In this document: positions 1 through 64,000 of the stretch, in pieces
Numbering within the stretch: the first letter of the stretch is position 1
How the letters are laid out: each line of letters begins with the position of its first letter
IMG/VR virus record: IMGVR_UViG_3300050120_000152
Span: 186,001 to 250,000 of that record
DNA length: 64,000 nucleotides
Reading direction: 5' to 3' (one strand)
Program-made: the position numbers and the translations under genes
The notes under the pieces: model-generated
The model's input: the letters and a program-made list of their open reading frames with translations, nothing else
Databases searched by the model: none
Told to the model about the DNA's origin: nothing

Positions 1-37
1 TAATGGATTGTCAACTACTATATTTTAAGAATACTCC

Positions 38-66
38 TTGCAAAGATTGCCCAAAAGGAATATAAT
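38..66 (+). promoter_or_regulatory. sigma70-type early promoter
   Basis: TTGCAA(38-43)-17 bp-TATAAT(61-66). Confidence 0.75.
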
Positions 67-90
67 GCATTACCAAAGAGGAAAATCGTC

Positions 91-249
91 ATGATTACCA
101 TTCGTCGGTTGCATATTTTTGCATTCATTCTGGGATTTGTGCAGATGTGGCATTTTGGTGATGCAGTGGGTTGTCCTACTGCTGATGATAAAATCTGGAA
201 TGATGCATACGAAAATGGTGCTGACATAGCACAACGCTTGCACCATTGA
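91..249 (+). CDS. small hypothetical protein with hydrophobic N-terminus (52 aa)
   Basis: Hand-translated MITIRRLHIFAFILGFVQMW...QRLHH*; AGAGG at 77-81; promoter upstream; below the ORF-track length cutoff. Confidence 0.55.
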   Translation: MITIRRLHIFAFILGFVQMWHFGDAVGCPTADDKIWNDAYENGADIAQRLHH

Positions 250-266
250 TTCAATTCTGTTATAAT
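238..266 (+). promoter_or_regulatory. sigma70-type early promoter
   Basis: TTGCAC-17-TATAAT. Confidence 0.75.
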
Positions 267-290
267 ACACGCATCAAAAGGAGATTCATC

Positions 291-452
291 ATGCCGAATT
301 TTGTAATCCAACATGAATTTGACTTTGAACCGACATATATTGTCAATAAAGATGATGAAGATCAATACATCAAACTCGATGTGAATATTCCGTGGAAAAA
401 TCGGTTGACTGCTGCGGAAAAGATTGCCAAAATTCTTAATGAATTGGAGTAA
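291..452 (+). CDS. small hypothetical protein (53 aa)
   Basis: Track ORF 246..452; ATG at 291 follows an AGGAG RBS. Confidence 0.65.
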   Translation: MPNFVIQHEFDFEPTYIVNKDDEDQYIKLDVNIPWKNRLTAAEKIAKILNELE

Positions 453-457
453 TAATC

Positions 458-628
458 ATGGTCATTCAACTTGCCGAGTATTGTGACAAACGTGCTGAAC
501 TGACGTTTGAAATCCTTGCAAACTCTGCTAACGGCATGTTGGAACCGCAGCGTAGCAGACTGGTGCGTATTCTCAAGCATTGTCAAAAGGTCAAACGGTT
601 TCAGCGTAAACTGACAAAAGTTGCTTGA
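458..628 (+). CDS. small basic hypothetical protein (56 aa)
   Basis: Hand-translated MVIQLAEYCDKRAELTFE...RKLTKVA*; stop lies inside the next TTGACA. Confidence 0.55.
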   Translation: MVIQLAEYCDKRAELTFEILANSANGMLEPQRSRLVRILKHCQKVKRFQRKLTKVA

Positions 629-654
629 CAATCTGAAATATTGTAGGATATAAA
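621..654 (+). promoter_or_regulatory. sigma70-type early promoter
   Basis: TTGCTT-17-TAGGAT or TTGACA(625-630)-18-TATAAA. Confidence 0.6.
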
Positions 655-673
655 TCAACCAAGGAACATTAGC

Positions 674-835
674 ATGGACAACATTCTTCCCGAAATCAAG
701 TATCGTGGATTGTCCTATACGCTGGACAAAGTTGAAAATGGTGTAGTATACTGGACTTGTCTCTATTCACGCCATACGGATCAATGTTCGGTGGATACGT
801 GGAAGTCTGGCTCCCCCTATGAGGAACGCACCTGA
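674..835 (+). CDS. small hypothetical protein (53 aa)
   Basis: MDNILPEIKYRGLSYTLDKVENGVVYW...; AAGGA RBS; TGA overlaps the ATG at 835. Confidence 0.6.
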   Translation: MDNILPEIKYRGLSYTLDKVENGVVYWTCLYSRHTDQCSVDTWKSGSPYEERT

Positions 836-1110
836 TGAAGCCAAAGACCCTGATTTTCATGCTGCTGATGCTATGCATGGGCATAGCTCATGCGGCACAA
901 TCACACGCATCCTTTTCCATATCGGTTATGGTTGTGGACGCATGTGATACGCATGTATCGAATAGTGGCAAGATTGTTGCGCAGTGTTCGGGAAAGAATA
1001 CCGCAGCGCAGCAGGTTATCACGGTCACACCACCAACACCTGAACAGCTGGCGATGTATGGTGTAAGCTATACATCACAGAATGTGAAAGTCGTTACAAT
1101 AACCTACTAA
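835..1110 (+). CDS. secreted mini fimbrial-subunit-like protein
   Basis: Signal peptide MKPKTLIFMLLMLCMGIAHA, ASFSISVMVV strand, Cys pair, C-terminal VVTITY. Confidence 0.6.
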   Translation: MKPKTLIFMLLMLCMGIAHAAQSHASFSISVMVVDACDTHVSNSGKIVAQCSGKNTAAQQVITVTPPTPEQLAMYGVSYTSQNVKVVTITY

Positions 1111-1115
1111 AAAGC

Positions 1116-1144
1116 TTGCTACTAGCATGTGACAATGTTATAAT
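1116..1144 (+). promoter_or_regulatory. sigma70-type early promoter (extended -10)
   Basis: TTGCTA-17-TGtTATAAT. Confidence 0.75.
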
Positions 1145-1172
1145 AATCCCATCATTCAAGGGAAACCCCATC

Positions 1173-1430
1173 ATGTCGAAAGCATACCGTTTTGAAGTGA
1201 TCCCCCATATGGTTTGGAAACATGCCCTTACTGGTGCACAGGCTTCTATCTATGGTGCGTCTCCGCAGGGTGATGATTGGTCTATTGTGGAAGATGGTTT
1301 TACCTTCCGTGACAATCGTTACAATACGGTGGGCAGCTATGGTGTTCGTGATCGGCGCACTGTCGAGGAAATCGAAGGATACCTTACCACGCAATATGGT
1401 TTCGATTGGCGCTTGCAGCATGCACAGTGA
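1173..1430 (+). CDS. hypothetical protein
   Basis: Track ORF 1116..1430; ATG 1173 follows the AAGGGAAA leader. Confidence 0.65.
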   Translation: MSKAYRFEVIPHMVWKHALTGAQASIYGASPQGDDWSIVEDGFTFRDNRYNTVGSYGVRDRRTVEEIEGYLTTQYGFDWRLQHAQ

Positions 1431-1441
1431 TAGGGTATAAT
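1413..1441 (+). promoter_or_regulatory. sigma70-type early promoter
   Basis: TTGCAG-17-TATAAT. Confidence 0.7.
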
Positions 1442-1447
1442 AATACC

Positions 1448-1663
1448 ATGAAAACACTCATTGCCATTCTGCTCTATCTAGTTCTCTTTGCTGTCATGGC
1501 TCAGAGTGGTATGATTACCTTCACTGGTAGAATTTTGGCAAGCAATGGCCCTAGCATCACGACACAATCTGTCGTAACATCCTCAAATATTCCGCTGGTG
1601 AGTTATGCACTGAGTCGTGTACAAGGTAGCTCAGTCCTCATCAAAACCATTACATATCAGTAA
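1448..1663 (+). CDS. secreted mini fimbrial-subunit-like protein
   Basis: Signal peptide MKTLIAILLYLVLFAVMA, SGMITFTGRI (fimbrial-type GxITFTGxI), C-terminal KTITYQ. Confidence 0.6.
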   Translation: MKTLIAILLYLVLFAVMAQSGMITFTGRILASNGPSITTQSVVTSSNIPLVSYALSRVQGSSVLIKTITYQ

Positions 1664-1677
1664 AGCTAAAGTCTTGT

Positions 1678-1780
1678 GCGAGCCTACCTCTTAAAGGATA
1701 GGACAAAGGTGAATTAACACCTGACGGCTACTCAATGCCGTGCTATCTCCAAAGGGTAGCAGCCTGAATTAACAGGTCGC
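1678..1780 (+). ncRNA. candidate multibranch structured RNA (unassigned)
   Basis: Five contiguous hairpins closed by GCGA(1678-81)/TCGC(1777-80); G-U pairs favour the + strand; no ORF. Confidence 0.45.
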
Positions 1781-1787
1781 CATCCAT

Positions 1788-1814
1788 TGCTTCCCATCCA
1801 CATCCCTATTTTAC
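1788..1814. repeat. 27-bp direct repeat, copy 1 (copy 2 at 6666-6692)
   Basis: tgcttcccatccacatccctattttac is identical at both sites. Confidence 0.95.
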
Positions 1815-1837
1815 ATTACATATAATACAATTGTCAA
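1808..1837 (-). promoter_or_regulatory. leftward sigma70-type promoter
   Basis: Minus strand TTGACA-18-TAAAAT. Confidence 0.55.
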
Positions 1838-1860
1838 TAGATATTATAATAAAATAGTTC

Positions 1861-1889
1861 TTGCATTACGGTACATACTTGTTTATAAT
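1861..1889 (+). promoter_or_regulatory. sigma70-type early promoter
   Basis: TTGCAT-17-TATAAT. Confidence 0.75.
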
Positions 1890-1917
1890 GGCTCATCATT
1901 TAATCATGGACACCAGC

Positions 1918-2256
1918 ATGACTCGCAATGAATTACATAAGCTGCTCATCAAATTGCGCACTATGGTTAAGGCTGGTAACTATCCTTCTAACTATAGGAC
2001 TGGTATCTGTGGCAATTTGGACACGTTATGCGAGTTTTACGTATCGCCGTTAGTACGTAAGTATCAGGAATCATGGACATGGTATAGCGGTGATTGGATT
2101 TTTCCTGTTCCTGCTCCTTCAATGTATGATGATACATACATTGATCCTAAAGCTGGTGCTGTAGCTGTGTATATGAATACCCGCAACAAATGGACAGGTG
2201 AATATGGTAAGCTACGCTTGTCGCTGCTGAACCATCTGATTCGGATGACACGATAA
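1918..2256 (+). CDS. hypothetical protein, paralogue of 5431..5718
   Basis: Shared GIC.N, W...SG...PVP and KW.GE.G..RL.LLN.LIR.TR motifs; start chosen by alignment with the paralogue. Confidence 0.7.
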   Translation: MTRNELHKLLIKLRTMVKAGNYPSNYRTGICGNLDTLCEFYVSPLVRKYQESWTWYSGDWIFPVPAPSMYDDTYIDPKAGAVAVYMNTRNKWTGEYGKLRLSLLNHLIRMTR

Positions 2257-2528
2257 TGCATAATATGTTCATGTTCCTTGCTGACATGCTGAACCATTCC
2301 CCTTGGCATGGAATCATCATGATGGTGCTATGGGTCATTCTGTGGTTGTTCTTACTTACCTGTCTGTTTACATGGTTGTCACCGTGGAAGCCAGACCCTG
2401 ATGGTAATCCATATCGCAGGTATTGTAAAGAATGCGGAACAGGTCAGAGTTTATGGGGCCGAACATACAATGATTATACGGAATGGTGTACATTCTTGCC
2501 AGTGCATCCATGCTCAAAAAAGCATTGA
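2256..2528 (+). CDS. membrane protein with C-terminal CxxC
   Basis: Hydrophobic helix followed by CKEC; coupled to the upstream stop. Confidence 0.65.
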   Translation: MHNMFMFLADMLNHSPWHGIIMMVLWVILWLFLLTCLFTWLSPWKPDPDGNPYRRYCKECGTGQSLWGRTYNDYTEWCTFLPVHPCSKKH

Positions 2529-2553
2529 CAATGTTCTAGCATTGTAGGAGAAT
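2525..2553 (+). promoter_or_regulatory. sigma70-type early promoter
   Basis: TTGACA-17-GAGAAT; the -35 contains the upstream TGA stop. Confidence 0.55.
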
Positions 2554-2560
2554 GTTCCTC

Positions 2561-2656
2561 ATGGAAACCTATTTCACTACTGAAGAACTTGCCCAAGCTG
2601 ATGCCATCCGTGCCGAGCTTGAAACCGCTGAATATCTGGACTATTCCCATGCATGA
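2561..2656 (+). CDS. small acidic protein (31 aa)
   Basis: METYFTTEELAQADAIRAELETAEYLDYSHA*; AGGAG upstream; overlaps the next ATG. Confidence 0.5.
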   Translation: METYFTTEELAQADAIRAELETAEYLDYSHA

Positions 2657-2969
2657 TACCCAAAAGAACTGTCGTGATCTGGCTGATCATCTGGAACATA
2701 ACGTAACGGATGCCGAGTATAATCAGAGCAGTTTTCATTGCGAATCTCGTAATACATCTTGTGCGGCTGGTCATGCTGCATGGGTTGGTATCGGTGGTTT
2801 GGTTATGGATGTATATGATGTTCCTTATCATACCGATTTCGTCAATAGTCTCAGTCGTTATGGAAAATCCATTATCACAGTTTTTGGCGAAGATAAACGA
2901 TATATTTTTCATAGTGATAGGGGTGATTTAACTCGATTGGATGCCATTGATTTGCTACGCAAGGCATAA
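2649..2969 (+). CDS. hypothetical protein
   Basis: Track ORF 2589..2969; likely start MHDTQK; FHCESRNTSCAAGHAA motif. Confidence 0.65.
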   Translation: MHDTQKNCRDLADHLEHNVTDAEYNQSSFHCESRNTSCAAGHAAWVGIGGLVMDVYDVPYHTDFVNSLSRYGKSIITVFGEDKRYIFHSDRGDLTRLDAIDLLRKA

Positions 2970-2971
2970 CC

Positions 2972-3070
2972 ATGATTCTCGACGTGAAAGACCTTACTCT
3001 GGATGTGAGCGTGGAGGAAGCTTTAACGCTCATACAGACGCTTACAATCATGCTGGCAGACCCGTCATAA
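2972..3070 (+). CDS. possible 32-aa ORF overlapping hairpins
   Basis: MILDVKDLTLDVSVEEALTLIQTLTIMLADPS*. Confidence 0.35.
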   Translation: MILDVKDLTLDVSVEEALTLIQTLTIMLADPS

Positions 3071-3210
3071 GGGTTATCAGCAAGTCGTTACTCAAACGCT
3101 TCCATTGATCGTACAGGACGGTTCCAAGCCTAATGGGGAACCTCGTTACATGACTGACTCATTTTGCCTGATGATGGAAAACAAAGGTTGACAAGCCTGT
3201 CCATTGGGGA

Positions 3211-3239
3211 TTGACACGGCAGTTTCTTTGTATTAGAAT
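3211..3239 (+). promoter_or_regulatory. sigma70-type early promoter
   Basis: TTGACA-17-TAGAAT. Confidence 0.75.
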
Positions 3240-3266
3240 GCTTGCCTACTATATAAGGATTTTATC

Positions 3267-3671
3267 ATGTTTGAACTCAATGCTGAACATCAAGCTATTG
3301 TCAAAGGCATGCGCGAATGCATGTTGCATGACTTTAAACGTGATGAAGTTTTTTGGAAAATGGTGGAACTCTGCCCATCGGTGTTCATCTTGGCATTGAA
3401 TGGTGGTATCATTCGTGTTGCATGGCCTGTTCATATTGCACCAACCATCGCAGATTTAGCCTCCGTGCCATGTCTGACCGATGGTGAATATAACATGCTG
3501 CGAAACCATTGCCACGCTAAAGATAAAGTCGCAGCCATCAAAGCATTGCGTGCTATGCGTGGCATGGCTTTGAAGGATGCAAAAGATATTGTGGAAGCAT
3601 GGTTCTATGAACCCGATTCAGACTATGGGAATTCATATTGGCGATTGAAACGGGTTCAGCCTGATGAATAG
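3267..3671 (+). CDS. protein with ribosomal L7/L12 C-terminal-like motif
   Basis: KVAAIKALRAMRGMALKDAKDIVE resembles the bL12 CTD (KI.vIK.vR.itglgLkeAKdlVe). Confidence 0.65.
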   Translation: MFELNAEHQAIVKGMRECMLHDFKRDEVFWKMVELCPSVFILALNGGIIRVAWPVHIAPTIADLASVPCLTDGEYNMLRNHCHAKDKVAAIKALRAMRGMALKDAKDIVEAWFYEPDSDYGNSYWRLKRVQPDE

Positions 3672-3849
3672 CATAGGCATGACCAATCTTTTCCTTTATG
3701 TTGGTGTAGGCTTTGCCATCTTTGATGCATTGTTTTTAATCGGTTATCTCTATGGTAATGACAGACGATACGGAACAGGTGCTGTCTGGAGTGGTGGCCT
3801 TGCATTGTTATGCTGGCTCATTGCTGGACTCATTGCATTCTTTACTTGA
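3664..3849 (+). CDS. small two-TM membrane protein
   Basis: Two hydrophobic segments; stop lies in the next TTGACA. Confidence 0.65.
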   Translation: MNSIGMTNLFLYVGVGFAIFDALFLIGYLYGNDRRYGTGAVWSGGLALLCWLIAGLIAFFT

Positions 3850-3875
3850 CAATCGCTGCGGACTTCTATTATAAT
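3846..3875 (+). promoter_or_regulatory. sigma70-type early promoter
   Basis: TTGACA-18-TATAAT. Confidence 0.7.
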
Positions 3876-3903
3876 AGCCTGAATTCCATACTGGATAGTG
3901 ATC

Positions 3904-4002
3904 ATGGCAAAACTTTCGGATAACCCCACGGGTGTTCATATCCTCATGGCTGTCATCGTGGTGTTACTCATCATCCCATTCTGCTGGATGACTGGTGTAT
4001 GA
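3904..4002 (+). CDS. small single-TM protein (32 aa)
   Basis: MAKLSDNPTGVHILMAVIVVLLIIPFCWMTGV*. Confidence 0.5.
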   Translation: MAKLSDNPTGVHILMAVIVVLLIIPFCWMTGV

Positions 4003-4103
4003 GACTGCGCATTTTTCCACATGAAGCTCCTAACAGCAAATGGTCTGAATATACGATCCCTTTGAATAATTTCAAAGAATATATTGACAACGTAATAAAA
4101 TAG
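3999..4103 (+). CDS. small hypothetical protein (34 aa)
   Basis: ATGA overlap with the previous gene; MRLRIFPHEAPNSKWSEYTIP... Confidence 0.45.
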   Translation: MRLRIFPHEAPNSKWSEYTIPLNNFKEYIDNVIK

Positions 4104-4111
4104 GGTATAAT
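4084..4111 (+). promoter_or_regulatory. sigma70-type early promoter
   Basis: TTGACA-16-TATAAT. Confidence 0.7.
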
Positions 4112-4138
4112 AAACCCATCATCAATAGGTGAACTGTC

Positions 4139-4312
4139 ATGAAAGTCAGAGAACTGATTGCCCTACTTCAAACATTCGATCCTGAGCTGGACGTTAACAA
4201 AACGGACAGTGCTGGTTGCAATGAATGTAATGAATTTGGTGACGATCATTTCAACGATATTTATGATGTACGCCTTTATGAGGTCTATCTAGACAAGCTA
4301 GTTGTATTGTAA
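4139..4312 (+). CDS. small phage protein (57 aa)
   Basis: MKVRELIALLQTFDPELDV..., a common small phage protein N-terminus. Confidence 0.65.
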   Translation: MKVRELIALLQTFDPELDVNKTDSAGCNECNEFGDDHFNDIYDVRLYEVYLDKLVVL

Positions 4313-4318
4313 TAGAAT
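4290..4318 (+). promoter_or_regulatory. sigma70-type early promoter
   Basis: TAGACA-17-TAGAAT. Confidence 0.65.
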
Positions 4319-4348
4319 ACTATTATTCCAACCAACTGAGACCATGTG

Positions 4349-4822
4349 ATGACTTCACCAGTTCGCGGGACGCATTATTCTCTCGCTCAATCTCCCGCTG
4401 AGATGTGGCAGAAAGCTGCTGCTATCGCTGCAAAGCTGATCGCTGATGCCAAAGCCCACAAGGCCATTCCGGTGCTGGCTTATACTGGCATGTCTGGGAC
4501 TGCAACGGCAACCGCAGTTTCGTTGTGGCTGGCAACGAAAAAGCCGAGATTCAAATTTTATATGATCTATGTTCGCAAGCCACGCGAAAAATCACATGGA
4601 AGAAAAATCGAACACAATTTCGAGTATGATTTTCTCATTGACGAAAGCATTACCAAAAAGAAATTTTTCATTGCTTTCGTGGATGATCTGATCTGTTCGG
4701 GTGCCACTAGCAAACGTGTACTAGCAAAAATTGCCGCAGAGTGCAAGACCACCAACTACATGCTGTTCACAAAATTGGCTGGTGCCGTGAACAATGAGGG
4801 ATACTGTACCAGCGATTACTAA
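4349..4822 (+). CDS. type I phosphoribosyltransferase-like protein
   Basis: PRPP-loop motif IAFVDDLICSGAT; YTGMSG loop. Confidence 0.7.
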   Translation: MTSPVRGTHYSLAQSPAEMWQKAAAIAAKLIADAKAHKAIPVLAYTGMSGTATATAVSLWLATKKPRFKFYMIYVRKPREKSHGRKIEHNFEYDFLIDESITKKKFFIAFVDDLICSGATSKRVLAKIAAECKTTNYMLFTKLAGAVNNEGYCTSDY

Positions 4823-4831
4823 AAAGAATGC

Positions 4832-4859
4832 TTGACATGGGCTAGAATTCTTTTATAAT
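4832..4859 (+). promoter_or_regulatory. sigma70-type early promoter
   Basis: TTGACA-16-TATAAT. Confidence 0.7.
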
Positions 4860-4890
4860 AGTCCCATACCAACCAACCCGGTCAAGCATC

Positions 4891-5091
4891 ATGATTTTTT
4901 CTACTGATACCAAAGCCTACGTCAATGAATTGTTTGCCGAAACTGCGGCTCATGAAGCGGCATATGCGGAAGCTGGTAATGTGATCATGGTGCCATCGCT
5001 TGAGGTCGAGTTCCCCATCGGTGAATTTCCTTACGATGATGCCGCATTCGAACGCCGTTATCCGCCATCCTATGATGTGGAGTCATTCTGA
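4891..5091 (+). CDS. small acidic hypothetical protein
   Basis: Track ORF directly after a promoter; coupled to 5091. Confidence 0.65.
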   Translation: MIFSTDTKAYVNELFAETAAHEAAYAEAGNVIMVPSLEVEFPIGEFPYDDAAFERRYPPSYDVESF

Positions 5092-5384
5092 TGGCTGTCC
5101 AGTATGAATGGGATGTGGAAACTGTCTCATGGGATGAAATCGACGGTGATCAAGTCATTGATCATTATCACTGTGTGACCTTCAAGGAAGCTCTACAACA
5201 GGCGGCGACAACTCCTGAAGATGGTTGTCGCCATGTTGTCGTGCTGGTGCGTGACGACGTTGCTGGAAGGCTCTGGGCCTATGTGGATGATATTGGTAGA
5301 ATATCGCCCATTTTCAGGGATAGTCAAGATAATGTGGCGATGTTGGTTCCTCAAAAATATCTCAGGGAAGTGTTGACAGCCTGA
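5091..5384 (+). CDS. hypothetical protein
   Basis: Track ORF; TGATG coupling. Confidence 0.7.
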   Translation: MAVQYEWDVETVSWDEIDGDQVIDHYHCVTFKEALQQAATTPEDGCRHVVVLVRDDVAGRLWAYVDDIGRISPIFRDSQDNVAMLVPQKYLREVLTA

Positions 5385-5400
5385 TTCATTCTGTTATAAT
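5373..5400 (+). promoter_or_regulatory. sigma70-type early promoter
   Basis: TTGACA-16-TATAAT. Confidence 0.7.
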
Positions 5401-5430
5401 ACATTCAACCAATCACTGAGAGTATCCACC

Positions 5431-5718
5431 ATGAACCGCAAGACTTATCACATGCGTCTGCTCGCCCTGCATGACTGTGTGAAGGCTGAAGACATTCTTT
5501 ATCCTAATAGAGGCATCTGCTTTAACGTGTCAAGTCTGGGTAAGACAGATTCCGCTGCTTTCAACTTGACGGACAAGTATGCAATGGGTTGGCCGGAACA
5601 TTCAGGCATCACAAACCGCCCTGTACCGTTCGAATATGGCGCTGACCTGAAATGGGTAGGCGAAGAAGGTGCATCGCGTCTGCGACTGCTGAACTATCTC
5701 ATTCGCAAGACGCGCTGA
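5431..5718 (+). CDS. hypothetical protein, paralogue of 1918..2256
   Basis: Shared motifs, see paralogue. Confidence 0.7.
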   Translation: MNRKTYHMRLLALHDCVKAEDILYPNRGICFNVSSLGKTDSAAFNLTDKYAMGWPEHSGITNRPVPFEYGADLKWVGEEGASRLRLLNYLIRKTR

Positions 5719-5722
5719 ATGC

Positions 5723-5751
5723 TTGACAGGATGATATAGTTCTATTAGAAT
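5723..5751 (+). promoter_or_regulatory. sigma70-type early promoter
   Basis: TTGACA-17-TAGAAT. Confidence 0.75.
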
Positions 5752-5782
5752 ACTCCCACACCATCCAACAAGGCTCAAGCCC

Positions 5783-6091
5783 ATGTCCATCCTGAATGCC
5801 ACCATCGCCACCATCGCCACCATCGCCACCATCGCCACCATCGCCTATTGGTTCAGCTTCCGTGGTGAAGATCAAGAAGTGCTGTGCCTGCGCGATGTTA
5901 ACAGCGATGGCCCGTGGCATGATGCCTTTGCCTATATCCATATCGTTACTAACGGCTCCTGCCGTCACGATGATCAACTGTACAACATCATGATGGAGCT
6001 TGCTGACTTGGCTGACAGTGCATCCATCTATGCGCTTGAAATCAGCGGCGACGTGGCCTATAACGAAGCCTATCGTGGGTTGGATGCTTGA
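5783..6091 (+). CDS. N-terminally anchored hypothetical protein with (ATI)n repeat
   Basis: Track ORF; follows a promoter and C/A-rich leader like its neighbours. Confidence 0.65.
   Translation: MSILNATIATIATIATIATIAYWFSFRGEDQEVLCLRDVNSDGPWHDAFAYIHIVTNGSCRHDDQLYNIMMELADLADSASIYALEISGDVAYNEAYRGLDA
5798..5845 (+). repeat. 9-bp tandem repeat (gccaccatc)x5 + gcc
   Basis: Read directly from the sequence. Confidence 0.95.
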
Positions 6092-6116
6092 CACTCTATA
6101 ATAATCCCTGTATACT
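6088..6116 (+). promoter_or_regulatory. sigma70-type early promoter
   Basis: TTGACA-17-TATACT; the -35 contains the upstream stop. Confidence 0.7.
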
Positions 6117-6143
6117 GCACCCATCATCAAGGGGAACTCTGCT

Positions 6144-6317
6144 ATGTCATCTGCCACTGTCGCCTCTCTCACCGCTGGACTGACGCTGTTCGCTATTGAA
6201 CAGTACAATGGTCACTGTAAGGCCGTGTACTCTGATGGACGTAAGCTCATCATCTCCTATGCTGACGCTGCTCGCCTATCTATGGCGCATACCGTTACCA
6301 TCCTCAACAAACGATAG
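6144..6317 (+). CDS. small hypothetical protein (57 aa)
   Basis: MSSATVASLTAGLTLFAIEQYNGHCKAVYSDGRKLII...; AAGGGG RBS. Confidence 0.55.
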   Translation: MSSATVASLTAGLTLFAIEQYNGHCKAVYSDGRKLIISYADAARLSMAHTVTILNKR

Positions 6318-6324
6318 GCCAATT

Positions 6325-6555
6325 ATGCTCACCCTGCTAACTATCTTCTATATCTGTGCTGCATCCTGTGCTATGGGCATACTGTGTGCTACACTGTGTA
6401 TCATCCTTGCCTCTGTCTTCACTGATGACAGACTGACCACTTCCATCCCTCAAGCATTCAAGCATACTGCCAAGCATCTGGGTTATTGGTCAATAGGTAC
6501 AGGCTGTGCTGCTATCGTAGCATATAGCATACTTATGTGTCAATGGTTGACATGA
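6325..6555 (+). CDS. small two-TM membrane protein
   Basis: 3' part of track ORF 6196..6555; two hydrophobic helices. Confidence 0.6.
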   Translation: MLTLLTIFYICAASCAMGILCATLCIILASVFTDDRLTTSIPQAFKHTAKHLGYWSIGTGCAAIVAYSILMCQWLT

Positions 6556-6575
6556 CATAACCTTAGTGCTATGCT
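6547..6575 (+). promoter_or_regulatory. sigma70-type promoter with no downstream ORF
   Basis: TTGACA-17-TGcTATGCT. Confidence 0.6.
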
Positions 6576-6581
6576 TATCAT

Positions 6582-6641
6582 GCGTCACGGGTCACAGTAA
6601 CCAAGAGCCTAGCATATGTTGGCGCATGTGTCTAGGCTTTA
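6582..6641 (+). ncRNA. candidate small RNA ending in a 13-bp hairpin
   Basis: Upstream promoter, then hairpin agcctag-catatg/catgtg-ctaggct (6606-6638) followed by tt. Confidence 0.35.
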
Positions 6642-6665
6642 CTATGTCCTATGCTGTCACTGCTA

Positions 6666-6692
6666 TGCTTCCCATCCACATCCCTATTTTAC
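6666..6692. repeat. 27-bp direct repeat, copy 2
   Basis: Identical to 1788-1814; contains a minus-strand extended -10 TGgTAAAAT. Confidence 0.95.
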
Positions 6693-6699
6693 CATAGCA

Positions 6700-6887
6700 T
6701 AGCTGAACGTACCATGAACAGGCTGGGCTATCGTTCAGCTAGGGTACAGGTAGGGTGTGGTATGCTATACATGCTGAGACAAGTTTAAGTTTTTAATCAA
6801 TTACTTTTTTTATTTAATACAATAGCCCCCTATACCCTAGGCTGAGCCTGAACGTATATCAAATCAATATAAAAATTTTTTTATATT
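6700..6887. repeat. nested inverted repeats around an AT-rich tract
   Basis: tagctgaacg 6700-09 / cgttcagcta 6732-41; taccctag..ctgaacg 6833-54 mirrors 6732-46; aatataaaaa/tttttatatt 6866-87. Confidence 0.75.
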
Positions 6888-6956
6888 TTTATTTCTAGTA
6901 AATAAGTTTTTCATTAATATTATTGTTTACTAAATAGTAGATAATGGTATATAAAT

Positions 6957-7574
6957 ATGAAACATAAAGTAATACATAATTGCAAATGTGGAGAAACTGA
7001 CTCTACCAAATTCTACAAATATAGAACATATGAATGTAAAACTTGTATAAGTAGAAAAAATAAAGATAATTCCAATTCTCGTAGACGATGTAGTTGTGGT
7101 GAATGCGATCCATTAATGTTTTATAAACGAAGATGTAGTAAGTGTAAGAAATGTACTCGTGAAGATAGAAAACAAGAATATAAAAATATAATGTCTGATG
7201 ATGCAAAGCGGCTAACCAAAATAGAATATAATATAGCTTATCAAAAAGCTAATATATTCAAATATAGATTAACATCAGCAAAACGAAGAGCCATGGATTG
7301 GGACAGAGAATTTGATCTTGACGAAAATTATTTAAAGGAATTATTTAAATACCAAAATGGTTGTTGTTGTTATAGTGGAATACCCTTTGATATAGATGAC
7401 AAGAATTTTACATGGTCTATAGATAGAGTAAATAGCGTCAAAGGTTATACTAAAGACAATGTAGTGTTGTGTACTAATATAATGAATATTATGAAAGGTA
7501 GTCTAACTATAGAAGAATTTTTGACTATTAGTAAAAAATTTATAGAATATCAAAATCATATTACAGGCTTTTAG
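6957..7574 (+). CDS. HNH-like homing endonuclease with N-terminal Cys clusters
   Basis: CxC/CxxC repeats; SIDRVNSVKGYTKDNVVLCTNIMNIMKG nuclease motif. Confidence 0.8.
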   Translation: MKHKVIHNCKCGETDSTKFYKYRTYECKTCISRKNKDNSNSRRRCSCGECDPLMFYKRRCSKCKKCTREDRKQEYKNIMSDDAKRLTKIEYNIAYQKANIFKYRLTSAKRRAMDWDREFDLDENYLKELFKYQNGCCCYSGIPFDIDDKNFTWSIDRVNSVKGYTKDNVVLCTNIMNIMKGSLTIEEFLTISKKFIEYQNHITGF

Positions 7575-7694
7575 GCTAATAAAATTTTTTCTGGACAATT
7601 TTTTAGTGTTCGGTTATGATGTATTGACATGACCCTAAAAAATTTTTGGAAAATTAATGTATCTTAAAAGAGAAGATGTATATAAAACTAGTGC

Positions 7695-7712
7695 TGAGAC
7701 AAATTTGTCTCA
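7695..7712. repeat. 18-bp perfect palindrome
   Basis: tgagacaaa|tttgtctca. Confidence 0.9.
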
Positions 7713-7846
7713 ACTGTATACAAAGATTAAAGAATGCGAACAATATTAGAGAAGAATTGTCCCATAGACATATGAACTGGTTGACTAATTGAATTGTAAT
7801 CTGCTACACTTTTGGGGACTATAACTGTTTGGTGAGGAAGATGCCC

Positions 7847-8365
7847 ATGTTTGATTGGTTCAAGAAAGATGATAAGACGAAAGAGTCTAATAAGATAGTC
7901 GTTCCAAAAACATTGCAAGCGAATCAATATTTGGGTAATTATGTTGTAGCAGAATCCCGAGAAATGAGTACGATTATTTATGAGGGCGATGTACAAACAT
8001 GGTTAAAGAGTGGAACCCTGAATGAATTTTTTTATTGTCACGCTAGAATGATGAAAAATATGATCGGTGATTCTTATATTAAAGCATCCGATTCGTGTAT
8101 ATTATTTAATATGCATGATACTAAGGGTAAATCGCAAATGTTCAGATGGAATGCTACTCCATCAGCCGTAACGGGTAATTTATCGTGGTATAATGATATG
8201 CTCGCTCGCGTGGAGGATTTATCAGGTTTACCTATTGAAGAATTTACTCATGGAACCTTTCATTATTTGTCTGATCTGGAAATGAAAGAATTTTTGAATA
8301 AAAATTACGGTTCAACTACATCCGTGTTGTTTAATATGCCTTATGTAGGTATAACATATTTTTAA
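7847..8365 (+). CDS. 'IEEFT' paralogue family member 1
   Basis: WYNDMLARVEDLSGLPIEEFTHGTFHYL; ATG start after GAGGA. Confidence 0.8.
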   Translation: MFDWFKKDDKTKESNKIVVPKTLQANQYLGNYVVAESREMSTIIYEGDVQTWLKSGTLNEFFYCHARMMKNMIGDSYIKASDSCILFNMHDTKGKSQMFRWNATPSAVTGNLSWYNDMLARVEDLSGLPIEEFTHGTFHYLSDLEMKEFLNKNYGSTTSVLFNMPYVGITYF

Positions 8366-8378
8366 TGGTAGAAGAAGC

Positions 8379-8876
8379 ATGACATTACTAGATGATGACA
8401 GTATAGCACACAAGTACACAGAAACCTTGAAATTTTATAAGATTTACAATCGGATTGAAAAAATATTCAATCGGTTGAATTATAGTGATTTCACATTTTC
8501 CGATGCTTTTTCTTATAGTAAGATAAAGCGATCCATCATGAATTATCCTATGACACCTGATCTTAGACATGATTTTTCTTATGTGAGCAGAGATGGCAAT
8601 CATTATGGAATATCTTTTATTATTCAGGTAAGAGAAAATGAACATGCTAAAATGATGATGAGAGATACTTTAAATTTAAATATCAATAATGATCATGTTG
8701 CACTTATGATGGATGATAAGCATGGAGAAGCGGAGCATCTTATTAATTTATTGTTTCGATTTATTGAAAATATGACAGAAGTAACTATTGAAGAGTATTC
8801 AGAAGGTAGTTTGACCTACATGGATGATAGTAGATACAATGGGATATTTTTTGATGAAAGGTTTAGTGAATTATGA
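8379..8876 (+). CDS. 'IEEFT' family member 2
   Basis: FIENMTEVTIEEYSEGSLTYM; N-terminal LKFYKIYNRIEKIF. Confidence 0.8.
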   Translation: MTLLDDDSIAHKYTETLKFYKIYNRIEKIFNRLNYSDFTFSDAFSYSKIKRSIMNYPMTPDLRHDFSYVSRDGNHYGISFIIQVRENEHAKMMMRDTLNLNINNDHVALMMDDKHGEAEHLINLLFRFIENMTEVTIEEYSEGSLTYMDDSRYNGIFFDERFSEL

Positions 8877-8941
8877 CAGATGAAGGCATTACCATTGAAG
8901 AATTTATTAATTATACTATTAATTATAAGGATAAGAAATGA
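8873..8941 (+). pseudogene. relic of the family C-terminal motif
   Basis: 22-aa ORF MTDEGITIEEFINYTINYKDKK*. Confidence 0.3.
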
Positions 8942-9250
8942 AAGTTAAAATAACACACCAACAATTATTGGAATTACTGAGTATCGGCTTACGTAATCGT
9001 GGACTCACGGGAATCGAAATGTCTGATATGAAAGTTAGTTCTTTTTGTTTTATAAAAGGTGATTGGGATGATAGTGTAGAATTAACAATAATTCCGTACA
9101 ATGCTTGGGATAAGTAATATTTATTCGATTAAATTTTGTGAAGGACAACACCGTGGATTGTGATTTCACACAATAAAAACTGCCTAGTAAGATGGCGTTT
9201 TATATGTTAGACTTCTGGGATGGTTGAGAATATAGATTGGAAATATTTGT

Positions 9251-9646
9251 ATGTATGAAGACGAAATTAAATCAAATAACATGGATTTGGATTACATCAT
9301 TGCTAATCCAGAGCGAGCATATGAAGTAAGTTTTACTCATACATTAAGCAAAGATCTTTATATCAATGCGCTTAACTTTGAAGTTCAAATTAGCCAACGT
9401 GGCACTTACACACGTACTCCCTCGTTATCCATTACTGCGCTTCCAGCCGTCAAACGGCCGCTTTCAAACCAAAAATGTAACTATATCTTGTATGGTTTTA
9501 GTGAAGATATTATTAACTATAATGGCGGCATTATTAATTATCCAGGCCCAGAGAAATATAATAAGCTATTATCTATTGTTGAAGATATTACGGGAATTCC
9601 TATTGAGGAATATACTAAATATGCTTTTACCTATCACCCGGAATAA
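9251..9646 (+). CDS. 'IEEFT' family member 3 (family N-terminus absent)
   Basis: KYNKLLSIVEDITGIPIEEYTKYAFTY. Confidence 0.75.
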   Translation: MYEDEIKSNNMDLDYIIANPERAYEVSFTHTLSKDLYINALNFEVQISQRGTYTRTPSLSITALPAVKRPLSNQKCNYILYGFSEDIINYNGGIINYPGPEKYNKLLSIVEDITGIPIEEYTKYAFTYHPE

Positions 9647-9677
9647 TTTTTCTTTGTTTATTGCGATATTACTTATC

Positions 9678-10134
9678 ATGTCACTTAAATATAAAGAACC
9701 GTTAGAATTTTATAAAATGTACAATCGGATTGAGCGAGTATTGAGTTATGATTCAAAATTATATAGACCTTGAGTTTATGCTAGATCATCCCTGCGATAT
9801 CTACACGATTAATTTTTGTGTGGGTCGATCCGCTGGATATCTCATCAATAATATTACTCTGGAAGCCACCCCGCGTAAAGCACCTGTTTTTGGTGGGGTG
9901 CCATTCTTTGTTAATGTGTTACCACGTATTATTTTTATGGCTCTTGATATCTCAAAGAATGGTTCAAAGCATGTGGCAGGTATAATGACCCCTACAATAG
10001 AATATACATTAATGCAAGCTACTCACCCTTTGATCGGTGTAATCAAATATAATAAATTACTTTCTATTGTAGAAGATGCATTGGATGTATCTATAGAAGA
10101 ATTTACGCAAGGTGTATTTCATTATTTGGAGTAG
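9678..10134 (+). pseudogene. 'IEEFT' family member 4, split by a frameshift near 9750
   Basis: 9678..9773 encodes the family N-terminus (LEFYKMYNRIERV); 9748..10134 in the +1 frame encodes the rest (KYNKLLSIVEDALDVSIEEFTQGVFHYL). Confidence 0.6.
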
Positions 10135-10166
10135 GATTTTTTATTATCCTTATAGTATTATTAGGA

Positions 10167-11258
10167 TTATTGTTGTGCTTGTTGTTGCTTATGAATAGCA
10201 TCAAGAATTTTTCTAGTAGTTTTTTCTGCTTTATTAATTTCATTGATATCTGTAGCATCACCATATTTCTCAAAGCCGCTGGGCAAGCGATTTGCCTGCC
10301 GAAGGAACTCACTCAATGAACCTCTAATATAAATGCTGTACTTCAACAATTCTTCTTCGGGTTTAGTTAATAAATGCTTTATTAATTTTAAAGAATCCAT
10401 AACTAAACCAATATGATATCGAATATAAGAGGCATAGCAGTCTTTTTGTTTTTGCTTCAATTTTTCTATAGTTGCAGCATCCACGGCTTTGGGTAATTTT
10501 TCATCGTCTAAAGTCTTACCAATTTCTAAAAATGAATGATATGCTGCATTATCATTAACATGTTTATTTAATAACTCTTTAACAAACTCTGCTAATTTAG
10601 TATATACTGATGTATCTCGGGTTGATTGCACTTTTTCATGTTCACTAGCATCAAGAACGATATGCCATAATTCATTTTCGGATATACCTAATTCACTAGC
10701 CAATTCCATACGAGAAATTGTATTATCTCTTTCATCGAAACATTCAGTGTTTACATAATCGGCGTTACCTTTACCAATAGCAACTGCAAAACGTGTTCCA
10801 TGAGATTTATTAATAAAATAGATAAGAGTAATTCCGCGATCAAAATAGCTGTCGAAATAATTATCTGACTTAGTAGCTGCTGTACACCATTCAGTTCCCT
10901 TACCGTAGAAGCATGAGGCTCCTTTACTTAATGGAATAAGTGCTATCCAATCTCCAAATACTTTTAAAGTGATCGAATTACTTTTAACATCTTTCTTGGT
11001 TTGTTTTCCTGATGGGGTTATTTCTAATTGACGAACGAACTTATGAAGTTCTTCGAAGGGTTTTTTCATCCATTGGGTTATATCTTTATATTCTGGTTTG
11101 ATTCTGTTAGCGTTTAGTAATTGTTTAAATTTATTTAAGGTTTCATCAACGGTTACATCATCATTATCTTTAGAAAAGAGATTTTGAGCATCTTTAAAGG
11201 ATTCTGTTATGCTATAGGTTTCCACTAGATAATTAATAAAAGAGTAGGATAGTTTCAT
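10167..11258 (-). CDS. putative virion-packaged protein with ASCFYGKGTEWCT motif (PcfJ-like region)
   Basis: Motif common in jumbo-phage proteins; N-terminal LVE/ITE candidate maturation sites; TAAATA upstream. Confidence 0.6.
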   Translation of the reverse strand: MKLSYSFINYLVETYSITESFKDAQNLFSKDNDDVTVDETLNKFKQLLNANRIKPEYKDITQWMKKPFEELHKFVRQLEITPSGKQTKKDVKSNSITLKVFGDWIALIPLSKGASCFYGKGTEWCTAATKSDNYFDSYFDRGITLIYFINKSHGTRFAVAIGKGNADYVNTECFDERDNTISRMELASELGISENELWHIVLDASEHEKVQSTRDTSVYTKLAEFVKELLNKHVNDNAAYHSFLEIGKTLDDEKLPKAVDAATIEKLKQKQKDCYASYIRYHIGLVMDSLKLIKHLLTKPEEELLKYSIYIRGSLSEFLRQANRLPSGFEKYGDATDINEINKAEKTTRKILDAIHKQQQAQQ

Positions 11259-11447
11259 GGTATAATCGTGTTTACTATATTTAGATTTAATACTATATCA
11301 AGATGGTATATAATATAGGTAAGTTATGCTATGATATCTAATTGACTTAAGGAAAAATCGTTTAAATTCAGAAATTGTAACAAATACCATGCTTAGGTAT
11401 AGAGCTGAAAATAAAATTCTAAATAATAGACAACTGATGATCTATTT

Positions 11448-11801
11448 ATGACCGTATTATATCCCCTACAAGTAATTTTTTATAATAATTCTCTACAGGC
11501 TCCGTCTGAAGTTTCGATATCCCTACCCAATACTGTAGTAAATTCTTTTGTAATAGTTGCATGGGGTGATGGAACATCATCTAAAGTATATGGTGGTGTT
11601 GGCAACCGTATAGCACATTCCTACGGAAATCCTTCTCAACGTGCTGGATATACAGTAAGTGTTACGGGCGATGCGTCAACAGTAAGTTTTTATGATGCAA
11701 GCGGGGATCGTGCTACAGGTCAAATGGTGGGTTGGGGTAGTTATAATGTATCTAAAGTCATTATGCCTAATAATACGATAGTGACCACTCCCATCTCTTA
11801 A
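11448..11801 (+). CDS. stand-alone PKD-like domain protein
   Basis: AWGDG...HSYG...YTVSVTGD...WGSYNV matches the PKD-like module in 29278..30870 and 46641..48797. Confidence 0.7.
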   Translation: MTVLYPLQVIFYNNSLQAPSEVSISLPNTVVNSFVIVAWGDGTSSKVYGGVGNRIAHSYGNPSQRAGYTVSVTGDASTVSFYDASGDRATGQMVGWGSYNVSKVIMPNNTIVTTPIS

Positions 11802-11834
11802 TACTTCCACATTTATCATTCATGTGATAGAATC

Positions 11835-12401
11835 ATGCCTAATCTTATTAAGGTATGGAATATTAGAATGAAACATTCTCAAATAGATAGTCAATCTAAA
11901 TTAGATAAAATTATAAAATCCCAAGAATATATTAAACACATTGAGTATGTGTCTGAAATTTATGGTAAAATCCATAATATATTTGAGAAACAGTCATCAA
12001 AGATATTAATAGAATATAATACACCTATTGATTCTATGGTTGTTGTATTAAATCAGATGCCAATTTATAAAGATGATATAGAATGGTTTAACAATTCATT
12101 AGAATTCATTGAAAATCAATTGAACATATCCATTGAAGATTTTACACATGGTAGTTTTCACTATGTAAATGAAAATGACGAATCAAAATTGCTTAGTAGA
12201 TATACGGCATCCGATATCATGGCTCAAATGGAGACGTTTGTTGGTTATTCTAAAATGCTTAGTAAGCAATATTTTATGGATTACTATTTAAATACACCTA
12301 TTGATTTCATAGATTATTCAGATCAGTATGAAAAATTTTGTAAAGAACAACATGATATAGACGTTATCGATAAAGTTATTAAACAAGTGAATGACTTATA
12401 A
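11835..12401 (+). CDS. 'IEEFT' family member 5
   Basis: FIENQLNISIEDFTHGSFHYV; N-terminal IYGKIHNIF. Confidence 0.8.
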   Translation: MPNLIKVWNIRMKHSQIDSQSKLDKIIKSQEYIKHIEYVSEIYGKIHNIFEKQSSKILIEYNTPIDSMVVVLNQMPIYKDDIEWFNNSLEFIENQLNISIEDFTHGSFHYVNENDESKLLSRYTASDIMAQMETFVGYSKMLSKQYFMDYYLNTPIDFIDYSDQYEKFCKEQHDIDVIDKVIKQVNDL

Positions 12402-12808
12402 TGAAATATTATTTCGACAAAGAAATAGGTGAGCAATTATTAAAAATCTCATCAGAAATACGACAAATATATTTCACTGAAAATGGATATACATCGCCTC
12501 GTCCATTGGGATCGGTTGAGGGATACATTGAAGATTCTAAACATGCTTTTATAAATTTTATTATGTTGGATGATAGTGTTTATTGTCTAGACAATTTAAT
12601 GTATAATATCTATGATATAGAAATATATAACACTATTCTTACTTTAGTAGAAGAGTTGTTGCAAATTTCAATAGAAGAATTTACTAATAATAGATTTACA
12701 TATTTAACTATTGATAATGTAAATGATATGCTTAATGATTGTAATGAACAATACACCTTTTATGCACCATATATCCCTTTACACCGCGCCCGGCAACTTT
12801 TACAGTAA
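12401..12808 (+). CDS. 'IEEFT' family member 6
   Basis: YNTILTLVEELLQISIEEFTNNRFTYL. Confidence 0.8.
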   Translation: MKYYFDKEIGEQLLKISSEIRQIYFTENGYTSPRPLGSVEGYIEDSKHAFINFIMLDDSVYCLDNLMYNIYDIEIYNTILTLVEELLQISIEEFTNNRFTYLTIDNVNDMLNDCNEQYTFYAPYIPLHRARQLLQ

Positions 12809-12836
12809 TAGATATCTAATTCAAATAGGCGACATT

Positions 12837-13265
12837 ATGAATTTTGTAACAGAAATATTGAATAAATTATATGAAACCTATGAGACATGTGATATCGAAA
12901 TATTACATAGTAAAGGTATAAAAAGATTTCATACTTCAAACTGGCGCGCTGATATGCGAGAATCAAAAGTTTCTGAGTTGCAGATGGAAATATTATCATT
13001 TAAATATTTGCCAGAAGAAAAGTTGAATATATTCATAAGATTAAAGTCAAACTCAATAAAATTTTGGATAAAATCTGGTAAAAAAATTACAGAACACCGA
13101 CTCGATGAATATGATATGAGTTTTAGTTCTTATTATAATCAATTAATTGAAATAGTAGAAAATATAATACAAGAACCTGTGGAAGAATTCACCGATAAAA
13201 ATATAAAATTTATAGAACCGCCGAAGTTTAAACCTGATAGACTTTCGCGACAAGAATATGAATAG
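12837..13265 (+). CDS. 'IEEFT' family member 7
   Basis: YNQLIEIVENIIQEPVEEFTDKNIKFI; start chosen after the upstream stop. Confidence 0.75.
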   Translation: MNFVTEILNKLYETYETCDIEILHSKGIKRFHTSNWRADMRESKVSELQMEILSFKYLPEEKLNIFIRLKSNSIKFWIKSGKKITEHRLDEYDMSFSSYYNQLIEIVENIIQEPVEEFTDKNIKFIEPPKFKPDRLSRQEYE

Positions 13266-13800
13266 ACCCAGAACAAATACACCATTGGAGCGCTATATCG
13301 ATATATTCGACAGAACTAAATCAACCGTTAATGGAATTGATTTTATCAAACAGTATTCTATGGATAAAGAAGATAGGTATAATCGTCTATCTTATTTTAT
13401 AAACATTACTGCTTATTTACATGGCGGTGAAAGTGATACCCTAGTTGTTAAATTCAATAAAAATAAAATAATGGTATGGTTAACATCTAATATTTACTCA
13501 GTAATAACTCAAGAACCTTATAGTTATGCGTTATTTGCCCAAGATTATCAAAATTTAATAACCTTAGTGGAAGATTTGTCAAAAACCTCGGTTGAAGAAT
13601 TTTCATATGATAAAATTACTTACCTAACAGATAAAGAATTGGAAGAATATGTTGCAATTTTTAAAGCAGATATAAATGACCAAATAGAATATAGTTTGTC
13701 TAATATGTTAGTAAAAGAAATAAATAATAATATGATTGATGACATATTCGCATCAATGTCTAAAAAACCATCAAAATATAATAGCGCTACCAATTTCTAA
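13258..13800 (+). CDS. 'IEEFT' family member 8
   Basis: YQNLITLVEDLSKTSVEEFSYDKITYL. Confidence 0.8.
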   Translation: MNRPRTNTPLERYIDIFDRTKSTVNGIDFIKQYSMDKEDRYNRLSYFINITAYLHGGESDTLVVKFNKNKIMVWLTSNIYSVITQEPYSYALFAQDYQNLITLVEDLSKTSVEEFSYDKITYLTDKELEEYVAIFKADINDQIEYSLSNMLVKEINNNMIDDIFASMSKKPSKYNSATNF

Positions 13801-13875
13801 CATGAATAGCAGCGTGTCATCCTGTTGTCTTTTATTCCTATGTAGTATAAACTGTTGGCTCAATAGAACTATTTT

Positions 13876-14238
13876 ATGAATATAAAAATATTAAACATGT
13901 CTGCTCCTTTCATGGTTATGGAAGATGTGATATTCAATCCTCGTAATACCCACCACTATGATACTATTAGTTATAATTATATTGACAAAAAATTAGAATT
14001 TATGGTGGATATTATTTCTAATAATATCCATGTCGATACTTTAATAATTTTATTGCATAATGATAAAATTAAAGTATCTATGTTATCCAAGTATGCAGAT
14101 TATATAGTGATGACCTCCGATAATTTTAAATATCAATCCTATATTAGACGATTGACGAAAATCATTGAAGAACAGACGGGAAAATCATTAACGGATTTTA
14201 CCACATCTATCAATGTTTCAATGATGCCGCCTTTATGA
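13876..14238 (+). CDS. 'IEEFT' family member 9 (divergent)
   Basis: YIRRLTKIIEEQTGKSLTDFT. Confidence 0.7.
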   Translation: MNIKILNMSAPFMVMEDVIFNPRNTHHYDTISYNYIDKKLEFMVDIISNNIHVDTLIILLHNDKIKVSMLSKYADYIVMTSDNFKYQSYIRRLTKIIEEQTGKSLTDFTTSINVSMMPPL

Positions 14239-14618
14239 TTAATCTTGTTGACGAATTAGAAGCATACATAAATTCTATAAAAAATATGTCTGCTGAAGAA
14301 CTAAAAAAATCTAATTTAGATATTGTATTTGGTAAATTATTATATTCTACTGCCGATACTGTTGTACTAGTTAATACCATAGAAATACATGAACTAAACC
14401 TTAGATTAATATTAAACATAAGCGGAGTCCCAACAGTCATTCTACGAGACGGACACTTAAACTTTAGTTGTTCTGATAAAGATTTAGATAAATTAGTTTT
14501 TATAATTGACGATATTTACGCCATATGCGAAAATGTTACGGAAGTTAGTATTGCCGATATAACTAATGATATGTTTGACTATCGTAGTTTATCACATCTC
14601 ACATTTAATGTAGGATAA
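14235..14618 (+). CDS. 'IEEFT' family member 10 (divergent)
   Basis: IYAICENVTEVSIADITNDMFDY. Confidence 0.65.
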   Translation: MINLVDELEAYINSIKNMSAEELKKSNLDIVFGKLLYSTADTVVLVNTIEIHELNLRLILNISGVPTVILRDGHLNFSCSDKDLDKLVFIIDDIYAICENVTEVSIADITNDMFDYRSLSHLTFNVG

Positions 14619-14699
14619 CAGACTAAAAAATTGGCCCTAAATAATAGAACATGATAGAATACACCATGACACGCGCTGGGAAGACATATAGTTCGATAT

Positions 14700-15446
14700 A
14701 TGAAAATTATAGAACGCATAAAACAGAGACTAAAAATGATTACCGATAAGAAAACGTTCAGAGATACCATGTATGATTACGCAAATATCAATGAATATTA
14801 TTCATTTTTCGGCAATGTCATCTACATATCAACCGATTATTTAGAATCTAATGACTATTTTATTATTCTAAAAAATTACAACAAGTTTGCCCTTGTGACC
14901 ATTTCCAAGGAAAATTTATTAAGATTTAGAAATTTTCAAAATAGAGATAACTTGATCGCAGAATTAGAAGCCTTGGCACCTACAATTCAATATGTTGAAG
15001 GTTATAATAACTTTATTCCAAAGATAGGATGGTATCTGCAAAATACTTATTTCAACAATCATTCTCGTAATGAATTGATATCATTAAAAAACAGCTCATT
15101 TGTATCGTGGAACTTGGTTAACGTTGAAAATTTGGTCAATTTCCATAGAAAAAATAAGACGGTTTCAACAAAACAGTTCTTACATGAAACTAGACAATTG
15201 AATCCTGAAATTTATACATCATTAGTCACTGTGGTCAATATATATAACTCACAATTTACGTTAACCTTTGATTGGGTAGCTGGCAATCCATTTTTTGAGT
15301 TAAGTATTTACCACTTCAATTATAAAATGGTTAAACGATTATATCTTTATGATCTTATGGAATTGAGTGATTTATTTGCTATCATGACAAACAATGATGA
15401 TTATCAATCTTTACAAGCTATTGACGCCTTCAAAGCTGCTGCTTGA
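14700..15446 (+). CDS. hypothetical protein
   Basis: 248-aa ORF; no recognised motif. Confidence 0.75.
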   Translation: MKIIERIKQRLKMITDKKTFRDTMYDYANINEYYSFFGNVIYISTDYLESNDYFIILKNYNKFALVTISKENLLRFRNFQNRDNLIAELEALAPTIQYVEGYNNFIPKIGWYLQNTYFNNHSRNELISLKNSSFVSWNLVNVENLVNFHRKNKTVSTKQFLHETRQLNPEIYTSLVTVVNIYNSQFTLTFDWVAGNPFFELSIYHFNYKMVKRLYLYDLMELSDLFAIMTNNDDYQSLQAIDAFKAAA

Positions 15447-15471
15447 TTAACTGAGTTACATCCTTTATACT
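15443..15471 (+). promoter_or_regulatory. sigma70-type promoter
   Basis: TTGATT-17-TATACT; the -35 contains the upstream stop. Confidence 0.6.
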
Positions 15472-15498
15472 TATACACTTACTTAAGAGAGATACTGA

Positions 15499-16662
15499 AT
15501 GGGCGATATCGTATACACCTACAATAGAGATGCGGGTGATTTGGCTCTTACATACATGAATTGTTATTATGACAATTTTGGATGTATGTATAATCATACC
15601 TATAGACGTTCAATCCAATTAGAAAGTAAAATTGCTTTCCAAAAACTTCAACCAGTCATGGAGTTTAATGATTATGGTATTACTTTTGAAAAAACAATTA
15701 CTTCTATTATTCGTGGATTAAATACTTTAGCCTATGAAGATGACGATGAAGATGGGTTTTCGGATGTAGATTTATCGACAGATTATCTAGATCATATCTA
15801 CATGTTCAATAATTCCGATAAAATTGGTATTTGTATCAATTATAATAATAACGGTCAGCACTATTTGGAAATGGCTGTCACCTATGTAGAAGAAAAAAGT
15901 AAAGAAGCCGCTATGCGCGCTTTCAATTATTTGGATGCCATGCTTTCAAAGTATACCAAAATCAAAAACACCAAAAAACGTGTAAATTTCATCTGCCAAT
16001 CGCCGTCCGGCCTATTTCTTCAAGAAATGGTACTCAAAACAAATATAAATTTCGACATCGAAAATCATTATAATGATGATTTTAAAGAAGTTTCTGATAA
16101 AATTCTCGCGTCTTTGGATAAAAACTCCAAAAAAGGTATTATTTTGCTACATGGCAAGCATGGTACTGGAAAAACGACTTATTTACGATATTTGATCAAT
16201 AATTTAGAAAAAAATATCATCTACGTGTCGCCGGATATGAGTTCTAGGGTGTCAGAACCTTCATTTTTGACTTTCTTATTGAAGCATAAGAATAGTATTC
16301 TTATCATTGAAGATGCTGAAAATGTCATTAAGACTCGTGAAGCTGGAGAAAATCAGGCGGTATCCAATTTATTGAATATTACTGATGGTATTTTGGGCGA
16401 TGGTCTTAATTTCCAGATTATTTGTACATTCAATACCAATTTCGATCAAATTGATCCAGCTTTGAAACGTAAAGGTCGAATGATTGCACAATATGAGTTC
16501 AAAAATTTGACTGTTGATAAAACTGCCAATTTAGTCAACCATTTATACGGCGAAGATGCTATTGTTCCCGATTCCGAAATGAGTTTAGCCGAAATTTTCA
16601 ATATGAATGAAGATAATTACGACAAAAAAGTAGTAAAACAAACATTTGGATTCAATAGATAA
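15499..16662 (+). CDS. AAA+ ATPase
   Basis: Walker A GKHGTGKT, Walker B ILIIEDAE, sensor TFN, ALKRKGR arginine finger. Confidence 0.9.
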   Translation: MGDIVYTYNRDAGDLALTYMNCYYDNFGCMYNHTYRRSIQLESKIAFQKLQPVMEFNDYGITFEKTITSIIRGLNTLAYEDDDEDGFSDVDLSTDYLDHIYMFNNSDKIGICINYNNNGQHYLEMAVTYVEEKSKEAAMRAFNYLDAMLSKYTKIKNTKKRVNFICQSPSGLFLQEMVLKTNINFDIENHYNDDFKEVSDKILASLDKNSKKGIILLHGKHGTGKTTYLRYLINNLEKNIIYVSPDMSSRVSEPSFLTFLLKHKNSILIIEDAENVIKTREAGENQAVSNLLNITDGILGDGLNFQIICTFNTNFDQIDPALKRKGRMIAQYEFKNLTVDKTANLVNHLYGEDAIVPDSEMSLAEIFNMNEDNYDKKVVKQTFGFNR

Positions 16663-16690
16663 TAAAAAGCCCCGAAAGGGGCTTTTTATT
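16661..16690. terminator. bidirectional intrinsic terminator
   Basis: aataaaaagcccc-gaaa-ggggctttttatt between convergent genes. Confidence 0.9.
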
Positions 16691-17151
16691 TACTGCTGTG
16701 GCTGATTAAATCGTTTAGGTTGTTGGCGATTAGGGTCAATGGGCTGTTGCTGACTTCTACCAAACTGTTGATTGGTTCGGTCGATTGGTCGCTGATCAAA
16801 CATTTGCTTACCCTTCAATGACTGTTCCATAGATTCCAAATCAGTTGTAATAGCTTTGGTCAATCTGCTTACCAAAGCGCGTAATTGATTCAAATTTCTG
16901 AATACCCGAGACTTCTGTTCAGGATCACCTAATTTATTAGCAATTTTTACTGCATTTTTAGCAGCTAAAAATCGTTTTCTGGCTTCTTCAAACATGAATC
17001 CAAGATCATTGCTATCAAAATCTAGCACACCTTCATTGATATTTTTCTTCATTTTACCTACTTCTTTATAATAATGTTTGTGCGCTGCTAAAATGATACT
17101 TTTGATATCATCTAATTCTGCCTCAACCATTAATTTTTGTAATGTTTCCAT
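16690..17151 (-). CDS. putative head/scaffold-associated protein
   Basis: LMVE/INE motifs, coiled-coil, Gln-rich tail; late operon context. Confidence 0.5.
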   Translation of the reverse strand: METLQKLMVEAELDDIKSIILAAHKHYYKEVGKMKKNINEGVLDFDSNDLGFMFEEARKRFLAAKNAVKIANKLGDPEQKSRVFRNLNQLRALVSRLTKAITTDLESMEQSLKGKQMFDQRPIDRTNQQFGRSQQQPIDPNRQQPKRFNQPQQ

Positions 17152-17163
17152 GCATGCTGTTCC

Positions 17164-17532
17164 TTAAAAGAATTTAAATTTACGTTCGTCGTCTTCGTCA
17201 TCTAGGTTGAATTCACCTTCTTCAGGTTCTTCTTCATTCTCATCCCCTTCTTCAGGTTCTAAAACTTCGATATTTGGATCACCATCTATCCCCTCTTTAC
17301 CTTCACCATCTTCATGGTCATGGCAAGGGCATTGACATGTCTCAGGATCATGAGCATCATGAGCATCATGATCTTCGTCTCCCGTGGTACCTTTTCCATC
17401 TACTGAAAATTGTACTTCATCTTGACTTTCATCTTCATCTTCTGTACCATCACCTGTTGTGATTTGATCTTCATCTGGTGTTGGTGTGCTAAAAATAGCA
17501 AATTCGTTTATTAGCTCTTTAAGAACTGACAT
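17164..17532 (-). CDS. very acidic protein, possibly prohead core/scaffold
   Basis: D/E-rich; start MSVLKELINE after GGAG; TATAAATA upstream. Confidence 0.6.
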   Translation of the reverse strand: MSVLKELINEFAIFSTPTPDEDQITTGDGTEDEDESQDEVQFSVDGKGTTGDEDHDAHDAHDPETCQCPCHDHEDGEGKEGIDGDPNIEVLEPEEGDENEEEPEEGEFNLDDEDDERKFKFF

Positions 17533-17556
17533 TATCTGATTCTCCAAATCTTACAC

Positions 17557-17564
17557 TATTTATA
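17557..17564 (-). promoter_or_regulatory. T4-like late promoter
   Basis: TATAAATA on the minus strand. Confidence 0.65.
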
Positions 17565-17588
17565 TTCAATTAAAAGGAAAGATACAAA

Positions 17589-18077
17589 ATGCGATTATAT
17601 TCATTTGTAAACGGCAATTATCTTAGTGGCGGTCAACATGGTCTTCAAACTGGTCATGCAGCCGTTCATATAGCACGTATGGCTCATAATAAAATGGCTG
17701 TTGAATGGGCTGATAAACATGAAACCTTCATCATATTGAATGCTCATAACTATGCAGGCTTATTACGCATAACTAATGAGTTATCCGATTTAATTACCAT
17801 GTACAATGCATTGCTCCGGGATAAATCATTGTCTCTACCATACACTACCTTTTTTGAAGATTTTGATTCATTAGGTGGTATACAGACATGTTTCGCATGT
17901 GTGTTGCCGGAAGAATTTTATACCGAAATTCCATTGTTAAACCGTGATGAAGCTAAACAACTTGTAGAAGAATATTGGAATGGTGTAAATAATTTTCACT
18001 GTATGTCTCACACGACACAAAAGTATCGTGACTTGATTATCAACACCATAAAAGCGTACAATCTAGTTCAACTCTAA
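17589..18077 (+). CDS. peptidyl-tRNA hydrolase 2-like phage protein
   Basis: YLSGGQHGLQTGHAA, WADKHETFIILN, FFED.DSLGG..TCFAC follow the PTH2-like pattern. Confidence 0.5.
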   Translation: MRLYSFVNGNYLSGGQHGLQTGHAAVHIARMAHNKMAVEWADKHETFIILNAHNYAGLLRITNELSDLITMYNALLRDKSLSLPYTTFFEDFDSLGGIQTCFACVLPEEFYTEIPLLNRDEAKQLVEEYWNGVNNFHCMSHTTQKYRDLIINTIKAYNLVQL

Positions 18078-18086
18078 GAGATTATA

Positions 18087-19118
18087 ATGATAATTGAACA
18101 AGATATTAAATTAGATTTTAATGATGTAATGTTTGTACCAAAGAAAAGTAGAGCTACATCTAGGCAAGATATCAATCTGGTGACAAAATATTTAACATTA
18201 CATTCCAATCAACGTATGGAAGGTATTCCGATTATATCCGCTAATATGAGTTCAGTATCTACCTTTGCTATGGCAAAAGCTTTAGCCAATCGAAATATGT
18301 ATTGTGCATTACACAAACATTATTCTATAGAGGATTTGGTATGGTTTTTTAATAGTATAAGTAATATGCCGCATTCTGAAACGCATATATTTTATACTTT
18401 AGGTATTAATGATTTAGCCAATTTTGATATATTTTTAGAATCGTGTTCTATCCCAAAATTATTATGTCTCGATGTAGCCAATGGTTACATGAATGTATTT
18501 CATGATTTCATTAAACTTATAAGAGAGCGTTGTCCTGATAGCATTATCATGGCTGGTAATGTGGTCACTCCAGAAGGCTGTGAAGATATTATAAACGCTG
18601 GTGCCGATATTGTGAAGGTTGGCATAGGTAGTTCTGCTGTATGCCGTACACGTACCGTGGCAGGCGTAGGGTATCCACAATTTTCTGCCATTATGGAATG
18701 TTCCCAAGCAGTACAGGAATTAGGTGCTTTAATGTGTTCAGATGGTGGCTGTAATGTACCCGGTGATTTTGGCAAAGCTTATGGTGCGGGTGCGAACTTC
18801 GTCATGTCTGGAACTATGTTTGCTGGACATGATGAATGTGGTGGAACTATTATAAATGGTAATAAGATGGAATTCTACGGAATGTCATCTGAAACAGCTA
18901 TGAATAAACATCATGGTGGAATGCCATCATATAAAGCATCAGAAGGTATTGTAACTTTAGTAGATTATAAGGGATCAGTCAATAAGACGGTTGATACTAT
19001 CCTTGGTGGAATCGTAAGTGCTGGCTCTTATATTGATGCGTTAGAATTATCAGAGTTTCACGGAAAGGCCCATTTTATACAGGCCAATCGTCTTTACAAC
19101 AATATTTTCGGAGCATAA
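18087..19118 (+). CDS. guaC: GMP reductase
   Basis: KLDFNDVMFVPK, GADIVKVGIG..AVC.TR...GVGYPQ.SA, SDGGC..PGD, ASEG; 343 aa with no CBS domains. Confidence 0.85.
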   Translation: MIIEQDIKLDFNDVMFVPKKSRATSRQDINLVTKYLTLHSNQRMEGIPIISANMSSVSTFAMAKALANRNMYCALHKHYSIEDLVWFFNSISNMPHSETHIFYTLGINDLANFDIFLESCSIPKLLCLDVANGYMNVFHDFIKLIRERCPDSIIMAGNVVTPEGCEDIINAGADIVKVGIGSSAVCRTRTVAGVGYPQFSAIMECSQAVQELGALMCSDGGCNVPGDFGKAYGAGANFVMSGTMFAGHDECGGTIINGNKMEFYGMSSETAMNKHHGGMPSYKASEGIVTLVDYKGSVNKTVDTILGGIVSAGSYIDALELSEFHGKAHFIQANRLYNNIFGA

Positions 19119-19124
19119 CAATAG

Positions 19125-19814
19125 ATGGGAAGCAAGAAAATATCTATAATATGCGAGCAATGTAATTTGTTATTTGAAAGAAGAAATGATGCTCTTAAAA
19201 AATCAAAAGCAAAATATGGCAAAAATTTATGTATTAAATGTTCATTTAAAATAGTATTATCGTTACGGCCATCTCCAAGGATTTATTGGACAACTGAAAA
19301 GCGTGAGGCCATGAGTAAATCGGTTAAATCTAATCCGGTTTATTATGAATCTATAAAATTAAGAAAATCAATTGTTGGTGCTTTAAATCCGATGTATGGA
19401 ATTCATCATTCATCACAAACTAAAGCCAAAATGTCAACAGTTAGACGAGGTAGATTTGGGAAGAATGCAAATGGTTGGAAGGGTGGCAAAATGTCGCTTA
19501 ATCGAAGAGTTAAAAGTTATATTCAAAAGAATTATAAATGGTTTTCTAAAATTTTTGAGCGAGATAAAGTATGTCAAAAATGTGAGTCTAACAGCAAACT
19601 TGATGCTCATCATATAGAACCAATTAGTAATATTATAAAAAGAATAACTTTGGATAAAATATTCTTGACAGAAGATGAGAAATTTATATTCATTGTCAAT
19701 AATCCAGAAATCGCAGATTTACAATTAAATAATGGAGTGTGTTTATGCAGAACATGTCACAAAAAAGCGCATATAAAATGGGGGAGCCATTATGCGAACA
19801 GTAATAATAAATAA
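19125..19814 (+). CDS. HNH homing endonuclease
   Basis: CQKC...LDAHHI...NGVCLCRTCH; NUMOD3-like NPMYGIHHS..TKAKMS. Confidence 0.85.
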   Translation: MGSKKISIICEQCNLLFERRNDALKKSKAKYGKNLCIKCSFKIVLSLRPSPRIYWTTEKREAMSKSVKSNPVYYESIKLRKSIVGALNPMYGIHHSSQTKAKMSTVRRGRFGKNANGWKGGKMSLNRRVKSYIQKNYKWFSKIFERDKVCQKCESNSKLDAHHIEPISNIIKRITLDKIFLTEDEKFIFIVNNPEIADLQLNNGVCLCRTCHKKAHIKWGSHYANSNNK

Positions 19815-20514
19815 TAATTCGCCAAGCTTAACTACTCGCATGCAAGGATATGAGCAAGCATATTCCACAACATTTACCAAGAGAATGCCAATTATCGTCC
19901 GTTTAGATGGAAAAGGCTTCAGCAAATTTACAAATCAGTATTTTAATAAACCATTTGATGATAAATTCAGTCTTGCTATGCAAGAAACAGTAAAATATTT
20001 GATGCAAGAGATTCAAGGATGTGTATTTGCATTCTCACAATCTGATGAAATTTCATTATTCTTACGAGATTATGATTCGCTAAATACAGAGTCATGGTTT
20101 GGATCAAATCTTCAGAAAATTGTAAGCGTGACGGCAAGTATGGCTACAGCAAAATTTAATCATGTTGCTGGTACTTATGGCGATTTACCGTTAGTGCAAT
20201 TCGATTCTAGAGCTTTTATTTTGCCGAAAGAAGAAGTTGTTAATTATTTTATCTATAGACAGCATGATGGTGTGAGAAATAGTATTCAGATGTTAGCTCA
20301 ATCTGTGCTTGGTCACAAAGAATGTCAAGGCAAAAACAACAATATTCTAAAAGAAATGCTGGAAACTTCAGATAATAACTGGTATGATATTGATACCGTG
20401 TTTAGACATGGATTTTCCATGACAAAAGGTGGTAATGGTATTGATACCAATCTATCATTATTCAAAGATGATAGAAGTTATATCGAAGACTTAGTTTACA
20501 TTAAATCAGAATAA
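19792..20514 (+). CDS. tRNA(His) guanylyltransferase Thg1-like protein
   Basis: IVRLDGKGFSKF, KPFD, QSDEISL, FDSRAF, RQHDGVRNS. Confidence 0.9.
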   Translation: MRTVIINNNSPSLTTRMQGYEQAYSTTFTKRMPIIVRLDGKGFSKFTNQYFNKPFDDKFSLAMQETVKYLMQEIQGCVFAFSQSDEISLFLRDYDSLNTESWFGSNLQKIVSVTASMATAKFNHVAGTYGDLPLVQFDSRAFILPKEEVVNYFIYRQHDGVRNSIQMLAQSVLGHKECQGKNNNILKEMLETSDNNWYDIDTVFRHGFSMTKGGNGIDTNLSLFKDDRSYIEDLVYIKSE

Positions 20515-20523
20515 GGAAAATTA

Positions 20524-20880
20524 ATGAGTGACGTAAAAGGTTTATTGTTCGCCAATGGCGTTCAGGCATTAGCAATTGTTAGAAAAGAAGATGACCATTT
20601 CTTATGGGTTGAGAATATGTTAGCATTACAGATGAAAGTTGATGATGAAGAAGGAGAAGCAGCGATGAAAGAACGTCGTGATCCTGTTCCAAAATTATAT
20701 TTTGAACATTTCACCCCGTTTGCTGAATTAGCTAAGACCGGATTAGATACAAAAATTCCGCAATCAGCTATCATGTTCACCTTTCTACCAGAAGCAAGAA
20801 TTTTGGCTGGTTATAAGAATAGAACTAGCTTAGTAGCTCATAGAGATGACACAGCACCAAGCATTATTGTTAGATCATAA
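20524..20880 (+). CDS. hypothetical protein (possible Sm-like fold)
   Basis: AGGA RBS; pattern resembles small beta-barrel proteins of T4-like phages (weak). Confidence 0.6.
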   Translation: MSDVKGLLFANGVQALAIVRKEDDHFLWVENMLALQMKVDDEEGEAAMKERRDPVPKLYFEHFTPFAELAKTGLDTKIPQSAIMFTFLPEARILAGYKNRTSLVAHRDDTAPSIIVRS

Positions 20881-20885
20881 CAATA

Positions 20886-21194
20886 ATGCATTTCACCAGT
20901 ATAGCATACAAATTTAATCATAAAATATATATTGGTCAAATAGAAAGCGGCTTGAAGAGCATAGAATCCTTCAAGCCGCTTTCTAGGGTGATGGGTGATG
21001 GATTTTTAGAGAATATATTATATGTTGTCATGATAGCTGATACTACGGCTTCTACCGGGTTATATGAACTTGATAAAATCCCTTTTGTTACTCTGGCAAG
21101 CCATATAGAGTTCAATAATGTACCCGATGACGAAAAACTAATGATATGTAATACGGTATTAAAGCAATACACCAATACTCTCGTATTACATTAA
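20886..21194 (+). CDS. hypothetical protein
   Basis: In operon; no motif recognised. Confidence 0.65.
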   Translation: MHFTSIAYKFNHKIYIGQIESGLKSIESFKPLSRVMGDGFLENILYVVMIADTTASTGLYELDKIPFVTLASHIEFNNVPDDEKLMICNTVLKQYTNTLVLH

Positions 21195-21527
21195 TTACAG
21201 ATAGGTTGGCCCACTGTTGGAGTTACCTGAATTTAACATTTCGAAGAATTGTCTTTCTGCATTATCCAAATCAAAAGTAATTCTATTAATATTCCAATCT
21301 TTTGGATGGATATTATACATAAGAATGGTCTGCGCATTCTTCTGTTCTAGCCAATAGGCTACATTACCTAGAATTCTAGGACGCTCTTTCCCAAAATGTA
21401 TACCAGTTTTTATGGTATAGTGATAAAGAAATTCAGCAATTTTGGTTGTCATGCCATTAAACGATGCCATGCTGCTAACCATTTCTTTTTCTAATTCTTT
21501 ATCTTTTATCTTTTTAGTCTCATCCAT
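21195..21527 (-). CDS. hypothetical protein
   Basis: Coupled to 21520..21813. Confidence 0.65.
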   Translation of the reverse strand: MDETKKIKDKELEKEMVSSMASFNGMTTKIAEFLYHYTIKTGIHFGKERPRILGNVAYWLEQKNAQTILMYNIHPKDWNINRITFDLDNAERQFFEMLNSGNSNSGPTYL

Positions 21528-21813
21528 ACATATCTTCTAATTCTATATCGTATTTATTCATTAAATATGGAAGTTGTGCTGTGAGTTGATGATATAATTC
21601 TAAGAATTCTATAGATTTACTACAATGGGTTTCGGCGTAATCTAAAAATAACTCATGAAAACATAATGATTTAAATCGTGGGAATTTAAACAGTAAATCC
21701 AGATGTTGTGAGCCATAATTGAGGATAACTACATCAACGACTGCATCCGCTATCACATATGTAGATATGTTCCAAAAATTAACATGATCTAGCTCAAAGC
21801 TATTTAATTTCAC
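21520..21813 (-). CDS. hypothetical protein
   Basis: AAGGA RBS, GTG start. Confidence 0.6.
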   Translation of the reverse strand: MKLNSFELDHVNFWNISTYVIADAVVDVVILNYGSQHLDLLFKFPRFKSLCFHELFLDYAETHCSKSIEFLELYHQLTAQLPYLMNKYDIELEDMYG

Positions 21814-21877
21814 ATAAATTCCTTGTGTTAAAATTATTTATGATTTATTGGTATTAAAACTTAGGTTTTAAATTATC

Positions 21878-21885
21878 TATAAATA
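21878..21885 (+). promoter_or_regulatory. T4-like late promoter
   Basis: TATAAATA 12 nt before the ATG at 21897. Confidence 0.65.
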
Positions 21886-21896
21886 ATGATACAGTT

Positions 21897-22520
21897 ATGG
21901 CAACTAATATGGGCTTATTTGAAGAAATCATTATACTAGAAAACCAAAAAGCCTCTTCTAAAGAGCTTGAATATACCGTATCATTAATTAATAAAACTTA
22001 TAATGAATGGCGTAAAATCAGACGCAGAATAAACGCGGTCGATATTATAACTACTACGGTAAATCGTATTATCAAATTGAATCCAGATTCGGTACAATTT
22101 CTTAATGATGAGATGAAAATGAAAATGGCAATCATCATGATGCGTTGCATGGATAATCCCTTTTGGAAATCTGTCAGCGTCAAAGAAAAAATTTACGATA
22201 AGCTATTTCCATTAATCAAATCATTAGAAAATTATCCATTAAATACGGGAACCAATGGAACCTTGAAACAAGTCATATTAACACGTTTAAGCGCCAACAT
22301 AGCCATGCAAGATAAAGCCAATGGCGGCAAAATAATGGTCTGCTACGAGCCTTCCATGCCTAAAACATACTCTAGATATCTATTCGGAGAGCATGCTCCA
22401 GATAAAATTTATAAAATGCAATCATTGTCTATGCCGAATGATTTCAATACATTAGTAGATATTCTAAGAATAGACCTAGAAAAAGCGACAAAGAAGTTTA
22501 ATCAAGCTGTAACCAAATAA
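21897..22520 (+). CDS. late hypothetical protein (possibly virion-packaged)
   Basis: Late promoter; LFE/ILE motifs near the N-terminus. Confidence 0.7.
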   Translation: MATNMGLFEEIIILENQKASSKELEYTVSLINKTYNEWRKIRRRINAVDIITTTVNRIIKLNPDSVQFLNDEMKMKMAIIMMRCMDNPFWKSVSVKEKIYDKLFPLIKSLENYPLNTGTNGTLKQVILTRLSANIAMQDKANGGKIMVCYEPSMPKTYSRYLFGEHAPDKIYKMQSLSMPNDFNTLVDILRIDLEKATKKFNQAVTK

Positions 22521-22528
22521 ATAATACA

Positions 22529-23275
22529 ATGAATTCAGGAAATATCATGGACACAAATATCAAACATGGCTTAGGCCATATAGCATTAGAAGACCCTAGA
22601 GATAAGTTATACCCGTTAGCTGCTATACTTCCACCCGTACCTTTCATTACACAGAAAATGTGGTGGGATAATGGTTGGTGGGGTGATCAGGGTAATACTT
22701 CAATGTGTACTGTTTATTCGTGGTCACATTGGTTAGAAGATGGCCCAATGATTCAAGATAGTCTACCAACTAATCAAGAAAAGCCGTTATATGATGTAAC
22801 CCAGCTTTATCATAAGGCTCAATTAAACGATGGTATTCCGGGCAGCTCCTACAACGGATCAACCGTGCGTGCCGTCGCCAAAATTCTTAAAGGCTTGGGC
22901 ATTTTGAAAGAATATCTGTGGGCAGCATCTATTGAAGATATTGCGACATGCTTATTGACACTGGGGCCAGTTGTTGTAGGTACACCTTGGATGACGGATA
23001 TGTTCAAACCTGATCCTGATACCTTTATTGTACATGCTACAGGTGGCTTAGCTGGTGGTCATGCTTATTTACTTAATGGCGTAGATTACGAAAAGAAATT
23101 ATTCAGAATCAAAAACTCGTGGGGTAGATCATGGGCAGATCAAGGCCATGCTTACATCTCTTTTGATGATTTTGCAAAATTATTCGCTAATGGCGGGCAA
23201 GCTTGCATGGCAATCGCCAATAAGCTTACTTCAGTTCCACCATTAACGAGTTTTCCAGATTCTGATATATCTTAA
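22529..23275 (+). CDS. papain-like (C1A) cysteine peptidase
   Basis: QGNTSMC (catalytic Q/C), GGHA (H), KNSWG..W...G (N). Confidence 0.9.
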   Translation: MNSGNIMDTNIKHGLGHIALEDPRDKLYPLAAILPPVPFITQKMWWDNGWWGDQGNTSMCTVYSWSHWLEDGPMIQDSLPTNQEKPLYDVTQLYHKAQLNDGIPGSSYNGSTVRAVAKILKGLGILKEYLWAASIEDIATCLLTLGPVVVGTPWMTDMFKPDPDTFIVHATGGLAGGHAYLLNGVDYEKKLFRIKNSWGRSWADQGHAYISFDDFAKLFANGGQACMAIANKLTSVPPLTSFPDSDIS

Positions 23276-23304
23276 AAATAAAGCCCCGAAAGGGGCTTTA
23301 TTTT
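23275..23304. terminator. bidirectional intrinsic terminator
   Basis: aaaataaagcccc-gaaa-ggggctttatttt. Confidence 0.9.
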
Positions 23305-24611
23305 ATTGTTTTATATAATTTATTCAAATCAATACCGTACTCGATTTCTGGTGTTGTTGCTTTGCAATAGGTAAGACGGTCATTTAAATCGAGATATCTA
23401 TCTGACAGCTTATCTATTTCATCAGTTGTAAGATGGTAAAAATTCATATTTAAAAGTGAATTAATATGATCTGGTCTAAATTTTGACTTTATCAAATCCT
23501 CAATCAATATTTTTTTAGATTTCTGTTTGAATATGATCTTATTAGCTAATATCATTTCGATAAATGTTATCTTGGATTTTAGTAATGCCATATCATGCAT
23601 CAAATCAATAATTTCTTTCTCTATCCTCTTTTTTACATAAGTTATACGAAAATCGCAAAAGTCTTTGATAAGTTCAATGGGAGTGCTATATTCTTTAAGC
23701 TTTCCATCATGATTAATTACAGAAAGATTTTCCATGACACTTTTACGTAATTTGAATACTTTTTCAATATCTCCAGCAAAGTTACGAGGCAACGTTACAC
23801 CAAATTGAAATCCATGCATGCCACATTCATCGGAATAATTAGCAATAACTCCATTTTCTTCCAAAGCATCCAACACTTCAATATAGGATTCTCTATCATA
23901 TTGATAGGGTATTTCCGTAATAGTCAATTTGGTTTTGGATTTTAGTTCATAAGTACCAACTAAATCCCAACCGCCTTTGATATTAGGTTCGATCTTCCCA
24001 GTAAACTGAGGATATTTTGGTACAAGCTTTCGACTATCTATATTCTTACCGCTTAAATGATCCATGATGAGCTTCGTAACATCCTTGGCATCGTAGGGTA
24101 GGATGTTAGTAGCAAAGCCCGTAGCAACGCCGCTTACACCGTTTAATAATACATATGGGATGAGGGGAAGATAGTATCTTGGGGTCTTGATATCCTCATC
24201 TTCATTTGGTGGCGCTAAATCAGTATCTGTGAAAAAATCAAAGAAATTTTTACTTACTGTAGCATAAATGTAACGAGCGGCAGCGGCTTTTTGTATAAGT
24301 CTGCTACCAAAATTGCCATCACCTTCTAATAAAGGATTGTTATTTTGCCATGTGGAACTCATGGCAGTTGCAGCATTTTCTACCGAAACTTCACCGTGAT
24401 GATATCCATAGGATGATACATTACCGGCAATTTCAGCAACCTTTATGAATTTGTCCTTTGCATTTTTTAATGCAGAGTATAATATGAATCGTTGGCTTGG
24501 CTTCAAACCATCCACAATTGAGGGGATGGCACGATCTTCCAAGGTATACAATGCATATTCTCGCCAATATTGCTTTGCGATTTGAGATAACGTAATATTT
24601 TTATTTTTCAT
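23298..24611 (-). CDS. type IIA DNA topoisomerase medium subunit (T4 gp52-like)
   Basis: DGLKPSQR, YHHGE, GNFGSR, AAARY catalytic Tyr, LLNG.SG.ATG. Confidence 0.95.
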   Translation of the reverse strand: MKNKNITLSQIAKQYWREYALYTLEDRAIPSIVDGLKPSQRFILYSALKNAKDKFIKVAEIAGNVSSYGYHHGEVSVENAATAMSSTWQNNNPLLEGDGNFGSRLIQKAAAARYIYATVSKNFFDFFTDTDLAPPNEDEDIKTPRYYLPLIPYVLLNGVSGVATGFATNILPYDAKDVTKLIMDHLSGKNIDSRKLVPKYPQFTGKIEPNIKGGWDLVGTYELKSKTKLTITEIPYQYDRESYIEVLDALEENGVIANYSDECGMHGFQFGVTLPRNFAGDIEKVFKLRKSVMENLSVINHDGKLKEYSTPIELIKDFCDFRITYVKKRIEKEIIDLMHDMALLKSKITFIEMILANKIIFKQKSKKILIEDLIKSKFRPDHINSLLNMNFYHLTTDEIDKLSDRYLDLNDRLTYCKATTPEIEYGIDLNKLYKTIK

Positions 24612-24612
24612 C

Positions 24613-26418
24613 TTATTCCATCATAAAAAGTTTGCGAGGTTTTGAATCATCACCATACATCATAGAAAATAATGCAGCATCATCAATTGATATCGTTTCG
24701 TAGTATGGGTCGTGTATCATATCCTTGTACTCTTCTAATCGCAACGTCCCTAATCCCTTAATATAAGCCACATCATACCCTTCTTTGGAACCTTTGAAAT
24801 TATCAAATTCCAATTTATCATAGAAATAGTGGCGTTGTTTCTTACTTCTTAAAATATATCTTGGTGAATTTAAAATTTTAATTCTCTTTTGTTCAAATAG
24901 TTCAGGCCAATTATAAAAGAAATTGATTAAACCACACCTAATAGAACTACCATCCACATCTTGATCAGTCATAATTACAATAGTTCCGTAAGTCAACCCT
25001 CTTGGCGGTTTACCTAATTCTAAACCTAATACTGCCATAAGTTCGCTATATTCTTTATTACCAAGCACTTCATGTGCCGGTCTACCAAATGAGTTCATTA
25101 CCTTACCACGCAAGGGTAACGCGCCTTGCGTTTCTGCATTTCGTACAGAAACAAATGGGCCATTTGCTGAATCACCTTCTGTGATGAATAAAAACTTTTT
25201 TTCCACAATATGACTTGTAGCTGGAATATGCTTAAGCACTTTTTTAGTTTTAATGTTCTTAGATGCTGCATTAGCTTTTTTCATATTTTCTAATGCTTGC
25301 TTATTTTCTGCCCATTCTATAATATTTTTAATAATAGGAGATTTAATAATTTCTTTTATGAATTTATCAGAAACAGTCCAATCGGTTTTATAGGTACTTG
25401 GTTCCGATATCATGAATGATTTTGTTTGAGAATTGAATTTTGGCCTGTTTATATTACAATTAATAAACACCGATAATTGTTGTTTGATATCATTGGGTTT
25501 AACATCAAATTTATATTTTTTAACAAAATATTCTCTAAGTTTTACTATAACAGGATTTAATACATAATTTATATGTGTTCCACCTTCAATAGTTTCAATA
25601 GAATTGACAAATGAAATCTGATTAAATCCCGTATCAGAATGAACTAATCCAATAGTCCAATCTTTATTTTCATCAAAAATAATTTCATTAGTATAACTTA
25701 ATGCATAGTCTTTAAAATATTTATATCGTATTTTTGTACCATTAATTTCAAATTTTATTCCAATATTGCAACCGGCACAATCATATACTCGCTTAACCAT
25801 CTTTTGATAATTATCATTAGACAACCCCGATTCACCAAAATAAGCATAATCTGGCGTAAAAGTAATATTAGTATACTTTGCTGTACTTTTTGCTATTTTT
25901 TCTTTATTGATATGACGAAGGCCATTAGTAATCAATTGTGAAAATTTATTTGAACCATCAGCAGTTTCGATATGAAATTGAGTTGATAAAATAGATACGA
26001 TAGTGCTACCTACACCATGAGTACCAATTAATGATTGATCAACTTCATCATTGAAGTTTGAGCCTGCTCTTAAATTAGTAAAAATCATAGTAGGAATATA
26101 TTGATTAGTTTCTGCATGCTTTGTTACTGAAATTCCACCATTATCCCATATAGATATACTACCTGTTGTTTTATCAATGGTAATTTTTATATTTGTTAAT
26201 TTTTTAGGATTACGCTTATGTTCATCAATAGAATTATCTAAAATTTCACAAAATAATTTTAAAATGGCTGGATTGTAAGTAATATTGGACTTTGTAAACG
26301 TTTCGTTGTTGACTATCCAGTCATCTTTTTCTATATTGACAATTGATCCAACGTACATGCCGGGTCGCTGTCTTACATGTTCTATATCATCTAATAATTT
26401 ATATTCAGGTATTGTCAT
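24613..26418 (-). CDS. type IIA DNA topoisomerase large subunit (T4 gp39+60-like)
   Basis: EHVRQRPGMYVGS, EILDNSIDE, GSNF..G.HGVG, TEGDSA, PLRGK, DQDVDG, YIKGLG. Confidence 0.95.
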   Translation of the reverse strand: MTIPEYKLLDDIEHVRQRPGMYVGSIVNIEKDDWIVNNETFTKSNITYNPAILKLFCEILDNSIDEHKRNPKKLTNIKITIDKTTGSISIWDNGGISVTKHAETNQYIPTMIFTNLRAGSNFNDEVDQSLIGTHGVGSTIVSILSTQFHIETADGSNKFSQLITNGLRHINKEKIAKSTAKYTNITFTPDYAYFGESGLSNDNYQKMVKRVYDCAGCNIGIKFEINGTKIRYKYFKDYALSYTNEIIFDENKDWTIGLVHSDTGFNQISFVNSIETIEGGTHINYVLNPVIVKLREYFVKKYKFDVKPNDIKQQLSVFINCNINRPKFNSQTKSFMISEPSTYKTDWTVSDKFIKEIIKSPIIKNIIEWAENKQALENMKKANAASKNIKTKKVLKHIPATSHIVEKKFLFITEGDSANGPFVSVRNAETQGALPLRGKVMNSFGRPAHEVLGNKEYSELMAVLGLELGKPPRGLTYGTIVIMTDQDVDGSSIRCGLINFFYNWPELFEQKRIKILNSPRYILRSKKQRHYFYDKLEFDNFKGSKEGYDVAYIKGLGTLRLEEYKDMIHDPYYETISIDDAALFSMMYGDDSKPRKLFMME

Positions 26419-27622
26419 TTGTGATTGCTCTTAATGCTCGTTTATATCCATAATATTTTGATAATTCTATTAATGATATGTGTATATCATGGTCACTTAA
26501 TATTTTCAATATTTGTTTCCTGTTGTGGTCTACCGAATTTTTGCCCGAGATTCTATATAATGTATATCCATTATCGAATGCTAATTGAGTCTTAATTATA
26601 TCTGTTGATTGTACAGTTGATTCATTTGTATTGCTTGTATTCGTATAATGAAAATAACCATCATATTCAATTATAATTTTTTTATCTAAAATAGTAAAAT
26701 CATATCTATAACGCTTATTACTGCTGTATTGTAGCCACATTTCTTTACTTCCAAAGGCTCCTAAAGCAATTTTATATCGTTTATATAAAATTTTGTATAA
26801 TGGGCCAAAATATCTTAAAGACTCTTTGGATGCTTGCTTTTTTGAAAGTTTATATTCTGATATTAATTTTTTAACATCTTCAATAGAGTTTATATTGTCT
26901 ATCGCAGTTAACAAGAACGATATATAAGATTCCCTATCTTTATTATTGATTGATTCTATCCAATTTCTTACCCCAATATTAACAGATTCTGCACGAGAAA
27001 TATATGCGAATATACCAACAGTATCTTGCCGTTTTCTTAACATATCATTTGTTTCATCTGCTGTATAAAGTTTTCCAGTATTAACATTTTTTCTATTTAA
27101 CCAATATTTGGTTTGTGTCGAAGTGCGATCTTCTCGATCTTTGTGTTTTGATACGTTTTTTTTGGATTGGGTTTTTTGATATTGAGATAATGTTTGAGTT
27201 GCCTCTTCGAATGATAATTTTTTATTTAACCAATATTCGATGTTGGTTGGCCTTCTTTTTTTAATTTCGTGAGAAGCTTCTTCTATGGTATAATTTTTAT
27301 TAGTAGATGGATTAATCAAATCTATCCATGTGGAAACGGTATAAAAACTTTTTCTTTTGATAACCGATTTGTTAAATTCTTTACATTTATTAATAGAAGT
27401 ATCGTCATCCCATCCTCTTAAACTATAGTAGTATTTGCTACTAAATGAATAACTTTTATTTAATTTTAATTTATCTCTTATCTTTGATAATAGTTTATCT
27501 TTATTAGTTAAATTCATTATGCTTTCATCATTCACTAATTCACGTAACAAAGTTTCTTTAAATTTTGGTTCAAGATTTTTTACTTTAGTGTCTAATATTT
27601 GCTCAATAATTTTTATGTCCAT
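26405..27622 (-). CDS. homing endonuclease, DUF559/Vsr-like PD-(D/E)XK (Hef-like)
   Basis: RYDFTILDKKIIIEYDGYFHY...KTQLA...GY; repeated W...S.EEA modules; overlaps the topoisomerase start. Confidence 0.75.
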   Translation of the reverse strand: MDIKIIEQILDTKVKNLEPKFKETLLRELVNDESIMNLTNKDKLLSKIRDKLKLNKSYSFSSKYYYSLRGWDDDTSINKCKEFNKSVIKRKSFYTVSTWIDLINPSTNKNYTIEEASHEIKKRRPTNIEYWLNKKLSFEEATQTLSQYQKTQSKKNVSKHKDREDRTSTQTKYWLNRKNVNTGKLYTADETNDMLRKRQDTVGIFAYISRAESVNIGVRNWIESINNKDRESYISFLLTAIDNINSIEDVKKLISEYKLSKKQASKESLRYFGPLYKILYKRYKIALGAFGSKEMWLQYSSNKRYRYDFTILDKKIIIEYDGYFHYTNTSNTNESTVQSTDIIKTQLAFDNGYTLYRISGKNSVDHNRKQILKILSDHDIHISLIELSKYYGYKRALRAITNDNT

Positions 27623-27760
27623 AAATTATCCCATTATATCGTATTATTTATGTGACGTATCAAATAATATCCATTTATACCCATTGGTCAACATTTAATA
27701 AAAAATCTGGAACCTTGCGATTCCAGATTTAAGTGTATCAAACTTTAGGCAGCGATGCAA

Positions 27761-28111
27761 TTAGAAGTGGGTCTTAACCAACTTGCTAACGGCAATCTTC
27801 TGGCGTACACGTTCGCCAGACTTATTAGTCTTGCTCAAACGTACATAGGTCTTGCCAGCAATTTCTTCTGTAGCCAAGTAATCACCCTTACTGAAAGAAA
27901 ATACTCTTCCGTCAATGGTTACAGCATAATTGGTAAACTGCTTTATCATCTTGTCTTGCGGCACAGTTGCATGCGCAGTACCATCGATAACACGACGAAT
28001 ATGTCTTGCATCGACTCCGAATTCATCGGCTAAAACTGCGGTTGATGTGCCTTGACCATGTAAACGTCGAATATCAACAACATCGCTAACTGATAATTTT
28101 GAATTTGTCAT
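27761..28111 (-). CDS. HTH + NUMOD4-like DNA-binding protein lacking a nuclease domain
   Basis: KLS..DV.DIR.L...S...LA.EFGV...HI.R HTH; NYAVTIDGRVFS...YVRLSK...VSKLVKTHF NUMOD4-like. Confidence 0.65.
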   Translation of the reverse strand: MTNSKLSVSDVVDIRRLHGQGTSTAVLADEFGVDARHIRRVIDGTAHATVPQDKMIKQFTNYAVTIDGRVFSFSKGDYLATEEIAGKTYVRLSKTNKSGERVRQKIAVSKLVKTHF

Positions 28112-28149
28112 AGTAATTTCTCCTAATTAGTAATTTACTAGTAAGGGAC

Positions 28150-28178
28150 ATTATACTAAGAAAATTAGTTAAAGTCAA
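28150..28178 (-). promoter_or_regulatory. near-consensus sigma70 promoter overlapped by an 11-bp inverted repeat
   Basis: Minus strand TTGACT-17-TATAAT; IR aattagttaaa 28163-73 / tttaactaatt 28182-92. Confidence 0.75.
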
Positions 28179-28190
28179 TAGTTTAACTAA

Positions 28191-28469
28191 TTATGCGGAC
28201 GGTGAAGGGCAAACATAATTTGCCATATTTGACTGAAGAGCAGTAATAGCATCTTCTAAGGTTAAATATACATTTGCATCAAGAACTGTCGCAGTTCCGG
28301 CATTACATTCTAATAAAATTAAATAAGATATGTTAGTTGCAACTGTATTGGGGGTAATTGGTACAACATTGATAATGGTTTGTAGACATGTACCTTTCTT
28401 AACAGAATTTCCATCAAGAATCCATGCTACATCATTTGTTTGTAATTTGTAAGTAACCGTGTAGGACAT
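28191..28469 (-). CDS. small protein resembling the N-terminal module of 53755..54657
   Basis: NDVAWILDGNSVKKGTC..I vs GDLIYYVVGGAVDYGVC.AI; TVLDANVY vs TVLVANAY. Confidence 0.6.
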   Translation of the reverse strand: MSYTVTYKLQTNDVAWILDGNSVKKGTCLQTIINVVPITPNTVATNISYLILLECNAGTATVLDANVYLTLEDAITALQSNMANYVCPSPSA

Positions 28470-28506
28470 GTATATTGCCTTCCCATAATGAGATATTTAT
28501 CACATT

Positions 28507-29247
28507 TTACTTTAATGACAAATCTTTATCTTTAAGTTTGTTGCCAAGATCATATAATTTATCCATATATCCATTATTTCTTAAAGTCTTGAACACTAAA
28601 TTCTCAAGGCTCATTTCGCCGCCACGAGAAATAGATGCTTTGCGCATATTCTTAATCTTATCCTGAAGAGCTTTAATAATAATTTCATTAGTATTACTAC
28701 CTTTAATAATATCATCAATTTCGTCCATTAAAGATTTGGCTTTAATTTTAATTTCTTTGGTATCATAAACTAATTTTTCTTCTTTGGTAGGTTTGCGAAT
28801 CCAATCATCTTGAATTAATGAAAAACATCCTGCATTACCCGAAAAGAATTCGGTAGGTGGTTGTACATAGACTTCAACGGCTGAACCTTTAATGGTAACA
28901 TCATGGCCCATATTCCACACGGTTTTCTTGGCTTTCATGCAATCATCAAGATTGAAATTATTGCTTTCACAATCTTTACATACCTTATCATAATCTACAA
29001 TAACATGTAAATCAATATCTGACATACGTGACCAGTTATAGTTAGCATTTGATCCCGTAACGAAAATTTCCATTACTTCTTCTTTAGAAACCTTAAGAAC
29101 GGTAAGAAATGAGTTGGCAACTTTTTCCAAGGCTTCTTTAACATCAGAATGCAATTTCATGTCTTTATCCCACAATGCCGGATTTAGGGTATCATGATAC
29201 TCTAGATGCGTTTTTAATCTTTTTAAGGAAATTTCATTCAATAACAT
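28507..29247 (-). CDS. pol-beta superfamily nucleotidyltransferase
   Basis: VTGSNANYNW...SDIDLHV, VEVY; MLLNE N-terminus. Confidence 0.85.
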   Translation of the reverse strand: MLLNEISLKRLKTHLEYHDTLNPALWDKDMKLHSDVKEALEKVANSFLTVLKVSKEEVMEIFVTGSNANYNWSRMSDIDLHVIVDYDKVCKDCESNNFNLDDCMKAKKTVWNMGHDVTIKGSAVEVYVQPPTEFFSGNAGCFSLIQDDWIRKPTKEEKLVYDTKEIKIKAKSLMDEIDDIIKGSNTNEIIIKALQDKIKNMRKASISRGGEMSLENLVFKTLRNNGYMDKLYDLGNKLKDKDLSLK

Positions 29248-29277
29248 TGTACTGATTCAATTGTTTATTATTTATCA

Positions 29278-30870
29278 TTATGCTGGGCATGTTCCCCAAA
29301 CTGGTCTAGCATCTGTCCATGCTGTTGCATTTGTATCAAAATCTGCTGGTAATGTTGAAATGAGTGTGACACACCAATGAGATAAATCTTGATTGAATGC
29401 TTCAGCATTTGCAAACATAGCAGACATATTTGATACTTTACTGGTATTCCATGTACCAATATCTTGATTGAATACTGAAGCACTTTGAAACATTTGACTC
29501 ATATCAGTTACATGACTGGTATCCCATGATGATAAATCTTGATTAAATGCTGAAGTATCATAAAACATATTATTCATATTAGTTACAGCACTAGTATTCC
29601 ATGATGATAAATCTTGATTAAATGCTGACGCACCACTAAACATACTATTCATATTAGTTACAGCACTAGTATTCCATGATGAAATATCTTGATTGAATAC
29701 TGAAGCACCATTAAACATATTAGACATATCAGTTAATGTTGTTGGTATTGATGATGGCACTTCATATACTGAAGTAGGAGGGACAATACTAGTCACATTA
29801 TATGTACCAAATGATAATATTTTAGAATTAGATGGTGGTACAGTACCATCCTGTTCATAACCAGATATGGATGATGAGTCGCCATACATTTTAACTATAT
29901 AAGTTCCAACAGAACCATAAGTATGTAATATATAAGTGGCATCAGACATAGTATCAATAGCTGATCCGTCACCCCAATCTAAAGTTATCCCAGAATCGGC
30001 ATCAACCTCAACTATTCCTGTTGAATCAAATTGAATTGTATATGGGGTCTGGGCAATTGCTGATGGGGTAGGAGTTGGAACAGGTGAATAAGGTACATAT
30101 TTTACTAAACTTATATTATCTATGGTATAATCATACCCATTAGGAGCATACATATTATAATTTGAGTCTGCATATAATGATATAGCTACTTGTATAGATG
30201 TTACCCCTGATGGAATTAATAGTTCATAATTAAATGATCCACTACTCATATTCGTGACGTTAAATATATCACTATTAGATACATTAATACTCATTAATGG
30301 AATATCTGATCTAGTTAACGATTGGGTTAAAGCATAAATTTCAATAATAGCATATTGGCACGCGCCTTCATTAAATCTGGCATTAAATTTATAATTACCG
30401 CCAGCCGTTACAGTCATTGGTGATGATGTAAAATCTACTTGCTGCGTTCCACTATTATTGGAAATAAACTTAGTTAGTATATCTGTTTGTACAACTGTAC
30501 CATTATTTGTAGTCCATGCGGTATTAGCCAACAAATTTGGGTAAATGACTGGCGATGGTGTTGGTGTCATTGTCAATGTTGATGATGGCTTAGGAGTTCT
30601 TGTAGGAGTGGGAGATAATGACTGTGAAATAGATGGTGTAGGAGTAATCAAAAATGTATTTTTATACACTTCAGCTCTACCAAAGGTACCATGTAGCGTT
30701 GGACTATTAAAAGTTTCATTGCTCATCGTATCGTACATAAAAATGGTGATCGAATCCCCATTAATATCAACAATGACACCATTTCTTATGTTTAGACTAT
30801 CAATTAGCCAAATATTGTCATTAATTTCCCAAGCATACCCATGTAAATTATATCTAGCCATATATGTCAT
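29278..30870 (-). CDS. modular surface protein: N-domain/TP linker/CBM-like/TP/PKD-like/5 DUF285 (BspA-like) repeats
   Basis: PTPS linkers; DWGDG..HTY; 25-aa FNQD.SSW.TS.VT.M..MF repeats; ends PVWGTCPA. Confidence 0.85.
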   Translation of the reverse strand: MTYMARYNLHGYAWEINDNIWLIDSLNIRNGVIVDINGDSITIFMYDTMSNETFNSPTLHGTFGRAEVYKNTFLITPTPSISQSLSPTPTRTPKPSSTLTMTPTPSPVIYPNLLANTAWTTNNGTVVQTDILTKFISNNSGTQQVDFTSSPMTVTAGGNYKFNARFNEGACQYAIIEIYALTQSLTRSDIPLMSINVSNSDIFNVTNMSSGSFNYELLIPSGVTSIQVAISLYADSNYNMYAPNGYDYTIDNISLVKYVPYSPVPTPTPSAIAQTPYTIQFDSTGIVEVDADSGITLDWGDGSAIDTMSDATYILHTYGSVGTYIVKMYGDSSSISGYEQDGTVPPSNSKILSFGTYNVTSIVPPTSVYEVPSSIPTTLTDMSNMFNGASVFNQDISSWNTSAVTNMNSMFSGASAFNQDLSSWNTSAVTNMNNMFYDTSAFNQDLSSWDTSHVTDMSQMFQSASVFNQDIGTWNTSKVSNMSAMFANAEAFNQDLSHWCVTLISTLPADFDTNATAWTDARPVWGTCPA

Positions 30871-30916
30871 TCTATTATAGCTATATTTAGTCTAATTTAC
30901 TACATGAATAATATTT

Positions 30917-31297
30917 TTATAGATATCCATTAGAACTAAATTGAGTGGATTCGATAATGTAATTATGAGAATAATAACCATTATGAGAATTACCTAAAGT
31001 AATTTTAAGAGTGCCTGCAGAGGTTATAATATCTACAGTAATTTCACCCCCGCCATCGTAGTAGTCTACTGTGGATGGTTCTTTAGACTCTTCTATATTA
31101 AGTAATTCTTTGTCAATGAACTGGGCAAGCTCATCAGGAGAGTGAGTTGCATCCCATCGCTCGCAACAATAGGATGTATTACAGATGCCCAATTTAATGG
31201 TTTGTTCAGTTGTGACAATAATACATCCATCATAAGAATAATAACTGCTGTCAGTTGTCGAGAATCCATTTGTTGAAATTGATATAATTTTTTCCAT
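30917..31297 (-). CDS. conserved phage hypothetical protein
   Basis: CCE...HNGYYS motif common in phages. Confidence 0.7.
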   Translation of the reverse strand: MEKIISISTNGFSTTDSSYYSYDGCIIVTTEQTIKLGICNTSYCCERWDATHSPDELAQFIDKELLNIEESKEPSTVDYYDGGGEITVDIITSAGTLKITLGNSHNGYYSHNYIIESTQFSSNGYL

Positions 31298-31299
31298 AC

Positions 31300-31998
31300 T
31301 TAAACCCCTGCCAACTCTTGTAATGATGCTTCAATAACACCCTCAATATTATTTCTGGCAATATTTTCATACTTATTGTGAAAATATTCTGTATAATAGA
31401 TGGTAGGCTTTTTAAGTATGCTTGTTAAAAACGTTATACGATTTTGAATCATTACATCTTTATACAACCCTAATTCAGCATATTCCTCAAATATTTTATC
31501 AGAATCAAGATATACTTGACCAAATTTACGCCCAAAACCTGCCATATCCATATCCAATAGAATTGGAGTCGTGTCATATCTAAATTCTGTTATATACGTT
31601 AGGTGTTTTTCTGTTGCGCGAATATTATGTTCTATTTCAGCACTATAATGGTGTAGTACAAACTTTTTATCCGAAGATACATCAGATGTTCCATAAAGCC
31701 AATTATTAAATAATTTTGCTGACTCCAATTCATTTGAAGAATGTTCATAATACGGATAAGGAGAATAAATGGCATCATGAAACCACCATGAATATACAAT
31801 TGCTTCTTCCTGTTTCGGTGATAACGTAACAGAATTCCGACATTCTGCAAACTTAGATAAACCAAAATTAATGTGGTTCATATCATGATAATATCGCTGT
31901 GGCGAATTATATAGCGGAACTAACAATTGCATTGCATTTGGATGAATAGTAAACATAAAAACCCCCGGCATAGTTGGTCTTAACCGGAATTGTATCAC
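31300..31998 (-). CDS. HD-superfamily phosphohydrolase
   Basis: RYYHDMNHI, WFHDAIY, NELESA, LLDMDMA. Confidence 0.85.
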   Translation of the reverse strand: MIQFRLRPTMPGVFMFTIHPNAMQLLVPLYNSPQRYYHDMNHINFGLSKFAECRNSVTLSPKQEEAIVYSWWFHDAIYSPYPYYEHSSNELESAKLFNNWLYGTSDVSSDKKFVLHHYSAEIEHNIRATEKHLTYITEFRYDTTPILLDMDMAGFGRKFGQVYLDSDKIFEEYAELGLYKDVMIQNRITFLTSILKKPTIYYTEYFHNKYENIARNNIEGVIEASLQELAGV

Positions 31999-32013
31999 AA
32001 TTATGTTATATAG

Positions 32014-32808
32014 TCAAATTGATAGTTTGTCTATATTATCAAGGCTATCCATATAATACCACTCTTTATATTGCATTGCATCAGATAAACAGCGTCGTCT
32101 AACCTGTACTGTACTACTAAAATTAAAATATTCTACTACCGCCGTTACACTAGGAAATGTTCCATTAGGAGTCATTATAACTCTATTAGATAATTTTATA
32201 TTGTTCGATGCAATAGGCACAATAGAATTATATGACCATTTATATCCTTTACAATTTGAAAATTTGCCTTCGGCAGTATATTTAATATTAGATGGTGATG
32301 TATTTACAAAATCAGCAGCTTCAGATAGGCACATAAACGTATGAGCTAATGTCCCATTAAGATGAAAACAAAAAATTTTTTTCTCGTGAAATAGACGTAA
32401 AGCCTTTTTACAATTTTCTGAAATTTTCTTTTTAGATTTTTTACTATGAACATGACCTCTAAATAATCCATTTTTAACTTGTTCTGATGGATTATCTTTA
32501 TAATTTTGTTTCTTTAAAGTTGAAATTTTTCTTTTAATCCATCCATATTGTTTATTGGTTTGTCTTCTATCAGTATCGTGAGTAGCCAATAATGATGCTG
32601 CAAATGCTAATCCCAAATTAAATGGATATATTTTTGTCAATAATTGATGGGCTAAATAATGTTCTTCGGGCGTTAACTTGACTATATTATTTGGGTCATT
32701 ACTCCCATTCATACATTTTGGAATTATGTGGTGTTTTTCACAATAACCGATTAGCTTCCGATCTTTTGCTTTACTAATTAAATTGTCATAAATTTTAATA
32801 TAATTCAT
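32014..32808 (-). CDS. HNH homing endonuclease with NUMOD1-like domains (Mob-like)
   Basis: YCEKHHIIPKCMNG...NIVKLTPEEHYLAHQLL; EAA.FV..SPSNI; TPNGTFPS; adjacent to nrdB. Confidence 0.85.
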   Translation of the reverse strand: MNYIKIYDNLISKAKDRKLIGYCEKHHIIPKCMNGSNDPNNIVKLTPEEHYLAHQLLTKIYPFNLGLAFAASLLATHDTDRRQTNKQYGWIKRKISTLKKQNYKDNPSEQVKNGLFRGHVHSKKSKKKISENCKKALRLFHEKKIFCFHLNGTLAHTFMCLSEAADFVNTSPSNIKYTAEGKFSNCKGYKWSYNSIVPIASNNIKLSNRVIMTPNGTFPSVTAVVEYFNFSSTVQVRRRCLSDAMQYKEWYYMDSLDNIDKLSI

Positions 32809-32829
32809 TTAAATACTCTGATATCAGAG

Positions 32830-32837
32830 TATTTATA
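32830..32837 (-). promoter_or_regulatory. T4-like late promoter
   Basis: TATAAATA upstream of the HNH gene. Confidence 0.6.
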
Positions 32838-32877
32838 CTATAAAAATACATTTATATTAACTTAATACGTATTAACA

Positions 32878-34002
32878 TTATTTAAGAAATTTATTTAAAT
32901 CTTTGAGAATTAGTCGTTTATCTTTTGATTTATCTAAGCCACCCACAATATAGCTTACAGATTCGCTTTCTTGGTTAGCTACTTGGGTATCTTTTCCCGA
33001 TATCCAACTCTGAGTCCATGGTAATGGATTGGCTGCTGGGACAGCATAGGGTAATTTCAGACCGATTGAATCCATGCGTTTTTTGGCTATCCAATCAACG
33101 TAATCGCCTAAGACACTCTCATTCAACCCCAAAATAGACCCATGTTGAAATAGATATTTTGCCCATTCTTTTTCTTGTTCAATACATTCTAAAAACATAT
33201 TAATACTATATTGTTCTAAATCTTTAGATATTTTAACAAAATCTTCATCATCCTGTGGTAAAATTTTAAGTAAATATTGAGTAAATCCAAGATGTACATT
33301 CTCATCTCTGCATATAAGTTTAATTATATCGGCATTTCCTATCATAAGTTTTTGCTCAGCAAATGCCCATGAGCATGCGAACGAAACATAAAACCTTATA
33401 CCTTCTAATATATTAGCTGCCATAAGAGCTTTCCATATATTAACTTTATGATCGTAAATATTGTATCCATCAATATATCCGAATAAATCGACATGTTGAT
33501 TATAGTGGTGTAGATCATCATATGGTTTTGTGATTGCAGCAGCACGTTGGATAATTTCATCAATTTCTGTTACTGTGTCAAATACTTCGGTCGTGTTGGT
33601 TATAATATTTCTTAAAATATGTGAATAAGAATTTGAATGAATTGATTCGAAGAATGCCCAAGCTTTGCAGAAATGTTCAATCTCTGGCAATGTTGTTATA
33701 GCAGAAAATAATGCCTCTGGTGCGCGACTTTGTACACTATCTAATAATGTCTGAAACTTTAAATTACTAGTAAATATGTGTTTAGCTGCAATAGAAAGAG
33801 TATTAAAATCTCGTTCATCTTTTTCTAGAGATATTTCTTGTGGACGCCAGAAAAATCCTTCTTGTATTTCTCTAAATTTTTGTATTCTTGGATATTTTAC
33901 TTGTTCAAATCTTGACAAAGTTACGCCATTATTATCATCATCCAAGAATATTTTACATTTTATGGGAGATTTTTTATTGTTTAAATTAAATAGTGATTTC
34001 AT
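32878..34002 (-). CDS. nrdB: class Ia ribonucleotide reductase beta subunit
   Basis: FFWRPQEI, LLDSVQ, ESIHSNSYSHI, LEGIRFYVSFACS, RDENVH. Confidence 0.97.
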   Translation of the reverse strand: MKSLFNLNNKKSPIKCKIFLDDDNNGVTLSRFEQVKYPRIQKFREIQEGFFWRPQEISLEKDERDFNTLSIAAKHIFTSNLKFQTLLDSVQSRAPEALFSAITTLPEIEHFCKAWAFFESIHSNSYSHILRNIITNTTEVFDTVTEIDEIIQRAAAITKPYDDLHHYNQHVDLFGYIDGYNIYDHKVNIWKALMAANILEGIRFYVSFACSWAFAEQKLMIGNADIIKLICRDENVHLGFTQYLLKILPQDDEDFVKISKDLEQYSINMFLECIEQEKEWAKYLFQHGSILGLNESVLGDYVDWIAKKRMDSIGLKLPYAVPAANPLPWTQSWISGKDTQVANQESESVSYIVGGLDKSKDKRLILKDLNKFLK

Positions 34003-34011
34003 ATAGTTTCC

Positions 34012-36456
34012 TTATAATTTACAGGCAGAGCAATCATCTTCTTCGATTAAATCAGGTTGGTTTTCTTTTATATGATGATGTGTGATTAACGGTTCAGAAT
34101 AATCATCGGTGGCACCATCATGAATATTATTATAATATAGGGTAGTTCCACCCAAGTTATAATGCATGAATATATCTTTGATAATAACATCGAACGGGAT
34201 TTTTCCATTAAATTTTTCTGGATTATATGATGTATTAACCGATGTTGCTTGATCAATCCATTTAGAAATAACTCCTATTATTTTTAAATACCCAGTCGCA
34301 CCCTCCTGATCCCATAACAGGTCATACTTATTTTTAAGTTTTGTGTATTCTGGGACAACCAATTTAAGTACACCATCTTTGGATTTCTTTTTAGACACTA
34401 ATGTTCTTGGTGGCTCAACACCATTAGTAGCTCCAACCAACTGTGAACTACTCTCACTCGGCATATTAGCCAATAATGAAGCATTTCGTATACCATAGGT
34501 AAGTAAATCACTTCTAAGAGTTTCCCAATCCATTCTAAGCTTCATAGGAACTAATTTATCAATAGCCTTAGCTCGACGTTCCCATGGAAATTCACCCTTG
34601 GCCCATTTAGTACGTCCCCAAGCTTCACACGGCCCAAATTCTTTAGCTAATTGGACTGATGCTTTAATAGCATAATAGGACATAGCTTCCATATATTCAT
34701 CGACTAATTCTAATGCAGATTCATCATATCTTACACCGTGTTTAGCAAGAAAATATGCTAAATTATTAATACCAATACCTAATGTTCTGAAATCTCTCGT
34801 AGCCAATTCCGACTCAATTAATGGGTAATCTTGATAACTAAGAATAGCGTCTAATGCTCTAATAGCGGCTTCCATGGGTTTTTCAAAATCTTCAGGTTTT
34901 TTAATATTACCCCAGTTTATTGCACTTAATGTACATAGAAAAATTCGCGCTCCATTCAATGTAATGCCATAAATGGTTCCAGAATCGGTAATTTCTAATC
35001 GTTCAAAATTAATTACTTCTCTATTTTTTGACCATTCTAACACTTGTTCTAACTCGAATCTTTTATCTACTTCTACAGTTTTTGTTATTGTTGTTCCCAT
35101 GGGTTTTGAATTCAATAAAATTTCTTGACAAAGATTACTTTGTTCAATAGGATCAATATCTGGATCATATGGACTATGATAATTAGCATTGTCAATATTT
35201 AAAAGATAAATTCTACCTGTATTAACTCGTTCTTCAATAAATTTATCCATTAAACTATAAGCAGATATTCTTTTTGTTTTAGCAAATTTAGGGTCAGCTT
35301 CATATTTTTCATACAATGATTCAAACGCATCATTATCAGAATGATAAAATGCCTTCATTAAATCGGGTACGTCCGAAGGATTGAACAATGTAATAACACC
35401 ATCTTCAGCTACTCGCTTATAAAATAATCTATTAACTGTGAATGAATAATCCATTTGACGGACACGATTATCTTCGGTACCCTTATTATTTTTAAGAACT
35501 AATTGATTTTCGATTTCGGGATGAAAATATATGATATGAGTAGTCATCGACCCATTTCTAACAGAACCTTGAGAACAACTTTTTAATGATGCCTGAAAAG
35601 TTTTTAGAAACGGTGTTACGCCGGTATGAACTGCATTACCACCGCGAATAGCTGATCCTTCAGCACGAATTCTACCCACGCTTAGACCGATACCAGCTTT
35701 TCTTGACACATAATCAATAATAGCTGCGTTACCTGCTTTTATACTTTCTAAAGAATCATCTACACTGATGCCAACACACGAACTAAATTGACGTTCACTG
35801 GTTCTCAATCCTGCTAATACTGGTGTAGGAATGGTTATATAAAATTGGCTCAATAAATTATAATAATCTTTGACATGCTTTATACGAACATCTTTGGGAT
35901 AAGCATTGAATGCTGTTGCAGCAATAAGCATGTATGCAATTTGTGGCGTTTCATATTTTTCTTTGGTTACACGATTTTGCACTAAATATTTACTAACCCA
36001 TTGTTCCATTCCAGCATAAACAATATCGAAATCTCTATCATGTTTGATGAATTTATTTAATTCATCAAACTCAGTTTCATCATACCAATTTAATAGTTCA
36101 GGTGTGTATACTTCTTTTAATACATTAGATTTTACTATCGTATAAAGATCAAATGGATTAGATTGGTTGTAAATATCTTTCCTCAATTGATAATTTAATA
36201 ATTTTGACGCAACCAATTGATAATTTGGAGCTTCTTCTGAAATAAGATCAGCAGCAGTTTTTATCAATGTACTATGGATTTGTTTAGTTGTGATTTCTTG
36301 AAAAAATTTTAATTGACTTTTCATTTCTAAATCTGAAATTGATACCCCAGATATTCCTTCACATGCCCATGTCACCACCCTATGTATTTTTTCTAAATTT
36401 AGCTCTTCATGAGTGCCATCTCTCTTAACTACCATTATCTTACTATCGTTTACCAT
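34012..36456 (-). CDS. nrdA: class Ia ribonucleotide reductase alpha subunit
   Basis: ATP cone VVKRDG; TP.LAG; FSSC; SQGSVR; SNLCQE; LCTLSA; GIGINN; MPSESSS. Confidence 0.97.
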   Translation of the reverse strand: MVNDSKIMVVKRDGTHEELNLEKIHRVVTWACEGISGVSISDLEMKSQLKFFQEITTKQIHSTLIKTAADLISEEAPNYQLVASKLLNYQLRKDIYNQSNPFDLYTIVKSNVLKEVYTPELLNWYDETEFDELNKFIKHDRDFDIVYAGMEQWVSKYLVQNRVTKEKYETPQIAYMLIAATAFNAYPKDVRIKHVKDYYNLLSQFYITIPTPVLAGLRTSERQFSSCVGISVDDSLESIKAGNAAIIDYVSRKAGIGLSVGRIRAEGSAIRGGNAVHTGVTPFLKTFQASLKSCSQGSVRNGSMTTHIIYFHPEIENQLVLKNNKGTEDNRVRQMDYSFTVNRLFYKRVAEDGVITLFNPSDVPDLMKAFYHSDNDAFESLYEKYEADPKFAKTKRISAYSLMDKFIEERVNTGRIYLLNIDNANYHSPYDPDIDPIEQSNLCQEILLNSKPMGTTITKTVEVDKRFELEQVLEWSKNREVINFERLEITDSGTIYGITLNGARIFLCTLSAINWGNIKKPEDFEKPMEAAIRALDAILSYQDYPLIESELATRDFRTLGIGINNLAYFLAKHGVRYDESALELVDEYMEAMSYYAIKASVQLAKEFGPCEAWGRTKWAKGEFPWERRAKAIDKLVPMKLRMDWETLRSDLLTYGIRNASLLANMPSESSSQLVGATNGVEPPRTLVSKKKSKDGVLKLVVPEYTKLKNKYDLLWDQEGATGYLKIIGVISKWIDQATSVNTSYNPEKFNGKIPFDVIIKDIFMHYNLGGTTLYYNNIHDGATDDYSEPLITHHHIKENQPDLIEEDDCSACKL

Positions 36457-36594
36457 GCTACTATATTTCCCTTATTTTTATTCTTTTTGCGTCTTTCATT
36501 TTGCTGGTTTACTATTTAGATGCTTATTTTTAGTTATTTTATTTTACCATCATTATCATCAACTTAAGTTGAAGTAATACAATTCTTCAGCAAT

Positions 36595-37125
36595 TTAGGC
36601 TGAAGTAATGAAATTCTCATAATTTTCAATGAGAGAATATCGTATCGCATAATAATATGGAATGTCATAAATTATGATTTCACTGTTAGTTGCTAATCCT
36701 TCTATAAGATTATCAAATGTATATTGGTACTTAAGAACTTCCTTGAAAATTTTAAGACCTTTTTCACCATAATTTTCGATTAATGTAGCTAGAGTTGTCT
36801 TATATACTTCAGTAGTATTAGCCACATTTTCTGCAAACAAAAATTTATATCCATTTATCGGAAATATATAAAATGGTTCAACTTCATCACTGCAAACGGG
36901 AATGAATGAGTTCATTCCATGTGCAAATATTGAACGTTCCATCAAATTCGAATGATTATTGAATGTTTCATTGAAGGCTTCGATCAGAACATTTTGCTGT
37001 TTCTTCTTTTTTCTAACCTTTACTTTTCTAAACCCATGGTTATCCACTGGCAAATTTTTTAGTAATGGAAATCCGTTGGATTCTTGTAGAAACTGGGAGC
37101 ATTCTTCGGTGATAGTTGGTAGCAT
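36595..37125 (-). CDS. conserved jumbo-phage hypothetical protein
   Basis: 176-aa ORF; RKVKVRKKK; FYIFPINGYKF. Confidence 0.7.
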   Translation of the reverse strand: MLPTITEECSQFLQESNGFPLLKNLPVDNHGFRKVKVRKKKKQQNVLIEAFNETFNNHSNLMERSIFAHGMNSFIPVCSDEVEPFYIFPINGYKFLFAENVANTTEVYKTTLATLIENYGEKGLKIFKEVLKYQYTFDNLIEGLATNSEIIIYDIPYYYAIRYSLIENYENFITSA

Positions 37126-37178
37126 TTATACACTCTTAAAATTATCTAAATATATCGTATTAATTGCGATGTATTTAG

Positions 37179-37829
37179 ATGATGAATGATACCAAAATGC
37201 GAGATGGAATGCAACGATTTTATAATGAAGTCTCGGGTAGAGAAGTTTTCGTTATAGGTGGAGGCCCAAGCTTCCAATATGTTGACAAAAAAATGTTGGA
37301 AGGTAAATTGGTAGTATGTATAAACACTGCCTATAAAGAATTTAATAATCCTACTGCTTTATATTGGTGTGATGAAAGTTGGGTTGCTAATCATTATGAT
37401 AACATTATGAAGCATCAATGTCCATTACGGTTTACCGCTAGACATGCGGCAGATGGTCATATAACTAAAAATATTTTGGGAACTGGCAATAGCATTGTCT
37501 TGAAACGTACTGGTGATTTTGGTATAGACACTGATTTTAATCATGTTAAAGGAAATAATAGTGGCGCACATGTTATAAATTTGTTAGCTAATATGAAGGT
37601 TAGACGCATTATTTTATTGGGCTACGATTTAACCATGTCAAAAGGTAAATCTCATTGGCATGATGGACATGGATTACCTATGGCAAATCATATTTACAAT
37701 GAGTTATTTATCCCATGCTTGAATAGCATGGCAGATCCCTTGAAGAATTTAAAAATAGATATTGTAAATTGTTCGGTAGGCACTGCATTGAAATGTTTCA
37801 GAGAAGATAAATTGGAAAATTATGTATGA
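37179..37829 (+). CDS. Maf/CstII-like (GT42/DUF115 fold) putative nonulosonate transferase
   Basis: VIGGGPSF, CIN, NSGAH.INL...IILLGYD, HWH. Confidence 0.65.
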   Translation: MMNDTKMRDGMQRFYNEVSGREVFVIGGGPSFQYVDKKMLEGKLVVCINTAYKEFNNPTALYWCDESWVANHYDNIMKHQCPLRFTARHAADGHITKNILGTGNSIVLKRTGDFGIDTDFNHVKGNNSGAHVINLLANMKVRRIILLGYDLTMSKGKSHWHDGHGLPMANHIYNELFIPCLNSMADPLKNLKIDIVNCSVGTALKCFREDKLENYV

Positions 37830-38560
37830 TATCGTGTCTAATAGTAAATTTAAATTGTGCTAAACACACAGAAAATTTAATAAAAGATTTAGAACGTCAA
37901 ACTTATAATAATTTTGATATAACTGTAGTTGACCAAAATTCTACCGAACCATACACAAAAATATTATTAAATTCATTAACTTTTTCTGGTTATAATATAA
38001 TTAAAAATTCCTATAACAAACCACTAAATCTTATTTGGAATGAATTTATACGTAATTCTAAAAATGAATATTGTTCTTTTTTAAATAATGATATTCGTAT
38101 ACCGTATAATTTTCTCGATAATACCAAAACCATTCTTGATATTGAACCTAGCGTATCATGCGTAATTCATCCTACCAATCATCCGAATTGGTTTAAAACA
38201 CGTAAAATATTATCATATGATATACTAGATGATAGAACTCGCCAAGGATGGGATTTTACGTTTCGTAAGTCTCATTGGACAAATATTCCAAAATGTTTAG
38301 ATTTTTATTGCGGAGATGATTTTATTTTCGAAAATATTTACAATAATGATCATAAAGTTGCTATGGCAACCAGTTCACCTGTTATACATTTATTAGGTCA
38401 AACTAGAAAAAGCCCGTTAAATACTATTATACCTAATCGGAATCCTATTAAAGATATTGAAGAATATAAAAAATTAGGATACCGACACTACTTAAATGTG
38501 CTGGATAAATATTCGAAAATAGAACCTGAAATAGCCAAAATTTTTGAGGAAATCGAATGA
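37826..38560 (+). CDS. GT2-family glycosyltransferase
   Basis: VVDQNST, FLNNDI, YCGDDFI. Confidence 0.8.
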   Translation: MISCLIVNLNCAKHTENLIKDLERQTYNNFDITVVDQNSTEPYTKILLNSLTFSGYNIIKNSYNKPLNLIWNEFIRNSKNEYCSFLNNDIRIPYNFLDNTKTILDIEPSVSCVIHPTNHPNWFKTRKILSYDILDDRTRQGWDFTFRKSHWTNIPKCLDFYCGDDFIFENIYNNDHKVAMATSSPVIHLLGQTRKSPLNTIIPNRNPIKDIEEYKKLGYRHYLNVLDKYSKIEPEIAKIFEEIE

Positions 38561-39021
38561 ATATAGAAATAATTAAAGAACATAATGTTAGAATAGATGA
38601 TACGGTAAAAATTATTGGTACTGGAAAACTAATTTTACATTCTGGTGTACAAATTCGATCTTTCACCGTCATCGAATTAGATGGTGAATTAGAAATTGGG
38701 GAACGAAGCGTACTAGGTTATCATAACTTCGTTCAATGTTCGGGGACATGTAAGATCGGTGCTGGCACATTAATAGGCCCAAGTACAATATTATTAGCAT
38801 CTAGCCACCAAATAACGGATATTCCTCTAATTGAGGAACAAATACTTAAAAGCACTTTAATAATCGGAAATAATGTGTGGATTAGCGCTAATTGTACTAT
38901 CAATCATGGTATAATTTTAAACGATAACTGTATCGTTGCAGCAAATAGTTTTGTAAATAAAACTGTAGAGCGCAATGCTATTGTCGGAGGTTCACCAGCC
39001 AAATTTATACGGTATAGATAA
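38557..39021 (+). CDS. hexapeptide-repeat sugar O-acetyltransferase
   Basis: Left-handed beta-helix repeats; IGNNVWI, VAANSFV, VGGSPAKFI. Confidence 0.9.
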   Translation: MNIEIIKEHNVRIDDTVKIIGTGKLILHSGVQIRSFTVIELDGELEIGERSVLGYHNFVQCSGTCKIGAGTLIGPSTILLASSHQITDIPLIEEQILKSTLIIGNNVWISANCTINHGIILNDNCIVAANSFVNKTVERNAIVGGSPAKFIRYR

Positions 39022-39974
39022 TGAATTTTTTATTTACTGTAGCACTTAATAATGATAATGGCGATAATTATAAAACTATTATGCAATTATTTCGAGATTT
39101 AGCGTTAACCTTAAATAGTATAGGCCATAACACTTTTATATTATCGCATCCTGCTGCATATATGCAATATGATCTGTATTCGACAGTATATCAAACGGAA
39201 ACATTAACTATAGATAATTACAATGAAATAATGGGTCATGTTGGGTTTAAGCCAGATTATGCATTTATATGGAATGGCAATACAATAAATGATACCAAAA
39301 CTATTACATTATTAAAATCTAATGGAATAAAAATTATTTATGGTGAGTTGGGATTTTTAAATCATTTTAATCAAACCTGTTATTTCGATTTAAGTGGAGT
39401 AAATTGTAGAATATCTGATATATCGTCTAAGCTTGATATGCACGATTTAAGTAAAGAAGAGAATGCTGAATTAACTCGATTATGCAACGATCATATTAAA
39501 CCACGATTGGTGGAAACTCCGTATATATTCATACCATTACAAATAGAATCAGATACTCAAATAACAAAATATTCACCCTTTAAAACGATGGATGAATTAT
39601 TAGAATATGTTACAGATATATTTAAAAATGATACTCGGCTTATATTGTATAAGCATCATCCAATGAAACGATCCATTACTAAACAATATGATAAAATTGT
39701 AGAAGTGAGTAATGATGTACATCATTACATTCCATATGCTGATGTGGTTGTCGGAATAAATTCTACCGTATTAACCGAAACATTAATATATCATAATAGA
39801 TTAATTAGTTTGGGTGCTGGTATAACATCAAAACAGTTTGTACATGATAATCAACGAAAACGATATATTTTACAGTTGAATAATAAACAATTGAATTGGT
39901 CAGATTTAGCGGATGTCTCAAAAATCGAAAATTCATATTTTTATCAACAAATCTTAAAGGATTATACGCGATGA
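39021..39974 (+). CDS. KpsS/KpsC-like capsular polysaccharide protein (putative beta-Kdo transferase fold)
   Basis: YGELGF, FDLSGVN, FIPLQIESDTQI, YKHHP, GINSTV..E. Confidence 0.7.
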   Translation: MNFLFTVALNNDNGDNYKTIMQLFRDLALTLNSIGHNTFILSHPAAYMQYDLYSTVYQTETLTIDNYNEIMGHVGFKPDYAFIWNGNTINDTKTITLLKSNGIKIIYGELGFLNHFNQTCYFDLSGVNCRISDISSKLDMHDLSKEENAELTRLCNDHIKPRLVETPYIFIPLQIESDTQITKYSPFKTMDELLEYVTDIFKNDTRLILYKHHPMKRSITKQYDKIVEVSNDVHHYIPYADVVVGINSTVLTETLIYHNRLISLGAGITSKQFVHDNQRKRYILQLNNKQLNWSDLADVSKIENSYFYQQILKDYTR

Positions 39975-40669
39975 ATGGGATAAAATGGTCGAAAATCGAA
40001 AAACCCGGTAAGCATAATACTGTCATTATTGTGTGCACTGGCCCAAGTTTAAAAAACTATGATTTTACTAAATTAAAAGAGATGGGTTATATTATTGCAG
40101 TCAACGATGCGGGCAAATTTTTACCATTTGCAGATGCTTGGTTTACTTTAGACCCGTGGGGCTGTGGCATTAGGGGTGCACAATTTCCGGCAGGGTTTCA
40201 TGGAGATATGTATGCTGCTGTGCCAGAAGCTTTTGGACTAGGTTCAGCAAGAAATTTGGCACATAGAGTTGAGGCACATCCACAAATCAATTATTTGCAT
40301 CGCATCCCCTTTCATTCTATTTCCGCCCATCAATTAACGGATTATGATTATTTACATTGGGGATTAAATGAAGACCCCGGTTCAATCAATACTGGAAATT
40401 CTGGTTATGGTGCGCTAAATATGGCTTATCATATGCGCCCTAAAAACATTATATTACTTGGGCTGGATGGCACAAAAGGATATTTTTATGATGCTGGTAA
40501 AGTTACTAGAAGTTTACATCATTTACCTAAAATATTCTCTTCTGCTGTACCACAACTGAATGCAGCAGGTATAGAGGTTATTAATGGCAGTCAATTTTCT
40601 ACCGTATCATGTTTTAACCGATGTAATTTGAATAGCGTAAATAAAAAATTGAGAGAATTAAATGGATAA
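39971..40669 (+). CDS. second Maf/CstII-like protein
   Basis: CTGPSL, AVND, NSGYGALNMA...IILLGLD; ATG overlaps the upstream stop. Confidence 0.65.
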   Translation: MNGIKWSKIEKPGKHNTVIIVCTGPSLKNYDFTKLKEMGYIIAVNDAGKFLPFADAWFTLDPWGCGIRGAQFPAGFHGDMYAAVPEAFGLGSARNLAHRVEAHPQINYLHRIPFHSISAHQLTDYDYLHWGLNEDPGSINTGNSGYGALNMAYHMRPKNIILLGLDGTKGYFYDAGKVTRSLHHLPKIFSSAVPQLNAAGIEVINGSQFSTVSCFNRCNLNSVNKKLRELNG

Positions 40670-41921
40670 GCTTGAAATATTTTTAGATGATATATTAGCA
40701 ATCAATGGTTCTCTAATAGATTTTAGAATATATGATACGAGTCGATTTACAACACTTATAACGCGAACATCATCTACAAATAAAAAAGTTTATGGGCTAG
40801 ATACATTTTGTGGGTTAGATAAGCCTAATATATATGATTTACTAAACCCTAATCATGGTGATATAAGCGAAGGTAAATATATAATTCAAAATGTGTTTCG
40901 GCCTAACAATAGTCGCATTATAATTAAAAAAACCAACCATTATAACGATCTTGACACTATTATACCAGAAGATGAACGTTTTTGTTTTGCTCTTCTTGAT
41001 CTTAAACAATTTTCTTCCACGGAAAAGGTATTGCAATTCATTTGGGATAAAATGTCATATGGCGGGACTTTATATGTTTATGATTATGATTCAACTGCCA
41101 ATCATTCCAGTTCATATGCCATATCCCATTTTATAAAAAAATATGACAAGTATCTTAATATATCTCGCCAGATGGTAGTAGATGGAAATCGAGAGAAATT
41201 TATTGCAATAAAATGTTTTAACCCTTTAATGAAACCTATTCTACAAACAGAAGCCGTTCCCCGTGAAAAAGTAACTATTGCGATGGTGCTTAAAACTGGT
41301 GGAAAAATATATGATTATAATTATGTTAATGCTTTAGCTAAAGGCTTGAAGAAGAATCTGACTATAAATCATGAAATCGTCTGTTTAACTGACGATGCAA
41401 CTGGATTTTCGAATGATATAGATCGAGTTATCCTTTTAGCCAATGATTACCCTACATGGTGGAGTAAAATCGAATTATTTAAGGAAGGTCAGTTTGATAC
41501 CAAGCACGTTTTTTATTTGGATTTGGATACTATTGTTGTTGATAATATTGATGAAATTGTATCATACAATAGTAAATTTAGTGGTCTTCGTGATTTTTAT
41601 GGATTACATTCTCTTGGAAGTGGATTAATGTCTTGGAATACTGATTACGTCAAGCAAATATACACAAATTTCGCGCCAATAGCTAAAACCGTCATGGCTA
41701 CTTATCGTGCAGGTGATCAAAAATGGATTGATGAGCAAAAACCGTCTATCGATTATTTTCAGGATAGGTTTCCTAATGAAATATTATCTTATAAGCGTCA
41801 TTGCGTAGACTCGACTAATAACGTTTCTATACCTTCTACAGCTAAAATTATATGCTTTCACGGCAATCCTAGACCGCATACAGTAAAACATCCAAGCATC
41901 ATGCTACATTGGCAACCATAA
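40662..41921 (+). CDS. TylF-like methyltransferase fused to a GT-A glycosyltransferase
   Basis: N: YGLDTFCGL, FALLDL, GGTLYVYDY; C: WWSKIELF, YLDLD, DQKWI, CFHGNPRP. Confidence 0.75.
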   Translation: MDKLEIFLDDILAINGSLIDFRIYDTSRFTTLITRTSSTNKKVYGLDTFCGLDKPNIYDLLNPNHGDISEGKYIIQNVFRPNNSRIIIKKTNHYNDLDTIIPEDERFCFALLDLKQFSSTEKVLQFIWDKMSYGGTLYVYDYDSTANHSSSYAISHFIKKYDKYLNISRQMVVDGNREKFIAIKCFNPLMKPILQTEAVPREKVTIAMVLKTGGKIYDYNYVNALAKGLKKNLTINHEIVCLTDDATGFSNDIDRVILLANDYPTWWSKIELFKEGQFDTKHVFYLDLDTIVVDNIDEIVSYNSKFSGLRDFYGLHSLGSGLMSWNTDYVKQIYTNFAPIAKTVMATYRAGDQKWIDEQKPSIDYFQDRFPNEILSYKRHCVDSTNNVSIPSTAKIICFHGNPRPHTVKHPSIMLHWQP

Positions 41922-41957
41922 GCATAAATAATGCATAATGATCGTTTCGGATAGATA

Positions 41958-44198
41958 ATGGCAACTATAACATATAAATGCAACATATGTGAAAGAAATA
42001 TTGATTTACTTGAAAATCCAATAGGACTAACCACATTTTCTAAATGTGTTATTACATACGGCTGCAAAGGTAAAATGTTATCGGTAAAACGTAATCAAGA
42101 TAATATCCGCGAAACTTTTCCCGTTGAAGTTCCGGGATTGATAGATTATAGTCCGCGTAACGTTCTATCAAACTTCAATCAAGTTATCCCGCTAACTACA
42201 TGGGTCATTACACACAATTTAAATACCATTCCGGTGGTAACAGTGTTTGTAGATAATACCACTGGTACGCAAACTGAGCTAAATCCTACTCAATTTACGG
42301 TTATTCCTATAAATTCTAATCAATTGAAAGTAGTGTTTACGACTGCATATAGTGGCTCGATACAATTGATTTCGAGAAATTCTATAAAAGTTAATCCAAC
42401 TATTGCAGCAGCACCTACTATATTAACACAAGTAACCTCTAATGGAAATTTTGTATTTGCTGTTCCAAAATATTTAACGAAATTTTCGTATCCACCTACA
42501 GTATTACCTGCTCCGGGGTTACCTTATGATTTAGCTTCTACCAAATTGAGAATAGAAGTGAGTATCCAGAAACCAAACGAAGAGACAATTGTTTGCACTG
42601 AATTTTTAAGCACTGATCTTAGTGGAACACCTTGGAATAGTTGGAATAGTATTTTAGTAAGAAAAAGAAAAAATTACTATCTATTTGCTATCAATATATT
42701 AAATTTTAGAACTTTTGGTGGTAATACTACACAATTTAACGATATTCCAGATGGAACCCGTTTACAAATAACCAGAGTAGATTATGGTACTGGTGTATTA
42801 CAACCAGTCGATACCGAAGGTTTATTTATTATGTTATCAAACTCGCCTTATACCATTAATGATAAAATAAAAGATTCAATTGTTGATGTTGGTGATATGG
42901 TAGATAATAATATTAATTATTTTACTTATAACACATCAGATTTTTTTGTCGATCCATCAAATGTAGATAGGACATATCCTGATATTAGTAAGGTAAATCC
43001 TGTAATCCCAGTAATTGCCCCCTTACCATCAATAACACCAACTATAACGCCATCAATAACCATAACACCATCAGTAACTTTAACACCACAGGTCACTCCT
43101 ACACCTACTCCTTCACCAATACCTTATAATTTACCCCCATATTTGGCTGAACTTAACTCTGATGGTACACCAGATACACATTTCATAGATAAACAATTAG
43201 ATTCTCATATGTATGTTTCATATGAAACTTCTGATGGTCATATCTACTTCGGCGGGGATACATCCACGTCCATTCCCGGTAATTATTCTTACCTAGGGCG
43301 TCTAAATTCTGATGGATCAATAGATACTACATTTACCAACTATAATTTAGATTATGATGTTGAAACAATATATCAAACTGCTGATGGTCACATTTATATA
43401 GGTGGAAACTTTTCCACGTTTAATGGTATATCTGTACGCGGATTTGTTCGATTAAATTCTGATGGATCATTTGATAGCACATTCGCTGGTGGGTGCGATG
43501 GTGATGTTATCACGATATGCCAAACTTTAGATGGTCATATTTATGTTGGCGGTGCTTTTAACACTATATGTGGAGCTTCATATAATGGTATTGCTCGACT
43601 ATCTGCAACAGGGGTAATTGATAGCACATTTATAGCACCAGTGTCAAGTTCTATATCAGTAAATTGCATCATACAAACTATTGATACCAATATTTATGTT
43701 TGTAATGCCTCCAATCCCACTACATATACTAATTTTTGTAGGTTGACTTCTGCTGGTATACTAGATACGTCTTTCACTGATTTGACGATTGATAATATAG
43801 TCAAGGTGGCATATCAAACTTCTGATGGATCGATCTACATTGGTGGCAGTTTTAATAATGTAGGAGGGTATTCCTACCCCAAGCTCGCCAAACTAAATTC
43901 GGATGGCACCATTAACAATGCATTTGCATTATCTAAACCCCAAGTAATATCAAATATAGAAATTTTTGGAGTAATATCAACTACCTATGTATACGCTATT
44001 ATGCAGGCTATTGATAGTAAAATTTATATAGGTAGTGACAACGTCTACATAAATGGAAATTCTTATACATATTTTAGTAGATTAAACTCTGATGGATCAT
44101 TTGATAATACATTCAATTCATTGAATTTAACTGGTAGTGTATATAATATTAATAAAATATCCTCTGGGGATATCTACATTTCTGGTGCATTTAATTAA
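41958..44198 (+). CDS. structural protein: CxxC N-domain/HNL module/TP linker/7 Delta-60 (DUF5122) repeats
   Basis: YKCNIC..KCVITYGCKG; W.ITHNL; 7x RLNSDG-type repeats. Confidence 0.8.
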   Translation: MATITYKCNICERNIDLLENPIGLTTFSKCVITYGCKGKMLSVKRNQDNIRETFPVEVPGLIDYSPRNVLSNFNQVIPLTTWVITHNLNTIPVVTVFVDNTTGTQTELNPTQFTVIPINSNQLKVVFTTAYSGSIQLISRNSIKVNPTIAAAPTILTQVTSNGNFVFAVPKYLTKFSYPPTVLPAPGLPYDLASTKLRIEVSIQKPNEETIVCTEFLSTDLSGTPWNSWNSILVRKRKNYYLFAINILNFRTFGGNTTQFNDIPDGTRLQITRVDYGTGVLQPVDTEGLFIMLSNSPYTINDKIKDSIVDVGDMVDNNINYFTYNTSDFFVDPSNVDRTYPDISKVNPVIPVIAPLPSITPTITPSITITPSVTLTPQVTPTPTPSPIPYNLPPYLAELNSDGTPDTHFIDKQLDSHMYVSYETSDGHIYFGGDTSTSIPGNYSYLGRLNSDGSIDTTFTNYNLDYDVETIYQTADGHIYIGGNFSTFNGISVRGFVRLNSDGSFDSTFAGGCDGDVITICQTLDGHIYVGGAFNTICGASYNGIARLSATGVIDSTFIAPVSSSISVNCIIQTIDTNIYVCNASNPTTYTNFCRLTSAGILDTSFTDLTIDNIVKVAYQTSDGSIYIGGSFNNVGGYSYPKLAKLNSDGTINNAFALSKPQVISNIEIFGVISTTYVYAIMQAIDSKIYIGSDNVYINGNSYTYFSRLNSDGSFDNTFNSLNLTGSVYNINKISSGDIYISGAFN

Positions 44199-44221
44199 TA
44201 AATAACATAAAAGAACACATC

Positions 44222-46471
44222 ATGCAAATAAATTTTCGACAAGGTATTATAAGCAGCCAATCCTTACCACGATTTTTACAAAAAAATCTTAATGGTAATA
44301 TTGATTTTAATGCTTCTGACTCACAAACGATATTAAATTTTGCAGATGGAGCTTCAAATTATCTTTGGTATGAACCAATATCTATTACAGATGCATGGAT
44401 TACCCCAACCGAACAAGCATGTTGGTTATATTGGGATATTAGTACAGAAAATGCTACACGTAGTTTTGGATATACCTTATATAACCCATTTTCTGTAGTA
44501 GCACCATCCAATCCCCAACTCAATCAGATGTATTTTAATACGTCTACATTCAAATATCAGTCATGGACAGGCCAATACTGGCGTGACGTTATCCGCGTCA
44601 TTGCAGGGGCTGTAGATGCCTCTGGCAACATTATTACACAGAGTAGTGGAACACAGATCAATTTGTATCAAACTGTAACTACTGACGTTATAGTTTATGA
44701 TTTTACACAAATGCCGATTAAGAATTATACCCCAAATGGTTATGAATTCTTAAATAAATTTACTATAACTAATTTTAAAAATAATTCAAAGGACTCATTC
44801 AAATACGAAAGAATTGTTAATGCCAATGGAATGGCATCAGAAGATATAATTAAACATTATTGTGTTACTTGGAAGGATTATAATACATTACAACTTGCTG
44901 ATCCTGAAAAAATCAATAATCCAGCTTTTGCTTTAGCTGAAAAAATGGTAAATACCGGAGAAATAATAAGTTTATGTACTGAAGGATTTGTTGTCAACAG
45001 AACAGACTGGAATTGGCCTAATCCGCCACATACATCATTGTATGTTGGAACTAATGGTATATTAACTCCTGAATTTGATCCTACATTTTCTAAATCGCTC
45101 CAATTAGTAGGTTACATTGTGTCGCCAAATACAATATATGTCAATTTTAATAATCAATATTCAAAATATATTACGAGTAATAATACTATATTACCGACTA
45201 TCTCAGTTACACCAACCCCAGAATCTACTAGCACAATGACGCCTACGCCAACTATAACTCCAACATTGACTATGACACCAACGGCAACAGTAACCATCAC
45301 TCCTACTATTACTATAACTCCAACATTGACTATGACACCAACGGCAACAGTAACCATCACTCCTACTATTACTATAACTCCAACACCAGCTATAGTCGGA
45401 ACGGTAGAACTTTTTGCTGGTGGATATTTTCAATCATTTCATAGTCAAGCATATGGCGGATTAGCTAAAATACATTCTGATGGTACTATAGATACTGCAT
45501 TGACTCCTTTCATATTTGATAATTCTGACGGGGATGGTGTTGATACATTATATAGAACTGCTGATGGTAAAATTTATATGTGTGGATATTATATTTCCTT
45601 AAATGGTTCAACCACCTATAGATATTTAACTAGATTAAATTCTGATGGGACATTGGACAACACATTTACCAATTTAAATTTGGATAATGAAGCATATACA
45701 GCATTACAAACTATTGATGATAAAATTTATATTGGTGGATGGCTTACCAGCATTGGTGGACAATCTGTTACTGGATTAGCACGATTAAATTCTGATGGTA
45801 CATTAGATAATACGTATACACCACCTGTAATAGACCATACAATGATAGGTGGAATAGTTTCTATACAGCATATGCATCAAACAATTGATGGTAAAATTTA
45901 TATTGGGGGTAGTTTTACCACTATTGATGGCAATGCATATGGTCATTTAGCTAGGTTAAATTCTGATGGTACGTTGGATACTACATTTACTAACATTGGA
46001 TTGCCATTGGGTAGTAACACTAATCATTTATTCGCAATCTGTCAAACAATAGATGGTAAAATTTATATCAGTTGTAGTGGTTTGTGTAGATTAAATTCTG
46101 ATGGTACTATAGATAATACATTCGTTGCTCCTAATTCAACATCACCATTAACAATATACCAAACTATTGATGGTAAAATATATATGGGTAATATGACTGT
46201 ATTTAATGGAACATCCTATCAATATTTAGGATTATATCGAATGAATTCTGATGGAACTTTAGATAATAATTTTGTTCCTATAAATAATGGAAGTTATATA
46301 GAAGTCATATATCAAACCTCGGATGACAAAATATATATGTGCGCAACCCGTAATGCTTCAGGTACATCACCATTGTCGCCTATTAGATTAAATTCTGACG
46401 GTACATTAGATAATACGTTTATAACAGGAAATAATACTCCTAGTATACTTACATTACTAGAAGTTATTTAA
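44222..46471 (+). CDS. fibre/spike-like protein: 'INFRQGI' N-domain/TP linker/7 Delta-60 repeats
   Basis: N-domain paralogous to 48850; 7 RLNSDG-type repeats; ATAAATA upstream. Confidence 0.8.
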   Translation: MQINFRQGIISSQSLPRFLQKNLNGNIDFNASDSQTILNFADGASNYLWYEPISITDAWITPTEQACWLYWDISTENATRSFGYTLYNPFSVVAPSNPQLNQMYFNTSTFKYQSWTGQYWRDVIRVIAGAVDASGNIITQSSGTQINLYQTVTTDVIVYDFTQMPIKNYTPNGYEFLNKFTITNFKNNSKDSFKYERIVNANGMASEDIIKHYCVTWKDYNTLQLADPEKINNPAFALAEKMVNTGEIISLCTEGFVVNRTDWNWPNPPHTSLYVGTNGILTPEFDPTFSKSLQLVGYIVSPNTIYVNFNNQYSKYITSNNTILPTISVTPTPESTSTMTPTPTITPTLTMTPTATVTITPTITITPTLTMTPTATVTITPTITITPTPAIVGTVELFAGGYFQSFHSQAYGGLAKIHSDGTIDTALTPFIFDNSDGDGVDTLYRTADGKIYMCGYYISLNGSTTYRYLTRLNSDGTLDNTFTNLNLDNEAYTALQTIDDKIYIGGWLTSIGGQSVTGLARLNSDGTLDNTYTPPVIDHTMIGGIVSIQHMHQTIDGKIYIGGSFTTIDGNAYGHLARLNSDGTLDTTFTNIGLPLGSNTNHLFAICQTIDGKIYISCSGLCRLNSDGTIDNTFVAPNSTSPLTIYQTIDGKIYMGNMTVFNGTSYQYLGLYRMNSDGTLDNNFVPINNGSYIEVIYQTSDDKIYMCATRNASGTSPLSPIRLNSDGTLDNTFITGNNTPSILTLLEVI
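45251..45385 (+). repeat. perfect 60-bp tandem duplication (2.25 copies)
   Basis: Unit actataactccaacattgactatgacaccaacggcaacagtaaccatcactcctactatt. Confidence 0.95.
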
Positions 46472-46490
46472 TTATAATATAAATTTTATA

Positions 46491-46565
46491 CAATTAGTAG
46501 GTTACATTGTGTCACCAAATATCATATATATTAATTTTGGTAAACAATATACCAAGTATCAATAA
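46491..46565 (+). pseudogene. intergenic relic of the 3' end of the INFRQGI anchor domain
   Basis: QLVGYIVSPNIIYINFGKQYTKYQ* vs QLVGYIVSPNTIYVNFNNQYSKYI at 45101; first 23 bp identical. Confidence 0.75.
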
Positions 46566-46640
46566 GATAAATAGCTTATCATCCTATAAACCGTATGAAG
46601 TCGTATAAATATTCCATTGAATATATATTTGGAATCATGA

Positions 46641-48797
46641 ATGTCTACTCCCATAAGTCCTACCCCATCGGTAACTCCTACTATCTCTGTAACGCCAACA
46701 CCCATAAGTCCTACCCCATCGGTAACTCCTACTATCTCTGTAACGCCAACACCCATAATAGTAAGGAATATGAAACAGATGTTTCGTCGCTATAGTGATG
46801 GAACCTTGGTTGCACGAGAACAACAATATGATTTATTAAGGGGATTTCAGTTCACCCAAGCTGAAGACGCACTTACATGGGAAGTTTGTCATAATATGCA
46901 ATCTGATATGTTTGATGTAGCTATTGTAGTTAATGATATAATGGTCAATGCTGATATACAAATTATAGATAAATGTAAAATATTGATAAAATTTAATGTA
47001 CCCACATCAGGTTATGTAAATTTATTGTTCATGGATAGCTTTCCTACAGTATCAGTATGTGATTGTATAGCACCATCAACAACACCAGCGCCACCAGCAC
47101 CAACATTAACACCAACACCATCTGTATCAGTAACATCAACCCCATCAGGATTAACTCCATTAACCTTAGTATCAACAAATAATGTTGATGTTACTTACAC
47201 TGTATATACATGTGGAGCATCCAATAATGCTTCCATTGATTGGGGTGATGGCACTATTGATCCTATCCCTAATGGTGCTGTCGATGGGAGTGATAACGCA
47301 TGTTATAATGGTATAGTACATATCTATAGTACAGCAGGAACGTATACAATTAAGGTATATGGAGATTATATTGATAATGGCACAAATTCCGGTGGAATTT
47401 CCATAACTACCGATGTATCAGCTACCGCAGAGTTAACTTCATGGGGAACTTATAATGTAAATCATGTCCGGTTGCCATCAGGAATCATTTCGGTGCCATC
47501 ATCCATTCCAACAACATTAACAGATATGTCTAATATGTTTAATGGTGCTTCAGTATTCAATCAAGATATTAGTTCATGGAATACCAGCAATGTAACTAAT
47601 ATGAATAATATGTTTAATAGTGCTGCAGTATTCAATCAAGATATTAGTTCATGGAATACCAGTAATGTAACTAATATGTCTGATATGTTTGATAGTGCTA
47701 ATGATTTTAATGGAAATATTGGTTCATGGAATACCAGTAAGGTAACAGATATGTCTTATATGTTTTATAGTGCTTATGCATTTAATCAAGACCTTTCATT
47801 ATGGGATACCAGTAATGTAACTAATATGGTTATCATGTTTGCTAATGCTAATGCTTTTAATGGAAATATTGGTTCATGGAATACTAGTAAGGTAACAGAT
47901 ATGTCTTATATGTTTGGCGGTGCATTAGCGTTTAATCAAGACATATCCTCATGGAATACTAGTGCTGTAATTAATATGAATAATATGTTTTATGGTGCGC
48001 GAGTATTCAATCAAGATATTAGTTCATGGAATACCAGTAATGTAACAAATATGTCTAATATGTTTGATAGTGCGTATGCTTTTAATGGGAATATTGGTTC
48101 ATGGAATACTAGTAATGTAACTAATATGAGTAATACATTTAATGGTGCTGCTGCCTTTAATCAAGACCTTTCATTATGGGATACCAGTAAGACAACTGAT
48201 ATGAATAATATGTTTGCTGGTGCAGCATTTAATCAAGATATTTCATCATGGAACACAAGTAATGTAACTACTATGAATAGTATGTTTTATGATACTCCAG
48301 CATTTAATCAAGATTTATCATCATGGGATACCAGTCATGTAACTGATATGAGTCAAATGTTTCAAAGTGCCTCAGTATTTAATCAAAATATTGGTGCATG
48401 GAACACAATTAATGTAATTAATATGAATAATATGTTTAATTCTGCACTATTATTCAATCAGGATATTTCAACATGGAATACCAGTAATGTAACTGATATG
48501 AGTCAAATGTTTGTACATGCTAATGTATTCAATCAAAATATTGGTTCATGGAATACCAGTAATGTAACTACTATGTATGATATGTTTGATAGTGCGTATG
48601 CTTTTAATGGAAATATTGGTACATGGAATACCAGCAATGTAACTAATATGAATAATATGTTTAATAGTGCTGCAGTATTCAATCAAGATTTATCTCATTG
48701 GTGTGTAACCTTAATACCATCAATACCATCTAATTTCGCGGCTTTTACACCAGCTTGGACATTAGCAAAACCAGTCTGGGGAACATGTCCACCGTAA
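46641..48797 (+). CDS. modular surface protein: TP repeat/HNL module/TP/PKD-like/16 DUF285 repeats
   Basis: DWGDG..HIY; 25-aa DUF285 repeats; ends PVWGTCPP. Confidence 0.85.
46650..46757 (+). repeat. perfect 51-bp tandem duplication
   Basis: cccataagtcctaccccatcggtaactcctactatctctgtaacgccaaca x2 + cccata. Confidence 0.95.
48298..48370. repeat. 73-bp perfect inverted repeat with 29480-29552
   Basis: Base-by-base comparison; a second 48-bp identity links 47523-47570 and 29683-29730. Confidence 0.9.
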
Positions 48798-48849
48798 TGA
48801 CTTATTAAATACATAAACCAATAAATACTATGATAAAACTATTGCCATT

Positions 48850-51800
48850 ATGCTTATAAATTTTCGTCAAGGCATCATAAATGCTCAAATAAACAATAAT
48901 TTCCTTCAATTGGTTAATGGAAATGTAAACATTAATGTTGATGTAGATAGAGTGGATTTAGCTTTTGCTTATGGTAATCATAACTATTTGTTTACAGAAG
49001 CACAGCAGGTATTAAGTGCATGGAACGGATTACCGTCAAATCAAACAGCCTACTTGTATTGGGATATAGACTTAATTTCTGGTATCAGAACTTATGGATT
49101 TACCGTCGTAGCCCCAAGTTTCGGTGGTCAATATCCAAGCTCGCCATTAATTAATCAACATTTTTTTAATTATACTACCAATAAAATGTATGTATGGTCA
49201 GGTACCATTTGGCAAGAAAAATTAAGAGTATTTGCTGGCTCAGTGCAAGACAATGCCATATTAGTAGCAAATGGCTTAGGATCACAAGTTAATTTATATG
49301 GTCAGGTTAATTTGGGCTATATTCTATTCAATTCCCAGAATAAACCGTTAAGAATAACCGATAATACAAATATATTTTATTTCGTTACTACCGAAGATGA
49401 AATTCATACCCAACAAGATTTAAATAATGCATATAAAATTGATGCATTATTGATGGATGGTAGAGCCATAGAACCAATCCCAGCATTTTCTTGTATTACA
49501 TGGAAAGGCCCAAAGCAAACTGGTGTAGCATCCTATGTTGATTATCAGCGACCATGTATAGGCATAGCTGCGGAATCATCTGGTGTGGATGAAGTTAAAC
49601 AATTCGTAACCAAAGGATTTTTAACAAATTATATAAATTGGAACTTTGATGTTCCACCAAGCACACCATTATTTGTAGGGATTACGGGACAAGTTACTAC
49701 TAGTGTACCCCAACAGTATTCATTGCAGCGCATAGGTCATGTGGTATCACCAAATACCATATTTGTAAATATTGAAGAAATAATATTATTAGAATCATTT
49801 CAAACAACCCCAACTCCAACTCCATCATCTTCCCCTACCCCAACATTGACACCATCACCTACACCAAGTGTTACACCCACGGCAACTCCAGTAATACCAT
49901 CAGGATTTTCGTTATATGCTGGGGGAGCGATGAGCAATGTTGGTGGTATATTAGGAATAGATTCGTTGAATGCTGATGGAACATTAAACACAGCATTTAC
50001 CAATTTGCAAGTTGATGGTTATGTTGATTATATGTATCAAACAGCTGATACAAAAATCTATACGCTAGGTTCCTTTACTTCTATAGGTTCTCATTATTTT
50101 CCAACTTTTGCTAGATTAAATTCTGATGGAACTTTCGATACAACATTTACTGCTATAACATTCAATAGTGAACCATTAGATATGCACCAAACTGCTGATG
50201 GTAAAATATACCTTGTGGGAAATTTTTCGGAGGTTGAGGGTGATACGACAACTTATACGAATGGCTTGGTTAGATTAAATAGCGACGGTACATTAGATAC
50301 ATCCTATACGCCTCCAACATTTGGTACGTTTCCATATCTATCCACATTATATCAAACAGCTGATGGTAAAATTTATATCGGCGGCACTTTTACTACTACA
50401 GTCGATGGAAATAATTACAATAGCTTGATTAGATTAAATGCTGATGGTACATTAGATACATCTTTCACTAATTTATTATTAGATAATGACGTTTCCAAAG
50501 TTTACCAAATATCATCTGGTAAAATATATATTGCTGGAGATTTCACCACTGTTGGTGGAAACAGCTATAGTAACCTAGCTAGATTAAATTCTGATGGAAC
50601 TGTCGATACGACATTTACTGCTATAACATTTAACAACCCCGTATATTCAGTATACCAAACTATTGATAATAAAATTTATGTTGTTGGTAGTTTTACTACT
50701 CTAAATGGAAATACTTTCCAAAATTTGGCTAGATTAAATTCTGATGGTACAGTGGATAGTACAATAGGTAATTTACAATTAGCAGGTCAGGCTTATAATG
50801 TCACACAAACCGCTGATGGTAAGATATATGTAGGTGGTAATATTGTACAATCAGTAATCGGTACGGCTGGTGTATATAATATGGTAAGACTTAATTCCGA
50901 TGGAACTTATGATAACACGTTTATCGATTCCTTAAAATTTAGTGGTACTATTAATAATATATTACAAATAAGTAATGGCACTATATATGTTGCTAGTAAT
51001 GGAATGGCACAAGCATATAATAATATGGTTAGATTATTTAGTTCTGGTACAGTAGACATAACATTTACTGAGTTGGGACTTCAACAAACTTATGGTGAAG
51101 TAGATGCCCTATTACGCTCTCATGTTGATAATAAAATATATATGGGCGGACAATTTATGCAGGTAGAAGCCTTAAATTATAGAAGTTTAGCTAGATTAAA
51201 TGCTGATGGTACATTAGATACATCATATACTAATTATGATATTATAGGTGGTGTACTTGATCTGTATCAAACTGTTGATGATAAAATTTATGTCAGCGGC
51301 AACTTTAATAGTGTTGGTGGCGCTACTTACAATTATCTTGCACGATTAAATGCTGATGGTACATTAGATACTAGTATGGTAGATTTAGCATTAAATAATA
51401 TTGTAAATTCTATATATCAAACTATTGATAATAAAATTTATGTCGGTGGCGGTTTTGATAGCAGCAGTACAGTTGGTTTTAATAGTTTAAATAGATTAAA
51501 TTCTGATGGAACATTAGATACAACATTTATAGATGTCGCTTTTCCGGCAGACTATTCCATTTACTATATTACACAAACATTAGACGGTAAAATTTATGTG
51601 GGGGGACAATTTTCTACAGTTGGGGTTTCAACGTATAATCATCTTGCACGACTGAATTCTGATGGAACGTTAGATACAACATTTACAGACTTAGGGTTAA
51701 ATGGTAATGTATTCGCAATATACCAAACTGTTGATGGTAAAATTTATATCGGTGGAGATTTCGTTGCTGGTGGAGCTAATACGTATGACTATATATTACG

Positions 51801-52002
51801 ACTAAATTCTGATGGAACATTAGATACAACATTTATAGGTGGTGGGATAAGTAGTGGTATACGAGTGCTACAACAATCTACAAGTGGAAAATTATTGATA
51901 GGTAGACATTCTGCGATAGAACTGTATAATTCTGATGGAACTTTTGATAGTGATATTATAACTAGTAATGGTAACATCATGGCACTATTGATTAATAATT
52001 AA
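48850..52002 (+). CDS. fibre/spike-like protein: 'INFRQGI' N-domain/TP linker/14 Delta-60 repeats
   Basis: 14 RLN[SA]DG-type repeats; ATAAATA upstream. Confidence 0.85.
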   Translation: MLINFRQGIINAQINNNFLQLVNGNVNINVDVDRVDLAFAYGNHNYLFTEAQQVLSAWNGLPSNQTAYLYWDIDLISGIRTYGFTVVAPSFGGQYPSSPLINQHFFNYTTNKMYVWSGTIWQEKLRVFAGSVQDNAILVANGLGSQVNLYGQVNLGYILFNSQNKPLRITDNTNIFYFVTTEDEIHTQQDLNNAYKIDALLMDGRAIEPIPAFSCITWKGPKQTGVASYVDYQRPCIGIAAESSGVDEVKQFVTKGFLTNYINWNFDVPPSTPLFVGITGQVTTSVPQQYSLQRIGHVVSPNTIFVNIEEIILLESFQTTPTPTPSSSPTPTLTPSPTPSVTPTATPVIPSGFSLYAGGAMSNVGGILGIDSLNADGTLNTAFTNLQVDGYVDYMYQTADTKIYTLGSFTSIGSHYFPTFARLNSDGTFDTTFTAITFNSEPLDMHQTADGKIYLVGNFSEVEGDTTTYTNGLVRLNSDGTLDTSYTPPTFGTFPYLSTLYQTADGKIYIGGTFTTTVDGNNYNSLIRLNADGTLDTSFTNLLLDNDVSKVYQISSGKIYIAGDFTTVGGNSYSNLARLNSDGTVDTTFTAITFNNPVYSVYQTIDNKIYVVGSFTTLNGNTFQNLARLNSDGTVDSTIGNLQLAGQAYNVTQTADGKIYVGGNIVQSVIGTAGVYNMVRLNSDGTYDNTFIDSLKFSGTINNILQISNGTIYVASNGMAQAYNNMVRLFSSGTVDITFTELGLQQTYGEVDALLRSHVDNKIYMGGQFMQVEALNYRSLARLNADGTLDTSYTNYDIIGGVLDLYQTVDDKIYVSGNFNSVGGATYNYLARLNADGTLDTSMVDLALNNIVNSIYQTIDNKIYVGGGFDSSSTVGFNSLNRLNSDGTLDTTFIDVAFPADYSIYYITQTLDGKIYVGGQFSTVGVSTYNHLARLNSDGTLDTTFTDLGLNGNVFAIYQTVDGKIYIGGDFVAGGANTYDYILRLNSDGTLDTTFIGGGISSGIRVLQQSTSGKLLIGRHSAIELYNSDGTFDSDIITSNGNIMALLINN

Positions 52003-52004
52003 TA

Positions 52005-52622
52005 ATGCTATCTAACTATTTCTCGCATTTATATTGTATAAATTTAGATAATAGACCAGATAGATGGGCTGAAACTCTATTAGAATTTAAAAAATATAAT
52101 ATACTAAATGTTGAACGAATATCTGCTGTGCAAGGTTCCAAGTTAAAGCGCAACCCATGTATAATGAATAGTGGGCAATGGGGCTTATTATATACATGGA
52201 TCAATATATTAAATGATGCAATAGATAAAGACTATTCATCGATATTAATTATGGAAGATGATATCGTGTTTGCCGAGAATTTTATTGAATTATTTCAAGG
52301 CTATATATCAGAACTCCCTGATGACTGGGATATGGTATATATTGGCGAAGTTACAAAAAGAGGTAAACATGGCTGTCGCAGAATTTCAGATCATATCTCA
52401 AAATTAGATAATACATTGGGACTACATTGTGTTGCCATAAATTATACAATATACAAAACATTGTTAACATTATTAACATCACCCGTAAAGAATGGCGAAG
52501 ACTATTTCTTAGACATGCAACGAACCAAAAAGGTATATGGTATTTTCCCTATATTAGCATATCAGAGAAAATCTTATTCAGATATTGAGAAGCGAGTCGT
52601 AAACTATCATGGATTAGGATAA
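52005..52622 (+). CDS. GT25-family glycosyltransferase
   Basis: CINLDNRPDRW, ERISAV, ILIMEDD, DWDMVYIG, P.LAYQR. Confidence 0.85.
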   Translation: MLSNYFSHLYCINLDNRPDRWAETLLEFKKYNILNVERISAVQGSKLKRNPCIMNSGQWGLLYTWINILNDAIDKDYSSILIMEDDIVFAENFIELFQGYISELPDDWDMVYIGEVTKRGKHGCRRISDHISKLDNTLGLHCVAINYTIYKTLLTLLTSPVKNGEDYFLDMQRTKKVYGIFPILAYQRKSYSDIEKRVVNYHGLG

Positions 52623-52671
52623 AAATCCCGATCATTAATAAATACTAAGATAATAAATTTAGGTTATTTTA

Positions 52672-53463
52672 ATGCAATATATTGATGATATCGAGTTAAT
52701 TGGTGGTTCTATCCATGGGGCCAAAATTGAGAATTTAAATCTTGATCCTGATTTTTTCATTACTGATAGTGGGCGAATATATTTCAATATTAGTGGAACT
52801 AAACTTAGATTAAATAATGGCGTAGAATGGATTGATCTATCTTTACCATCAAACTTTAGCAACTTAATTACTACCTTGGGCGCTAATTGGATTAATACCG
52901 ATTTTACTTTTAATCCAACCGAGTTTAATGCATTAACAAATATTACCGGATTAACCAGCAATGATTCATTATTTGATGTTATTTCACAATTAGATAATGC
53001 CATTAATTCTAATGGGGGTTCAACTCTATTATCATTAAATGATGTAGCAGAAACTACAGTATTGGACGCCGGAGATTTATTATATTATAATGGTGATAAT
53101 TTTACTTTTACTAATATTGATGCCATCATACAAACTTATGGACATATAAATTTTTCAGGATTGGAAGATGTTTCAGTTACTGGAGCTATAGCCAATGATA
53201 TTATTGTCTATGATGGTGCTAATTATGTACCCGCAAATCCATTTTTCTTTGGTACCGACTATTCATCAGTCATAGAACACACTATTATTCATACCCTAGG
53301 CGTACAATTGTGTGGTATAACAGTAATTAATGCAAATACTTTTACTGTTATCAATGATGCAACTATCGTGTTCACTGATATTAACACCGTTGATATAACA
53401 TTACAAATTGCTGCTCCGATATATGTAGTATTGGTATCACCACTACAATTTGGTGGTGGTTAA
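52672..53463 (+). CDS. structural (fibre-associated) protein
   Basis: IENL..DP...GRIYFN; L.DV repeats; C-terminal H.LG module; late promoter upstream. Confidence 0.65.
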   Translation: MQYIDDIELIGGSIHGAKIENLNLDPDFFITDSGRIYFNISGTKLRLNNGVEWIDLSLPSNFSNLITTLGANWINTDFTFNPTEFNALTNITGLTSNDSLFDVISQLDNAINSNGGSTLLSLNDVAETTVLDAGDLLYYNGDNFTFTNIDAIIQTYGHINFSGLEDVSVTGAIANDIIVYDGANYVPANPFFFGTDYSSVIEHTIIHTLGVQLCGITVINANTFTVINDATIVFTDINTVDITLQIAAPIYVVLVSPLQFGGG

Positions 53464-53735
53464 TGTCTAACTTGAACTTCAATACCATTTGAGCATTCAA
53501 TAGAATAAATATCTCCCATAATTCCAATTTTGGCTTGGGTAATATGTTCAGTTGCACCACACAAAGACTGATATTTTTCAATATTTTCAATTTTGGCTGG
53601 ATATTTAATAGTAATACCTAACAATAATCCAATGAATACACCACAAAAAAATGCGAAAATGATTGTTTCTAATTTTTCTGACATGATATTCTCAATATTT
53701 ACCTTCATATTTATCAAACATGATAAATAGTACAT
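53460..53735 (-). CDS. small membrane protein (possible i-spanin/lipoprotein-like)
   Basis: TM helix then two Cys; start uncertain (likely MSEK). Confidence 0.5.
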   Translation of the reverse strand: MYYLSCLINMKVNIENIMSEKLETIIFAFFCGVFIGLLLGITIKYPAKIENIEKYQSLCGATEHITQAKIGIMGDIYSIECSNGIEVQVRH

Positions 53736-53754
53736 ATAACTTGGGATTCTTATT

Positions 53755-54657
53755 ATGTTCTTTAATGTCGGTGATTTAATTTATTATGTGGTTGGTGGCG
53801 CGGTTGATTATGGTGTTTGCACTGCTATCAATTATACTTCTAATGTTGTTGTTAGCTATGTAGTAACAACTCTTGAAACTCCATTTACTCCTACTACAGT
53901 GTTAGTTGCAAATGCATATCCATCAGGATATGGTTTGATTCCAACCATTACCCCAACCCCTTCTCCTTCTATTGGATCAAGTCCAACCCCAACCCCAACT
54001 CATACGGTTACTCCTACTCCATCATCTTCACCAGCAGTACCAGTAAATATTTTTCCAACAGCATTAACAGATTGGACTTCTCCTAATGGTAATACTATTG
54101 CATTAGTTAATGGTGAGTTAGTGTTAACTAGTATATCAGCTGGCCCAACTTTTGTGCCAGCATATTTAGCCACTATTACCGTAAGTGCAAATACTTATTA
54201 TAAATTCTCCTTGAGATTCTTGGAAGGTACTTGTAGAAATGCTAGAATACAAGTATTTGGTAACGATACAGCAGCATTTGAACTTGCTGGCCCTCCTGCA
54301 CCAACAGTGAATGGTACTTTAATTAATAATGGTTATACTGATAGTGGATCAATATCGGCGAAGTTTAATTCAAAAACATCAACTACATTATATGTAGTAG
54401 TTTATTTATATGCTGATTCAAACTTTACGATAGCTGCCCCAACTGGCACAACATATAAAATTGCAGATACCTTCTTGGAACAGGATTATTCATATGTACC
54501 AGTAACACCTACACCATCACCTACAGCATCATTATCAGTAACACCTACCATTTCGGTAACACCATCTATTACAACTTCGATATCAGTAACCCCAACAATA
54601 TCAGTAACACCTACTATAACACCTACTATAACGGTGACACCAACACCAACACACTAA
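53755..54657 (+). CDS. modular surface protein: N-module/TP linker/CBM-like/terminal TP tail
   Basis: CBM-like domain paralogous to the one in 29278..30870 (YKF..RF.EG.C..A.I; LYADSN...AP.G..Y.I). Confidence 0.75.
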   Translation: MFFNVGDLIYYVVGGAVDYGVCTAINYTSNVVVSYVVTTLETPFTPTTVLVANAYPSGYGLIPTITPTPSPSIGSSPTPTPTHTVTPTPSSSPAVPVNIFPTALTDWTSPNGNTIALVNGELVLTSISAGPTFVPAYLATITVSANTYYKFSLRFLEGTCRNARIQVFGNDTAAFELAGPPAPTVNGTLINNGYTDSGSISAKFNSKTSTTLYVVVYLYADSNFTIAAPTGTTYKIADTFLEQDYSYVPVTPTPSPTASLSVTPTISVTPSITTSISVTPTISVTPTITPTITVTPTPTH

Positions 54658-54674
54658 TCAACCCGTTTGATTAT

Positions 54675-54704
54675 AAAAAATGGGGCCAACTGGCTCCATT
54701 TTTT
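54675..54704. terminator. bidirectional intrinsic terminator
   Basis: aaaaaatggggcc-aact-ggctccatttttt between convergent genes. Confidence 0.85.
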
Positions 54705-54718
54705 GTGACGTTTATAAA

Positions 54719-55699
54719 TTATAAAAATGATACCGTATCAGGGGTCACTTCGATAATTTTCCTTAGTTGAATCCAATTTTTAAAATTACCACTCCAAAAA
54801 CAGTTATCTTCTCTAAGGTCTACCGCACTTATTCCAGTTGGAGCATTAAATTTTCCTTCTGCATTCTGGCTTATATCATTAATATTTAATGGTGTGGCTT
54901 GATGTTCAAATGGAGAAAAATGCCATGGTTGTCCGGGTACACATAATTTAGATGCTATTCTCTTTGCTTTCTCTAGAGAAATATCTAAAGTTCTGTATGA
55001 TACTTGACAACAACATGATACGGAAATAGCAAGGGCATCATCTAAGGTATATCCCTCGTGTTCTACATCTTCGGGGGCATAATCTTTATATGCATTTATA
55101 GAATCATTTGGTGCCCAATATCCATCCCTAAAATAAGGAACATGCCACTCGTTATCATCTAATACTATAGGTGTACTTGCATTCATAGCTTTCCGCATCT
55201 TCTGCGCTAAAATATGAATTTCTGGTTGGGCATCATCATGGTCACGAAGCCAAAAAAAGTTCTCAAATTCTGTACCAGTAAGAACGGTTTTCATATGTGT
55301 AAACGGTTCAAGAATACGATTTACTACTTGTTTATGATACCCAGCTTCATCGTAAGCTGCTGCATGAAGAACTGCTGCATCTCTTGCTTCATACCACCAG
55401 TCTTCTCTAGTATATCCCACAAATTCGCTATCCCCAAAAATGAGGTTATCACATTCTTCTCTAGCACTCATACCGGGCTGATTCTTACCCCAATGTGATG
55501 GCATTGCAGGGTTAGCGTTAATTTGTTTAATGATATTTTTTACTGGCTGCGCCCTGCTACTTGACGAATTTTTTGAAAGCATTTTATGAGTATTTAATTC
55601 AGCTAGAATGAATCTTGGATATTCTAATTCAAATGTTGTTATGCGTTTACCAGTTGTTTTTGAAATCGAATCGGCAATAATTTTGGCTTCTATAGTCAT
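54719..55699 (-). CDS. thyX: FAD-dependent thymidylate synthase
   Basis: IIADS, RITTFELEYPRFILAELNTH...SKNSSSSRA.P, HFSPFEHQATP (phage ThyX subtype). Confidence 0.85.
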   Translation of the reverse strand: MTIEAKIIADSISKTTGKRITTFELEYPRFILAELNTHKMLSKNSSSSRAQPVKNIIKQINANPAMPSHWGKNQPGMSAREECDNLIFGDSEFVGYTREDWWYEARDAAVLHAAAYDEAGYHKQVVNRILEPFTHMKTVLTGTEFENFFWLRDHDDAQPEIHILAQKMRKAMNASTPIVLDDNEWHVPYFRDGYWAPNDSINAYKDYAPEDVEHEGYTLDDALAISVSCCCQVSYRTLDISLEKAKRIASKLCVPGQPWHFSPFEHQATPLNINDISQNAEGKFNAPTGISAVDLREDNCFWSGNFKNWIQLRKIIEVTPDTVSFL

Positions 55700-56112
55700 T
55701 TAGTTTCCTGTTTGTTATATTTTTCGTTTACTTTTTTATCAAAATTTTCAAATAATTTTGGTTCTTTTTTAAACCATTTATTAAAATGTATATAATATGA
55801 TCCATCTATAAATCGTTGAATGAATTCTTCTCTAGTTATATGCCCTAAAAAGTGTTCATCTAATGTTGTTCTTGGAATAATATATGAGTACAGTAGAATA
55901 TGATCATAATTTTTCCAACCTTCAAGAATATTTGCAGTACGTTTAACATTTGCAGTATCCAACTCATATCTTTCTTGCTCAAGACAATAATTATGGGCAT
56001 CATAGCAGCAACGTATAACACCTTCAGCAGTTACAACCCATCCAACATTAATAAATGTGTCTGCTATGATATTACCATTTTTCAGAAAATATGCTTGGCT
56101 AGGTAAACTCAT
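55696..56112 (-). CDS. hypothetical protein
   Basis: Coupled ORF in operon. Confidence 0.7.
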   Translation of the reverse strand: MSLPSQAYFLKNGNIIADTFINVGWVVTAEGVIRCCYDAHNYCLEQERYELDTANVKRTANILEGWKNYDHILLYSYIIPRTTLDEHFLGHITREEFIQRFIDGSYYIHFNKWFKKEPKLFENFDKKVNEKYNKQETK

Positions 56113-56276
56113 GAGTTTACCTCGTTTGGGTAATAAAATTTTGTTGCTTCACAATCGCAATATACGGGTTCATTCTCTAAATAAGTGATGACTCCTGTAC
56201 CACCACAATCATCACAATAAGGTGGTTTATATATTAATGGTTCGTCTAGTGCTTGTTCTATTTTATAGCATGTCAT
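56109..56276 (-). CDS. small CxxCxGxG zinc-finger protein (55 aa)
   Basis: Hand-translated MTCYKIEQ...YCDDCGGTGVITY...YCDCE... Confidence 0.6.
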   Translation of the reverse strand: MTCYKIEQALDEPLIYKPPYCDDCGGTGVITYLENEPVYCDCEATKFYYPNEVNS

Positions 56277-56277
56277 G

Positions 56278-56817
56278 TTAAATACTCATTATAAGATTAT
56301 TTCCGCCAACACCCGGAGAAAATTCAGCAGCAGCATTAATAGCTGTTTGAATTCTAGATTCTGGATCGGTTATAGCTGTTGTAGAGTATAATGATCCTAA
56401 TGCAAAATCTTCGCCACTTCCACAGGCATCAAATTCATTAATGCTTTCACCAACTTGAAAATCGCTTTCTATTTTATATAATTTAGTTTTATAACCTAAT
56501 AAAAATACACCACCGATAACAACATTTTCTTTTTTAGTTAGATACCCATGCGAATCATAACATTTAATCAATGCTGGAATAAATTTATTAACCAAATATT
56601 CCATATCGTCAGCGTCTTCATGTAACTGTTTGGGTGCAACAAATGAATATCTAAGTATTTGACCCATTCGATATGACGATGTAAATCCAAAAATCATATC
56701 ATTTTTAATGAATATTTTTTGATCGACTCGTATAACTTTTTTGTAATGGCTTGAGCCTAATGAATCTCCACCAATATAAACTTTTCCATTATCTTTAATA
56801 CCAACAATACATGTCAT
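56278..56817 (-). CDS. HslV/proteasome-beta-like Ntn hydrolase
   Basis: M-T-C-I-V-G start (Thr nucleophile), GGDS, ACGSG.DFALGSL. Confidence 0.8.
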   Translation of the reverse strand: MTCIVGIKDNGKVYIGGDSLGSSHYKKVIRVDQKIFIKNDMIFGFTSSYRMGQILRYSFVAPKQLHEDADDMEYLVNKFIPALIKCYDSHGYLTKKENVVIGGVFLLGYKTKLYKIESDFQVGESINEFDACGSGEDFALGSLYSTTAITDPESRIQTAINAAAEFSPGVGGNNLIMSI

Positions 56818-56837
56818 ATAGTTTCCCAATTTTTACA

Positions 56838-56866
56838 AGTATAACAGAGTTGAAACCTTCAATCAA
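56838..56866 (-). promoter_or_regulatory. sigma70-type promoter
   Basis: Minus strand TTGATT-17-TATACT; the -35 contains the upstream stop. Confidence 0.6.
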
Positions 56867-58059
56867 CCGAAGGAAGGTTCCATTTCACTAAAAATAACAT
56901 ATTGTACTTCAATGACCTCAATTGCGTAAATATCATATAATACATTATACAAACCTTTATCAGTTTTATACATGTAATTAGCAATACCTGCGCTTTGAGA
57001 AATATCTGCACTTATAGGAGTAACATCTTTAAAATCATTCAAAATAGTATAAATTTCTTTTTCGTCATCAGTAGTAAATCTTCCACCAAAAGACTCAAAA
57101 TAACTATTCATAACCAAATTGGCAACGTGCTGTTCATCTGTAATAGATTCTTCAAAAGATTGGAATGGGTTATCATGGTTGGCTCTAACATGTGCCATGA
57201 ATTGACCCAACTGTTTCCCGGCTAATCCTGTTAATTCTGAAACAATTGTACCATTAAATAATTTCTTAAATGCCTTCTGCTTTTCGTAGTTAGCTTTGGC
57301 TGTTTCAACTTCAATATGAAATTTATCACCAAAAACTAGGCGTGCACGATCATACTCAACCAATCGTTCTTCTGGCGTGAGTTTAGGTCTAGGTGCAATT
57401 CCTTTTTCGGAAATATACTCCAGCATGGCCTGATACATTTTACGCTTACGATTCCTAATACGATCAGCATGTGCCTGCTCTTCCAAGGTAAAGTATTGAG
57501 CATTGAAATATTTGCTAGTAGTAACAAATTGAAAAATATCTTCTTTAGTATCAAAACCTGCAAGCCATACTTTAGAATCATACCCCAAAAACTCCAATGC
57601 TTTGGCAGAATCGGCAGTAATATTAACAGAAATTTTATAATGATCATCAATATGATATTCATATGATAATCCATCTGAACCATATTTGAAATTTAAACCT
57701 CTAGCCACTCTACCAAAAAAGTTACCAATATCATTAAAATTCATATAACTCAATGTAGAAAGGAAATATTGTGACGAAGTTTTGATAAAATCTACCTGTA
57801 CTCCTTTATAAGCAAAGGAATAATAAGGCCCATTGGCATACTCATCAGCGGGGGAAAGTCTATCTCTTACCAATTCTTCGATATTTAATGTCGGTTGAGT
57901 TTCCACAATCATATCAATATCACCAAAATCATCTTTTTGGTAATAGGCTTTCACTGGCTTCATTTTTAATTCTGGAAAAATATCTTGAAGTTCATGACAA
58001 ATTTGAAAAAACTCACCTTTGTCGATTCTTCTAGCATTTTTGATAGCATTTCCACCCAT
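56863..58059 (-). CDS. nucleotidyltransferase (phage pol-beta-like)
   Basis: MGGNA start; KDDFGDIDMIV; VQVDFI. Confidence 0.7.
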   Translation of the reverse strand: MGGNAIKNARRIDKGEFFQICHELQDIFPELKMKPVKAYYQKDDFGDIDMIVETQPTLNIEELVRDRLSPADEYANGPYYSFAYKGVQVDFIKTSSQYFLSTLSYMNFNDIGNFFGRVARGLNFKYGSDGLSYEYHIDDHYKISVNITADSAKALEFLGYDSKVWLAGFDTKEDIFQFVTTSKYFNAQYFTLEEQAHADRIRNRKRKMYQAMLEYISEKGIAPRPKLTPEERLVEYDRARLVFGDKFHIEVETAKANYEKQKAFKKLFNGTIVSELTGLAGKQLGQFMAHVRANHDNPFQSFEESITDEQHVANLVMNSYFESFGGRFTTDDEKEIYTILNDFKDVTPISADISQSAGIANYMYKTDKGLYNVLYDIYAIEVIEVQYVIFSEMEPSFG

Positions 58060-58081
58060 GATAATATTCCTTTCACTTCAG

Positions 58082-58089
58082 TATAAATA
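58082..58089 (+). promoter_or_regulatory. T4-like late promoter
   Basis: TATAAATA upstream of 58116. Confidence 0.65.
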
Positions 58090-58115
58090 CAGAGTATATT
58101 GGAGTTTCTACCTAC

Positions 58116-59327
58116 ATGTCAAACGATTTATTCAACGTTTCAATTTCAACTAATATCAAAGCCGTAGAATATCGTAACGGTGAATCCAAATTATTATTCG
58201 AAAAAGCTAATAATATTCACCCACAAAATATGACTCGTATTCTTGCTAGAGCCTTATCACATGAAGCAAATTCCTATATTTACCGATTGGCATTAGGTAA
58301 TGGTGGTACTACTACGGGCGCAGACGGCTCTATTATATTTAAACCAGCCAATGATGGTAGTGATGGTAGTGGATGGCAATCAAGACTATATAATGAAACA
58401 TATTCTGAAGTCGTAGATGGTACTAGCTCATTGGTAGGAACCGATCCCGGTTCAGCCGATGCAAATAATGTTCGTCCCGGTGGTGGAGCTAATCCTGCTG
58501 ATGATCCTGCTCCTGATAATGTAGTATCTGTTGAAGTAGGTACAAAATCTAACGTTATTGTTACTATGTACTTAAACGAAAATGAACCATCTGCCGAATT
58601 ACTTGATATGACCCAACCTGCTGAAGGTGCTGCTGATTTATATTTTGATTTTAATGAACTTGGCCTCTATAGTTTTGGAAAACAGGCAAGAGATTCTTCG
58701 GGATATAGTTCAGTAAATGTTGGTAATAAAACATCATCGAGCAATTCTACGCTCACCCCAAGCACTTCCTATAACATCACTATAACAGTAGATGGGGTGC
58801 CACATACTGCTGTTATTACAACACCTTCGACTGGTACTGGAACGGCTGGCGCTCTTACTTATGGTGATATATGTGAAGGTATCAATGGTGGAGCGTGGAT
58901 CACTAGTGGCGATGCTCTTTATAATTTTGCTTATGTATATATTACAGATGATTCCAATGGAACGTATCCTACTATTTTAGCCAAACAATCTTACGGATAT
59001 TTAAATTTCCAAAGCTTGAGTTCTGGGTTGTCGTCCACTGTTAATCTATCATGCTCTACAGGTATTGGTACAGACTTTTTCAACGTATTGGTACTCGGTA
59101 TTTGTGGAAATGTTAATTACATTGTAGTCCCCGGTGCAATTGCGGGTGTCCAGAACGATAGCGTTACTCCAACTAATGAGCGTGAAAGACTATTGACACA
59201 TTTGATTTTTGCACCTATTAGAAAGACACAGGGAAGCACCATCGTTATCACTTATACATTGACTGTCTCAGTTAACCCCACTGTGTCAAGCATCACTAAC
59301 GAACTAATTGGTAATCCCCCTACATAA
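58116..59327 (+). CDS. putative baseplate/tail structural protein
   Basis: LALGNGGT, FNELGL, LLTHLIF.PI.K, ITYTLTV; late promoter. Confidence 0.6.
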   Translation: MSNDLFNVSISTNIKAVEYRNGESKLLFEKANNIHPQNMTRILARALSHEANSYIYRLALGNGGTTTGADGSIIFKPANDGSDGSGWQSRLYNETYSEVVDGTSSLVGTDPGSADANNVRPGGGANPADDPAPDNVVSVEVGTKSNVIVTMYLNENEPSAELLDMTQPAEGAADLYFDFNELGLYSFGKQARDSSGYSSVNVGNKTSSSNSTLTPSTSYNITITVDGVPHTAVITTPSTGTGTAGALTYGDICEGINGGAWITSGDALYNFAYVYITDDSNGTYPTILAKQSYGYLNFQSLSSGLSSTVNLSCSTGIGTDFFNVLVLGICGNVNYIVVPGAIAGVQNDSVTPTNERERLLTHLIFAPIRKTQGSTIVITYTLTVSVNPTVSSITNELIGNPPT

Positions 59328-59366
59328 TAGGAAACCGTTTTATGTGGGTGTCACTTTCTGAATTGC

Positions 59367-59777
59367 TTATGAATTATCAATTATATAAAATAATTTACGA
59401 TAATCATTCACCGTAAATTGTTCGCCAAATGGTTCCAATAATTTAATCATAAACTCGTGTAAATGGTACTGGTGCAATAATGCTTTATCATAATTCTTTG
59501 CATACCAGTTTAATGTATCCATGATTAATTTAAGTGATGTAGCAGAAAATACCTTACTCAAATCCCGGTTACGGATTAACCCATATAAACAATGATGGTA
59601 CATACTTAAATTAGATTGCCAATGATATCCACATACTATTGATTTGGTGCCGTATGAATGTGTATAATCATCTACTTTATACCTCTTATGCTTACCATCT
59701 CTAGTATATTGTTTCCATGATCCAATTATTGCTAAATATTGTTCTTTTGTCATGTTATTCTCCATTAAAATGTTCAA
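59367..59777 (-). CDS. hypothetical protein
   Basis: Start probably MTKEQY after GGAG. Confidence 0.65.
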   Translation of the reverse strand: MNILMENNMTKEQYLAIIGSWKQYTRDGKHKRYKVDDYTHSYGTKSIVCGYHWQSNLSMYHHCLYGLIRNRDLSKVFSATSLKLIMDTLNWYAKNYDKALLHQYHLHEFMIKLLEPFGEQFTVNDYRKLFYIIDNS

Positions 59778-59921
59778 TTTTATATATTACCAACCAATCA
59801 TATGCTGATTTAGCTTCTGCCTTCCATCGTGGAACATACTGTTCGTATCCACCTATCTTATTCCAATTTTCTGTATCTACCGGGATACCCGTATAAGTTG
59901 CCAGATATTTTAAAGCTTCAT

Positions 59922-60407
59922 CTATAGTTTTTTCATTGCTTCCGCACCAAACATGGCTGCATTGGAATGTAACTCAGCTAATGCAGTAATCATAAGAGTG
60001 CATAAATCTTGTGTCGATAAATTTTGGGCAAAAATTTGGTCTACTGACATAGTATGGCAATCCATATCATGGACAATCAGGTTGGAAATGATCGGTCGAT
60101 CTGGAAATAGGTCATCCCAAATTTCTTTAGATTTTTGTGCATGGTCAGGGAAATGTTGCTTACCAGCTTCATCAAACTTAATACAATAAGGCTTACCAAT
60201 ATCATGCCAGATATTGTAATGTTTAATAGTTTTGTAATCGTGAAGGTTATCAAAGATGTTATCTTTGTGATCGACATACCATTGCAGTAATCTAAATCCT
60301 TCGGTATCGCCTTCAAGAAGTTGGCGAGTATGATTCCAAACACTAAATCCATGCTGTAAGATGGATTGGGTTCCGGCCTGTTTGGTGGCTTTTAAGCGGC
60401 TAATCAT
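59922..60407 (-). CDS. HD-domain protein, probably C-terminally truncated
   Basis: QSILQHG, WHDIGKP, FPDHA, HDM, AELHSNA.MFG. Confidence 0.7.
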   Translation of the reverse strand: MISRLKATKQAGTQSILQHGFSVWNHTRQLLEGDTEGFRLLQWYVDHKDNIFDNLHDYKTIKHYNIWHDIGKPYCIKFDEAGKQHFPDHAQKSKEIWDDLFPDRPIISNLIVHDMDCHTMSVDQIFAQNLSTQDLCTLMITALAELHSNAAMFGAEAMKKL

Positions 60408-60418
60408 CTACGAAAGTT

Positions 60419-60604
60419 TCATGATACTTTTTTCCTATGTTGGGTTTTGTGAGTGAACCCGCAGTGGGTACACTTACTATTTAGGTGCACTTGTTTTGCG
60501 TCACATGCATCGCACCATATAGCATGTGAAGATTTTGGATATGTCTTTAACTCACGATTTAACTTTTGTGTTACAAATTCGATATCAGGATGATTTAATT
60601 TCAT
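60419..60604 (-). CDS. small zinc-ribbon protein
   Basis: CDAC...CTHC; TATAAATA at 60618-60625. Confidence 0.65.
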   Translation of the reverse strand: MKLNHPDIEFVTQKLNRELKTYPKSSHAIWCDACDAKQVHLNSKCTHCGFTHKTQHRKKVS

Positions 60605-60740
60605 GTTTCTTCAACTCTATTTATATGTTATACCCTTATAGCTTAATATTAGCTGAACAGACTTAATTTTGTAAAATAATCAAATCCACTACATGGTGCA
60701 TTATTTTTTGTTATGAATGGGATTACTAAATCTGAAATCA

Positions 60741-61196
60741 TTAATCTATTTTAATATTTAATAATTGTAAATCATGTGTAGATAAATCTTCATTAACTCT
60801 ACCAGCCATTTCACATTTCACGATTTGATGCTCACTCACCCCACCTTTAAGAATTCTACCTTGTGTAGTGGTCAAAATACTTAAAAATAAGGTTACTTCT
60901 GAATGATCTTCGCTGAATTGTAATCGTTCAACAATGGCATCGGCATCGGCGACATTGACTCTATAATTTTCCGTACCTTTACGCATACAAACTAGTGAGG
61001 TTTTAGCTTTAATTGTTTGCCCATATATATGTAACATATCTAATATTGAAGCTTTATCAATTTTGTATTGACCAAAATTAGTTTCATCAGCAATTTTAAA
61101 TTTTAATATGATATCAGTGTATGGATCAGTAGTAATAATTTCATCGGCAATAGGAAACGTCATAATATTCTCAATATTTAATACAAAGAATATCAT
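60741..61196 (-). CDS. hypothetical protein, possibly a degenerate prohead-protease fold
   Basis: ILTTTQGRILK resembles the gp21-type ILdTP.G.I.K; catalytic motifs not evident. Confidence 0.4.
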   Translation of the reverse strand: MIFFVLNIENIMTFPIADEIITTDPYTDIILKFKIADETNFGQYKIDKASILDMLHIYGQTIKAKTSLVCMRKGTENYRVNVADADAIVERLQFSEDHSEVTLFLSILTTTQGRILKGGVSEHQIVKCEMAGRVNEDLSTHDLQLLNIKID

Positions 61197-61203
61197 TTAT
61201 TTT

Positions 61204-62034
61204 TTATGTTGTCAATAACCACTTGGCTACACTAAGAGTGCTACAAGTAGCTAGAAACTTAGTTCTACAGTTATTTGATATGAAATTTAAATATTCAATA
61301 TCATTTTTATATGTTTCTATAAGATCAATCACATTACTAAAATCTGGCAAACATTCGATATAGTCGATACCAGCTTCAAATTTTTCCCCAAAGGGAAGTA
61401 ACGTAGAAATTTTGGATGTTATTACTGGAATACCAAAAGCGAAAGATTGTAGATGAGTTCGATCTAAAATATCAATTCGTGCACCCGGCACAACGACATT
61501 TATTCTGCAATTTTTCAACGATTCGAAGTATTGAAGTTGTTTAGTATAAGTAAAATCTACTGGAACACCATGGTACGACTCAAGCATGGATAATACCATT
61601 TCTCTACGTTCTGTAGCTGCGCCATAAGCTTTACATTTATAGAATATACTTCCAGTAGGATTATAGGTTACAACGTTTTCCAATCTATCATAGATATCCC
61701 AATCTATAAATGACATAGGTGGGAAAGGTAAACAGCGTGAATGGGATTTTTCTGTAGTATGTATTTTGAAATATTTTATATCTGCATCTAGTTTTTCTAA
61801 TTCTACCGTATTATAGTCAAAATCTGAATAATCAAACATGATACGCTTCCCATCTATAGTAACTATAAAATTATTGTTACTTGTACCATCTATGGTAGTA
61901 TCATCATTAGTAACAATGACATTCCCAACAAAAGATAGATAATTTTTAACATGCTTATAATGTGTTACATAATAAGCATGCTGGGCTTCTACACATAACC
62001 CTTGACACGCTTTGCCGGGAAATAATATATCCAC
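61204..62034 (-). CDS. GT-B-like glycosyltransferase
   Basis: YFESL..CRI.VVVPG...R..QSFAFG.PVIT...GIDYIEC..DFSN. Confidence 0.6.
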   Translation of the reverse strand: MDILFPGKACQGLCVEAQHAYYVTHYKHVKNYLSFVGNVIVTNDDTTIDGTSNNNFIVTIDGKRIMFDYSDFDYNTVELEKLDADIKYFKIHTTEKSHSRCLPFPPMSFIDWDIYDRLENVVTYNPTGSIFYKCKAYGAATERREMVLSMLESYHGVPVDFTYTKQLQYFESLKNCRINVVVPGARIDILDRTHLQSFAFGIPVITSKISTLLPFGEKFEAGIDYIECLPDFSNVIDLIETYKNDIEYLNFISNNCRTKFLATCSTLSVAKWLLTT

Positions 62035-62039
62035 ACCTA

Positions 62040-63743
62040 TTAATTCTTATAATGACGATTTTCTCTACGAGTTTTGCCATCGTAGTGATGTTTACGAAAA
62101 TGGTTAATAGGTGATGCAAACAAACTACCCACTTTCATCTTTTTATCGAAAATATATTGACATGCCAAACTACTTAATGTTTGTTCAAATATATGTTCAT
62201 ACATGTCAGATAAAAATAGTTGATAGTTTCCTTTCTTATTGAATAATAAAGGCCAATTAGAATAATGAAATTCTCCTACCGCATATGATACCCCCTTATA
62301 GGCTCCTGTGTAGTATATCTTGGTTTTCCAGCGTAGCTCATCACTTCCTTTATCATCGGGGAAGATTTCATCGCGTCTATGACTGGCAACATTCTTATAG
62401 CCCCAATTGAAATGACAATCGCCAAAGACTTCAGTATGATTCAGGCGTAAGAAATCAAGTTCATTGTCTTCTAGTATTTCAATACTCTTTTGGAATAATT
62501 CTGGGATATAGCGTACAAATCCATTTTTACATGGTTGACCTTTGAATATTTTACCTGATGAACTTTCAGCATAATCAGCATCATTATCACCATCGTTAAC
62601 CAAAAGCATGTCGTCCTCAAAGAAAACCATGTACTTATGTTCAGATTTATCAAAATGCTTGGCACAAAATACTCGGCCATCGTTGATACCAATATTCTCA
62701 CCTTCATGAATAACTTCAAACCCATACTCAGTGAATAATTTTGTATATTCTTTCTTTACCTTGGGGTCAGTTGAGTTATTGACCACATATTTTTTATGTT
62801 TATCAAATTCTTTTGGATATGCTTTTTTAAAGGCATCGGCCCACATAGTAAACTGTTTCGGTAAATTATAAGTTATGGCATAGAATGCTAATGGATATTC
62901 TGGATCGGGAGCCGTTACTTTGTTGGTCTGTAAATTTTCAAAGAACTTATACACTAATCCATTACCTTCAATAAATCGTAGATTATATTTTTTAGGGTCG
63001 CGATAGGTTAATAAAGTGAAAATACTTTCTTCTGTCCCCATGTAACCTGCGTTTAATGTTTCATTCAATAAATGGTAATAATTATCGTTGAATGCATTAA
63101 TGGCATCCTTGTTGCCGCCAAATATACCACCACGACATACATATTCTGTGTTACATCCCGCATATTGATTCATGGCAGCTTTTTTGAACCCATGTACTTC
63201 AACTTGACCATCATAGGGAAAGGCCACGAACATCATTTTATTAAGATGTGGCGTTATAAGTTTCTCAAAATCTTGATTAAAATAGGCATCAAGATTTACC
63301 GTATTTGCTAACCCGCCGTCTACCCACAGAAAGTACTTTGATGAGAATGGATTCGTCAATGATGCGTCATTTAACATAAATTGCTTAGACATTACTAAGG
63401 GATTATACAATTCCAATTTTGCTTGTGTACTACCCGCAAGCCATCCAGCTTGACCTAACCAGTCAGAATTTATCCGTATTTCTTGAGTTTTATTATAAAA
63501 TGGAAATTTGCGTAAATCATCAAGAGTTTTAATAATAACGCTAGTATTATCACGTTTTCTATGTTGCCATACCAACTCTTCATATTGTGGTTCAATATAG
63601 ATAATCATAGGAAAATCTAATTTTAATAATTTAGTAAAACATTCGAGATAATGATCGAAGGGTCGTTTCATATCACTGTCCATTTCCCCACGGCCAATGT
63701 TGAAAAGTCCTGTACAGATGGTTAGGTTTTGTCTTGTATTCAT
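62040..63743 (-). CDS. HtrL/YibB-like domain fused to a GT2-like domain
   Basis: TGLFNIGR, SKQFML..A...NPF.S.YF.WVDGG, GGIFGG, TEESIF; C-terminal NIGIN.GR..YMVFFEDD. Confidence 0.7.
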   Translation of the reverse strand: MNTRQNLTICTGLFNIGRGEMDSDMKRPFDHYLECFTKLLKLDFPMIIYIEPQYEELVWQHRKRDNTSVIIKTLDDLRKFPFYNKTQEIRINSDWLGQAGWLAGSTQAKLELYNPLVMSKQFMLNDASLTNPFSSKYFLWVDGGLANTVNLDAYFNQDFEKLITPHLNKMMFVAFPYDGQVEVHGFKKAAMNQYAGCNTEYVCRGGIFGGNKDAINAFNDNYYHLLNETLNAGYMGTEESIFTLLTYRDPKKYNLRFIEGNGLVYKFFENLQTNKVTAPDPEYPLAFYAITYNLPKQFTMWADAFKKAYPKEFDKHKKYVVNNSTDPKVKKEYTKLFTEYGFEVIHEGENIGINDGRVFCAKHFDKSEHKYMVFFEDDMLLVNDGDNDADYAESSSGKIFKGQPCKNGFVRYIPELFQKSIEILEDNELDFLRLNHTEVFGDCHFNWGYKNVASHRRDEIFPDDKGSDELRWKTKIYYTGAYKGVSYAVGEFHYSNWPLLFNKKGNYQLFLSDMYEHIFEQTLSSLACQYIFDKKMKVGSLFASPINHFRKHHYDGKTRRENRHYKN

Positions 63744-63792
63744 ATTATGATCTTCTTTGGATTAATTATTTATTTATTATACGTGAATTGCG

Positions 63793-63999
63793 CTACAATA
63801 CATCTTCGAAAAAAGTGCTAAAGGGTTTCATAGTAGATTCAAAGCAATCCCAATCTTCATGATACCACGTATCAAATTCATATATTTCAAATTTGTCAGG
63901 ATACTTTTGATATACTAAGGTAAAAATTAGTTCTTCGGGTAATAAGGTATTTTTTGATAAAATATAATTAACTATGTTATCAAACCCATCTTTTAAGAA
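63793..63999 (-). CDS. C-terminus of a second HtrL-like protein (truncated by window edge)
   Basis: Hand-translated ...LPEELIFTLVYQKYPDKF...FFEDVL* parallels GTEESIFTLLTYRDPKKY...FFENL. Confidence 0.6.
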   Translation of the reverse strand, partial: FLKDGFDNIVNYILSKNTLLPEELIFTLVYQKYPDKFEIYEFDTWYHEDWDCFESTMKPFSTFFEDVL

Positions 64000-64000
64000 A

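What the first reader, a model, noticed from the sequence alone, without database searches (positions are those of the whole stretch)
7847..14618. Tandem expansion of ~10 paralogues sharing an unrecognised 'Y..L...VE......IEEFT.G.F.Y' module
Seen: ten co-oriented 120-190 aa ORFs share a C-proximal motif (e.g. VEDLSGLPIEEFTHGTFHYL, VEDALDVSIEEFTQGVFHYL, VEELLQISIEEFTNNRFTYL). Several also share an N-terminal FY..Y.RIE.IF helix. The middles are highly divergent, and relic or frameshifted copies lie among them. I do not recognise the family. Inference: a conserved docking module plus a variable specificity region under birth-and-death evolution, as expected for anti-defence, immunity or adaptor repertoires. 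This may be an undescribed system.
Basis: partly seen in the sequence, partly recalled or inferred. Interest (0 to 1): 0.78.

Follow-up and report, generated by a model that had tools for sequence, protein, structure and literature searches.

The report
Unnamed small-protein family in jumbo phages
A giant phage from peat carries a row of at least nine old, very divergent copies of a small protein that matches no described family, and a few relatives end in pieces copied from the phage's own capsid protein; what the family does is unknown.

Summary
The window is part of a 340-kb jumbo myophage with a T4-type capsid protein, assembled from a peat metagenome.

Between 7841 and 14618, eight ORFs are robustly related (leave-one-out HMM E 1e-6 to 1e-10). 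A ninth, K, is a weaker but significant member. The tenth, J, is not statistically supported. An eleventh copy lies outside the window, next to the scaffold and capsid genes.

The motif (YN.LL.(I/V)ED....SIEEFT.G.F.Y) is the best-predicted part of one ~110-aa alpha+beta domain, not a separable peptide. Pfam, PHROGs, NCBIfam, PADLOC, PDB sequences and four structure libraries give no match.

HMMER over 1.84 billion proteins finds 44 relatives, all 103-200 aa. Contigs of related uncultured jumbo phages carry arrays of 5 to about 20 copies, three of them in the same genomic slot. The paralogues are ancient, not recent.

Some members carry C-terminal tails homologous to conserved capsid-protein segments. 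This is certain for one outside relative, probable for the group that includes window gene I, and only suggestive for G. These members lie downstream of a late-type promoter.

Function is unknown. My best guess is accessory binding proteins, some of which mimic capsid-protein segments. This is a new family of moderate interest.

The parts
7841..8365 (+). Member A (174 aa from the ATG; a TTG at 7829 is an alternative start). Motif at 8183-8269. 31-aa tail ending 'NMPYVGITYF'.
   Evidence: Leave-one-out HMM E 9e-10; motif HMM E 6e-17.
8379..8876 (+). Member B (165 aa). Motif at 8739-8822. N-terminal 'LKFYKIYNRIEKIF' helix.
   Evidence: Leave-one-out HMM E 9e-6.
8870..8938 (+). Possible relic of a motif ('GITIEEFINYTINY'), in a different frame from B.
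   Evidence: Motif-only HMM E 0.023 within the region; weak.
8938..9117 (+). 59-aa ORF. Not a family member; conserved inside the arrays of L007 and L031.
   Evidence: tblastn E 1.5e-9 and 2e-9.
9251..9646 (+). Member D (131 aa). Motif at 9551-9634. The protein ends 3 residues after the motif.
   Evidence: Leave-one-out HMM E 5.5e-10.
9678..9773 (+). Relic of a B-like N-terminus ('LEFYKMYNRIERVL'). It is out of frame with E and overlaps E's start.
9748..10134 (+). Member E (128 aa). Motif at 10045-10128. No tail.
   Evidence: Leave-one-out HMM E 1e-9; 28.6% identity to D over 126 aa.
10167..11258 (-). 363-aa gene on the opposite strand (phrog_28193 / phrog_17056, unknown function). It interrupts the array in this genome; no counterpart was found in the other loci searched.
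   Evidence: no homologue in L025, L007, L031 or L032.
11418..11425 (+). TCTAAATA, a one-mismatch version of the phage's late promoter NATAAATA, 22 nt upstream of the 117-aa ORF.
   Evidence: The exact ATAAATA sits at the same place in L007, L043 and L031.
11448..11801 (+). 117-aa conserved beta-rich ORF, PKD-like as a lead only. It heads the second half of the array.
   Evidence: 65-68% identity in L007 and L031 and a homologue in L043. Atlas neighbours are phage PKD/DUF285 clusters at 0.90-0.92. No Pfam or PDB hit.
11835..12401 (+). Member F (188 aa). Motif at 12081-12167. 77-aa tail.
   Evidence: Leave-one-out HMM E 6e-10. The tail shows no significant similarity to the capsid protein.
12401..12808 (+). 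Member G (135 aa). Motif at 12620-12706. The tail contains 'FYAPYIPL' (12758-12781), 7 of 8 identical to the capsid-protein block 'FYCPYIPL'.
   Evidence: Leave-one-out HMM E 1e-9; AlphaFold pLDDT 83. Tail against the capsid protein: z 5.7, capsid-profile E 0.045. Suggestive only.
12837..13265 (+). Member H (142 aa from the ATG at 12837). Motif at 13128-13214. Orthologues are P0010 and the L007 gene at 8483.
   Evidence: Leave-one-out HMM E 9e-6; tree pair with SH-aLRT 90.
13258..13800 (+). Member I (180 aa). Motif at 13543-13626. The tail is predicted as one 44-residue helix, and 13666-13758 resembles the capsid protein's long conserved helix (own capsid protein residues 248-275).
   Evidence: Leave-one-out HMM E 3.5e-6; AlphaFold. 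Tail against the capsid protein: z 4.1, capsid-profile E 0.035. The similarly tailed P0032 and P0043 score 3e-4 and 1e-3 in the same capsid region.
13876..14238 (+). J (120 aa). Membership not shown. It has an orthologue at L007 10018-10383.
   Evidence: E 5 when its pair is excluded from the model; tree pair with SH-aLRT 98.
14235..14618 (+). Member K (127 aa), divergent. Motif at 14523-14582.
   Evidence: E 2e-4 with its group excluded; motif HMM E 4e-6.
14700..16662 (+). 248-aa ORF plus a BCS1-like AAA+ ATPase. Both lie directly downstream of the array here, in G001 and in L043.
   Evidence: Neither is related to the family (hhalign).

Best explanation
What is shown. This is an undescribed, ancient multigene family of small, mostly acidic, single-domain alpha+beta proteins. 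It is confined, as far as seen, to a clade of uncultured AT-rich jumbo myophages with a T4-type capsid protein. Each member has one N-terminal helix, a 3-5-stranded beta-meander, and a C-terminal long helix, short helix and strand that carries the motif. The motif is the conserved core of the fold, with a nearly invariant Glu and an acidic IEE patch. The sheet and loops vary, and some members add a C-terminal tail. The family is dispensable for building this type of capsid, because the nearest cultured relatives lack it.

What is inferred. The members are accessory binding proteins. The conserved C-terminal element would engage one common partner or simply hold the fold. The variable sheet and tails would give each copy its own target. 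A subset carries tails copied from the most conserved segments of the capsid protein and lies downstream of a late-type promoter. These members would act by mimicking those segments, competing for whatever binds them. Candidates are host sensors of the capsid protein, EF-Tu or a chaperone, or neighbouring capsid subunits.
For: Family and fold:
- Leave-one-out and exclusion HMM tests support nine window members plus the copy next to the capsid gene.
- There are 44 outside relatives, all 103-200 aa.
- The motif is conserved over 87 distinct members: Glu in 85/86, Asn in 75/78, Ile in 79/85.
- Two AlphaFold models have the same order of elements, and the motif is the most confident part.
- No known family or fold matches.

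Age, accessory nature and distribution:
- Cross-genome orthologue pairs exist and no within-window sisters.
- The array occupies the same slot upstream of the 248-aa ORF and the AAA ATPase in G000, G001 and L043.
- The family is absent from XacN1 and RAS14, whose capsid proteins are 62-66% identical to this phage's.
- Most members are acidic, pI 4.3-6.

Capsid-derived tails:
- P0026 matches Pfam Gp23 at E 2.8e-8 and the capsid-protein profile at 1e-11. It aligns to T4 gp23 residues 98-130.
- P0032 and P0043 score 3e-4 and 1e-3; window genes I and G score 0.035 and 0.045. The next family protein scores 0.85, and every hit falls in the tail.

Expression signals:
- NATAAATA behaves as the late promoter of this phage.
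- In four arrays, it or a one-mismatch version precedes the 117-aa ORF that heads the tail-bearing half.
Against: There is no functional evidence of any kind. No partner is identified.

The tail similarity for the window's own genes (I and G) is marginal. In an unbiased search of the whole phage proteome, only P0026 is significant. P0032 and P0043 have the capsid protein as best hit, but at E ~0.1.

Most members, including all 13 in the G001 array, have no tail. Capsid mimicry therefore cannot be the family's general mechanism.

Expression timing rests on promoter-like motifs only. G001 shows no ATAAATA in its array or in the fetched locus around its capsid gene.

A conserved motif that is the core of the fold need not be a binding site at all.
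Confidence: 0.4

Rival explanations
1. Capsid-associated accessory proteins: internal head, decoration or assembly factors. The conserved domain would target them to the prohead or the capsid lattice. The capsid-like tails would insert beside, or replace, the corresponding capsid-protein elements.
For: - Some tails are homologous to conserved capsid-protein blocks.
- The tail-bearing half of the array follows a late-type promoter and a PKD-like small ORF, a domain type common on virion surfaces (the last point from general knowledge).
- One family copy lies next to the scaffold and capsid genes in two genomes.
- 'IVE' and 'IEE' in the motif fit the loose (L/I)-x-E site of T4-type prohead proteases (from memory).
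Against: - The copy next to the capsid gene sits in a separate unit with a sigma70-like promoter, and a strong terminator closes it before the scaffold's late promoter.
- Genes A-E have no late-type motif.
- Relatives with a 62-66% identical capsid protein lack the family.
- Most members have no tail.
- The N-termini are not conserved, so there is no T4-like capsid-targeting sequence.
- The (L/I)-x-E pattern is too loose to carry weight.
Confidence: 0.25
2. Adaptors or substrates of the adjacent BCS1-like AAA+ ATPase. The shared C-terminal motif would dock on the ATPase, and the variable part would bring different clients.
For: The array lies directly upstream of the 248-aa ORF and the AAA+ ATPase in G000, G001 and L043. 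The ATPase belongs to the classical AAA type, PF00004, E 3e-13.
Against: These three phages are related, so shared gene order is inherited and is not independent evidence. The ATPase is present in RAS14, CM1 and PA5oct-like phages; of these, RAS14 was searched with the family profile and lacks the family. L051 carries family copies in another slot, one that matches G000 143-155 kb. The family also has a copy 180 kb away in G000.
Confidence: 0.1
3. Neutral leftovers of old duplications, with no shared present-day function.
For: The paralogues are extremely divergent. Small relics are present and one member may be frameshifted. Copy number varies between phages.
Against: All nine members have intact ORFs. 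Motif positions are nearly invariant over 87 proteins from at least six contigs. Orthologues are retained across phages. The gene packing is compact and operon-like.
Confidence: 0.05

Closest known systems
T4 internal proteins (IPI, IPII, IPIII) and their hyperplastic locus
   Same: Both are clusters of small, fast-diverging accessory phage proteins that keep one short conserved element while the rest varies. Both belong to phages with a gp23-type capsid protein. (From general knowledge of T4.)
   Different: In T4 the conserved element is a ~10-aa N-terminal capsid-targeting sequence that the prohead protease removes. Here it is a ~27-aa C-terminal helix-strand that is part of the fold, and the N-termini are not conserved. 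There is no sequence or profile similarity. Virion location is unknown here.
Gol region of T4 gp23 and the Lit protease
   Same: The tail of the outside relative P0026 aligns to T4 gp23 residues 98-130 (16 of 33 identical). This overlaps the region I recall as Gol, residues 93-122. The review PMC3014915 describes Gol as a 29-residue stretch, the most conserved part of gp23, which binds EF-Tu and lets Lit cleave it.
   Different: Here the segment is appended to an unrelated small domain, as a separate 161-aa gene in the middle of an array. It is not in the window. Whether it binds EF-Tu or any sensor is untested.
DSAD1 against DSR2 (a phage protein that counters a sensor of a structural protein)
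   Same: It is a precedent for a small phage protein that counteracts a defence triggered by a virion protein (abstract of PMC11087589).
   Different: As far as I know, DSAD1 is not built from a piece of the trigger. There is no similarity to this family, and no defence system is linked to this family.
Lineage-specific multigene families in accessory regions of jumbo phages
   Same: Co-oriented arrays of small paralogues sit in a slot that holds other small genes in relatives. RAS14 has unrelated small ORFs upstream of the same ATPase.
   Different: This family is not in PHROGs or Pfam. It is unusually old and keeps gene order across phages. Some members carry capsid-derived tails.

Membership tests
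The family itself (YN.LL.(I/V)ED....SIEEFT.G.F.Y proteins) | Significant match to a family profile built without the tested protein. | tested here: met
   Eight ORFs score E 9e-6 to 5e-10. K scores 2e-4, and the copies next to the capsid gene score 7e-6 to 2e-4. J fails with E 5.
The family itself | Members share one predicted fold. | tested here: met
   G and I both give helix, beta-meander, long helix carrying the motif, then a short helix, at pLDDT 83 and 78. Only two members were modelled, and coordinates were not superposed.
Any family in Pfam-A, PHROGs v4, NCBIfam or PADLOC | Profile match at or near the curated cut-off. | tested here: not met
   No hit reaches a family's curated cut-off, and no family recurs across the ten ORFs. 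Among the 52 aligned members, only the Gp23 hit of P0026's tail is significant.
Gp23 major capsid protein family (PF07068) | A match that covers the HK97-type capsid domain. | tested here: not met
   P0026 scores 34 bits against a cut-off of 24.4, but over only 36 of the 376 profile positions. The window genes I and G give only marginal tail matches. The family core does not align to the capsid protein (hhalign probability 0.4%).
T4-type internal head proteins | A conserved N-terminal capsid-targeting sequence followed by a protease site. | tested here: not met
   The N-termini are not conserved in the alignments of 10 and 52 members.
T4-type internal head proteins | Presence in the virion. 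| not testable with these tools
   The phage is uncultured and comes from a peat metagenome. No proteomics data exist for it.
Known solved or predicted folds (PDB, BFVD, AlphaFold DB clusters, ESM Atlas) | A structural match above noise. | tested here: not met
   Foldseek gives no match at E <= 1e-3. The best VIA-align Z is 4.5, where 7-8 is typical of unrelated best hits. Atlas TM-scores are <= 0.42.
Adaptors of the neighbouring AAA+ ATPase | Strict co-occurrence with the ATPase. | tested here: not met
   The ATPase occurs in RAS14, which lacks the family, and in PA5oct-like phages. The family occurs in another slot in L051.
Anti-defence proteins | Inhibition of a defence system. | not testable with these tools
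   An experiment is needed.

The most novel reading that the evidence does not exclude
Some members are carriers that display copies of the most conserved capsid-protein segments: the Gol-like N-terminal block, the long helix, and the 'FYxPY(I/V)PL' strand. They would act as competitive decoys for host immune sensors, or other host factors, that recognise those segments. They would blunt capsid-triggered abortive infection while the real capsid protein accumulates. This would be a counter-defence built from fragments of the trigger itself.
Probability: 0.12. Interest if true: 0.85.

Novelty: new variant of a known kind. Interest (0 to 1): 0.55.

Why it matters
Jumbo phages devote much of their genomes to arrays of small unknown genes. 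This array is a clean, well-bounded example. It is one fold with one nearly invariant C-terminal element, at least 87 distinct members, and conserved gene order across several uncultured phages. That makes it a good target for structure determination and interaction screens.

The capsid-derived tails are the unusual part. Capsid proteins are among the commonest triggers of bacterial immunity, for example CapRel, Thoeris, CBASS and Lit (review PMC13728456; PMC3014915). That review and two literature searches did not turn up a phage protein built from fragments of the trigger.

If the tails work as mimics, that would be a new counter-defence principle, or a new way of regulating capsid assembly. 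If they do not, the family is still a new protein family of unknown function in environmental jumbo phages.

Tried and rejected
- Megablast of the region and tblastn of a near-consensus member against 50,697 phage records found nothing.
- The word-indexed search of 5.8 billion proteins found only the window's own proteins.
A back-translated motif pattern was used instead. That pattern also hit proteins I take, from memory, to be 2-oxoglutarate dehydrogenase E1-like ('STIEEFTEGQFQYVI'); I treat these as chance.
- The family core as a piece of the capsid protein: rejected (hhalign).
- The 248-aa ORF or the ATPase N-domain as hidden family members: rejected.
- Tails copied from other phage proteins: a search of all G000 ORFs gave only chance-level hits apart from the capsid protein.
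- My first inference that the whole array is early was wrong. It used the exact 8-mer TATAAATA only. The real motif is NATAAATA, and it (or a one-mismatch form) precedes the 117-aa ORF.
- The sigma70 and terminator consensus scan of the region was uninformative in this AT-rich DNA.
- Rfam and tRNA scans of the window were empty.
- The ESM Atlas feature search for member E gave scores <= 0.63, which is noise.
- Sequencing runs: only DNA runs from peat hold the sequence and no RNA run does.
- dN/dS was not attempted, because orthologues are too divergent for synonymous sites to be informative.


Full report
CONTEXT

The window is bases 186,001-250,000 of a 340,344-bp virus record with direct terminal repeats, estimated complete. 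The genome is AT-rich, about 28-36% GC over most of the window. It has a T4-type major capsid protein at genome 12,947-14,353 (Pfam Gp23 E 1e-96).

By capsid protein, the nearest cultured phages are Xanthomonas phages XacN1 and Xoo-sp13 and Stenotrophomonas phages CM1 and RAS14, at 62-66% identity. Ralstonia RsoM2USA follows at 47%, and further jumbo phages such as Escherichia phage EJP2 (Asteriusvirus) and Pseudomonas phage PA5oct at about 40%. The only public runs that hold the sequence are peat metagenomes. The rest of the window encodes nucleotide-metabolism genes (ribonucleotide reductase, topoisomerase II, an IMPDH/GMP-reductase-like protein), homing endonucleases and several large proteins of unknown function.

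The ORFs and the quoted motif strings are there. BLASTP all-against-all shows similarity almost only in a ~27-aa C-proximal block. D and E are the exception, with 28.6% identity over 126 aa.

Leave-one-out HMMs were scored against all 4,662 stop-to-stop ORFs of the genome. They recover eight ORFs at E 9e-6 to 5e-10, while the best non-members score 0.002-0.4. With a larger profile, and with the tested group excluded, the results are:
- K (14235-14618) is a member, E 2e-4.
- J (13876-14238) is not supported, E 5.

So there are nine supported members in the window, not ten.

The 'FY..Y.RIE.IF' N-terminal helix occurs only in B and in an out-of-frame fragment at 9678-9773, just upstream of E. A second possible relic, a degenerate motif, lies at 8870-8938.

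The remaining ORFs inside the span are not relics:
- The 59-aa ORF (8938-9117) and the 117-aa ORF (11448-11801) are conserved inside the arrays of other phages. The 117-aa ORF is 65-68% identical there, far more than the family members are to each other.
- The 363-aa minus-strand gene is an insertion not found in the other arrays searched.

THE FAMILY OUTSIDE THE WINDOW

Pfam, PHROGs, NCBIfam, PADLOC and a profile search of PDB sequences give nothing. HMMER over 1.84 billion representative proteins finds 44 outside relatives at E 3e-9 to 1e-3, all 103-200 aa. No member is fused to a larger protein.

Where the genomic context could be fetched, the genes are again in co-oriented tandem arrays:
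- About 20 copies on a 39.6-kb ENA contig (L007).
- 13 copies in a complete 350-kb IMG/VR genome (G001).
- 5 copies each on two JGI contigs (L043 and L051).
- Fragments on two short Logan contigs.

In G000, G001 and L043 the array sits directly upstream of homologues of the same 248-aa ORF and BCS1-like AAA+ ATPase. In L051 the copies occupy a different slot, one that matches G000 143-155 kb.

XacN1 and RAS14 have no family member at E <= 1. RAS14 does keep the ATPase and GMP reductase, with other small ORFs upstream.

G000 and G001 each have one more copy immediately upstream of the scaffold and capsid genes. In G000 this is genome 11,353-11,757. The profile scores, with the pair excluded, are 7e-5 to 2e-4 for G000 and 7e-6 for G001.

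Over 87 distinct members the block reads Y-N-x-(L/I)-(L/I)-x-(I/L)-(I/V)-E-(D/N)-x4-(S/P)-I-E-E-F-T-x-G-x-F-x-Y-(L/I). Glu is present in 85/86, Asn in 75/78 and Ile in 79/85.

AGE OF THE COPIES

A maximum-likelihood tree of 45 members from three phages is poorly resolved, with terminal branches above 1 change per site. No window copy is sister to another window copy. Several pair across genomes: H with L007-8483 (SH-aLRT 90), J with L007-10018 (98), E with L007-3198, and B with L007-7496. The only young cluster is a triplet in L007. The array is therefore an old set of paralogues that keeps its gene order, with some lineage-specific gain and loss. It is not a recent burst.

STRUCTURE

AlphaFold2 with the family alignment gives confident models for two members: G (pLDDT 83, pTM 0.72) and I (pLDDT 78, pTM 0.67). 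Both have the same order of elements:
- an N-terminal helix;
- an antiparallel beta-meander of 3-5 strands;
- a long helix (YN..LL..VED);
- a short helix (IEEF);
- an extended segment (T.G.F.Y).

The motif is the most confident part of each model, with block means of 91-98 and 93. It is thus the closing element of one ~110-aa domain, not a detachable peptide.

No fold search returned a match above noise:
- Foldseek against PDB, BFVD and AlphaFold DB clusters.
- The ESM Atlas shape search.
- VIA-align over 48,161 PDB chains; the best Z is 4.5, against a typical 7-8 for unrelated best hits.

Most members are acidic.

CAPSID-DERIVED TAILS (NEW)

About a fifth of the members continue 20-78 residues beyond the motif. 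One outside relative, P0026, is a complete 161-aa gene in the middle of the L007 array. It matches Pfam Gp23 at E 2.8e-8 over profile positions 8-43.

I built a profile of seven capsid proteins and scored it against 60 family proteins. The six best hits are all tails:

| Protein | E-value |
|---|---|
| P0026 | 1e-11 |
| P0032 | 3e-4 |
| P0043 | 1e-3 |
| Window I | 0.035 |
| Window G | 0.045 |
| P0047 | 0.095 |
| Next best family protein | 0.85 |

(shuffle z-scores 4-18.)

The tails fall on three capsid-protein blocks:
- Own capsid protein residues 62-97, matched by P0026.
- Residues 242-278, matched by P0032, P0043 and window I.
- Residues 396-426, matched by P0047 and window G. G keeps only 'FYAPYIPL', which is 7 of 8 identical to 'FYCPYIPL'.

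P0026 aligns to T4 gp23 residues 98-130. This overlaps what I recall as the Gol peptide, residues 93-122. A review describes Gol as a 29-residue stretch, the most conserved part of gp23, which binds EF-Tu and lets the Lit protease cleave it (PMC3014915).

There are caveats:
- In an unbiased search of all G000 ORFs, only P0026 is significant. P0032 and P0043 have the capsid protein as top hit, but at E ~0.1.
- The evidence for the window's own I and G is marginal. It leans on the similarly tailed relatives P0032, P0043 and P0047, which match the same capsid blocks; gene order, not the tree, suggests these are their counterparts in other phages.
- The G001 array has no tails at all.
- The family core is not related to the capsid protein.

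From general knowledge of the HK97 fold, the three blocks look like elements of the capsid protein's peripheral (P) domain. I did not test this.

EXPRESSION SIGNALS

In G000 the 8-mers TATAAATA, AATAAATA, CATAAATA and GATAAATA are strongly tied to gene starts. Between 37% and 56% of all their copies lie 15-35 nt upstream of a gene start, where 1.4% would be expected. One of them precedes the scaffold gene. This is the T4-type late promoter, an identification from general knowledge.

Within the arrays, the only such motif sits 17-28 nt upstream of the 117-aa ORF in L007, L043 and L031. The window has the one-mismatch TCTAAATA at 22 nt. No terminator is predicted between that ORF and F-K.

So the second half of the array is probably transcribed late. 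It holds the 117-aa ORF and F-K here, and all tail-bearing members in L007 and L031. A-E have no late-type motif.

The copy next to the capsid gene belongs to a unit that starts with TTGCAT-17-TATAAT. A strong terminator ends that unit before the scaffold's late promoter. All of this is inference from motifs. No RNA data exist.

The 117-aa ORF has phage PKD/DUF285 clusters as its nearest neighbours in the ESM Atlas, at 0.90-0.92. It has no Pfam or PDB match. I treat this as a lead only.

INTERPRETATION

The descriptive part is secure. This is a new, old, lineage-specific family of small single-domain proteins, accessory to a clade of uncultured jumbo phages. The function is open.

I put 0.4 on accessory binding proteins whose variable sheet and tails set the target, with a subset that mimics capsid-protein segments. 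I put 0.25 on true capsid-associated proteins, 0.1 on adaptors of the neighbouring AAA+ ATPase, and 0.05 on functionless leftovers.

The most novel reading not excluded is that the tailed members are decoys for capsid-sensing immunity (probability 0.12). Capsid proteins are frequent triggers of defence (PMC13728456). A phage protein that counters a sensor of a structural protein is known, DSAD1 against DSR2 (PMC11087589). In that review and in two literature searches I found no counter-defence built from fragments of the trigger.

Noticed in passing
window 1-6500: This island has 42-46% GC against 28-36% in the rest of the window. It holds only small ORFs. Two paralogues (1861-2256 and 5431-5718) share a '...LLN(H/Y)LIR(M/K)TR' end. 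Two further paralogues look secreted (835-1110 and 1406-1663). There is also a phosphoribosyltransferase-like ORF (4346-4822). The island may be a foreign insertion.
   Followed up: partly
window 5798-5845: A perfect 9-bp tandem repeat (GCCACCATC, 5.3 copies) lies inside overlapping ORFs on both strands.
   Followed up: no
window 11448-11801: This 117-aa ORF is 65-68% identical in two other phage arrays (L007, L031), with a further homologue in L043, and is preceded by the late-promoter motif in each. Its ESM Atlas neighbours are phage PKD/DUF285 clusters, but it has no Pfam or PDB hit. It may be a small virion-surface protein.
   Followed up: partly
whole genome G000; window examples at 21878, 46604 and 58082 (+) and 32837 (-): NATAAATA behaves as the late promoter. 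Between 37% and 56% of all copies lie 15-35 nt upstream of a gene start. In the window it marks several large ORFs of unknown function.
   Followed up: yes
window 14700-16662: A 248-aa ORF with no homologue in cultured phages is followed by a BCS1-like AAA+ ATPase. The ATPase is conserved in RAS14, CM1 and PA5oct-like jumbo phages. The pair is always directly downstream of the family array.
   Followed up: partly
window 6957-7574: This 205-aa Cys-rich HNH/endonuclease VII-like ORF also matches the PHROGs annotated 'Srd anti-sigma factor' and 'decoy of host sigma70'. A late-promoter-like CTAAATA lies 20 nt upstream.
   Followed up: no
window 29278-30870 (-) and 41958-52002 (+): Five large ORFs fall into two paralogous sets that share unknown-function PHROGs: 29278-30870 and 46641-48797 share phrog_17273, 22899, 3649 and 35701, while 41958-44198, 44222-46471 and 48850-52002 share phrog_5490. 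They may be fibre-like late proteins.
   Followed up: no
G000 genome 9,600-10,000 (L028 4616-4990): Two tRNA-like sequences with GGTTCGA(A/T)TCC arms, followed by a terminator, lie upstream of the operon that ends with the family copy next to the capsid gene. This is outside the window and was not run through a tRNA finder.
   Followed up: no
L007 8001-8486 (outside the window): P0026 is a family domain plus a 33-residue copy of the Gol-like, most conserved block of the T4-type capsid protein. It is an independent gene.
   Followed up: yes

Follow-up and report, generated by a model that had tools for sequence, protein, structure and literature searches.

The window analysed here is a stretch of 64,000 nucleotides (positions 186,001 to 250,000) of the IMG/VR record IMGVR_UViG_3300050120_000152, a complete 340,344-bp record with direct terminal repeats representing a jumbo myovirus of the T4 superfamily from peat. 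All frames are open under translation table 11. T4-superfamily myoviruses are recognised by a Gp23-type major capsid protein together with genes for sheath, gp3-like protein, baseplate wedge and portal, and all of these are present here (capsid protein, 320.9 bits). In capsid sequence the phage is closest to XacN1, Xoo-sp13, CM1 and RAS14 (64-67% identity, about 65% for Xanthomonas phage XacN1), and it is placed in the XacN1 lineage.

Modules and linkers of a protein set spanning the genome

Nine proteins of the window (Table 1, genes named by their first coordinate), among about 19 genome-wide, are built on a shared plan, and the set, originally delimited to 28191-54657, reaches well beyond this interval and spans the genome. 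At least four kinds of anchor are found at the N-termini: the INFRQGI domain, a 350-aa four-Cys domain containing an HNL module, a 70-aa N-module and a phrog_15511-type domain, the last lying outside the window. The parts beyond the linkers include Delta-60 beta-propellers, PARCEL/DUF285 repeats, PKD-like units and CBM4/9-like units.

Table 1. Fibre genes, sugar-modifying genes and regulatory or remnant features of the window (T/P, Thr/Pro; residue numbers in brackets)
Coordinates	Strand	Size	Content
11448..11801	+	117 aa	PKD-like unit (35-106) and start of the junction that precedes DUF285 in paralogs; stand-alone fragment
28191..28469	-	92 aa	N-module alone (profile positions 8-72); ends CPSPSA, where paralog linkers begin
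29278..30870	-	530 aa	N-module (4-73), T/P linker (74-111), CBM-like (114-261), T/P linker (262-276), PKD-like (279-365), PARCEL/DUF285 (376-530)
37179..41921	+		cluster of six closely spaced sugar-modifying genes, immediately before the fibre genes
41958..44198	+	746 aa	four-Cys/HNL anchor domain (1-350), T/P linker (354-394), Delta-60 propeller (395-746)
44222..46471	+	749 aa	INFRQGI anchor (1-317), T/P linker (322-390), Delta-60 propeller (414-748)
46485..46562	+	26 codons	remnant: end of INFRQGI anchor, in frame with 46641, four stop codons between
46604..46611	+		TATAAATA, T4-type late-promoter motif, 29 nt before the 46641 ATG
46641..48797	+	718 aa	no anchor; T/P linker (1-40), HNL (69-131), T/P linker (143-174), PKD-like (180-279), PARCEL/DUF285 repeats (290-718)
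48850..52002	+	1050 aa	INFRQGI anchor (1-313), T/P linker (313-352), two Delta-60 propeller stretches (370-1043)
52005..52622	+		family 25 glycosyltransferase among the fibre genes (PF01755, 32.4 bits against a cut-off of 24)
52672..53463	+	263 aa	C-terminal HNL module (184-255)
53755..54657	+	300 aa	N-module (1-62), T/P linker (61-98), CBM4/9-like (102-243), T/P linker (245-300) to the stop; headless

The original prediction distributed shared modules over these proteins in differing combinations, and all seven of its module-sharing claims were confirmed when profiles were compared at the sequence level. Delta-60 is common to 41958, 44222 and 48850 (TIGR02608, 84.6, 114.9 and 243.8 bits against a cut-off of 76.5), which are also matched by Pfam DUF5122 (PF17164, 151.9-382.5 bits against 27), and DUF285/PARCEL repeats are present in 29278 and 46641 (PF03382, 192.3 and 673.3 bits against 25; TIGR02167, 87.8 and 250.9 bits against 30). 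The INFRQGI anchor shared by 44222 and 48850 extends from residue 1 to about residue 315 with 34-37% identity. The CBM-like unit recurs in 29278 and 53755, which align all along the N-module, linker and CBM-like stretch (31.6% identity over 266 aa); this unit has no Pfam match to CBM_4_9 (PF02018) and nothing significant in a PDB profile search (best E 0.56), and its atlas look-alikes with CBM_4_9 (score 0.92 by features, TM 0.65-0.71 by structure) are leads only. The PKD-like unit of 29278 and 46641 was also retrieved in 11448 by the paralog profile (E 2.8e-10). It does not reach the Pfam PKD cut-offs (18.8 and 16.4 bits in 29278 against 27 for PF00801 and 23.5 for PF18911; 23.1 bits against 23.5 in the paralog G000:316473), yet is homologous among paralogs, and is therefore named “PKD-like” only.

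Pairwise BLASTP and phmmer searches detected neither the HNL module nor the N-module of 28191, so that profiles were needed for both. A profile built solely from external homologues of the 41958 HNL module matches 46641 (E 1e-9) and 52672 (E 1.8e-4), together with two genes outside the window. The small N-module predicted to stand alone in 28191 and to recur in 53755 was recovered in 28191 with a six-sequence profile (E 1.7e-5, the runner-up at 0.094). In 41958 the HNL module, described here as Ig-like, is part of the larger conserved four-Cys N-terminal domain; the module occurs in at least 157 representative clusters, and the whole four-Cys domain in 137 of the 150 listed. Orthologues of 52672 (37-52% identity) are encoded just downstream of anchor genes in the relatives L016, L017 and L018, and its atlas look-alikes, as a lead only, are phage tail trimerisation proteins.

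Thr/Pro linkers join the modules as anticipated: the genome has 34 of them, spread over 19 ORFs and made up of 33% T, 24% P and 12.5% S, and a gp5-like lysozyme protein also has one. Linkers of different genes share 17-45 nt of identity, the second linker of 29278 having 45 identical nucleotides in common with G000:316473, and perfect tandem duplications are present in the 44222 linker (60 nt, 45251-45385) and in the first linker of 46641 (51 nt, 46650-46758). Three proteins stop inside or at the linker (53755, 28191 and the L019 ORF 8001-9104). These shared stretches, duplications and truncations, together with the anchor remnant, are read as traces of recombination. Since 46641, 53755 and 28191 are without anchor or head, not all members fit a three-part plan, and some of the incomplete ones may be decaying fragments.

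Anchor folds, genomic context and probable attachment to the virion

The structure model of the INFRQGI anchor (pLDDT 82.5) suggests a shoulder followed by a beta-tulip sub-domain. Residues 1-151 resemble in fold the HFTV1 tail fibre, the shoulder of the phage p2 receptor-binding protein, Mtd and TssK (Z 4.8-7.9), the likeness to the Mtd middle domain being at fold level only, and residues 195-318 show some likeness to the phi29 head-fibre base and to capsid decoration proteins of beta-tulip fold (Z 7-10.3), in alignments of 94-115 residues at 9-18% identity and with Foldseek E-values of 0.007-0.2. By profile, INFRQGI positions 218-308 match residues 149-238 of gp82, a neck-fibre protein of Anabaena phage A-1(L) (E 3.2e-9), a segment falling in the outward-extending domain gp82C (PMC10966104); solely this segment matched, the neck-binding gp82N (residues 1-125) giving no match to the anchor. 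For the 41958 anchor model, Foldseek returned generic tandem Ig/FN3 matches only, and in a wide search the HNL module alone matched, to Ig-like domains of phage tail and neck proteins (Z 5-7.4), an arrangement which is common. As modelled, the anchors have middling fold matches (Z 7-10), pointing variously to capsid, neck and baseplate.

Members of the family are found among structural genes. The baseplate wedge gene G000:284084, which has a late promoter, is followed by genes for a 3498-aa linker protein, an HNL/linker/Delta-60 protein and a gp3-like protein; G000:22722 contains a domain of PHROG 11591, annotated as “virion structural protein”; XacN1 ORF370 and ORF372, which share the 41958 anchor, adjoin gp3-like and sheath genes; and in L019 the anchor genes adjoin the sheath gene. 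The motif TATAAATA has 74 copies in the genome, half of which (37, against 4.1 expected) lie within 80 nt upstream of genes, 26 of them at a distance of 20-29 nt, and the genes so marked include those for terminase, portal, baseplate wedge and baseplate hub. Scans for sigma-70 promoters and terminators gave no excess over shuffled sequence.

From the folds and homologies of the anchors, the late promoter at 46641 and the membership in baseplate and tail operons, we infer that the fibre proteins are attached to the virion, as we also infer their attachment site, trimer formation and the ligands of the heads. The set is probably one of late-expressed virion fibres on an anchor-linker-head plan, the heads of which change by ordinary recombination without a switch. 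A conserved N-terminal domain would serve for attachment to the virion. It would be joined to the head, made of one or more exchangeable C-terminal binding modules, by a flexible Thr/Pro/Ser linker whose coding sequence consists of short tandem repeats; fibres of this kind, on tail, neck or head, would present heads for adhesion or receptor binding at a distance from the particle. The CBM4/9-like unit and the ConA-like units of L016 could plausibly bind glycans or proteins.

The fold of residues 195-318 raises the alternative that the INFRQGI proteins are head fibres, the beta-tulip forming a trimeric decoration of the capsid lattice, with linker and propeller projecting from the head. Its best matches are indeed decoration or cement proteins (HFTV1, Adjutor, Patience, Pam3 and T1, Z 8.6-10.3), the phi29 head-fibre base follows at Z 7.0-7.1, and the presence of several paralogs per genome would be in keeping with a jumbo capsid, whose three-fold sites are many and non-equivalent. 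The beta-tulip sub-domain is, however, homologous in sequence to the outward-extending domain of the neck fibre rather than to a part bound to the capsid, the first 150 residues look like shoulders that bind the baseplate, homologues carry tail-fibre repeats and the L019 genes adjoin the sheath gene, which makes a location on the capsid unlikely. Very improbable is a function outside the virion, in which the proteins would be released from, or displayed on, the infected cell and bind for instance polysaccharide, biofilm or competing cells, their shared modules reflecting host surface-protein domains captured by the phage. According to their family descriptions, Delta-60 and PARCEL repeats typically occur in surface proteins of bacteria, and the authors of the XacN1 study saw no tail fibres by electron microscopy. 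Against this stand the anchors, which match folds of phage fibres and decoration proteins as well as a neck-fibre protein, the translations, in which no N-terminal hydrophobic signal was seen by eye, the late promoter of 46641, a type also found before terminase, portal and baseplate genes, and the position of members within baseplate and tail operons both here and in XacN1.

Exchange of heads at the linker

Architectures are not fixed across relatives, and the heads differ exactly at the linker. Orthologous anchors keep 53-77% identity as far as the residue just ahead of the linker, beyond which similarity ends and other heads, or none, are found. In the 13 comparisons made, the alignment ends beside the linker, at residue 312-317 for INFRQGI or 346-350 for the four-Cys domain, save for P0002, whose alignment runs on into its own Delta-60 head. 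At 18 IMG/VR loci the INFRQGI domain starts at residue 1 of proteins of 367 to more than 2978 aa, with heads that include a WD40-like propeller, a true PKD domain, phage tail repeats and tail-fibre PHROGs. Close homologues (53-66% anchor identity) carry WD40-like units, Delta-60 with Laminin_G_3, or no known family, and a homologue with 37% anchor identity carries a BNR-type propeller; the heads found here are supplemented in relatives by lectin units of ConA-like kind and by propellers of WD40 or BNR type. In the syntenic relatives L016 and L017, where the flanking sugar-modifying genes are 52-68% identical, the L017 orthologue of 41958 consists of nothing but the anchor (347 aa) and the L016 counterpart of 53755 has a CBM-like unit (30% identity) followed by three Laminin_G_3 units. 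Since relatives keep the anchors but differ in their heads, we regard this set as a large and clear case of known tail-fibre modularity.

The anchor remnant between 44222 and 46641 (E 1.7e-6, 69% amino-acid identity to the anchor, 89.6% nucleotide identity over 48 nt to 45101-45148) is a swap scar. An independent Logan contig covers 45356-46679 with zero differences, and over 42800-48797 contigs of the source run are likewise identical to the record. A second peat run contains the same phage at low depth. Contigs of both runs break at the two perfect tandem duplications, and no alternative architecture was seen in them over 42800-48797, contigs being a material that can miss rare variants; the contig joints listed fall in the Delta-60 and PARCEL repeats and are most likely an effect of mapping between repeat copies.

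Of the display system first proposed, in which the virion itself would swap payloads, the anchor-linker-payload architecture holds and payloads do differ at the linker among relatives, but a swapping mechanism is not supported: the complete genome has no match to RVT_1, as a diversity-generating retroelement of the Mtd-like kind would require, nor to Resolvase, as a Gin/Cin-type serine invertase would. With neither reverse transcriptase nor invertase encoded, the swapping is evolutionary recombination and not switching. New combinations would result from recombination and from the fission or fusion of genes, both where anchor meets linker and within the repeats of the linker DNA.

One might go further and see no system at all, only the usual expansion and decay of tail-fibre paralogs with low-complexity spacers, 28191, 11448, 53755 and 46641 being non-functional debris. 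This reading, which differs from that of recombining virion fibres mainly in emphasis, accommodates the truncated and anchor-less members, the remnant with its four stops and the lack of an encoded switching enzyme, and tailed phages in general have mosaic fibres. It is nevertheless rather improbable, even more so than a capsid location, because 46641 is an intact 718-aa frame with its own late promoter, its L019 orthologue (ORF 6284-7969, 49% identity) is intact too, breakpoints fall at the linker across comparisons (P0002 excepted), and the linkers and adjoining sugar-modifying genes are kept as far as XacN1.

The virion fibres proposed here share with the modular receptor-binding proteins of T7-like and K1-5-like podophages, the Klebsiella/CBA120-type branched tailspikes and lactococcal phage p2 an N-terminal domain conserved among relatives, a replaced C-terminus and several paralogs per genome, and the p2 shoulder resembles INFRQGI residues 1-151 (Z 7.0-7.2). 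They differ by their long Thr/Pro/Ser tandem-repeat junction and by heads made of beta-propellers, PARCEL repeats and lectin-like units instead of depolymerases or beta-helices. The neck fibre of A-1(L) (gp82-gp81-gp80; PDB 8keg; PMC10966104) likewise ends in a carbohydrate-binding module, but is a chain of separate trimers, whereas the domains are here joined by linkers in one chain. The phi29 head fibre gp8.5 and the lambda gpD class of decoration proteins resemble anchor residues 195-318, and the phi29 fibre emerges from such a base; this likeness is at fold level only (9-18% identity), and an extra shoulder domain stands in front here. Within the same lineage, XacN1 ORF370 and ORF372 have the 41958 anchor at 36-39% identity and the products of ORF369, ORF370 and ORF372 have T/P linkers of 50-240 aa, with different C-terminal parts and greater lengths (1088-1317 aa), all being annotated as hypothetical; XacN1-like genomes have six phrog_15511 paralogs each.

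Orphan C-terminal cassettes of Rhs/CDI systems are displaced modules downstream of an active gene, preceded by a short piece of its conserved region. The 26-codon remnant before 46641 parallels that piece, by analogy only, as the protein class is unrelated and the displaced 46641 has its own late promoter and start codon. No match to cultured phages was obtained by megablast with 41958-52002 or by tblastn with the INFRQGI anchor, XacN1 included, Pfam has no entry for the anchor families, and a search for DUF285 and phages returned, by title and abstract, no paper on this fibre system. The lineage treated in the “moraphage” paper is unrelated.

Sugar-modifying genes and significance for the lineage

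The six genes upstream of the fibre genes encode two MptE-like proteins, a GT2 glycosyltransferase, a hexapeptide O-acetyltransferase, a Capsule_synth-like protein and a 419-aa protein of no known kind. The MptE-like assignments are leads only, with 24.0 and 28.5 bits against PF01973, below its cut-off of 34.6, and no NCBIfam match. NeuB is absent from the phage, which therefore makes no nonulosonic acid by itself. The linkage of sugar-modifying and fibre genes is kept in L016 and L017 and partly in XacN1, where ORF373 and ORF374, orthologues of an MptE-like gene and of the 419-aa gene, likewise precede fibre genes. XacN1 virions contain PAS-stained glycoproteins, the stained bands being assigned to no ORF in the paper describing them. 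We tentatively suggest that the enzymes encoded at 37179-41921 and 52005-52622 might O-glycosylate the Thr/Pro/Ser linkers, giving a particle with mucin-like glycoprotein fibres, a possibility to which we give less than even chances.

Bacterial cellulases and cellulosomal proteins have Thr/Pro-rich O-glycosylated linkers that serve as flexible spacers between a carbohydrate-binding module and other domains. The fibre linkers are similar in composition and spacer role, in the different setting of a phage particle, and the comparison is an analogy only. If the suggestion is true, it would mean phage-encoded glycosylation of virion fibres throughout the lineage, and the pairing of fibre and sugar-modifying genes can be tested in XacN1, a cultured phage.

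Tailed phages alter their binding mainly by exchanging the receptor-binding heads carried on conserved anchors. This genome and its relatives display such exchange with unusually clear joints, the breakpoints falling at the residue before the Thr/Pro linker. The INFRQGI and four-Cys/HNL domains constitute two undescribed and widespread anchor families, and the resulting catalogue of anchors, joints and heads aids in predicting the adsorption proteins of uncultured jumbo phages and in choosing fusion points for chimeric fibres in laboratory phages.

A jumbo phage rich in linker-bearing proteins

The window spans bases 186001-250000 of an IMG/VR virus record that is 340,344 bp long, has direct terminal repeats and is graded complete. 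Its major capsid protein is of the Gp23 type (320.9 bits) and is nearest to those of the Xanthomonas phages XacN1 and Xoo-sp13 and the Stenotrophomonas phages CM1 and RAS14 (64-67% identity), the window's NrdA shares about 50% identity with that of Rak2-like jumbo phages, and peat metagenomes of two studies contain near-identical DNA; the phage is accordingly an uncultured jumbo myovirus of the T4 superfamily. No part of the window resembles human DNA. The GC content is about 33% across most of the window; bases 1-8000 reach 41-43%, compared with 29-35% elsewhere in it.

Genome-wide, 34 Thr/Pro/Ser linkers are found in 19 ORFs, totalling 1,463 residues (T 33%, P 24%, S 12.5%). Several of the proteins concerned are encoded outside the window (see table), among them three paralogs with a phrog_15511-type N-domain. 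XacN1-like phages have six places of this type each, and these paralogs and the INFRQGI anchor have a short motif in common (hhalign 88%, E 2.8e-6).

Shared modules and N-terminal anchors

According to the original prediction, shared modules recur in different combinations among the surface proteins of the window, and the sharing was recovered for each module compared. The Delta-60 propellers of 41958, 44222 and 48850 (genes are named by their start coordinate) all score above the TIGR02608 cut-off and are also matched by Pfam DUF5122, the DUF285/PARCEL repeats of 29278 and 46641 were reproduced by family profiles, and 44222 and 48850 share the INFRQGI domain from residue 1 to about 315. An N-module, a linker and a CBM-like unit are common to 29278 and 53755 (31.6% over 266 aa). 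The N-module occurring alone in 28191 was found with a six-sequence profile at E 1.7e-5, the next match being at 0.094; with the four training sequences, before two more from relatives joined the profile, the value was 0.0046. The PKD-like unit of 29278, 46641 and 11448 scores below the Pfam PKD cut-off, and a paralog profile matches 11448 at E 2.8e-10. For the CBM-like unit, no sequence match was found in Pfam or the PDB; its look-alikes in the Atlas, at TM 0.65-0.71, are CBM_4_9 proteins and phage proteins fusing CBM_4_9 to SU10-adaptor or C1q domains.

The sharing of the Ig-like HNL module by 41958, 46641 and 52672 is not detectable in pairwise comparison. When 1.84 billion representative proteins were searched with the 41958 segment 61-145, at least 157 matches emerged, and a profile made solely from these external homologues confirmed the module in 46641 (residues 69-131, E 1e-9) and 52672 (residues 184-255, E 1.8e-4), and also matched G000:51208 and G000:271341 (G000 being the whole genome).

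The 350-residue N-terminal domain of 41958 belongs to a family that is widespread: of the 150 matches listed, 137 span the entire domain. In most members the protein consists of nothing but the anchor (320-350 aa), and others reach 1261 aa. C8, C11, C30, C36, W82 and H86 are invariant, the four cysteines suggesting a predicted zinc ribbon. In the structure model (pLDDT 90), only the HNL part has structural neighbours, all of them Ig-like domains from the tail and neck proteins of phages (Z 5-7.4). The XacN1 paralogs, ORF370 and ORF372, adjoin gp3-like and sheath genes.

The INFRQGI domain is encoded at 18 IMG/VR loci, in every case starting at residue 1, in proteins whose length runs from 367 to over 2978 aa, on contigs of 32-61% GC, with two or three such genes in tandem in some genomes. 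Its AlphaFold model (pLDDT 82.5) has two sub-domains: the first (residues 1-151) resembles the tail fibre of HFTV1, the shoulder of the lactococcal p2 RBP, Mtd and TssK (Z 4.8-7.9), and the second (residues 195-318) resembles capsid decoration proteins of the beta-tulip type and the base of the phi29 head fibre (Z 7-10.3). In sequence, the latter is moreover homologous to residues 149-238 of gp82, the neck-fibre protein of A-1(L) (E 3.2e-9); these residues fall in gp82C, the outward-extending domain of that protein (PMC10966104).

Exchange of heads and traces of recombination

Two loci, L016 (on a 350-kb contig) and L017 (on a 175-kb contig), are syntenic with the window, and the six sugar-modifying genes are 52-68% identical in them. 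The heads found there and in a third relative, L019, behind conserved anchors are listed in the table. Other INFRQGI homologues with anchors 53-66% identical carry WD40-type propellers, Delta-60 together with Laminin_G_3, or parts of no known family, and a 37%-identical one bears a BNR-type propeller. In thirteen comparisons, the anchor alignments stop beside the linker, at residue 312-317 or 346-350, with one exception, the homologue P0002, in which the alignment continues into its own Delta-60 head.

Features of the window, of the rest of the genome (G000) and of orthologous loci
Feature	Position (strand)	Observation
TATAAATA	46604-46611	29 nt upstream of 46641
TATAAATA		also upstream of 32014-32808 and 58116-59327
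HNH-like motif ORF, read by eye	32014-32808 (-)	beside ribonucleotide reductase genes; TATAAATA 21 nt upstream
403-aa gene	58116-59327 (+)	syntenic counterpart downstream of fibre genes in related locus L018
HtrL_YibB-family gene	62040-63743 (-)	syntenic counterpart downstream of L018 fibre genes; in loci L035 and L036, near a 339-aa 'anchor-only' homologue
At least 7 small ORFs (128-188 aa)	7829-13800	multi-copy family with common C-terminal motif of ~27 residues, YN.LL.IVED...IEEFT.G.F.Y; PKD-like fragment 11448 sits amid them
Second linker of 29278 (residues 262-276)	30043-30087	45 nt identical to G000:317214-317261, second linker of a paralog
Orthologues of 41958		anchors 61-63% identical to residue 346-349; L017 ends at 347 aa; L016 has a different 260-aa tail
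Orthologues of 44222		anchors 57-59% identical to residue 313-317; L016, 620-aa linker and WD40-like propeller; L017, uncharacterised 340-aa part
Orthologues of 48850		anchors 59-63% identical; L017, Delta-60; L019 ends within linker
Orthologue of 53755		CBM-like unit 30% identical in L016, followed by three Laminin_G_3 units
Three tandem paralogs, outside window	G000:44236-49146	phrog_15511 N-domain, T/P linker and differing C-termini
Four more PARCEL proteins		outside window
Fourth Delta-60 protein		outside window
3498-aa linker protein		outside window
gp5-like lysozyme protein		outside window; T/P linker

A remnant starting 14 bases past the stop of 44222 encodes the final 26 residues of an INFRQGI anchor, at 69% identity in amino acids (E 1.7e-6), and is 89.6% identical to bases 45101-45148 over 48 nt. 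It shares the frame of 46641, from which four stops separate it, and a linker forms the very start of 46641. A Logan contig from a separate assembly covers 45356-46679 with zero differences. The most economical interpretation is that 46641 formerly began with a fused INFRQGI anchor, and that recombination at the junction then removed this anchor or displaced 46641.

In L019, too, a gene for an anchor and a linker precedes a small, separate HNL ORF that lies in another frame, and the orthologue of the 3498-aa protein, a 2086-aa ORF, has a linker at its end; a linker-led HNL/PKD/DUF285 gene comes next, in a different frame. These arrangements (6100-6420 and 9000-9480) reflect either gene fission at the linkers or frameshifts in the repeats. 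Perfect tandem duplications are present in two linkers of the phage (60 and 51 nt), and linkers of different genes have 17-45 identical nucleotides in common. The longest such identity, between 29278 and its paralog, suggests from the sequences a recent gene conversion within the second linker, since the proteins are only 53% identical.

Late-promoter motif, sugar-modifying genes and proposed working

The motif TATAAATA is the T4 late-promoter consensus. It has 74 copies in the genome, 37 of which precede one of the 475 genes by no more than 80 nt (4.1 expected), and 26 of these 37 sit 20-29 nt ahead of the ATG. The genes so marked include those for terminase, portal, baseplate wedge and baseplate hub, and some homing endonucleases. 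The marked wedge gene heads a run comprising the genes for the 3498-aa linker protein and an HNL/linker/Delta-60 protein and a gp3-like gene. The ORF with the HNH-like motif at 32014-32808 probably codes for a homing endonuclease; for two further genes with the late motif, located elsewhere in the genome, this identity was confirmed.

The fibre genes are packed immediately behind a conserved sugar-modifying set (GT2, O-acetyltransferase, a Capsule_synth-like gene and two weak MptE-like genes), and a GT25 gene is located among them. This linkage reaches XacN1 (ORF373/374), whose fibre genes encode proteins with very long T/P linkers and whose virions contain PAS-stained glycoproteins. Taken together, these observations make O-glycosylation of the T/P linkers plausible as a candidate modification.

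The linker proteins are most likely late virion fibres. The N-terminal domain would attach the fibre to the particle, at the capsid, neck or baseplate, the linker would supply reach and flexibility, and the heads would bind surfaces and be exchanged over evolutionary time via recombination at the linker. Neither a reverse transcriptase nor an invertase was found in the complete genome, so the exchange is not driven by a programmed switch. That phage fibres combine conserved anchors with swapped heads is already known. What is new here is the size of the set, its uniform Thr/Pro joints and its kinds of head, together with two previously undescribed anchor families, a scar within the genome and the conserved pairing with sugar-modifying genes.

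What the first reader, a model, noticed from the sequence alone, without database searches (positions are those of the whole stretch)
29480..48370. Perfect 73-bp and 48-bp inverted identities between two divergent DUF285 adhesin genes ~19 kb apart
Seen: 29480-29552 is the exact reverse complement of 48298-48370, and 29683-29730 of 47523-47570, including synonymous sites, while the N-termini of the two genes are unrelated. Inference: recent gene conversion of repeat blocks. Crossover here would invert the intervening segment (nrdAB plus the glycosylation cluster) and swap the N-terminal parts and repeat counts (5 vs 16) of the two adhesins, a recombinase-free shufflon-like switch.
Basis: partly seen in the sequence, partly recalled or inferred. 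Interest (0 to 1): 0.62.

Follow-up and report, generated by a model that had tools for sequence, protein, structure and literature searches.

The report
Gene-conversion patches in phage adhesin paralogs
Two repeat-rich surface-protein genes of a 340-kb phage share short stretches of perfectly identical DNA, most likely because members of a six-gene family recently copied pieces from one another; nothing shows that this flips the DNA between them as a switch.

Summary
Window 29480-29552 is the reverse complement of 48298-48370 (73 nt), and 29683-29730 is that of 47523-47570 (48 nt). Both patches lie in the same reading frame in two DUF285 genes, A (29278-30870, minus strand, 5 units) and B (46641-48797, plus strand, 16 units).

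The A/B pair is not special. The window belongs to a 340,344-bp jumbo-phage record with six DUF285 paralogs, and long exact patches link many of them. They include 84 nt between A and g317, 56 and 50 nt between g51 and B, 44 nt between g51 and g317, and 43 and 42 nt between g25 and B, which are directly oriented and 208 kb apart. A null that keeps the proteins and resamples synonymous codons never reached 73, 84, 56 or 44 nt in 500 runs.

These are recent short copied tracts inside deeply diverged genes, that is, gene conversion or mosaic recombination. The phage has UvsX/RecA-like and Rad50-like genes but no invertase, integrase or reverse transcriptase.

An inversion switch is physically possible, because the chimeras would be in frame, but it is unsupported. 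Two related phages keep the nrdAB-glycosyltransferase block in the assembled orientation, and no alternative junction contig exists. The read test could not be run. I rate this as an ordinary mosaic adhesin family of modest interest.

The parts
29278..30870 (-). DUF285 gene A (530 aa). It has a class-I N-terminal module, a Pro/Thr linker, a CBM-like beta-sandwich, a second Pro/Thr linker, a PKD/Ig-like WGDG domain, five 25-aa DUF285 units and a C-terminal cap.
46641..48797 (+). DUF285 gene B (718 aa). It has a Pro/Thr linker, a class-II N-terminal domain, a WGDG Ig-like domain, sixteen DUF285 units (u10 is 24 aa) and a cap. The array is a mosaic of units closest to those of genes A, g25 and g51.
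29480..29552 (-). 73-nt exact patch, arm in gene A (units u3-u4, codons about 440-464)
48298..48370 (+). 73-nt exact patch, arm in gene B (units u11-u12, codons about 553-577)
29442..29627 (-). 186-nt tract at 92% identity to 48223-48408 that contains the 73-mer. Identity drops sharply outside it.
48223..48408 (+). Partner in gene B of the 186-nt 92% tract
29683..29730 (-). 48-nt exact patch, arm in gene A (unit u1)
47523..47570 (+). 48-nt exact patch, arm in gene B (unit u1)
30005..30088 (-). 84-nt exact patch of gene A with paralog g317 (G000 317216-317299, outside the window). It is the longest non-terminal exact repeat in the genome and lies in the linker/Ig-domain region, not in the DUF285 units.
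47736..47791 (+). 56-nt exact patch of gene B with paralog g51 (G000 51317-51372). A second patch of 50 nt lies at 47866-47915.
48578..48620 (+). 43-nt exact patch of gene B with the directly oriented paralog g25 (G000 25319-25361). A 42-nt patch lies at 47490-47531.
30917..46471 (.). Genes of the block that a crossover would invert (the segment itself is 29553-48297): DUF7448 gene, two unknown genes, nrdB, nrdA, a 176-aa gene, six glycosyltransferase/capsule-type genes and two DUF5122 propeller genes. They are arranged as divergent minus and plus blocks meeting at about 37150.
46491..46559 (+). Fossil of the end of a 44222-type N-terminal anchor module (84% to 45101-45169). It is in frame with gene B but separated from it by stop codons.

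Best explanation
The inverted identities are short, recent tracts of copied sequence between members of a six-gene family of DUF285 (PARCEL / BspA-like repeat) proteins in a 340-kb jumbo phage. The tracts arose by gene conversion or patch-wise homologous recombination. Each family member is modular: an N-terminal module, Pro/Thr linkers, in some members a carbohydrate-binding-like sandwich, an Ig/PKD-like domain, 5-16 units of 25 residues, and a conserved cap. This architecture points to glycan-binding fibres or adhesins, probably on the virion. The likely mechanism is as follows. During recombination-dependent replication, a DNA end from one paralog invades a 75-nt unit of another, helped by the phage's UvsX/RecA-like and Rad50-like proteins. 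It copies tens to a few hundred bases and then returns. This leaves a perfect patch inside genes that are otherwise 45-75% identical. Slippage of the same kind would change unit number. Shown here: the patches, their statistical excess, their family-wide distribution in both orientations, the mosaic modules, the recombination genes, and the conserved orientation of the intervening block in relatives. Inferred: the strand-invasion mechanism, the adhesin role, and that A was the donor for B units u11-u12. The donor inference rests on the fact that the 'MSQMFQSAS' unit is the penultimate unit in A, g51 and g317 but an internal unit in B. The A/B pair could also cross over and invert 18.7 kb, but I regard that as a rare by-product, not a device.
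For: The exact patches are family-wide: 84 nt A/g317, 73 and 48 nt A/B, 56 and 50 nt g51/B, 44 nt g51/g317, 43 and 42 nt g25/B (direct orientation), and 68 nt within B. The codon-resampling null reached the observed value in 0/500 runs for the 73-, 84-, 56- and 44-nt matches and in 1/500 for g25/B. In the A versus g317 codon alignment the background is 45-70% nt identity, with an abrupt patch of 97-100% in which 32/33 synonymous codons are identical. The 73-mer sits in a 186-nt 92% tract with sharp borders. Units of B are closest to units of A, g25 and g51 in a patchwork. Modules are incongruent: g263 has the class-I N-terminus of A and g317 but the Ig domain type of B and g51. A relative carries the class-I N-terminus fused to DUF5122 in the very slot of gene A. 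A RecA/UvsX-like gene and an AAA_23/Rad50-like gene are present, while no resolvase/invertase, tyrosine recombinase or reverse transcriptase was found. The relative G001 is collinear with G000 from about 273 kb to 114 kb, across the sites of g263, B and A, with no inversion ending at them, and it has no DUF285 gene. A CBM4/16/22-like fold is predicted for A residues about 110-260, and the g25 N-terminus matches a virion structural protein PHROG. In the literature, PARCEL/DUF285 arrays are described as subject to intra-genomic shuffling (PMC2996958), and tail-fibre gene mosaicism is common in T4 relatives (PMC2993671).
Against: There are no population data. The four strongest patches all join inversely oriented pairs, which would also fit crossover-associated conversion, although 15 pairs are too few to test this. 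Import of a patch from a co-infecting relative cannot be told apart from intragenomic copying. The adhesin or virion role rests on domain resemblance and a model of only moderate confidence (pLDDT 63).
Confidence: 0.75

Rival explanations
1. Recombinase-free inversion switch. Homologous crossover in the 73-nt or 48-nt patch flips 29553-48297 and swaps the C-terminal repeat arrays between the two N-terminal parts, giving the phage population alternative adhesins as an evolved function.
For: The arms are inverted, exact and in the same codon phase, so both chimeras stay in frame (605/643 aa or 804/444 aa). After inversion the divergent minus/plus gene layout is preserved. The phage has its own homologous recombination proteins. 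From my own recollection, T4 recombination needs roughly 50 bp of homology, so 73 nt would be just enough.
Against: The A/B pair is not unique. Similar patches join pairs 101-266 kb apart and a direct pair whose crossover would delete 208 kb. Two related phages keep the same orientation of the block relative to both flanks. No contig holds the 73-mer core in another context. A 340-kb contig was assembled straight through both genes. There is no invertase, and the layout differs from known switches, since the promoter and N-terminus lie inside the flipped segment instead of a constant part lying outside it.
Confidence: 0.07
2. Retained ancestry or constraint. The patches are leftovers of a recent duplication, or are held identical by protein-level selection plus the strong codon bias of an AT-rich genome, with no copying between paralogs.
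For: The background chance that identical residues use the same codon is already 70% between units of different genes. The family is lineage-specific, being absent from relative G001, so it expanded fairly recently.
Against: With the proteins held fixed, resampled codons never gave runs of 73, 84, 56 or 44 nt (0/500). The patches lie at different positions in different pairs and are flanked on both sides by sequence at 45-65% identity. A conserved nucleotide element would be shared by all paralogs at one place.
Confidence: 0.06
3. Assembly artefact. Repeat collapse or consensus polishing of short reads made two similar repeat units look identical, or mis-joined the two genes.
For: This is a metagenome assembly with 75-nt periodic repeats. 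The record's 'terminal repeat' is only a (TAA)n microsatellite, so the assembly has weak points.
Against: Both genes are intact ORFs with a regular 25-residue period and normal caps. Logan contigs built with another assembler are 100% identical over 28 kb. They break exactly k-1 = 30 nt inside the 73-mer and the 84-mer, which requires the boundary k-mers to occur in two contexts in the reads. However, these contigs probably come from the same sample.
Confidence: 0.05
4. Exchange between co-infecting related phages. The patch entered A or B from the orthologue of the other paralog in a different phage genome, not from the same molecule.
For: Mosaicism by inter-phage recombination is the rule in T4-type phages (PMC2993671). 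C-terminal modules have been replaced between related phages at the slot of gene A.
Against: The donor copy is present and 100% identical in the same genome. No other contig in the viral or metagenome collections holds the sequence, and the N-terminal module of A has no close orthologue among 5.8 billion proteins.
Confidence: 0.07

Closest known systems
PARCEL / DUF285 (PF03382, TIGR02167) repeat proteins of Mollicutes, other bacteria, jumbo phages and the giant virus Kratosvirus quantuckense (AaV) (PMC2996958, PMC7765460, PMC10720644)
   Same: 25-residue (75-nt) tandem units. Multiple dispersed paralogs with variable unit number. The literature proposes intra-genomic shuffling for them. Vibrio jumbo phage pir03 also has a BspA/DUF285 gene directly after nrdB.
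   Different: The dyad symmetry that gave PARCELs their name is not detectable here. Here the exchange is documented as discrete exact tracts between named paralogs of one phage genome.
Mosaic tail-fibre/adhesin genes of T4-type phages (PMC2993671; swapping of adhesin specificity by recombination at conserved motifs is recalled from the T-even literature, not tested here)
   Same: Conserved scaffold segments flank variable segments and serve as homology for recombination. There is a constant N-terminal anchor with an exchangeable C-terminal binding part. The phage encodes a UvsX-type recombination system.
   Different: In T-even phages the partners are alleles in different phages. Here the partners are six paralogs within one genome, and the binding modules are DUF285 and DUF5122 repeats.
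Site-specific inversion switches of phage fibre genes and shufflons (Mu Gin/G segment, P1 Cin/C segment, R64 Rci shufflon; recalled knowledge)
   Same: Inverted repeats lie inside or next to adhesin genes, so that inversion would change the C-terminal part joined to an N-terminal part.
   Different: There is no invertase or Rci-type recombinase. The flipped segment would be 18.7 kb of housekeeping genes. The promoters and N-termini lie inside the segment rather than outside. No second orientation has been seen.
Gene-conversion antigenic variation (Neisseria pilE/pilS, Borrelia vlsE, Mycoplasma genitalium MgPa/MgPar; recalled knowledge)
   Same: Short segments are copied non-reciprocally between dispersed homologous cassettes of a surface protein, giving mosaics.
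   Different: All six phage genes are full-length ORFs with their own starts. There is no single expression site with silent cassettes, and no evidence of high-frequency switching.

Membership tests
DUF285 / PARCEL repeat proteins | Tandem 25-residue units matched by PF03382 | tested here: met
   A scores E 2.5e-57 and B scores E 2.1e-206. Four further paralogs score E 1e-53 to 1e-95. W-to-W spacing is 25 residues.
DUF285 / PARCEL repeat proteins | Dyad symmetry (palindromy) of the repeat-coding DNA | tested here: not met
   The best 60-nt self reverse-complement identity is 0.55-0.62, no higher than in codon-shuffled arrays (0.55-0.60 mean, maximum 0.65). The method is cruder than the MEME search of the original paper.
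DUF285 / PARCEL repeat proteins | Several dispersed copies with variable unit number in one genome | tested here: met
   Six genes at 23, 51, 215, 233, 263 and 317 kb, with 5, 7, 5, 16, 11 and 5 units.
Site-specific DNA inversion switch / shufflon | Dedicated serine invertase or tyrosine (Rci-type) recombinase | tested here: not met
   PF00239 and PF00589 give no match in the whole 340-kb record, while the control genomes do match.
Site-specific DNA inversion switch / shufflon | Both orientations of the segment present in a population | not testable with these tools
Only indirect evidence is available: no alternative-context contig, and relatives share the assembled orientation.
Site-specific DNA inversion switch / shufflon | Constant promoter-proximal gene part outside the segment, with alternative 3' parts inside it | tested here: not met
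   Here the starts of A (30870) and B (46641) lie inside the would-be invertible segment and the 3' ends lie outside.
Gene-conversion cassette systems (pilE/pilS type) | Segmental, patchy identity between paralogs beyond protein constraint | tested here: met
Gene-conversion cassette systems (pilE/pilS type) | One expressed locus plus silent, truncated donor cassettes | tested here: not met
   All six are complete ORFs with start codons and caps. Only fragments such as 46491-46559 are non-coding.
Diversity-generating retroelement | Reverse transcriptase with a template/variable repeat pair differing at adenines | tested here: not met
   There is no RVT_1 match in the record, and the patches are identical rather than A-mutated.
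Phage receptor-binding fibre / adhesin | Conserved N-terminal anchor with exchangeable C-terminal binding module, and presence in the virion | tested here: inconclusive
   Module exchange is shown: the class-I N-terminus is joined to DUF285 here and to DUF5122 in relative P0002 at the same slot. There is a CBM-like fold, and the g25 N-terminus matches a virion structural PHROG. No proteomic or structural proof of virion location exists.

The most novel reading that the evidence does not exclude
The phage uses its own UvsX/Rad50-type recombination to keep reshuffling 75-nt repeat cassettes among six dispersed adhesin genes. This would include occasional crossover inversion of the 18.7-kb nrdAB-glycosyltransferase block between A and B. 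A single lysate would then carry a mixture of adhesin arrays, making this a diversity generator in a virus that needs neither an invertase nor a reverse transcriptase.
Probability: 0.1. Interest if true: 0.65.

Novelty: new member of a known kind. Interest (0 to 1): 0.3.

Why it matters
If the reading is right, this is a clean and statistically well-supported example of paralog-to-paralog sequence copying in the host-recognition genes of a jumbo phage. It shows how a large virus can build and remodel a repertoire of repeat adhesins from within its own genome. That matters for predicting the host range of uncultured phages, and it is a caution for assembly of such genomes. It does not reveal a new kind of switch. 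The intervening housekeeping block is simply caught between two family members that happen to face each other.

Tried and rejected
2. Contexts of the 73-mer. A 33-nt core pattern was scanned in viral contigs and in metagenome contigs and matched nothing. The window's own record is left out of those scans.
3. Near-identical phage records. Megablast of 28000-50000 against the phage collection gave no match.
4. Invertase, integrase and reverse transcriptase (DGR) were all absent. Endonuclease VII (PF02945) was also absent.
5. PARCEL dyad symmetry was not detectable.
6. Solved structures by sequence. None were found for gene B. For g25 the only match is a Pro/Thr-rich stretch.
7. The record of the second relative is not held for whole-record searches, so only its 21-kb locus was used.
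8. Two first attempts at the permutation test timed out. The third, faster version is the one cited.
9. Logan contigs cannot decide orientation because they break at every exact repeat of 31 nt or more.
10. The idea that the nrdAB-glycosyltransferase block is a mobile unit bounded by DUF285 inverted repeats was rejected, because both relatives have the block without DUF285 flanks.


Full report
**Observation**

The two inverted identities are exactly as described. Window 29480-29552 is the reverse complement of 48298-48370 (73 of 73), and 29683-29730 is that of 47523-47570 (48 of 48). The arms lie in two DUF285 genes. Gene A is at 29278-30870 on the minus strand (530 aa). Gene B is at 46641-48797 on the plus strand (718 aa). 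There are 18,745 nt between the 73-nt arms.

Gene A has five 25-residue units and gene B has sixteen, one of them 24 residues long. The 48-mer lies in unit 1 of both genes. The 73-mer spans units 3-4 of A and units 11-12 of B. Both patches are in the same codon phase in the two genes. The N-terminal domains of A and B share only the low-complexity Pro/Thr linker.

**Context**

The window is bases 186001-250000 of a 340,344-bp virus record. It is a jumbo phage with T4-type topoisomerase II subunits, nrdA and nrdB, a thymidylate synthase, and 33.7% G+C. Its topoisomerase is closest, at about 40% identity, to those of Ralstonia, Xanthomonas and uncultured huge phages.

The record holds six DUF285 genes:

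| Gene | Position in G000 | Strand | Length (aa) |
|---|---|---|---|
| g25 | 22722-25688 | + | 988 |
| g51 | 51208-52644 | - | 478 |
| A | 215278-216870 | - | 530 |
| B | 232641-234797 | + | 718 |
| g263 | 262908-264971 | - | 687 |
| g317 | 316473-318029 | + | 518 |

All six share the same plan: an N-terminal module, Pro/Thr-rich linkers, an Ig/PKD-like domain with a WGDG motif, 5-16 DUF285 units, and a conserved cap ending in PVWGTCP.

- A, g263, g317 and the short gene at window 53755-54657 share one N-terminal class.
- B and g51 share the same type of Ig-like WGDG domain (66% identity). Their N-terminal domains look alike by eye, but BLAST found no match between them.
- The g25 N-terminus matches a PHROG annotated as a virion structural protein.
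- A model of gene A (mean pLDDT 63) has a beta-sandwich at residues about 110-260. That sandwich matches CBM4, CBM16 and CBM22 carbohydrate-binding modules with a target TM-score of 0.5-0.6.

I therefore read the family as modular glycan-binding fibres or adhesins. This is an inference, not a demonstration.

**The A/B pair is not special**

I scanned the whole record for maximal exact matches on both strands. Apart from the microsatellite ends, the longest repeats are almost all in this family:

| Length (nt) | Partners | Orientation |
|---|---|---|
| 84 | A and g317 | inverted |
| 73 | A and B | inverted |
| 68 | within B | direct |
| 56 and 50 | g51 and B | inverted |
| 48 | A and B | inverted |
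| 44 | g51 and g317 | inverted |
| 43 and 42 | g25 and B | direct, 208 kb apart |

There are also many matches of 27-34 nt. Unit by unit, B is a patchwork:

- u1 is closest to A u1 (92%).
- u3, u8 and u15 are closest to g25 u2 (91-97%).
- u4 is closest to g25 u1.
- u11-u12 are closest to A u3-u4 (93% and 91%).

**Is it more than chance or constraint?**

Between units of different genes, mean nucleotide identity is 67%. Identical residues already share the same codon 70% of the time. I therefore used a conservative null. All six protein sequences were kept as they are, and every codon was redrawn from the family's own codon usage, 500 times.

- The longest A/B match under this null averaged 23 nt, with a maximum of 48.
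- The family-wide maximum averaged 29 nt, with a maximum of 52.
- The observed 73, 84, 56 and 44 nt were never reached (0 of 500).
- The 43 nt of g25/B was reached once.
- The 48-mer, taken alone, only equals the null maximum.

Along a codon alignment of A and g317, nucleotide identity is 45-70% over most of the genes. It then jumps to 97-100% over about 100 nt, with 32 of 33 synonymous codons identical, and falls back again. The 73-mer is the core of a 186-nt tract at 92% with sharp borders.

Patches at different places in different pairs, each flanked on both sides by old divergence, are the signature of copied tracts. They are not the signature of retained ancestry or of a conserved nucleotide element.

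**Is it an assembly artefact?**

Contigs made by another assembler from run SRR35930614 are 100% identical to the window over 6.2, 11.2 and 10.8 kb. They end exactly 30 nt inside the 73-mer (window 29509), 30 nt inside the 84-mer (30059), and 30 nt inside a 36-nt repeat of the DUF5122 gene (51809). That is what a k=31 graph does at a true exact repeat. These contigs cannot resolve orientation, and they probably come from the same sample.

**How it most likely works**

The record has a RecA/UvsX-like gene (G000 35972-36730) and an AAA_23/Rad50-like gene (300455-301150). It has no resolvase/invertase, no tyrosine recombinase and no reverse transcriptase.

The simplest mechanism is ectopic strand invasion between 75-nt units during recombination-dependent replication, followed by short-tract copying without crossover. 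The g25/B patches support a non-reciprocal route, because a crossover between those direct repeats would delete 208 kb. The unit type 'MSQMFQSAS' is penultimate in A, g51 and g317 but internal in B, which suggests A-like sequence was copied into B. That direction is an inference.

**The switch hypothesis**

A crossover is geometrically sound. It would invert 29553-48297, keep the divergent gene layout, and give in-frame chimeras. Those would be 804 and 444 aa, a full swap of 16 versus 5 units, if the crossover fell in the 48-mer. They would be 605 and 643 aa, about 8 and 13 units, if it fell in the 73-mer.

I found nothing that supports its use as a switch, and several things that weigh against it:

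- Relative G001 (IMG/VR 3300023048_000001, 174.6 kb, about 60% protein identity) is collinear with this genome from about 273 kb down to 114 kb. That span crosses the sites of g263, B and A. G001 has no inversion ending at those sites and no DUF285 gene at all.
- A second relative (JGI 3300012940, 175,458 bp) has the same order and orientation of the topoisomerase flank, the gene-A slot, nrdB, nrdA, the glycosyltransferase cluster and the first propeller gene.
- In that second relative, the slot of gene A holds P0002. This protein has the same N-terminal class (42% identity) but a DUF5122 propeller C-terminus. Evolution at this slot therefore proceeds by replacing the C-terminal module on a conserved anchor.
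- The assembled orientation is the ancestral one.
- A 33-nt core of the 73-mer occurs in no other viral or metagenome contig.

Rare inverted molecules therefore remain possible.

**Comparison with known systems**

The genes are members of the DUF285/PARCEL family. For that family, variable unit number, dispersed paralogs and 'intra-genomic shuffling' have been described (PMC2996958). Family members are known in jumbo phages, including one next to nrdB in Vibrio phage pir03 (PMC7765460), and in a giant algal virus with 38 copies (PMC10720644). The palindromy of PARCEL coding DNA is not seen here.

The behaviour resembles the mosaic tail-fibre genes of T4 relatives (PMC2993671) and, more loosely, bacterial gene-conversion cassettes. 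It fails the defining features of invertase switches, shufflons and diversity-generating retroelements.

**Verdict**

The gene-conversion inference is supported and extends to the whole family. The inversion-switch interpretation is unsupported. This is a new member of a known kind and of modest interest.

Noticed in passing
G000 1-130 and 340215-340344 (outside the window): Both ends of the record are about 130 nt of (TAA)n. The 'direct terminal repeat' and the resulting 100% completeness call therefore rest on a microsatellite, not on a true terminal redundancy.
   Followed up: partly
window 1788-1837 and 6666-6692, the window's first bases, and G000 175489-185201: A promoter-like element recurs at least eight times on both strands in a region of small ORFs. 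It consists of TTGACAAT, a spacer, TAAAAT, and a conserved leader AGGGTTGTGGATGGGAAGCA. This is probably a set of early promoters.
   Followed up: partly
window 46491-46559: A fossil of the last 23 codons of the N-terminal anchor of the 44222-46471 gene (84% to 45101-45169) lies in the spacer before gene B. It is in frame with B but cut by stop codons. Gene B then starts directly with a Pro/Thr linker. This suggests B once carried, or was joined to, such an anchor.
   Followed up: partly
window 53755-54657: This 300-aa gene has the class-I N-terminus and CBM-like module of A, g263 and g317. It ends in a Pro/Thr linker with no C-terminal repeat module. The relative G001 has much longer genes (1053-1545 aa) with this module at the corresponding place.
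   Followed up: partly
window 41958-46471 and 48850-52002: Three DUF5122 (delta-60-type propeller) genes lie here with 150-nt units. The 44222 and 48850 genes share a 310-aa N-terminal module (33% identity). In relative G001 the orthologous N-termini carry different and much longer C-terminal parts (1486 and 1320 aa). This is a second modular fibre family beside the DUF285 one.
   Followed up: partly
window 26405-27622: An HNH/homing-endonuclease-like ORF overlaps the start of the topoisomerase II large-subunit gene. It is absent from that position in the second relative (L024), so it is probably a free-standing homing endonuclease insertion.
   Followed up: no
window 45251-45385 and 46650-46758: Perfect tandem duplications of 75 nt (60-nt offset) and 58 nt (51-nt offset) lie inside the Pro/Thr linkers of the 44222 gene and of gene B. 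They indicate recent slippage in the linkers.
   Followed up: no
G000 262908-264971 (g263, outside the window): In relative G001 the homologues of the two genes flanking g263 abut each other. g263 is therefore a clean presence/absence difference with no rearrangement of its flanks.
   Followed up: partly
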